From the IMG/VR virus record IMGVR_UViG_3300029925_000012, positions 1-24,362 of that record: a stretch of 24,362 nt of DNA; one strand, written 5' to 3'. Numbering within the stretch: position 1 is the first letter of the stretch; each line of letters starts with the position of its first letter. This document shows positions 1 to 24,362 of the stretch, piece after piece. The notes below the pieces were generated by a model. The model had not been told where the DNA came from. It did not search any database and saw only the letters and a list, made by a program, of their open reading frames with translations. This DNA is from a virus (lineage: Duplodnaviria > Caudoviricetes). A program made the translations under genes and the position numbers.

Positions 1-2
1 TG

Positions 3-3000
3 CCCCGTTATTGCCCCCGCCATACCAGCCATCTCCAGCAACGCCTCTGTCAACTCCTCCACGTCATCGGCCTCGAAGGCGTCATTAACACCCTTAGCCA
101 TCTCAGCAAGAACATCAAACATAGGGATCTCCTTGATAGCTACTCCCTTTCTGTCTGTAAATGCTTCAGTCGCAGAGTACATGAGTATATCTCCGAGTAT
201 CACCAAGGAGTTCAACTGTCCGAGTGTAGCTGCGATCAACTGGCGGTCAGGTTCCCACTCAAAACCGCTAGCGATGTATTGTATGAACATAGGCATGATA
301 AAATGGTACATGGCCATTCGTTTTCCGAACTGCCTCGTTGAAATCTTTCCGCGTCTGAATTGTCTGAAGGCTCTTAACTCCCCGCGTAACAGAGCAAACC
401 GGGCGGTCATAAACATGGTCAATGTCCTGCCCATGGGGCCTGAGCGCTGCAATGAAGACAGCTTGTCGATGTCCACCGATTGCTGTGTGCTGTTTAGCGC
501 GTCCTGAAACACTTTAATTGCTTCAGTTTTAGATTTCCCCTGACTGATGGCGTGCTTATATACCGCCCATCCTCCGGCGTAGATTGGGACACGATCTCCG
601 TAATGGATGAAGGCGAATTTTATCTTCTCCCATTTCTCTTGTTTCTTCCAACGGAACACAGGTTCATCCAATGACCCAACCTTAGCCAGTTCAAAATCCA
701 GAGACGACCCACGCTGTTGCAACGTTGGAGAATTCTGATATAAGAATTTTACTATTTGTTTTGCACGTGCAGGACTTTTGAAAAAATCAGCATGAGCAGA
801 TATGAAATCTTTAGTAGGCACATTCTCGGCCATTGCAAACCAAGACACCAATTGTTTTGTGCCGATAGTCGCCTTAAGTGACAAAACAGAACTAGAGAAC
901 AATCTATTGAAAGTGCCGAACACCTGTTCACCTACCACGCCCTTAGCTGGATACCCGGTGCCAAAGTCTTGTAGGAAGCTGTCGATAGTCCGTACCATCG
1001 CATTCCCGTGTTGGGCTTTAATGTCTTTGCGCAGGGGCTGGCTGTCAAACACGGATTTCATGAACAACACTCTATCGGTCGTCTTAGTGAACCACGCCAT
1101 ATCATGCAAGTATCTGTGCATGGCCCCTACATCACTCCGCCGTAACAATGGCACCAGATTATCACTACGTGTTTTTATGCTTCTGGGCAACTGTCTGCGA
1201 AACTCCATCTCGTCAGTGAGGATACGATCTGCGCCGAAACTATCTGCGCTTCCGTCAGTAGGCGTGTCTCCTTTGTCTCGCTGGATGGGACTATAGAATT
1301 GATTAAACGGTAAATTGACCCCGTACACTCTCCGGTATGTGGCGTTGATAGTTGGGTAAATGGAACGATAGATAGCCAACTGAGCGTCAACATACGCTTG
1401 GTCTTGGGGCGTTAAGGTGTCGAACAACACTCTAAGCATGGCTTCACTAAAGGCCATTCCTTTGTCGTCTGTAATGACGTCAGCTATCGTAGGATCTTGG
1501 CTCTCCATCCACAGTTTGCGAATTTCTGCACGACTATATTCCAGCCGTACTTCATCGCCCCGCGAATTTTCGAACACGCCAAAATCAGTTCTCTTGGCGT
1601 CATCTATGTGTTTGCTCATAAGCTGCGAATATCCGTCGAGGTCAAAAGCTGTCAAGCCCGCTTCGGTCGTTTTCTGTTCCCACTGGATGGCTAAGCCTTT
1701 CATGTCTTGTATTTCGTCAGTGATCCTTAGGCTTTTAATTAGGCTCTCTGCGTCTGCCCCTCTTTTGTTAAAAATTATATCAAGTACTTCATCCCACCCG
1801 TTATGCGCAGAGGCAAAAGCTGCATTCACATCTTTAGCACGACTTTTTAGTCGGTTGAAAAACCCAGTGGTCTTAAGAGCTTTCGTAGGTTCACCTTGTG
1901 TCACTGCCTCCCGGGCCTCAGCTACGGCGGTGTTGCGAGCGTTCTTCCTACCTGAAGCTCGCTCAAGAGCTGCTGCTGCCCCACCAGCTTTAATAGCGAC
2001 GATGTCAAACAGGACATTTTCTGCGTCCGTAATACCAAGATTAGGGTCGTTAGCAGCCATGGCCAAGAGTTTACGCTCGAACAATTTAGCGGGCGAAGGT
2101 AGTTCCTCGGTAAGCGCAGCGTCAAGTCTTTCTTGGGCTACCTCTGGGGACAAGCTCATAATGTCTCGCGCCGCGTCTAAGACTTGCTGTGTATCTGCGT
2201 CGAACTTGCCGACCAGTTTACCCCCAACACTTCTGGGCGCAGTATCTTTCAACTGTTTTTTTACGGCAGACTTAATCTGCTTACGTTGCTCGCGTTCCAC
2301 TAGCACAGCCGCTTTAGATTGTACAGCCGCTGCGGTCTTCTTGAGTTGCGCTTCAGTCTTAACCCGAGATATCCTGTCGGTTAATTGTTTCTTAGCGGCG
2401 ACGGGCAAAGGTAGTTTATTGATCGCTTTCGATATGTCAGTCTTCTGTGTGGTTAAAGCTTCTCCCGCTTTTAGCCCAGCTCGGAAAGCAGTACGAGTGG
2501 CCCGCACAGCTTCTGTGGTGATTTTCACGCCGAGGTCCTGCAATTTTTTAGCTTTGACCTTGATGGGTTTTCTTGCGACCTTTTTAGCTTTGATTTCTTC
2601 AGCAACTGCCTGACCTTCTGGTGTCGTGGCTTGGACAATTTGCCGTTCTTCAAAAGCAAGTTGCTCTTGTTCATCGAGCCTTTGTTCACGTTGTTCCGTT
2701 AGTCTTTCCACCCGTCGCTCAGCTCTGACAGTCGCCCTACCTTCTTCAACACGGGTATCAAGATCTTCTTGTGCAGTTTCTATATCTCGATCTATGGTGG
2801 ACAGTTCTTCGTCCAACTGAGCTATGCGTCCCTCGCGCACGTCAGCTTCCACACTGACCTTTCGCTCGCCCACCTTGTTAATCAAGTCCATTAGGACCGC
2901 CGTGACGCCACGAGGAGCGCTGTCTAGCGCCTCTGCGGCATTGCCGGGAGTAAGTTTGCCCAGAAGTTCTTCAACCTGTGTCTTGATCTCGTCTGAGGCG

Positions 3001-4664
3001 AATACGCCATCTAGTTCCGCTGTCAAGGTTTCCTGATCTATACTCGCCACAAGATCTTCAGCCGCTTGACTAAAAGACTTATCCCCTTCTTTTATTTTTA
3101 TGTCAGCGGCCATTGCAGCATAACCCTGCTGCCCGAGAATTACTTCAGCGTATCTCGTACCATCTATCCTTACATCAGCATCATTTCTGATAGCTTCGCT
3201 GATGTCTTCTTCCACCCCAAGAGCACGAAAAGTTTCTTCAATTCCTTCTGGACGTTGGTTCGCGAATTCGATCAATTTGTCTACCGGCACGAACACTTCC
3301 TCTACGCCAGCAGCTCTCATATCTTCTGCGGCCATTTCCGCGCCCTTGAAGGGATCACGTGATACCAGTTTACTTTTGGACTTTATATCATGCAGACTAT
3401 CCATCGCCGCTTTAGTTTGTCTAGCTTTCGCCAGAGTGTCCGTAGTTACGCTCGTGGCAGTGCCAACGCCGCCACCCAAGAAAGCGCCAGCTGCGAAAGC
3501 CTCGATCATCTGTCTAGTCAGTTCATCTACGTCAACCTCGGTATCAGTAGCAGAAGCAGCAGCAGTTTCGCTGATTGCTTCTTGTACCGCCTCAGTCACA
3601 CCTTCCAGCGTTAATCCCTTGGCTCCTTCTTTGGCGGATCTCGCCATGATATTAGTAGCCGTCAGTTTCAACGCTGTCTCTGCCGCCTCCTGCCCGAAAG
3701 CTCTAACAAGAGCACTCCCTGCTCTACCGGGTAACGCACTATCTAAAACCCCGATCAACGCTCCAGCCCCGAATGCTACGCCGGGAGCTTCTGTCGTAGG
3801 GCTTCTCTCCTTAATGGCTTGTTGCGTTTCCCCAACGCCGAGGATGAAAGAAGGTATGAATACCCCTAAAGTGCCACCGACCAAAGTTCCGATAGGTCCT
3901 GCGACCAAAGTACCAGCGGCGGCTCCGGTAAGACCACCAGCTAGTGAAGGGGCCATTAGCGGGATCTGTTCCCCGGCGGTCTGTTTCATCCAGCTGAAGA
4001 AATCTCCAGCCGTTTCTATTTTAAGAAATTCCTGTTTACCCGGGCCGGTGATCTCCGCCAAATTTGCAAGCGCTCCTGCCTCCCCCAACTCCTCCAGCGT
4101 CTCGATACCTGTGGCCTCGCCCACTGCTTCTACGAAACGCCAGTTCAGAGATTGTAGCAGATCGACGCCGTTGGCAAAACTCGCGGTAAACGTAAGTTGC
4201 TTAGCCGCCCTCTCCATACCCACCAAATTGGGAACATCATCAGATCCTAAAATAGGTACAAGGTCGTCAGTAGTTAGAAATCTCTTCGTCACCGGAGCTG
4301 TGTCAGGCACATTTTGAATGTCGTTCTGTGTAGCCTGTTTCCGAAAACCTTCTCTGTTCTCTTCTCCTATAACAGTGAGAGGTAGCCCCAGTTTATCAGC
4401 TAGATTTTTATCTGACGCTGCTTGATCTGGGTTTATCTCTGACGCTCTCACAGCGTTCTGTGTAAGGACGGAAGAAGGCGGACGCAAGAAAGACCCAACC
4501 TCTTCCACGGGGACCAAATCTTCGGCGTCGAGCAGTCCGCCAGTTATAGTGGGCGCTGCGGCTTCCTCTACTGGCGTTTCAAACGGAACTACAGGAGCGG
4601 TTATATCTTTCTCTTCTTCAAGCGGTTGAAGTTCACCTTGCGTTAAGCGCGGTACATTAGCCAT
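3..4664 (-). CDS. Large internal virion/DNA ejection protein (T7 gp16 position), 3'-truncated by the window edge, at least ~1550 aa
   Basis: Absent from the ORF track. ATG at 4664 directly follows the upstream TAA (TAAATG). My translation begins MANVPRLTQGELQPLEEEKD, contains a Gly-zipper hydrophobic segment (SLAGGLTGAAAGTLVAGPIGTLVGGTLGVFIPSFILG) and an EGVTEAVQE motif, and is still open at the left edge (VEELTEALLEMAGMAGAITG). The long Ser-rich plus-strand shadow ORFs over 133-4317 share one frame, consistent with a single ORF. I did not translate every codon. Confidence 0.85.
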   Translation of the reverse strand, partial: MANVPRLTQGELQPLEEEKDITAPVVPFETPVEEAAAPTITGGLLDAEDLVPVEEVGSFLRPPSSVLTQNAVRASEINPDQAASDKNLADKLGLPLTVIGEENREGFRKQATQNDIQNVPDTAPVTKRFLTTDDLVPILGSDDVPNLVGMERAAKQLTFTASFANGVDLLQSLNWRFVEAVGEATGIETLEELGEAGALANLAEITGPGKQEFLKIETAGDFFSWMKQTAGEQIPLMAPSLAGGLTGAAAGTLVAGPIGTLVGGTLGVFIPSFILGVGETQQAIKERSPTTEAPGVAFGAGALIGVLDSALPGRAGSALVRAFGQEAAETALKLTATNIMARSAKEGAKGLTLEGVTEAVQEAISETAAASATDTEVDVDELTRQMIEAFAAGAFLGGGVGTATSVTTDTLAKARQTKAAMDSLHDIKSKSKLVSRDPFKGAEMAAEDMRAAGVEEVFVPVDKLIEFANQRPEGIEETFRALGVEEDISEAIRNDADVRIDGTRYAEVILGQQGYAAMAADIKIKEGDKSFSQAAEDLVASIDQETLTAELDGVFASDEIKTQVEELLGKLTPGNAAEALDSAPRGVTAVLMDLINKVGERKVSVEADVREGRIAQLDEELSTIDRDIETAQEDLDTRVEEGRATVRAERRVERLTEQREQRLDEQEQLAFEERQIVQATTPEGQAVAEEIKAKKVARKPIKVKAKKLQDLGVKITTEAVRATRTAFRAGLKAGEALTTQKTDISKAINKLPLPVAAKKQLTDRISRVKTEAQLKKTAAAVQSKAAVLVEREQRKQIKSAVKKQLKDTAPRSVGGKLVGKFDADTQQVLDAARDIMSLSPEVAQERLDAALTEELPSPAKLFERKLLAMAANDPNLGITDAENVLFDIVAIKAGGAAAALERASGRKNARNTAVAEAREAVTQGEPTKALKTTGFFNRLKSRAKDVNAAFASAHNGWDEVLDIIFNKRGADAESLIKSLRITDEIQDMKGLAIQWEQKTTEAGLTAFDLDGYSQLMSKHIDDAKRTDFGVFENSRGDEVRLEYSRAEIRKLWMESQDPTIADVITDDKGMAFSEAMLRVLFDTLTPQDQAYVDAQLAIYRSIYPTINATYRRVYGVNLPFNQFYSPIQRDKGDTPTDGSADSFGADRILTDEMEFRRQLPRSIKTRSDNLVPLLRRSDVGAMHRYLHDMAWFTKTTDRVLFMKSVFDSQPLRKDIKAQHGNAMVRTIDSFLQDFGTGYPAKGVVGEQVFGTFNRLFSSSVLSLKATIGTKQLVSWFAMAENVPTKDFISAHADFFKSPARAKQIVKFLYQNSPTLQQRGSSLDFELAKVGSLDEPVFRWKKQEKWEKIKFAFIHYGDRVPIYAGGWAVYKHAISQGKSKTEAIKVFQDALNSTQQSVDIDKLSSLQRSGPMGRTLTMFMTARFALLRGELRAFRQFRRGKISTRQFGKRMAMYHFIMPMFIQYIASGFEWEPDRQLIAATLGQLNSLVILGDILMYSATEAFTDRKGVAIKEIPMFDVLAEMAKGVNDAFEADDVEELTEALLEMAGMAGAITG
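3351..3366. promoter_or_regulatory. 16-bp palindromic site, copy 1 (GGGATCACGTGATACC), intragenic
   Basis: 15/16 match to GGTATCACGTGATACC. Encodes V-S-R-D-P in the large ejection protein. Confidence 0.7.
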
Positions 4665-6440
4665 TTATTTTCCCCTTCTAGAAATAGCTAGATCATACTG
4701 TCTTCTGACGAACAGCGGTGTAGGTACGCGGCCAGCAGAAAGGATCTGTCTGGTGATAAGATCCACGTCCTGAGAAGCAATACCTGTGTCAGCCGCGATT
4801 ATATTAATCACTTCTTCGTATTCATCCGTGTCAACTACATTCTCTATCTCGAAAGGACTTTCAGGATCATCGGGACGACCACGTTTTGCCAGTGTCTCAA
4901 ATAGCCTTTCATTAGCTCCGAAGAATTCAGCGCTTTCCAGATACAATCCTCGAACGATATTCCGGTAGTTGTTGTCTGTCAGCTTCTCCCCCTCAGAGGA
5001 AAGTTTTTCAATCTCCAAAGACAAAGCTGTTTTGATGTTAGCTTCTTCTTCCGCGTTGAGACTAAAACTTTTCAACATATCTTTAGTTGCTGTAATAGCT
5101 CTACTCAGACGAGCACCTTTATTCACTTCTTTTCTGTCGGATGCTTCTTCTCTGGCCTTAGCATTCCTCATACCTATCTGTAGAGATTGAAACATGTTTC
5201 TGTCGGGCACGTCTAGCCCAGAGACGTAAGGAGGCCGATTGAGATCAAGCTCAACGAATTTTGCTGGATCTTCAGTTTGCATATCGAACACTTGAGCACG
5301 AACACCTCTATCAGACACGTGAGGTCTTCCAGAAGCTTTAAATTGCGCGATCCTTCTAAGTTGCTCTAACATGCCGGGGGTCTGCGACACAGCCTCAAAT
5401 TCTTCAGGTGTCAATGTATTAATTTCGCTCCCTGCATTTATCCTTCCTATGGCGTTCACACGGAGATTTTTATCAGCCTCGCGTTCTTGTCTTGCTAGGT
5501 CTGCATTGTGCGCCCGAATTCTAGCAACAACACTATCGCGCACCGCCCCATCTTGTATCTGCCGAGCAGCAGCCAATCTATCCGCGTCAGTAGAAAAAGG
5601 TATAGCTACGATCGCGTCGAATTCCCCCTGAGCTTCTTCTCTAACACCTTCCCGCATGATGCTTTTTTCCAGATCTCCTCTTGCACGTGGAACGATCTGT
5701 GATTTATTTCTGGCGTAATAAACGGCTGCTTCAGAAGCCCTTCCCGTGTCTAGCAAATTTTTGACAGCTAGCGAATGAGTAGCCGTTAAGTTAGACTGAA
5801 CTATATCCGCCCGCGCTTGTTCATCAGTGATACCTTGTCTATCGGCCATGTTCAATGACAGCGCGATGATCTGCCCTATTCTGGATGCGTTGTTCGGGTC
5901 GAAAGGGTTTGATACGACATCGTCAGTCAGAGCGGTCAATGCAGCTGCATCAGAAGCATCTTCAGCCGTTCTAGTTTCTCTCACTAAATACGAAGCGTGT
6001 CCATTATCGAATTCAAGAAGAAGCGCATCTGACCGAGTTTTGAAATGATCTTTCACGCGCTGGCTAGCTATACCCTCCCCCAGTTTAGAAACTCGTTTTC
6101 TCAGGTCGACACGTTGAGCGTCCGCCGCGTCTAAAGCAGACTGAGCTTTCACTTCTCTATACCCTGTTATCCCTTGGTCTGGGTTTCCAAACTGCGCATC
6201 ATGCGACATGCGACGTGCCTGAGTAGCCAGATCCTGCGCCTCTCTATCTTCATCCTTTAGCTGTTGTTCCCTACCGAATGCGCTTAAGTCTGCCGCCGCA
6301 GCTCCTAGAACTCGACCCGTATCTACGAGCGCTCGTGCGGAAACCCCGAAGTCTACAGGAGCATTCACCCGGGGCAGTGTTGTTCTCTGCACTCCTAGTT
6401 GACTTGCCTGAACTCTGTTGATGCCCGGGACTTTTGCCAT
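4665..6440 (-). CDS. Internal virion/ejection protein (T7 gp15 position)
   Basis: 591 aa, helical and Ala/Arg/Glu-rich, lying between the gp14-like and gp16-like genes. Confidence 0.7.
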   Translation of the reverse strand: MAKVPGINRVQASQLGVQRTTLPRVNAPVDFGVSARALVDTGRVLGAAAADLSAFGREQQLKDEDREAQDLATQARRMSHDAQFGNPDQGITGYREVKAQSALDAADAQRVDLRKRVSKLGEGIASQRVKDHFKTRSDALLLEFDNGHASYLVRETRTAEDASDAAALTALTDDVVSNPFDPNNASRIGQIIALSLNMADRQGITDEQARADIVQSNLTATHSLAVKNLLDTGRASEAAVYYARNKSQIVPRARGDLEKSIMREGVREEAQGEFDAIVAIPFSTDADRLAAARQIQDGAVRDSVVARIRAHNADLARQEREADKNLRVNAIGRINAGSEINTLTPEEFEAVSQTPGMLEQLRRIAQFKASGRPHVSDRGVRAQVFDMQTEDPAKFVELDLNRPPYVSGLDVPDRNMFQSLQIGMRNAKAREEASDRKEVNKGARLSRAITATKDMLKSFSLNAEEEANIKTALSLEIEKLSSEGEKLTDNNYRNIVRGLYLESAEFFGANERLFETLAKRGRPDDPESPFEIENVVDTDEYEEVINIIAADTGIASQDVDLITRQILSAGRVPTPLFVRRQYDLAISRRGK

Positions 6441-6448
6441 TATTTGTC

Positions 6449-7000
6449 CTAACTAAATGCTAAGCTTCCGCTCTGGAACCTAAATGATCGAGCTAAAGTG
6501 CTGCCTGTCGTAAGCAACGTGCCGAACGCGGATGTCCCGAGAGATTGAGCTTCTGAAACTTCTCTCCTAGTTTGAAGTCCGGTCAGCCCTATGTCAGCCT
6601 GAATATTGTCGCTTTCAATAGCGAGGTTGCGTTTACGTAGATCGCTTTCGTGCTGCGAAACAAGTTTTCTGAATTCGATCTCTCCAGCCAGCTCCGTCGT
6701 AATATCAGCTGCGCTACCGACGTCAACAAGTTGGCCAAGCGCGGCTTGTGCAACTCTTATTTCGCCTTCTCTTGTCGCGCCCTCCCGAGCAATAAGCTGT
6801 TGCCTAATTTGCTCAGTTCGCTTTTCAGCTGTTATGTCTTGTTCTATCGCTGTTTGCTGGTTTCGAAGCACAGCCTGTCTAAATTCTCCTTCATCCCTCG
6901 CCGCTTGTTTATCTACCTGAGCTTGCTGCCTTTGTCCTATAAAAGAGACAACACCGCTGACCGCTGATAAGGCGAACCCCGCTATCGCTATACTACACAT
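6449..7000 (-). CDS. Internal virion protein, T7 gp14-like ejection protein
   Basis: 183 aa. Met-Cys hydrophobic N-terminus (MCSIAIAGFALSAVSG), Gln/Ala-rich coiled coil, G-x-x-x-D-V-G-S-A motif. Follows the gp13-like gene. Confidence 0.8.
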   Translation of the reverse strand: MCSIAIAGFALSAVSGVVSFIGQRQQAQVDKQAARDEGEFRQAVLRNQQTAIEQDITAEKRTEQIRQQLIAREGATREGEIRVAQAALGQLVDVGSAADITTELAGEIEFRKLVSQHESDLRKRNLAIESDNIQADIGLTGLQTRREVSEAQSLGTSAFGTLLTTGSTLARSFRFQSGSLAFS

Positions 7001-7470
7001 TACGTTGTCCCTCTCATAAAAAACTTGTGAAAGTCTAGTTTCTCGGGGCCGTAGGGAGCTTCAGGTTCTAACTCGAACCCTAGCCATTTAAGCCACCTAA
7101 TCGCCTGAGTATTTCTCGCGTCTACATAATTCTCTAAAATATCAAATTCTTTTTTTAAACTCGATACGTACTTCACGTTGCCTCTTAGAAAAGCCCTAAA
7201 ATGAACAGGTAACTCTTCTGACCCAAGCAGCCAAGGAAACCCCCTGAAACTCAGCACTGAAGATTGCGCCGCCCCATACATACATACAACTCGGCCATCG
7301 GCTAAAGCAGCCCACGGATGGATCGTGTATTCTAGAGACGCTTCTAGCGCTTGTAAAGGAGTTTTGTGCCAGCCCGCCCAAGCCTCCTCAACATCTTCTC
7401 GCCTCATAGTTTCTGCCAACTGTAGTGCGTGCTCTTTCGTAGCTGGTACTATCTCGTATTTAGTCATCAC
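7000..7470 (-). CDS. GNAT-fold acetyltransferase-like protein (T7 gp13/internal virion protein A-like)
   Basis: Motifs MRREDVEEAWA, PWLLGS and LENYVDARNTQAIRWLKWLGF. Lies immediately after tail tubular B. ATG at 7467 (TGATG overlap) is the likely start. Confidence 0.88.
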   Translation of the reverse strand: MMTKYEIVPATKEHALQLAETMRREDVEEAWAGWHKTPLQALEASLEYTIHPWAALADGRVVCMYGAAQSSVLSFRGFPWLLGSEELPVHFRAFLRGNVKYVSSLKKEFDILENYVDARNTQAIRWLKWLGFELEPEAPYGPEKLDFHKFFMRGTT

Positions 7471-10400
7471 GGGTCCTCCGCCGTAATTTCAGGTATGATT
7501 GCAAGAATAGTCATAGGCAGAGGATCTCGCTGCCGCAGGAGCAATCGCCCGTTAGAATTCCAGTCAGGTTTTAATGTTATTTTTTTATCCTCTGTTAGTA
7601 GCTGCGTAGGCTGGCCTAGTTTTTCGAATTCTCTCTGTTTCATCTCCACGAGTTTGTCTGATGAAGGACCTACTAACAGACCCCGAGACTTTTTAAATCT
7701 GACCGTAACTTCTGATATTTTAGTCTTCTTGCCTTGAATGGTTCCTTCGGGTGCTTCTATATTTAACGTTTCTATGTCAGAAATATACTGGAGACCGACA
7801 TGCACCCTACTAGCTTTTCGAGGTAACTGTATCTTCCCGGCAGCTACGGTAAGCCCCCTTACTACGTTTCCATCGGACAACACCACTACCTCTTCCCCTT
7901 CTAAGTGATTTAACGCAAACACGAATGTGACAGTCTTGCGCACGTTACCCGCAGACACATAAACTTTAAACTCTGATCCATCTTCGGCGTTATACGCGCT
8001 ACCGCCATTCGTATACGTAGTGAAACCGGTTGTATTAACGGTGGCATCTCCGACAGTATTGAGTTCAAAAGTATCTGCGGTAGAGTTCGCTACCTTGAAT
8101 ATTGTGTCGTTCGCTTCTATCATTCCTTCTACGCCGTGTAGCGCAATTATATCTCCGTCAACTAAGCCATGGCCCGTTATACTCACTACGCCCGGATTAG
8201 CTTGCGTTATCGCGATTATCAACCTTTGGCCTTCAGTTTCCACCAGAGCAAAGGTATTAGCCGTCTTATCGGCTACAAAATATCTACGTCCATTTAACTG
8301 GTCGGGATTAGTGGCGTTATCGAAACTGTCGAATTGAGTTTTCCATTTTATGCCTTCGATATCTACTTCGTCCCCGTCAGAGAAACCGTGACTTGGTGCG
8401 GTGACCACTACCGGGTCAGCAGATGTAGCGCCAGTAATAACTACAGGATTGTCGAAAGTTAATCCACTGTCGACAAAAAAGGCATCTTCTACTCCTAAAA
8501 ATCTACGGCTAGCGGTCCTCTCTATAAACATCACAGTATTGCCGTTTACGCTACGCTCTACCACAAAGTAAGCCGCGTCTCCTGCCTCAGCTATAGACGG
8601 CCTGATAGCGGTAGCCCATTTAAATTCGCCCAAAGTATCCCACGTAGTCCAAGCAAGCACTTCTTGGCTCTCGTTAAATGTCATAGTGGCCACTGTACCA
8701 TCGGACCTGACGATATGAACTACCGGATCGGGAGATCGAGTAAACCCCCAAGATATCGCGGTAGCTTCTTCAAATATGTGGGGAGCTAGAAGATTAAGAT
8801 CTGTTCCGTCGTACCCGTCTACCCTTAATTGATAACCTAACGTGCGAACATTAGTATTGTTTTCCTGCACATAAAGTACGGTTTTTCCTATCACTATGGG
8901 TTGCATGTGGTTGGCCCCCCAATATGTTTGTGGTTCTTGCTTCAGGGTCTCAGCAGCAAAACCTGAGTTATCCCCGGAATTAACTCGCCACTCTGATCCA
9001 TCCGTGAGTATAACCAAATCTCGCCCGGGAACATAATGTCTTATTTGATTAACCCGTCTACCGCTAAGAGTTGCACGGATGCTGTCGTCCGCTTGTATAG
9101 GACGAGACTTATTAAAGTTATTTTGGTTACCTGTTTGAGAATAATCAGAAGTGTCTGGTAGATTTAACGATCCTCCGAATACTCGACGTTGTTGGTAGTA
9201 CCCGACAGCGGCAGGAAATTCTCCCGCAATGCGGAAAGGATTACGTGCTGTAGGAGGCTGTATGCTAAGCTCCGTTAAAGTTTCACTGACAGTATTGTCC
9301 GTGTAGGTGAGTTCACTCGTTTCGGCCAAGAAACCGAATTCTCCACTACCGCTCTTAGCCCTGTAGACTGTGTACCTGAAGGTGTCAGCTACCGCGTTCC
9401 ACGTAATAGTGTTATCGGGGATGATAGCCCCCGTAGGAGCTGCCAAAGTACCGGTCCCCTTAAACGTAGCAAACGAATTACCACCAGTAGTTTCTGGCGT
9501 ATACGACGTCCCGTCTTCCCCATTCAAGGTAAAAGTACTAGCTCCCGTATCAGTGATAATAAATCGACGCCCCACTAATTCAGTCATCTCGGTCATAGCG
9601 GTAATTTCTATTTCATCCCCCGTAGCAAGTCCATGAGGTGAAGCAGTAGTTACCGATACTGGATTAGCCGCCGTAGCTGAACTAATGGCCATAGCCGCAG
9701 AAGAAAGAGCAGATAAACTCTCTTCAAAAGTTTCGTTCTTAATAGCAGTGACTTTGTATTTCCAGTATATATCCTCATCTGTCACGCCAGCTATAGCGGT
9801 TAAACCTGTGGGCCTAGCAATATCTGGCTCAAAAGCAGGTTCAGCTATAGTCCAAGCGTTATGATCTGTCCTAGAGATTTCTCGTATGCCGTAAGTAGTA
9901 TGAGTTATAGTAAGCACGTCGGCGGACTGGGTCCATTTAAGTTGATCTAAGTCAGCTTGCGCGAATGGAGTAGCCAGTTCAAACACTTTACCGACGTCGC
10001 CGCCAGAAGTATAAGCGGTAAAATCCGAGCCATCTATGTCGGTGCCGTCGTATGGGCTAGTCAATTCAAACGCATTAGTTGTCTTATTGGCCACCACAAA
10101 CCATCTACCGTTTATCTCAATCATGCCTCCAACATCGGATATAAAAACATCATCGCCGTTACTATAACCGTGGGCTGTAGCTGTTACAGTTACTGGATCA
10201 GCTATCGTGGCACCCGATATGGATTTCTCAGTCTCAAGAACTTGGGCATCGTTCCTGATAACGCGCATGTATTGATTACCAAATTCAAGCACGTATGTAT
10301 CTACCGACTTAAATTGAAAATCTATCAACACCGGGCGGTTACTATGGTCTTTTACCGGAGCTATAAACCGAAGACCTTCTCGATTGCTAGCGCCCCCGTG

Positions 10401-10523
10401 AGCATGTATTTTGATATTACGCGCTGTTCTCAACGCTACGGCGTACGCAGCAGTGTCCACTCTTCCGTATAACGAAGGACCTATCTCCCCCTTAGCAAAG
10501 GACGGTTGAATAAGTGTGGCCAT
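7467..10523 (-). CDS. Tail tubular protein B / nozzle (T7 gp12-like) with four inserted E1-FCCH-like beta-barrel repeats
   Basis: N-terminal QPSFAKGEIGPSLYGRVD, internal FPAAVGYYQQRRVFGG and QEVLAWTTWD, and C-terminal RQRDPLPMTILAI are typical nozzle motifs. Four IxxxTxAxPxxVxxxxHGxxxGD repeats. Confidence 0.9.
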   Translation of the reverse strand: MATLIQPSFAKGEIGPSLYGRVDTAAYAVALRTARNIKIHAHGGASNREGLRFIAPVKDHSNRPVLIDFQFKSVDTYVLEFGNQYMRVIRNDAQVLETEKSISGATIADPVTVTATAHGYSNGDDVFISDVGGMIEINGRWFVVANKTTNAFELTSPYDGTDIDGSDFTAYTSGGDVGKVFELATPFAQADLDQLKWTQSADVLTITHTTYGIREISRTDHNAWTIAEPAFEPDIARPTGLTAIAGVTDEDIYWKYKVTAIKNETFEESLSALSSAAMAISSATAANPVSVTTASPHGLATGDEIEITAMTEMTELVGRRFIITDTGASTFTLNGEDGTSYTPETTGGNSFATFKGTGTLAAPTGAIIPDNTITWNAVADTFRYTVYRAKSGSGEFGFLAETSELTYTDNTVSETLTELSIQPPTARNPFRIAGEFPAAVGYYQQRRVFGGSLNLPDTSDYSQTGNQNNFNKSRPIQADDSIRATLSGRRVNQIRHYVPGRDLVILTDGSEWRVNSGDNSGFAAETLKQEPQTYWGANHMQPIVIGKTVLYVQENNTNVRTLGYQLRVDGYDGTDLNLLAPHIFEEATAISWGFTRSPDPVVHIVRSDGTVATMTFNESQEVLAWTTWDTLGEFKWATAIRPSIAEAGDAAYFVVERSVNGNTVMFIERTASRRFLGVEDAFFVDSGLTFDNPVVITGATSADPVVVTAPSHGFSDGDEVDIEGIKWKTQFDSFDNATNPDQLNGRRYFVADKTANTFALVETEGQRLIIAITQANPGVVSITGHGLVDGDIIALHGVEGMIEANDTIFKVANSTADTFELNTVGDATVNTTGFTTYTNGGSAYNAEDGSEFKVYVSAGNVRKTVTFVFALNHLEGEEVVVLSDGNVVRGLTVAAGKIQLPRKASRVHVGLQYISDIETLNIEAPEGTIQGKKTKISEVTVRFKKSRGLLVGPSSDKLVEMKQREFEKLGQPTQLLTEDKKITLKPDWNSNGRLLLRQRDPLPMTILAIIPEITAEDP

Positions 10524-11129
10524 TTACGTTCTCCCAGAAATCCAGTCTGCGTCTTTAGGACCTTCTTGCATGTCTTCGGCAGCATCTATGGCGGGAGCAG
10601 AACGAGTTAAGCGCAAGAACCGGTCTTCCATTACTTGCTGAAGTTTATCCTTCCCGGTTACGGAGAAAGCTATATGGCCCGCTATCGCGTACGATAATAG
10701 CTCTATGAACATTTCAGAGAACTGAGCAACAATTACTAGATTAAAAGTGTAGATACCTTTTGCAGTTTCTAAATTTGTCATAATAGTTTTTGTTGTCGTG
10801 TCATCGGAACTTTCTATTTTGAAAGGAACCGGAGCAACTAGTGTGCCGAGTGGGTTCTCTAAAAGACGCATTTTTATGCAGTCCGAAGGGTATTGATACC
10901 TGAACGCCCACTCATCTGGTGGGTCGTCATTATGAGTTGCTAGTATTATTCTTCTACGAGCAAAACTCCAATCCATGATAGCTAGAGTTTGTCTACGGCT
11001 GAAGTCGTACCATAAATCACAAGCTTGAGCCTCAGAACTACCTTCGGAAAGGCTCTCTATACCTGACGCGCCTATATGAGAGAGCGCTAAAGAGCATATT
11101 TTTGGTTCGCTAAAAGATACTGTAGCCAT
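10524..11129 (-). CDS. Tail tubular protein A / head-tail adaptor (T7 gp11-like)
   Basis: Motifs ICSLALSHIG, WSFARRR and YQYPSDC. 201 aa, directly upstream of the nozzle gene. Confidence 0.9.
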   Translation of the reverse strand: MATVSFSEPKICSLALSHIGASGIESLSEGSSEAQACDLWYDFSRRQTLAIMDWSFARRRIILATHNDDPPDEWAFRYQYPSDCIKMRLLENPLGTLVAPVPFKIESSDDTTTKTIMTNLETAKGIYTFNLVIVAQFSEMFIELLSYAIAGHIAFSVTGKDKLQQVMEDRFLRLTRSAPAIDAAEDMQEGPKDADWISGRT

Positions 11130-11137
11130 GTCTTGCC

Positions 11138-11171
11138 CTCAAACGAGATGAAGCGGTATCACGTGATACCA
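11138..11171. repeat. Left arm of a 34-bp inverted repeat (partner 14051-14084), containing the perfect palindrome GGTATCACGTGATACC at 11155-11170
   Basis: ctcaaacgagatgaagcggtatcacgtgatacca versus the reverse complement of 14051-14084, ctcatacgagatgaagcggtatcacgtgatgcca: 32/34 identical. Intergenic. Confidence 0.93.
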
Positions 11172-11185
11172 CCCCAAGATTAAGT

Positions 11186-11677
11186 TTATTTTTTAAATGT
11201 TTTTGTTTTTCTTTTTCGCTCCGGTTTAGTACTTTCCATTCCACACATTGGCGCTTCTTCAACCACTTCGGCCTTTGTGTTATCTCCAGCTTTTAATGCG
11301 GCTAGTTCTTTTTTAAGTTCCTTTGTTTCAGCTTTAGCTTCATCTTCAGCTTTCTCAGCTTCATCAGCGGCTCGGTTTGCTTCTTTAGTTCTTTCTTCCT
11401 GACCTTTAAGCCGGTTTTGGAGAAGGTTTACATCGCTTTGCGATACAGCAAGAGCTGTTTTATTCGAAGTTAATCTAGCAAGATCAACAGCATCGTTTTC
11501 TTCTGCGATACGTTGTTCTTCCTCCTCCCCGATATAATCGTCGTCCAGAACTTCAGCACTTTTGGGTAGCACATCTATCAACCCGTCAGGAACATCTCTA
11601 CAAATCCCGACAGGAAATCGAGACCTATGTATGTTCGGGACTACAAATCTATTTTTGAACCTTACGATCTTTGGCAT
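11186..11677 (-). CDS. Hypothetical protein with acidic/coiled-coil middle and basic C-terminal tail
   Basis: 163-aa ORF with an upstream AGGGG RBS, in the slot between the cement and adaptor genes. Confidence 0.75.
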   Translation of the reverse strand: MPKIVRFKNRFVVPNIHRSRFPVGICRDVPDGLIDVLPKSAEVLDDDYIGEEEEQRIAEENDAVDLARLTSNKTALAVSQSDVNLLQNRLKGQEERTKEANRAADEAEKAEDEAKAETKELKKELAALKAGDNTKAEVVEEAPMCGMESTKPERKRKTKTFKK

Positions 11678-11705
11678 TATTTTTCCCCTAGATAGGATGA
11701 GAAGT

Positions 11706-11729
11706 AAGGGGGAGCCTAAACTCCCCCCC
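11706..11729 (-). terminator. GC-rich hairpin after the capsid/cement genes (weak terminator or 3' stabiliser)
   Basis: Minus-strand GGGGGAG-UUUAGG-CUCCCCC stem, extendable by G-U pairs, 8 nt past the cement stop. It has no good poly-U tail. Confidence 0.6.
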
Positions 11730-11737
11730 AGATTATC

Positions 11738-12211
11738 TTAGTTATCAGCGTCAGCATAAGACTTCCAACCGTGCTTATCAGGCGTCAGGAAGGCGTTGAT
11801 AGCCCCTGCGGTAGTAGTCGTAGTCGCTGTAATTGCCAAGATGCCGAGAAACTGCTCATATGCCCTACCCTCAAGAGGGATTTGGATAAAAGCGATAGTG
11901 CCTCCGACATTAAGTTCGGCGTCATTAGCACCTGCGTCGTCAGTTACAAAAGTACCTGTGTCAAAATGAACAGTAGCTGTGCCATTCGTGGCAATAGCTG
12001 CTTGAGCATCTGAGACAAGTTGGAACTTTACAGTCCCTGCTGTACCGCCAGTGATGATCTCAGTAGTCGTCTGGATCATCAGATACATACTCTCGCCGTT
12101 ACCGATATCTCGAGCAACGCCAAGGTCAATAACATCGCCAATCAGAGCCGTACCAGCAGAAGCAGCTACAGATACAGCATCAGCGAATTCAAGTGTTTCG
12201 TCTAAAATCAT
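11738..12211 (-). CDS. Capsid cement/decoration protein, Bbp16-like
   Basis: MILDETLEF...DVIDLGVARDIGNGE...TAGAINAFL pattern, beta-rich, immediately downstream of the MCP gene. Confidence 0.88.
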   Translation of the reverse strand: MILDETLEFADAVSVAASAGTALIGDVIDLGVARDIGNGESMYLMIQTTTEIITGGTAGTVKFQLVSDAQAAIATNGTATVHFDTGTFVTDDAGANDAELNVGGTIAFIQIPLEGRAYEQFLGILAITATTTTTAGAINAFLTPDKHGWKSYADADN

Positions 12212-12234
12212 TTTACGGTCCTTTCATTCACCGA

Positions 12235-13263
12235 TTATGTCAACAGAGTTTCATCAGCTGCCAGAGCATCTACGCGCTTAACAGGGATACCGTTGAACAT
12301 AGTAATCATCTTGCCTCCAAAATTCTCCATAGTCAGAGTAGAATTCTGAACACCTGATGCGTTCTGTTGACGTAGAGTAGTCAGTATATCCCGAGACATA
12401 TAGAACACCGGGCGACCAGCGCTCAGGTTAGGGATAAGGTTCATGGCTTGGAACATCAAGTCAGGAAGATTAGCGGAAGAACCACTAAACACACCGGCAT
12501 TATAAGTGCTGCTGAGAGCAGACTTATCAATGTTAGCGATACGAACTACATAACGCCAGTCACGAACTGTCAAACCCGCATCAAAGCGATAATGCGTCCG
12601 GTACGCTTCCATGCGACCTGTATGTCCACCTGTCAAGGACGCGTCCTCAAGAGTAACAACACCTTTGTCTTCCATCTGAAGACCGGCAGTGGACCCTTTA
12701 GGGATAATCCCATGGACAGTATTTTCACCCCAGACCATCAGCCAAATACTGGCATTGTCTGAACCAGCACCAGCACCGTCAAGAATATTGTCGGAGTTTG
12801 CATCGCCAGTAAGGTTAGCAAATCGAGGAGCAAAACCTGTGAACTCTTCAGGGGCCAAACTTTCATCACCGAAGAATAAAGTATCTGCAATTTCTTGACT
12901 GATACCTTCGATATGAGGTCTGTCTTCCTGAAGACGGAAAGCAGCAGTATTGCCGTTAAGGTCGGCAGCTGCTTTATCGATTTCCGCATAGTCTTCCAAC
13001 ATACCGGTATTATCAGTGACCTGTACAGTGGTTGACTTGGTAGGCTGGACGCCTCCATACATTTTACGCCATGTAGGGACGGGGATACCCGAACGAATAG
13101 AGGACCTATGGCCTGTTGGAAGATTTCCTTCTACCCAAACCATGTCATCAAGGATTTCGTTAGTTTCGTTTAGGATCTCCACAATTGTGGCGATGCTCCC
13201 GTCTGGATCAGTCGCTTTCGCGATGTCCAGCAAGGTTGGTCTACGTGCTTCTAAGGTAGCCAT
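12235..13263 (-). CDS. Major capsid protein (Bbp17-like HK97-fold variant)
   Basis: 342 aa. Motifs IVEILNETNEILDDM, GNLPTGH, PEEFTGFAPRF, GLTVRDWRYVVRIANID and FNGIPVKRVDAL. Lies between scaffold and cement. Confidence 0.94.
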   Translation of the reverse strand: MATLEARRPTLLDIAKATDPDGSIATIVEILNETNEILDDMVWVEGNLPTGHRSSIRSGIPVPTWRKMYGGVQPTKSTTVQVTDNTGMLEDYAEIDKAAADLNGNTAAFRLQEDRPHIEGISQEIADTLFFGDESLAPEEFTGFAPRFANLTGDANSDNILDGAGAGSDNASIWLMVWGENTVHGIIPKGSTAGLQMEDKGVVTLEDASLTGGHTGRMEAYRTHYRFDAGLTVRDWRYVVRIANIDKSALSSTYNAGVFSGSSANLPDLMFQAMNLIPNLSAGRPVFYMSRDILTTLRQQNASGVQNSTLTMENFGGKMITMFNGIPVKRVDALAADETLLT

Positions 13264-13299
13264 TTGCTAACCCCTTTCAAAGTTAATTGCTAGGGAGAG

Positions 13300-14034
13300 C
13301 TACTTTTTACCTTGGTTCGGAAACATTCTATCAGCTTGAGAAATTTCTTTCTTTTCGCCACCCATACCAAAGTCAATCGTATCTTCTCCGATCATTTTGC
13401 CTATTCTGGCAAACGCTTTAATGAACGCGGGATGATTTCCCGCCCCAGTTTCTTCCATAGCTTTTTCAAGATCTCCTTCAACTCCGAGGTCTCTCATAGC
13501 TCTCTTAGCAAACCCAACAGTAGCATCAAACTTACCCTTACCGAATTCAGGATCATTTTTGATCTCATCGATATGTTTTGTAGTTTGGTCTTCATACGCC
13601 TGTACTTGAGACTGAAGTACCGCCGCTTGGATTTTAGGCACAAGACCAGCAACTTGCTGAGCTTGGCTTTGGCTGAGATTTAACTCCCTTGCGATAGGAA
13701 TAAACTCATCCATAAGAACTTGATCAATCTCGACGCCCTTAGGCATCTCAAAAGCTTCATACTTTTCAGGAGCGCCACCCTCATCGCCGTCAGCATTCTT
13801 ATCGCTGTCCTTCGATTTCTCGTCAGCATCACCTTTGCTTTTAGACTTATCGTCCTCAGCGTCTTTACCTTTGGCGTCTCCGCCTTCGGCTTCTTTACCT
13901 TTGGCGTCTCCGCCTTCAGCATCCTTGTCAGTGGCAGTAAGAATAGTTTCTTTCCCGCCACTTTGTTCCTGTCCCCCTTCAGAGCTTCCGCCCTCTCCCC
14001 CTTCATTCCCTACAATTTCCTCGGCCATTGTCAT
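13300..14034 (-). CDS. Capsid scaffolding/assembly protein
   Basis: Acidic low-complexity N-terminus, APEKYEAF, ARELNLSQSQAQ, GAGNHPAFIKAFARIGKMIGED, and C-terminal ADRMFP. Start is 14034 or, better spaced from the RBS, 14028. Confidence 0.88.
   Translation of the reverse strand: MTMAEEIVGNEGGEGGSSEGGQEQSGGKETILTATDKDAEGGDAKGKEAEGGDAKGKDAEDDKSKSKGDADEKSKDSDKNADGDEGGAPEKYEAFEMPKGVEIDQVLMDEFIPIARELNLSQSQAQQVAGLVPKIQAAVLQSQVQAYEDQTTKHIDEIKNDPEFGKGKFDATVGFAKRAMRDLGVEGDLEKAMEETGAGNHPAFIKAFARIGKMIGEDTIDFGMGGEKKEISQADRMFPNQGKK
13862..13920. repeat. 30-bp tandem repeat x2 in the scaffold gene
   Basis: tctttacctttggcgtctccgccttc(g/a)gc duplicated, encoding AEGGDAKGK(E/D) twice. Confidence 0.9.
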
Positions 14035-14369
14035 TCCCCTTTGCTTTTTATGGCATCACGTGATACCGCTTCATCTCGTATGAGTATATACGCCTTAGGA
14101 TCTGCTGTCAACATTTGTTGGATGATCCATCCACCTACCTCTCTCTTACCTTCTAGGTGATTTAGGTAGTTATTATCACCGCGAAATCCGAAATCATAAA
14201 GATGACATTCACTGAGCAATCTCCATATGAATTCTCGAACGTGATAGTTCTCTAAAATTAACTTAAGATTTTCACGGTCGACATGATCTTTATTTCTGTG
14301 TTTAGCTTTCGCCTCTTTCACCTGATCTACGTCACCGACGTCTTTAGGCGCTTTATTTTTCTTCCCCAT
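14031..14369 (-). CDS. Bbp19-like small head-region protein
   Basis: 112 aa. The VREFIWRLLSECHLY...LEGKREVG pattern is typical of the small gene preceding the scaffold in BPP-1-like phages. AGGAG RBS. Confidence 0.8.
   Translation of the reverse strand: MGKKNKAPKDVGDVDQVKEAKAKHRNKDHVDRENLKLILENYHVREFIWRLLSECHLYDFGFRGDNNYLNHLEGKREVGGWIIQQMLTADPKAYILIRDEAVSRDAIKSKGE
14051..14084. repeat. Right arm of the 34-bp inverted repeat, containing palindrome copy GGCATCACGTGATACC at 14052-14067
   Basis: Reverse complement of 11138-11171 (32/34). Lies in the 3' end of the Bbp19-like gene (LIRDEAVSRDA), about 17 nt upstream of the scaffold start. Confidence 0.93.
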
Positions 14370-14383
14370 TCTCTTTCTCCTTC

Positions 14384-14713
14384 TTATGCAAATAATATAA
14401 ACCCAGCTACCGTAGCGGCAGAACCTTCAACCGCTTTCACTGTTAATCTAGCTTCTGAAGCAACTCCCTCGAATATAGGCGATAAGCCCTTCCCGACCAC
14501 CATAACCCCAGTATCAAACCAATCTGTTCCGTTTGGGGAAACTTCTAACGTTATACGGTTATTAGTACTGCCCCCCGACATAGATTTAATATAGACAGTA
14601 GCCTTAGTCGCTCCTTCGGGCACCTTAATAGGGTCAGACGACGATATAGTGTTAGCGTTTATCGATACCGCGCCAGAGGTAGTAAACGGGGAACTAGATC
14701 CTGATACAGGCAT
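14384..14713 (-). CDS. Hypothetical beta-rich putative structural protein
   Basis: ORF track gives 14384-14731. The ATG at 14713 (MPVSGSS), just after the upstream stop, is more likely. ITLEVSPNGTDWFD motif, jelly-roll-like. Confidence 0.65.
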   Translation of the reverse strand: MPVSGSSSPFTTSGAVSINANTISSSDPIKVPEGATKATVYIKSMSGGSTNNRITLEVSPNGTDWFDTGVMVVGKGLSPIFEGVASEARLTVKAVEGSAATVAGFILFA

Positions 14714-14714
14714 C

Positions 14715-15044
14715 TTAAAACTCCGTCGCAAAATAAGTGGGAGCAGTCGCCCCTAATACTGTTATAATAGATATTTCTCCGGTATACATATTATCTGGGG
14801 GCAGTTCATATGTCCCGCCTTTTGGAACAATAATACCTTTTTTTATAGTAGGATCAGTTGCTGCATCTTGTAAACGTATAAACGCATCATGCCCAGACAC
14901 AGATATAGCCATGTATATTCGACTAGAGTTTGCTGGTAATACCGTTTCAGCCGTAGTCCCGACTGTCATAGTAGTCCCGGTGCTTACAACAGCAGTATCA
15001 TTTGTATTTAAATTACGTCCAATCGCTAAAACCATATCAAACAT
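14715..15044 (-). CDS. Hypothetical small beta-rich putative structural protein
   Basis: 109 aa. TVGTTAETVLPANSSR...GIIVPKGGTYEL...YTGEISII pattern. GAGG RBS within the upstream gene. Confidence 0.7.
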   Translation of the reverse strand: MFDMVLAIGRNLNTNDTAVVSTGTTMTVGTTAETVLPANSSRIYMAISVSGHDAFIRLQDAATDPTIKKGIIVPKGGTYELPPDNMYTGEISIITVLGATAPTYFATEF

Positions 15045-15975
15045 CCACCTCTAGTATCGATATAAATACTGATGTAGGAGCAGCTACATTACTCGACCTA
15101 GCAATGATTTTTAGATCTGTTCCTGCGGGTAAGGCGGTCAAACCTTTATCAAACTCTGATACAAAAGAATTCTGATAAGCACTCAATTCTCCCGAAACTG
15201 TAAAACCATCACTACTGGTTCTACGAAGTAACGCCCTGAGTATCGCATCTTGCCCTTTAGCTACATTCGTTGTAATAGATATTATAAAGCCTATTTTGTT
15301 CGCAGGAACAGTATAATGCACATCTAACGAAGTATTCTGCCCGATAGGGTCAGCAGGAACAATTACATCTCTTATTATTTTACATCTAGGGCTTCCTCCC
15401 CCTGATACCCTAATGTCAATATTACCTTGATTTTCTAACGTAGACCCCCACGTCGCCACACGACATCTAATAGCCCTAAAAGCATCCGTAGCTACAAATG
15501 TTACTGGAGTAGTCCCGTTCATATTTAAAATTTCAGTTTGCTCGACAAGGGCATCATCTAGATATGTCATTGTGACAGTACGTGCTCCTGTTCCTGTTGT
15601 GTCAGTATCATCAGCGCTATCACTTACGATTTCCCACGTTTCTCCAGCAGTAGGATATACGAGCGTACCCCCGACGTCCCAAATATCTTCGAAACTTGTG
15701 CCAACACTAGGATTACTACCGACTAGCTGTATCGACTTAAACCCGGGAACATTCCCTCTAGCTACCTCGACCCAGAAATCATTTGTGTGCTGAAAGACGG
15801 GTAAAGATACAGGTAAACGGTACACCCCATTAACGAACGCCAAACTAACTCTAGCATCCAAAACATTAGGATCAGCTATCGACGTAGAATACCGATATTT
15901 ATCGACTGTAGCACCGTCGACAGTGGGTTGCACTAGCGTTGCGTCAGCTCCACCTAATGACTTCTGATCGGCCAT
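15037..15975 (-). CDS. Hypothetical phage structural protein (beta-rich, Thr/Asp-rich)
   Basis: 312 aa with an AAGGA RBS. Contains GSNPSVGTSFEDIW...SDSADDTDTTGTGARTV, a pattern I recall from uncharacterised phage proteins. Confidence 0.7.
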   Translation of the reverse strand: MADQKSLGGADATLVQPTVDGATVDKYRYSTSIADPNVLDARVSLAFVNGVYRLPVSLPVFQHTNDFWVEVARGNVPGFKSIQLVGSNPSVGTSFEDIWDVGGTLVYPTAGETWEIVSDSADDTDTTGTGARTVTMTYLDDALVEQTEILNMNGTTPVTFVATDAFRAIRCRVATWGSTLENQGNIDIRVSGGGSPRCKIIRDVIVPADPIGQNTSLDVHYTVPANKIGFIISITTNVAKGQDAILRALLRRTSSDGFTVSGELSAYQNSFVSEFDKGLTALPAGTDLKIIARSSNVAAPTSVFISILEVDV

Positions 15976-15984
15976 TTTAATTCC

Positions 15985-17658
15985 TTACTGTCTATTGATT
16001 TGGTCTATCGCTGCCGAAACTGGCGTATTCTCGTCTAGATTAACTTGGCCCGCGCTAGCTGCTGCCCTAGCTAATTGTTCGGACAACTCTACACCCGAGG
16101 CTATCTGGGCTTGCTGTGCTTCTGCGTCACGACTCGCAGCTACGTCATCATCGCTCGTTACAAGTTCAGGCGGAACACCAGTTAGCTCAGCGAATTTCTT
16201 ATGAGCTGCGTCACCGTTGAATTTCTTACCATCGGACAAACCGGACGATACGAGACCTGCGGAAAACTGAGCATATCTTTCAATAGGCCGAGTATCAACA
16301 GCCCTCTGTGCTAACGCCAGAGATGACACATAGTTCACCTTAAGAGGTTCTCCCGCTATCTCTTGCGGTGGAGGAGGAACCAACCCACGGCGAACCATCT
16401 GATTAAAGGTACGAGAAATCAATTGATCGAGAAATTCTTCTTGAACACTTTCTAACGCTGGCCCTAATTGCAATAGTCTTTCTGCGTCTACCTTATTCAA
16501 CTCTAATTCGTTCCGAGGTTGAATGCCTTCCATATCCGTAATAGCCAAAAATAGATCTACAAAAAATCCTCTATCAATACGGCGTTCTACTTTTTCTATT
16601 TTGGCTTCTAATTGTTGCAGAGGTAGGTTGACATTATAGATAGGCTCCAGTTTATTCCGTGATGGATCTCCGTCATAGAGAGTTAGGCCACCGGGTAGAG
16701 AACTAACAGGAGACTGCCTCAGAGAAGCTGGCCCTGTCAATGGGGGGTTCACCATCTTATCTAGTCCTTGCGCCCCTCTCTTCTCCATGATTTGGAGTTG
16801 CTTGACGTCACCCAGAGTAGTCATGCCCGGGCAGTCTGTAGCGTAGGTATCTTCACCCGTCACAGCCCACCTAGGAACATACACAGGAAAATCGTCAAAC
16901 CCACTTTGGCTTAAGAACATATCTTTATTCGTATTACCGGCCTCGTACTTTGCCGACCTAAACTTCTTAAATGTGGCAAGTCTGTTCTCGGGTCTAAAGT
17001 CGTCATTGGGTTCTATGATATGCGTTACCGGAAACATTGCAGATAAGTTATTCTGATCAAGCATTTTTGTAGCCGATAAGCTTAACTTATCTTTCCCGAA
17101 TTCTAGCGCCATCTGTTCGACAGACATCATGTACTCGCGAATAAGAGTATTAGCGATTAATCTATCATCCGTACCTATCATGTACGCCCCAACAGTATGC
17201 GTATAAAACCTAGCTACATCTCTTTCATCGTCTACGTGTGTCATGCACCCAGTGCCGAAAAGAAGAAATTCTTTTAGCATAACCGGTGCCATGTTGTATA
17301 GATTACTCGCGTTAAATATACCGCGCATAATCATTTCATTTTGTTTTAACCAGATCTTCACCGGTCTGAATTCAGTTAGTTCTGGATCAGCCACAGCTAG
17401 TTCAAACCAAGGGCGAGCCGGAGACATAGTTCCCGCGAATAGCCCAGATGTAGCAGTATTGAGAGCCTGTGTGCCCTTGCTGTTTATGATGAACTGGTGA
17501 CGTTTCTCACCTCTGTCTACGTCAGTCACCTCAAAGCGCCCACGACGGGGACTTACGTTCTGAGATAGATCTTTGTAGTGAGAAATGAAACTACTTCGTT
17601 TAAGTCTTAACTGACCTTTGCGCCGTTCAAAGTAATCTCTTAATACATGCTCTGACAT
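15985..17658 (-). CDS. Portal protein / head-to-tail connector (T7 gp8/Bbp21-like)
   Basis: 557 aa. Motifs GTMSPARPWF, VPRWAVTGEDTYATDCPGM, LGDVKQLQ, ERLLQLGPALE and VNYVSSLALAQ. Confidence 0.94.
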   Translation of the reverse strand: MSEHVLRDYFERRKGQLRLKRSSFISHYKDLSQNVSPRRGRFEVTDVDRGEKRHQFIINSKGTQALNTATSGLFAGTMSPARPWFELAVADPELTEFRPVKIWLKQNEMIMRGIFNASNLYNMAPVMLKEFLLFGTGCMTHVDDERDVARFYTHTVGAYMIGTDDRLIANTLIREYMMSVEQMALEFGKDKLSLSATKMLDQNNLSAMFPVTHIIEPNDDFRPENRLATFKKFRSAKYEAGNTNKDMFLSQSGFDDFPVYVPRWAVTGEDTYATDCPGMTTLGDVKQLQIMEKRGAQGLDKMVNPPLTGPASLRQSPVSSLPGGLTLYDGDPSRNKLEPIYNVNLPLQQLEAKIEKVERRIDRGFFVDLFLAITDMEGIQPRNELELNKVDAERLLQLGPALESVQEEFLDQLISRTFNQMVRRGLVPPPPQEIAGEPLKVNYVSSLALAQRAVDTRPIERYAQFSAGLVSSGLSDGKKFNGDAAHKKFAELTGVPPELVTSDDDVAASRDAEAQQAQIASGVELSEQLARAAASAGQVNLDENTPVSAAIDQINRQ

Positions 17659-17661
17659 TTT

Positions 17662-17910
17662 TTATTGTCCTAGTAGAGTTTTCTTGGCGCGTGACGGCGC
17701 TTCAGTAATAAGACCTAGCGCACCTCCTGAGGTCAATATAGTACTTGGCCGTCCCCCCGCAGCCAATCTACTTACTGATGCTCTAGCTTGCCTCGACGCT
17801 ACCACTGAAGGATCTTGCGCTGTTGGCGCTGCTGGTGTAGGAGGTGGAGCCTCTGGAGCCGCAGGAGCAGGAGGAGGTTTAGGAACTGAAGGTTTACTGA
17901 AAACACACAC
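17662..17910 (-). CDS. Small Pro-rich virion protein upstream of portal (T7 gp6.7/gp7.3-like slot)
   Basis: 82 aa with an AGGAG RBS. MCVFSKP N-terminus, Pro/Ala tract, STILT motif and KKTLLG C-terminus. Confidence 0.8.
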   Translation of the reverse strand: MCVFSKPSVPKPPPAPAAPEAPPPTPAAPTAQDPSVVASRQARASVSRLAAGGRPSTILTSGGALGLITEAPSRAKKTLLGQ

Positions 17911-17924
17911 TATTTAATCTCCTT

Positions 17925-19511
17925 CTAGAAATCTGCTTCAAGCGGATCATAGTCATGCTCTGCTTGTCTGGGTTGCGTATTCATTGAGTTTTCCGTCATT
18001 ATCGATACTTCAGCGGCAAAAGTAAGAGCTAACGCATCCCCGATATCAGGGCTTTCTACTCCTCGTTCTACCATATCTTTTTTAGTCTCTAGATGTATTT
18101 TGTTTCCGGTAAGTGTATATCCATATTCTCTTTGCGTCAAGTCAGCCTTAAGCTCCAGACCACACGACTGATTAAGAGCAGGTAAACAAAGGCGAGGAAG
18201 CTTATCTCTCAAGTTACCCCACATCTCGTCTGACTTGTACCGATATGTCTTAGTATCTGTAGGCCCAGAGCCGAACTGAACCTCTGTCACATTATACCCA
18301 AGATCCATTAATTGGTCTACCACGCCGCCACCTACGCCCCCACCATCTACAAATAGAGCCGCGTAGTCCATCCCCAGCGCCCTGAACGCCCTAACAGTCT
18401 CAATGACCTTGCCTACTAGCTGCACAGTATTCAAGCCCTTGTACCGGCCTCTACCTATGACTGGTGCCCATGAACGGCAATCATTGCCGATGCGAGGGTA
18501 GATTACACTATCGTTATCCCCAAAGCGGGCCACGTCAACGCCTATAATCAACGGAGCAAAAGGATCATTTGCTATCTCCCGACGCTGAGCGTCCTCTACT
18601 AAGTCTGTCGCAATGAACTGGGTAGAACCAGCTGACGGGAACAAACCTCGTACACGTACTTTGAAGAAATCACTGTCCTCGCCATAATCTTCGAGCCACG
18701 CTTTGATGCGTTTCTTATTAGTGATGTTGACGTCTCGGCTGTCGATGCACCGAACTCTATAGCGATGACGAAATCTGCCAGCGCATTCTTCATAGAAGCG
18801 GCCAGAGTTACGGGTCCCGTTGCCAAAATCGAACACCATTGGTTCCCCGTCAGTAGTCCCACCTTCCCGAACTTCGAAGATTTTATCCGGCACCGCTGAT
18901 GCTTCATCGAAAACATAGAACGAAGTGGCCGACGCGGCATGCTGACCCGCGAAAGCTTCTGAATTCTCTTCCCTACAGGTCTGTCCATCACAGCGCCATT
19001 CCTCTTTAAAATCCTTGTGTGTAAGGTTCATGGCACCCCGGCCAGAGTTATACGTAAACCAATGCTCAGTCAGAGACATCTTATGCCACTTACCCAACTC
19101 CGCCCATGTTTTGGTCTTCAACTGTTCAGCTGTATTTGCTGTTACAGTCCCTTTAGACATCGGACGGGTATCCATAATAAACTTGATGATCCAAGCAACC
19201 AACGTAGACTTACCGATACCGTGGCCGCTCACTGTAGCGTAGTTAAGAGGATCTACTGCGTTAGCCCCATCAAAACCGTTAGCGCGAATATCTTCGCCCC
19301 ATTCATCTAAAAACTTACAGGCCCATACATCAGGACCGTACTTACTGCCCGGGAACCGTTCTTTGTAAGGAGACTGGAGCTCGATCATCTGAATAGGTTG
19401 ATATGTGTCCCACGGCCAATTGAACATGACGTAGCCCAACGGATCATCAAAGAACTGCGCTAGTTCATCCGCTAGTATTTCATCTCCAGTTCTGGTATCA
19501 CGTGATCCCAT
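17925..19511 (-). CDS. terL: Terminase large subunit
   Basis: Walker A SGHGIGKS, Walker B YVFDEAS, nuclease motifs IGVDVARFGDNDSV and SPDIGDALALTF. Start most likely 19511 (TAATG overlap); the ORF track extends to 19526. Confidence 0.96.
   Translation of the reverse strand: MGSRDTRTGDEILADELAQFFDDPLGYVMFNWPWDTYQPIQMIELQSPYKERFPGSKYGPDVWACKFLDEWGEDIRANGFDGANAVDPLNYATVSGHGIGKSTLVAWIIKFIMDTRPMSKGTVTANTAEQLKTKTWAELGKWHKMSLTEHWFTYNSGRGAMNLTHKDFKEEWRCDGQTCREENSEAFAGQHAASATSFYVFDEASAVPDKIFEVREGGTTDGEPMVFDFGNGTRNSGRFYEECAGRFRHRYRVRCIDSRDVNITNKKRIKAWLEDYGEDSDFFKVRVRGLFPSAGSTQFIATDLVEDAQRREIANDPFAPLIIGVDVARFGDNDSVIYPRIGNDCRSWAPVIGRGRYKGLNTVQLVGKVIETVRAFRALGMDYAALFVDGGGVGGGVVDQLMDLGYNVTEVQFGSGPTDTKTYRYKSDEMWGNLRDKLPRLCLPALNQSCGLELKADLTQREYGYTLTGNKIHLETKKDMVERGVESPDIGDALALTFAAEVSIMTENSMNTQPRQAEHDYDPLEADF
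19494..19509. promoter_or_regulatory. 16-bp palindromic site, copy 4 (GGTATCACGTGATCCC), overlapping the terL start
   Basis: 15/16 match to consensus. The minus strand reads ATG GGA TCA CGT GAT ACC (M-G-S-R-D-T). Confidence 0.7.
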
Positions 19512-22363
19512 TAGTTTGGCGTCCATGAGGAACCTACCATTCTGATATTGCTAACTGTGTTGTCCCATGTTGCCGTAATGTCTGTAGCTGTCTCCGCCGT
19601 AGTAATGTTACGAACTGCGCTCGTATGGCGTATCTCAAAAGCTACATCATAGTTCTCTGCGGCGTTTGTCCATGTAGCGCCTTCTGCTGTGGTAGTGTGG
19701 CCTACTGTAGCAATCGCTCCACCATTTGCGGCGATATCCAGTGTCATGATTTCACTCGTTCCGTCACCCGGTGCAGCATTATCCGTGCCATTGACTGTGG
19801 TGTTGGCGTCATCTACCAGATAGACGCCTATGCCGAGCCGGGATGTACTTGCTGTAGGAGTGACTACGATATCATTGAGACTGCCCCCCGAGTGAGTATA
19901 TTGCCAGTGCGCCGTATGTGAGAAACTTGACGCTGTAGCTGCGCCGGATACTGCTGACGCAGAAGCAGCATCAACAGTTATCGTGCTGATAGTGTGGGCC
20001 GTACCTCCTCGCGATACGGGCGCTAGAATAATCTCACCCGCTGCGACTGAGCCAAACGCTGCATCAGCATCGAAGGTGTACGAAGTAGCGTTAGCGTTAC
20101 TGAAGAAAGACCCAAGGAAGGTAATAAAGGCGCTAGTAACTACTGTAAAGTTCCAAGTTGTCTTATCAGAAATACCAGCAAAAGATTTACTAGATAGTGT
20201 TCCGTCAATAGCTGTAGCATCTACTTGTACGTAAACACTAACTCCATTAGTAAAAGTAGACGTCATATGACATATAAATTTATTACCAGATAACTCAATT
20301 TGGCCAGCGCCTGTACCTTGTTCAGTGGCGACGTTAAATGCTTCGATTAACACATCACCAGACGCATTAAACACCGATACATTACCTGTGCCGAATGCTA
20401 TTGGCTGATCGAATGTTGCTGTAGGAGCTACCCCTACAGCGATATCGGTTCCATTGTCAGCGGGGGATAAAGTGACAATCAGTGGAGCAGGTCGCTTAGT
20501 CTCATCCAGTGTGCCAGCATGGCCCGGGATATTCGTATCAAAGACGGCAACCTCTAGTGCTCCCTCTGTTCCGCTTGTGGGGGTAAAGAACGTTACTAAT
20601 TCTGCTCCATCATTCACGTAGAAGCCGGGAGTTGGTTCTCCATCACCGGGAAACTTATCTCCATAGTCTCCATCGGGAGTAAGAGCAGCCCCACTAATCC
20701 CCATTATTACGTTACTAATTCCAGTTGATATAGAACTAAAGGACACAGCATCAGCTAAGTTATTATAAACTAGGTTACCTTCAGTAGAAGTCTCATCCAG
20801 ATCTATCTTCATACCATACGAAAGAGTAGCGCCCTCTTGCAATACGCATGTATTAAACCCTATAAGACTACCTTCTATCCGATCTAACGTTAGGCCGTGG
20901 GTGTCATCTACGATCACCATGTTACCCTCAACTACCCAACCGTTCATTGACCCACCAGTTAGATTAGAGAATATACCTTCTGACCTTCCCGGTAAGAACA
21001 GGGAATCGACGTGGCTATCAATAATCCTGTTCATTGTAACCCGGCCACCATCCCACGTACCAGTATTCTGTAGAATGTCTAGGAATTGAGTGGCATCTGT
21101 ATGAGGATTTCTAAAATCCTTTGAATTGGATATAGATCCTTCGAATACATTCTGGTCTAGTATGACTGTGGAATCGCCATATGTTTCCCTGTTAATCTGC
21201 ACACTGTCAGTATAATTATTTTTAAAGTAGTTGCCCCGGATTATCAAATCGCCAAGACCAGCCAATCCAACGCCATTACTCAAATCATGAACATAGTTAT
21301 CTTGGAAAGTAATTCTAGTGCTGACTACACCATGCTGTATAGTGACAGCGTTCACGTTGTTTATCAGGGTTGTTGCTCTATACAACGTAGCACTCGCTAC
21401 ATCCACTACGGCAGCGCCGCCTAATGGGTCGGTTATGGCCTCGCCTGATGTAAATTCTTCCCCAGTATCGTTAATGTCCGGGTCTGCCCCATCAAGAATA
21501 AGAGTGCCTGTGGTGCCGTTATCTATAACCCCGACAATCGCTACAGACTTACCAGACGTTGCACCTGTCACATTTTGCCCGACAGTGAACGCTCCAGTCT
21601 CTCCAGTATAATCAAGTCTTGGTCGATAGTCTCCATCGGGATCAAGAGCACCAAACTGAGAGGTAAATTCACAACCCTGTATGACCATGTCTGTAACAGT
21701 GTCTAGGAAGATACCTCGTTTTCCATCTGCATTTGGGGGATTGAATTTTATGCGAGATATCGGTACACCACCGACTACTGCTATCTGACCATCAATTGTG
21801 AAGTTTGTAACAGTATCAATCAATATCTCTTCGTCAATTATTACTAGAGCATCGGGATACGCTGCGATAGTAAATACACTGCTGAAAACTCTAGTCAGAT
21901 AATCTGCATCAACTGGAGTAATTGTAACTCCATCGCGTATACGTAATGTCTTACCTGAAAGAGTGGCTGTCGCTATAGCTAGAACGGTTCTATACTCTGC
22001 GTCACTCGCCACACTGTATTCATTTGCATCAGCTGTTATAACTGCGTCGAACGTTTCCGTACTTGTATCTGCAAAGGTAGCAGTACAGTTGAGTGTGGTA
22101 TTACTGGTGAAGGTATTTCCCACACTTGTTCTAATGGTTGCGCCAGACGTCTCAAAATCACTAGCAGAACCCAAAGAAGCGCCATCAATCACAATGGATG
22201 TAACTGTTCCTGATGTCGGAACCACAGTGAAGGCCCCCGCTTGGTCAGCTGATAATAGCCCATACCCAAAAGGCTGATTGGCTATCTGCTCAGTAACAAT
22301 AATTATCGGCTTCCCACTCAGTATAGTGGTAACCATAAGCGCTCGATTATTTATCAACGCCAT
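19511..22363 (-). CDS. Large putative fibre/spike or adhesin: right-handed parallel beta-helix, SbsA/Big_5-like Ig domain and C-terminal beta-rich domain
   Basis: Beta-helix repeats (ITFQDNYVHD, IIRGNYFKN, ILDQNVFEG, HTDATQF, VVEGNMVI) and an Ig-like segment (LSPADNGTDIAVGVAPTATFDQPI...FAGISDKTTWNFTV). Start most likely 22363 (MALINNR, AAGGGG RBS). Confidence 0.75.
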   Translation of the reverse strand: MALINNRALMVTTILSGKPIIIVTEQIANQPFGYGLLSADQAGAFTVVPTSGTVTSIVIDGASLGSASDFETSGATIRTSVGNTFTSNTTLNCTATFADTSTETFDAVITADANEYSVASDAEYRTVLAIATATLSGKTLRIRDGVTITPVDADYLTRVFSSVFTIAAYPDALVIIDEEILIDTVTNFTIDGQIAVVGGVPISRIKFNPPNADGKRGIFLDTVTDMVIQGCEFTSQFGALDPDGDYRPRLDYTGETGAFTVGQNVTGATSGKSVAIVGVIDNGTTGTLILDGADPDINDTGEEFTSGEAITDPLGGAAVVDVASATLYRATTLINNVNAVTIQHGVVSTRITFQDNYVHDLSNGVGLAGLGDLIIRGNYFKNNYTDSVQINRETYGDSTVILDQNVFEGSISNSKDFRNPHTDATQFLDILQNTGTWDGGRVTMNRIIDSHVDSLFLPGRSEGIFSNLTGGSMNGWVVEGNMVIVDDTHGLTLDRIEGSLIGFNTCVLQEGATLSYGMKIDLDETSTEGNLVYNNLADAVSFSSISTGISNVIMGISGAALTPDGDYGDKFPGDGEPTPGFYVNDGAELVTFFTPTSGTEGALEVAVFDTNIPGHAGTLDETKRPAPLIVTLSPADNGTDIAVGVAPTATFDQPIAFGTGNVSVFNASGDVLIEAFNVATEQGTGAGQIELSGNKFICHMTSTFTNGVSVYVQVDATAIDGTLSSKSFAGISDKTTWNFTVVTSAFITFLGSFFSNANATSYTFDADAAFGSVAAGEIILAPVSRGGTAHTISTITVDAASASAVSGAATASSFSHTAHWQYTHSGGSLNDIVVTPTASTSRLGIGVYLVDDANTTVNGTDNAAPGDGTSEIMTLDIAANGGAIATVGHTTTAEGATWTNAAENYDVAFEIRHTSAVRNITTAETATDITATWDNTVSNIRMVGSSWTPN

Positions 22364-22367
22364 ATTA

Positions 22368-22862
22368 TTACCCCTTAAGCACGCCAACTCTTATCGTAAG
22401 ATCCGACGTAGATGCATAGGTCGGAGTACCCCGGGACACAATAGCTGCATATAAAGTATTCCCACTGGGCAACACAAACGGAATGGCCAGTTGTAAAGCT
22501 TGCCCCACGGAATTATCGCTAAACGCCGCATACGTTGTGACCTGTGCTACGCCTACGATGTTCACCAGATCAAGATCATCCACGTCAAATGCTGCATTCA
22601 AAGTGAACGTCGTACTAGTTGGGTCCGTATCAAAGAACACCACATCCAGAGCGGCAGACTGCGCACCAAGGTCAGTAATAATAACAGATTGGATCAAACC
22701 ACCAACTGGCCCTCTCTGGTCTGCGTCGCCTTCTACAGCCGCTACTAAACTGATCTTATTCGCTATCAAGTCTCCAGACGCATAAAGAGCTGCCTGAACA
22801 ACAGCTGTCTCCTCTATGTAATGCTGAAAGAACGAGTTCGCCTTACTAACTGCGCTAGCCAT
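22368..22862 (-). CDS. Hypothetical phage structural protein (beta-sandwich-like)
   Basis: 164 aa with an AGGAG RBS. Pattern YASGDLI...GGLIQSVIITD...VFFDTDP...LYAAIVSRGTPTY. Confidence 0.72.
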   Translation of the reverse strand: MASAVSKANSFFQHYIEETAVVQAALYASGDLIANKISLVAAVEGDADQRGPVGGLIQSVIITDLGAQSAALDVVFFDTDPTSTTFTLNAAFDVDDLDLVNIVGVAQVTTYAAFSDNSVGQALQLAIPFVLPSGNTLYAAIVSRGTPTYASTSDLTIRVGVLKG

Positions 22863-22875
22863 TTAATCTCTCCTA

Positions 22876-22929
22876 TTATTTACCGGGCCGAGGTTTACGT
22901 TTGATTGGTTTACCGGGATGTTTAGGCAT
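22876..22929 (-). CDS. 17-aa basic Pro/Lys-rich micropeptide MPKHPGKPIKRKPRPGK
   Basis: AGGAGA RBS just upstream, double stop TAA TAG. It fills the gap between terS and the next gene's RBS. Confidence 0.65.
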   Translation of the reverse strand: MPKHPGKPIKRKPRPGK

Positions 22930-22939
22930 TTATCTTCTC

Positions 22940-23509
22940 CTAATGAAGTGTTTCAGCGTTATCCTCTTTACCGAGCCTCTTACGGCCAGCATGAAGTCTC
23001 TCAATCAATGAAGCCCCACTAACCTCCAACTTGTCATCAAAGATCCCCAAGACCCTAGCCAGTGCATTCAATGCAGTAAACGCATCACCAGTTTTGATCT
23101 TAAACTTCTTAACTCTTATAGCCCCCGGTCCCCGTCCCTCAGTATACGTATCTACACTAAGCTCATTAATCAATGCCAGATCTTCATCAGGTGCAGCCGT
23201 AAAGTCCCAAGCTAGTGTTCCATCCGACTGGATCACCTTATACTTAGCTAACACACTACCGCTATCTGCAATCCGCATAAGACGTTTTATTACCCAGTCC
23301 TCAGATAGTTCCATCTTCTCGGCTTGCTCAGCTCGACGCTGCGCTATAAAAGCTATCACCTCTGGGCGATTGAACACGATATCAGCCCTATCCTTGGACG
23401 TATTCTCACTATACCCAGCAGTTCGCATCGCATCGGCTTTAACACCGCCATTAGTGAGAAAGGCGTGCACCGCTATCCTATGCTTGTCTCTGAGTACAAT
23501 CTTGGCCAT
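22940..23509 (-). CDS. terS: Terminase small subunit
   Basis: N-terminal HTH-like segment (ADAMRTAGYSENTS...RPEVIAFI), LSEDWVIKRLMRIA, and C-terminal KIKTGDAFTALNALARVLGIF. First gene of the late operon. Confidence 0.88.
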   Translation of the reverse strand: MAKIVLRDKHRIAVHAFLTNGGVKADAMRTAGYSENTSKDRADIVFNRPEVIAFIAQRRAEQAEKMELSEDWVIKRLMRIADSGSVLAKYKVIQSDGTLAWDFTAAPDEDLALINELSVDTYTEGRGPGAIRVKKFKIKTGDAFTALNALARVLGIFDDKLEVSGASLIERLHAGRKRLGKEDNAETLH

Positions 23510-23615
23510 TGTTTCATATTCCTATATTTTACTTGGGGGATTGTGTTTCCCGCCTCCCCCGTAGCGGCTGCGAGAGATTTAGCCGGGGAAGAGTGCAAAT
23601 CTCAATCGCCCTTAT

Positions 23616-23644
23616 AGGGTACATTATGTGGGCCATTTAGTCAA
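23616..23644 (-). promoter_or_regulatory. Putative sigma70-type promoter for the terS/late operon
   Basis: Minus strand TTGACT (23644-23639), 17-nt spacer, TACCCT (23621-23616). Predicted start is about 100 nt upstream of terS. Confidence 0.55.
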
Positions 23645-23658
23645 ACCGTACCACAGAA

Positions 23659-23690
23659 GGTACTATAGCTGGTACTATAGCTGGTACTAT
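23659..23690. repeat. 12-bp tandem repeat GGTACTATAGCT x2.7
   Basis: ggtactatagct ggtactatagct ggtactat, just upstream of the putative late -35. Confidence 0.9.
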
Positions 23691-23728
23691 TCCTTGCGGA
23701 ACAGGCTCAATCTGATCAAGATCTGGTT

Positions 23729-23744
23729 GGTATCACGTGATGCC
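23729..23744. promoter_or_regulatory. 16-bp palindromic site, copy 5 (GGTATCACGTGATGCC), in the control region
   Basis: 15/16 match to consensus, about 85 bp upstream of the putative late -35. Confidence 0.7.
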
Positions 23745-24095
23745 GTTTTCCTGATAATAGCGTGGGTTAAGCCTTTAATATCATTAGCCTCTTTTGGTTT
23801 TTTTCCGGGGATTTTTATGAGATATCCTTGGCTTATCCCGAGAGTACCTAGATTTTTTTTCTTATATTTCCCCCTTATTTGCTGTGGATCTTTGGAGGGA
23901 TCTAGCAGGTGGTGTGGCGTGCACAGGCCCCCGGTGCCCCGAAGTCGCTCTCCAAAGAGGGCACCCCCTATACATTTGCTGGGGTATAGCAGTACCACAG
24001 AGGGCAGGGGCTAGCCTGAGAAAAACTAGGGGTACATTCTGCTTAACACAAGCAGATTATAGCTATAGATAAGCATGGGCTAAATGCTCCCACGT

Positions 24096-24124
24096 TTCAC
24101 AGGATTGGCGAGGCTGGGTATAGT
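24096..24124 (+). promoter_or_regulatory. Putative rightward sigma70-type promoter
   Basis: TTCACA, 17-nt spacer, TATAGT (5/6 and 5/6 to consensus), followed by GGAGG and an ATG at 24141. Confidence 0.45.
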
Positions 24125-24362
24125 CTATCTGGAGGTACTAATGACCCTCAATAGACAGCTTAAGACCCTCAAATACTGGGCCTGAGAGGGTGCTTGGGGG
24201 CCTTAGTATAAATAGACCTAAACAATACCTCAAATACCTTTATACCCTCAATCAAACGCTAAGCCTTGCCTCGTATGGGCTGCAATCACTAAGCCATGCA
24301 ATAATAGCACTTGACAAATAAACACCAAAGGCGCACGGTCCACGGACATTATTTATAGGGAA

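Follow-up and report, generated by a model that had tools for sequence, protein, structure and literature searches.

A dispersed 16-bp palindrome and its candidate DUF3102-like reader in a clade of uncultured podophages

The DNA under investigation, hereafter referred to as the window, is the whole stretch of 24,362 nucleotides. It carries the late operon of a podophage, which encodes terS, a 958-aa protein, terL, the portal, a Bbp19-like protein, the scaffold, the GP7 capsid, Bbp16, tail A, tail B, and internal virion proteins. Five copies of a 16-bp palindrome are found in it. The relevant features are the following.

3..23509, minus strand: podophage late operon, which hosts the sites
3351..3366, no strand: copy 1, with a mismatch at position 3, within the gene for a 1554-aa internal virion protein, read as L-V-S-R-D-P
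11155..11170, no strand: copy 2, a perfect match between genes, with the tail A start 25 nt further on
11171..11185, no strand: spacer separating copy 2 from a 163-aa gene
14052..14067, no strand: copy 3, within the Bbp19-like gene at its 3' end, where it reads A-V-S-R-D-A; the scaffold start follows after 17 nt
19494..19509, no strand: copy 4, at the TerL N-terminus, read as M-G-S-R-D-T, overlapping the likely start codon
23510..24362, no strand: non-coding end of the fragment
23729..23744, no strand: copy 5, 219 nt upstream of terS, between the late arm and the (missing) early arm

The original prediction placed palindromes at 3351, 11155 (perfect), 14052, 19494, and 23729, and all five were recovered, as compared to a mean of 0.06 in dinucleotide shuffles of the window; five copies were reached in none of 100 such shuffles. 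No further sequence in the window lies within four mismatches of the palindrome, and each of its five TCACGTGA octamers is part of a copy. As had been stated, the imperfect copies deviate solely at position 3/14, and the three genic copies are read in one common frame. The positions claimed for copies 2 to 4 at or just before the tail A, scaffold, and TerL starts were likewise confirmed on the minus strand, and copy 5, originally assigned to the late-promoter region, lies ahead of terS. The TerL start is probably the ATG at 19511, given a TAATG overlap with the upstream stop and relatives that begin with M-A-S-R-D-T, and copy 4 would thus overlap the start codon.

Several of these positions recur in related records. 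The region of the tail A start holds a site in nine of the 26 records compared, the window included, and the TerL N-terminus does so in 13 of 25. The offset of copy 3 is identical in G188, L257, and L259, and in L381 and L254 it is occupied by a variant. Common flanks occur between some sites: copies 2 and 3 share a contiguous 12-bp flank in inverted orientation, positions 11138-11154, on the side of copy 2 away from the 11171..11185 spacer, are an inverted near-repeat of the copy 3 flank, and in L381 and G209 the common stretches extend to 19-20 bp. For the window alone, the evenness of spacing corresponds to p=0.078.

The palindrome serves as a marker of one clade of uncultured BPP-1/APSE-like podophages, whose records contain 5–30 copies each and whose cultured TerL relatives are at most 47% identical. 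Indeed, the scan of related phages revealed the motif clade-wide: five records contain 30, 17, 26, 12, and 14 sites, as opposed to 0 for a reversed-pattern control, and the 110 exact-match loci in IMG/VR are concentrated in a few contigs. G164, G208, and the G168 group were considered as independent lineages, an assignment that was rejected when TerL and marker searches placed them in the same family. Spacing is more even than in a junction-preserving shuffle in eight of 13 records (p<0.05) and is not significantly so in the other five. Although only ∼10% of the DNA is intergenic, 127 of 224 sites (57%) are located there; the 24 divergent junctions accommodate 20 sites, of the 95 co-directional sites 57 have the next start no more than 40 nt away, and 55 of the 224 are mid-gene copies in late genes. 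A sigma-70-like promoter is touched by just one of 126 intergenic sites, as compared to 167 of 3000 controls.

The codons TCA CGT GAT/GAG are employed in 60 of 89 SRD/SRE tripeptides, whereas 0.84 would be expected. This codon usage indicates that selection acts on the DNA and that the peptide is not the target. The two halves of the site vary independently of each other, as dyads, and at least six lineage versions of the palindrome are observed. In L381, the variant GGTTACACGTGTAACC occupies the same positions as the motif and rewrites the TerL N-terminus to M-A-T-R-V-T, thereby changing SRD to TRV. This L381 version, GGTTAC, is found exactly in only five viral loci; the corresponding letters are GGTATC for G188 and G002, GGTGTG for G213, and GGTCTC for G209.

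The candidate for the protein that reads these sites is a Lys/Ala-rich, DUF3102-like helical protein with 687 representatives. In a de novo scan, the palindrome family ranked first among the repeats in all 14 records with the reader, five of which had supplied its first profile, and in none of six capsid relatives without it. Note that presence versus absence of the reader corresponds to one branch on the TerL tree, and thus any clade-specific gene would correlate with the motif. When loci were retrieved by means of the reader protein, 21 of 23 carried at least two palindrome copies, and the remaining two display the variant GGTGTGACGTCACACC together with an altered reader helix. G208 is chimeric, with every site in the 15-kb part that contains the reader; the remaining 54 kb are free of sites. 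Of 17 reader genes, 10 have a site no more than 100 bp upstream, and 10 have one downstream.

The reader was predicted to form a homodimer with a score of 0.63 (best control, 0.00), a contact agreement between runs of at least 76%, and pLDDT values of at least 72; the mark applied is attained by 20 of 30 solved pairs and by one of 23 single chains. The search for relatives yielded little: none with a solved structure was identified by sequence, Foldseek gave no match in the PDB or BFVD at E≤0.001, and the best VIA-align Z values, 6.9 and 6.4, represent generic helical matches and hairpins and do not show a new fold. A language-model feature match of 0.94 connects the reader to clusters in which 29-43% of the members contain DUF3102, and hhalign aligned it to DUF3102 with a probability of 45.8% over 26 columns of the F..W...N...SY.T..K helix pair. 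Weak matches to Pfam DUF3102 (PF11300) were limited to two of 150 members (best E 0.0015), short of the curated cut-off. The reader differs from that family in being a stand-alone protein of 200-390 aa with a Lys/Ala-rich N-terminus and no detected methylase domain. Its tree is poorly resolved and permits no mapping of site variants to residues, and the protein is absent from cultured phages (50,697 records).

As originally noted, no cognate protein is visible in the window itself, and the candidate reader gene is absent from it. The two nearest relatives carry this gene on the early arm, which is missing from the fragment: in L381 the gene is divergent and starts ∼700 bp upstream of terS, and in G188 it lies ∼8 kb upstream of terS. 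On the basis of these two arrangements, the reader gene of the window phage is expected beyond the contig end. The reader profile had no match in three close fragments that also lack the early arm, and no usable extension of the contig past the window end was obtained, with two seawater runs giving small shares only.

Comparison of the records demonstrates that the motif is kept at the DNA level, evenly spread, lineage-specific, and always accompanied by one early-arm protein family. That the phage DUF3102-like protein is the binder of the palindromes is considered quite probable. Whether it also coats or organizes the phage chromosome from these docking sites is an evenly balanced question; if it is the binder, coating or organizing is a rather more probable role than repression. 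In the proposed mechanism, the reader would bind the palindromes as a dimer at regular intervals along the phage chromosome, with a helix-turn-helix-like element of each subunit reading one 8-bp half-site and the N-terminal Lys/Ala-rich helix gripping the DNA that flanks it. The G188 or G002 reader would dock on GGTATCACGTGATACC, and those of L381 and G213 would prefer their own site variants. The C-terminal domain may contribute self-association, and bound sites could therefore be bridged or compacted. Such binding would label the genome as self, either while the phage grows lytically or in a carrier state, and the sites flanking the reader gene may set the level of the protein. The original proposal of sites for a dimeric protein agrees with the independent halves, the selection on DNA, and the predicted homodimer. 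Its notion of a genome-wide phage regulator fits in so far as a phage-encoded, genome-wide binder is concerned, which may or may not act as a repressor.

Repression is the premise of the best-surviving alternative, namely that the reader is a stoperator-like global repressor whose dimers block RNA polymerase genome-wide, thereby controlling timing, sustaining a carrier state, or conferring superinfection immunity, with the lineage variants as immunity groups. In the accessible text on Cluster A phages, stoperators are described as 24-34 dispersed, lineage-specific sites (PMC3029335). The gp71/gp69 repressors treated there resemble the present case in that one phage protein serves dozens of dispersed sites with lineage variants, and the copy numbers given above for the podophage records are of this kind. 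The intergenic and divergent-junction sites suit regulation equally well, and the proximity of co-directional sites to the next start, the sites flanking the reader gene, and an integrase gene in G004 with a site at its start all favor it. The stoperators, however, are asymmetric, transcription-oriented, and associated with lysogeny as far as the consulted part of that report goes (PMC3029335), whereas the podophage sites show symmetry and an integrase is lacking in 11 of 12 records. More specifically, a tyrosine integrase was found in one of the 12 records and in none of five near-complete ones, a serine recombinase in none of 12, and ParA in none of 11, several of the records in these counts being incomplete. 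Control of lysogeny is disfavored by the integrase and serine recombinase counts, and a promoter-operator role by the avoidance of sigma-70-like promoters; in addition, the mid-gene copies in late genes would need clearing in every lytic cycle. Repression of this type is thus regarded as possible, if somewhat unlikely.

A second alternative is that a host protein of the Rhodospirillales type reads the site, and that the phages mimic it in order to recruit or titrate that protein, leaving the phage protein as a passenger or competitor. The exact site is present in 14 of 151 Rhodospirillales-order chromosomes, and the reader in none of the 151, so a host protein may read the site too; capsid relatives occur in nine of these genomes. 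Among the GTDB loci that match the site exactly, about 50 of 120 belong to Rhodospirillales-type alphaproteobacteria, and a class-wide sample contained it in four of 301 genomes. The exact motif accounts for 16 of the 48 GGNNTCACGTGANNCC sites in the 151 genomes, and the next commonest of these host sites are variants tolerated by the phages. On the other hand, most genomes of the order lack a copy, carriers hold one or two in unrelated contexts, and in close sister phages private variants change together with the phage's own protein, as in the rare GGTTAC version. No host binder candidate was found. Neither a neighbor gene nor a flank is common to the host sites, or to host and phage sites (6 bp being the longest match), and a looser 12-mer is near chance level in hosts (about four expected per strand). 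DUF3102 occurs in one of five hosts, away from any site. A terminus-clustered, matS-like role in hosts was rejected, as an IS1595-family transposase, present in several copies, accounts for three of the four sites that cluster in G039, and the other genomes show no common site position. A host reader is accordingly judged improbable.

Decidedly speculative is the combined suggestion that a stand-alone phage protein family uses its private palindrome to cover the phage genome, as a mark of self or a scaffold of the nucleoid, that the variants of sister phages act as lock-and-key pairs, and that Rhodospirillales hosts have placed single copies of the commonest variant in their chromosomes as a tripwire or decoy for the phage protein. 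As an aside to the tripwire reading, the host copies are often situated at gene ends beside toxin-antitoxin, Fic, or holin genes.

It is very unlikely that the repeats act as RNA hairpins, cruciforms, or recombination cores in place of docking a protein. The 16-mer can fold into a 6-bp stem (-6.2 kcal/mol), some sites have the common flanks noted above, and Cluster O repeats mediate deletions according to the accessible text of PMC4351075. Across 238 sites, however, there is no compensation within the stem (171 broken pairs versus 169.7 ± 5.7 with shuffled halves), G-U pairs do not account for 103 of 148 sense-strand departures, the supposed loop shows both conservation and self-complementarity, Rfam gave no match for the palindrome repeat, and no recombinase is clade-wide.

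The least credible reading is that of true parS-like centromere sites, on which a ParB CTPase clamp of phage or host origin would act in partition or in silencing by spreading: despite the common 16-bp length, the TCACGTGA core with its CACGTG center, a correctly reported 12/16 identity to chromosomal parS, and the dispersed ParB-family sites of RK2 (PMC3597684, as far as available), PF02195 (ParB_N, the CTPase domain) is absent from five motif-rich relatives (three complete; the early arm of the window is missing), ParA PF13614 from 11 records (control 14 of 14), hhalign did not match the reader to a six-sequence ParB profile, and all five copies have A4/T13 where, in the part of PMC3597684 consulted, the parS consensus tGTTNCACGTGNAACa has invariant T4/A13. 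Nor are the bacterial-chromosome copies clustered at parB or at the origin: exact sites lie at least 0.3 Mb from parB in G006, G007, G008, G009, G032, and G131, whereas G139 has a canonical parS at 10 kb from parB. The ParB-clamp claim is therefore not supported.

Among known systems, the KorB/OB operators of RK2 are alike in being replicon-wide dispersed palindromes for an element-encoded dimer, but KorB is described in the accessible portions of PMC11790492 and PMC3597684 as carrying a ParB CTPase domain and working with a partner in partition, whereas the candidate reader has no ParB_N match and the phages no ParA. The 17-bp dyads of Cluster O mycobacteriophages are closer: in the text available (PMC4351075), more than 30 sites are distributed in and between the genes of a non-integrating genome, mostly away from promoters, with another sequence and a 3-bp spacer, and no binder or function is assigned there. 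In contrast to Cluster O, a candidate reader is linked here by co-occurrence, flanking sites, and lineage variants, and the site is also present in putative host chromosomes. Neither the exact motif nor the present system was found in the openly accessible article texts searched.

In MatP/matS and Noc/NBS, a sequence-specific dimer on dispersed palindromes organizes a region of the chromosome. To the proposed coating of the phage chromosome these offer a functional analogy only; no relation in sequence or fold was found, and the system described here is phage-encoded and genome-wide.

Repeats of the Cluster O type, described without a binder, are here accompanied by a specific candidate reader and by natural site variants, and the reader belongs to a family that comprises at least 687 clusters and lacks annotation. 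The excess of sites in one bacterial order provides a hint as to the host range of this uncultured clade. If the proposed role is correct, the organizing or marking of the chromosome would constitute a layer of phage biology outside the repressor and ParABS models, and the family would supply orthogonal pairs of a protein and its 16-bp DNA site.

The five copies of a 16-bp palindrome put forward in the original prediction were indeed found, each with one mismatch at most (shuffled sequences gave a mean of 0.06), and a scan of the whole window allowing four mismatches revealed no others. The window is the late arm of a podophage, encoded on the minus strand, with genes for a GP7 capsid, Bbp16/Bbp19-like proteins, the portal and the tail. 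From these gene families we take the phage to be BPP-1/APSE-like. Its TerL is at most 47% identical to those of cultured relatives. The sequencing runs that contain most of the window are subsurface metagenomes from a single study, which is possibly where it comes from. The pertinent features are as follows.

3351, 11155 (perfect), 14052, 19494 and 23729: the five palindromes
11138-11170 and 14052-14084: ~33 bp in common, inverted, with 12 bp of contiguous flank and then one mismatch
14384-15975 (minus): insertion of three short genes (115, 109 and 312 aa) that separates portal from Bbp19; the 312-aa gene alone has a PHROG match (function unknown)
19511-22387 (minus): 958-aa gene between terS and terL, encoding an Ig-like domain and what appear to be beta-helix repeats
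23929-24250: dense differences among contigs of related strains, with one loose end at 24140

The shared flanks at 11138-11170 and 14052-14084 suggest that one site may have been copied or converted from the other; a shorter common flank occurs at the same two places in the related locus L257. The terS-terL interval of relatives contains no insert or other inserts, as opposed to the 958-aa gene. Region 23929-24250 is possibly a genome end or an origin region, and its counterpart upstream of terS in L381, a close relative, contains short tandem repeats. The window is also devoid of thirteen GC-rich 6-bp palindromes (e.g. GGATCC, GGTACC, CTGCAG, GTTAAC), which suggests restriction-site avoidance.

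An exact scan of IMG/VR yielded 110 motif loci concentrated in a few contigs. The five motif-rich records contain 30, 17, 26, 12 and 14 sites at two mismatches or fewer (reversed-pattern control, 0) and have in common genes for the capsid, TerL, DNA polymerase A, a primase-polymerase and a helicase. Over 15 records, with genes called by a custom codon-based script, 127 of 224 sites are intergenic even though coding sequence makes up ~90% of the DNA. A single reading frame accounts for 72 of the 84 in-gene copies. Selection acts on the DNA: 60 of the 89 S-R-D tripeptides in 12 records (S-R-E in G209) employ the motif codons, where codon usage would predict 0.84.

The proposed scan of related phages showed the motif to be a clade feature with lineage variants. 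In a survey of 80 capsid relatives, the window's own motif was observed in six, the three closest (75%) carry the variant GGTTACACGTGTAACC, and L260 apparently has a CAGCTG-centred version; the remaining 70 showed no motif at up to three mismatches over the stretch retrieved. The variant in L381 occupies the positions seen in the window: one ahead of terS, one where TerL starts, one where Bbp19 ends and one preceding tail A. Its TerL N-terminus reads M-A-T-R-V-T rather than M-G-S-R-D-T. Among the records compared, sites are located close to the start of TerL in 13/25, at the Bbp19 end in 7/20, before tail A in 9/26 and before terS in 6/13, totals that include motif-free relatives and near-duplicate records.

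The first five records all encode a Lys/Ala-rich protein of 200-400 aa with a conserved core, a candidate binder of the palindromes that is referred to here as the reader. A profile search provided 687 representatives among 50%-identity clusters. A possible similarity to DUF3102 was seen in a weak Pfam match for 2 of 150 members, in an Atlas feature score of 0.94 against clusters that contain DUF3102, and in a 26-column hhalign match to one DUF3102 protein. The AlphaFold models (pLDDT 92) are all-helical: a long hairpin is followed by two short helices, which may form a helix-turn-helix-like element, then by another long helix and a C-terminal domain of small size. The dimer prediction scored 0.63 (best control 0.00), passing a mark attained by 20 of the 30 solved pairs and by 1 of the 23 single chains. 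Its contacts agree to at least 76% with pLDDT of at least 72, and the interface is formed by the hairpin and the C-terminal domain. The dimer prediction supports a putative dimerization of the reader. Note that four records (G001, G005, G209, G213) encode two reader paralogues, one per side of the early arm, with one dominant site family.

The reader profile matched 16 of 50 viral records. It was found in all ten records of at least 30 kb with five or more sites, five of which built the profile, and in neither the five motif-free capsid relatives of at least 30 kb nor G163; because motif-bearing phages form a single TerL clade (support 99), this contrast amounts to one event. The reader tree is poorly resolved. 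There was no match in G169 (221 kb, 2 sites) or in many short motif-bearing fragments. Of 23 loci fetched by the protein, 11 were new and 21 carry at least two copies; two have GGTGTGACGTCACACC, with the helix SYETARRL replacing SYETVRKL. A de novo search ranked this palindrome family top in 14/14 reader-bearing records and 0/6 relatives lacking the reader. All sites in G208 (L434-L437), a chimeric 70.7-kb IMG/VR contig joining a 54-kb phage with a terminal repeat to 15 kb of the motif clade, lie within the reader-containing part. For 10 of 17 reader genes there is a site in the 100 bp upstream, and for 10 of 17 in the 100 bp downstream. In the TerL tree the window branches together with G188 and L381 (support 100), and in both of these the reader gene is part of the early arm. 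The window lacks this arm, and overlapping contigs gave no extension into it.

The exact site has ~130 occurrences in GTDB, a total close to chance, but Rhodospirillales-type alphaproteobacteria (by record title) make up ~50 of the 120 loci listed. The exact motif accounts for 16 of the 48 GGNNTCACGTGANNCC sites in 151 Rhodospirillales-order genomes (14 genomes) against ~0.13 expected by our own arithmetic, a count that includes G006, picked for having the site, and three copies of one orthologous Thalassospira site. T/G versions occur in 19/151 of these genomes versus 4/301 across the class, capsid relatives in 9/151 and the reader in 0/151. The chromosomal copies have no context in common; many are found immediately after the end of a gene, and several adjoin toxin-antitoxin, Fic or holin genes. 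Host regulators could be using some of them as ordinary operators, and either a host binder or a decoy role is possible. In four non-alphaproteobacterial loci (L159, L161, L174, L203) a TTGAC hexamer precedes the palindrome by 10-13 bp, an arrangement resembling an operator within the promoter of a small autoregulated gene. In L399-L401 (G039), GGTGTCACGTGACACC lies inside the coding sequence of an IS1595-family transposase. In L129, L134, L189 and L132, which come from Thalassospira and from another Rhodospirillales genome, the site falls within, or directly follows, a GTA-type holin gene of a cell-wall-hydrolase cluster, a small protein of which resembles, by eye, one in G005, G188 and L381.

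In 8 of 13 records the sites are spaced more evenly than junction-preserving shuffles would give (p<0.05), and the other five are not significant; the combined p of 4e-11 overstates the evenness because the records are related, and the window alone gives p=0.078. The even spacing and the mid-gene copies point to coverage of the genome and not to the regulation of individual promoters. Contact with a sigma-70-like promoter was seen for only 1 of the 126 intergenic sites, compared with 167 of 3000 in the control, although alphaproteobacterial promoters may escape that consensus. One of 12 records has an integrase. From the spacing, the mid-gene copies and the scarcity of integrases and of sites at promoters, a coating or organizing role for the reader was therefore chosen, with about an even chance of being correct. 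A stoperator-like roadblock is a serious rival, albeit a rather unlikely one; the bias to intergenic DNA and the 20 sites in 24 divergent junctions speak for it, and these junctions are also the longest gaps. Stoperators (PMC3029335) and KorB/OB (PMC11790492) are the nearest working systems, and the phage palindromes depart from defining features of both.

The parS/ParB reading of the original prediction was not borne out. ParB_N was absent from the five motif-rich records and ParA from 11 records, the reader did not match the ParB profile, and the motif departs at positions 4/13 from the parS consensus tGTTNCACGTGNAACa given in PMC3597684. The suggested search for clustering in host chromosomes placed exact copies at least 0.3 Mb from parB in the six genomes checked; in G139 a canonical parS lies 10 kb from parB. 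The palindromes are not parS. Because the half-sites vary independently (171 broken pairs versus 169.7 ± 5.7, 238 sites), they would fit a protein-bound dyad and not a hairpin.

The literature searched contained neither the exact motif nor a description of such a palindrome-reader system. Cluster O mycobacteriophages have 34 dyad sites with no known binder (PMC4351075). The palindromes of this phage clade are a real, clade-wide array of putative protein docking sites, and the reader is a good candidate for the protein that binds them.
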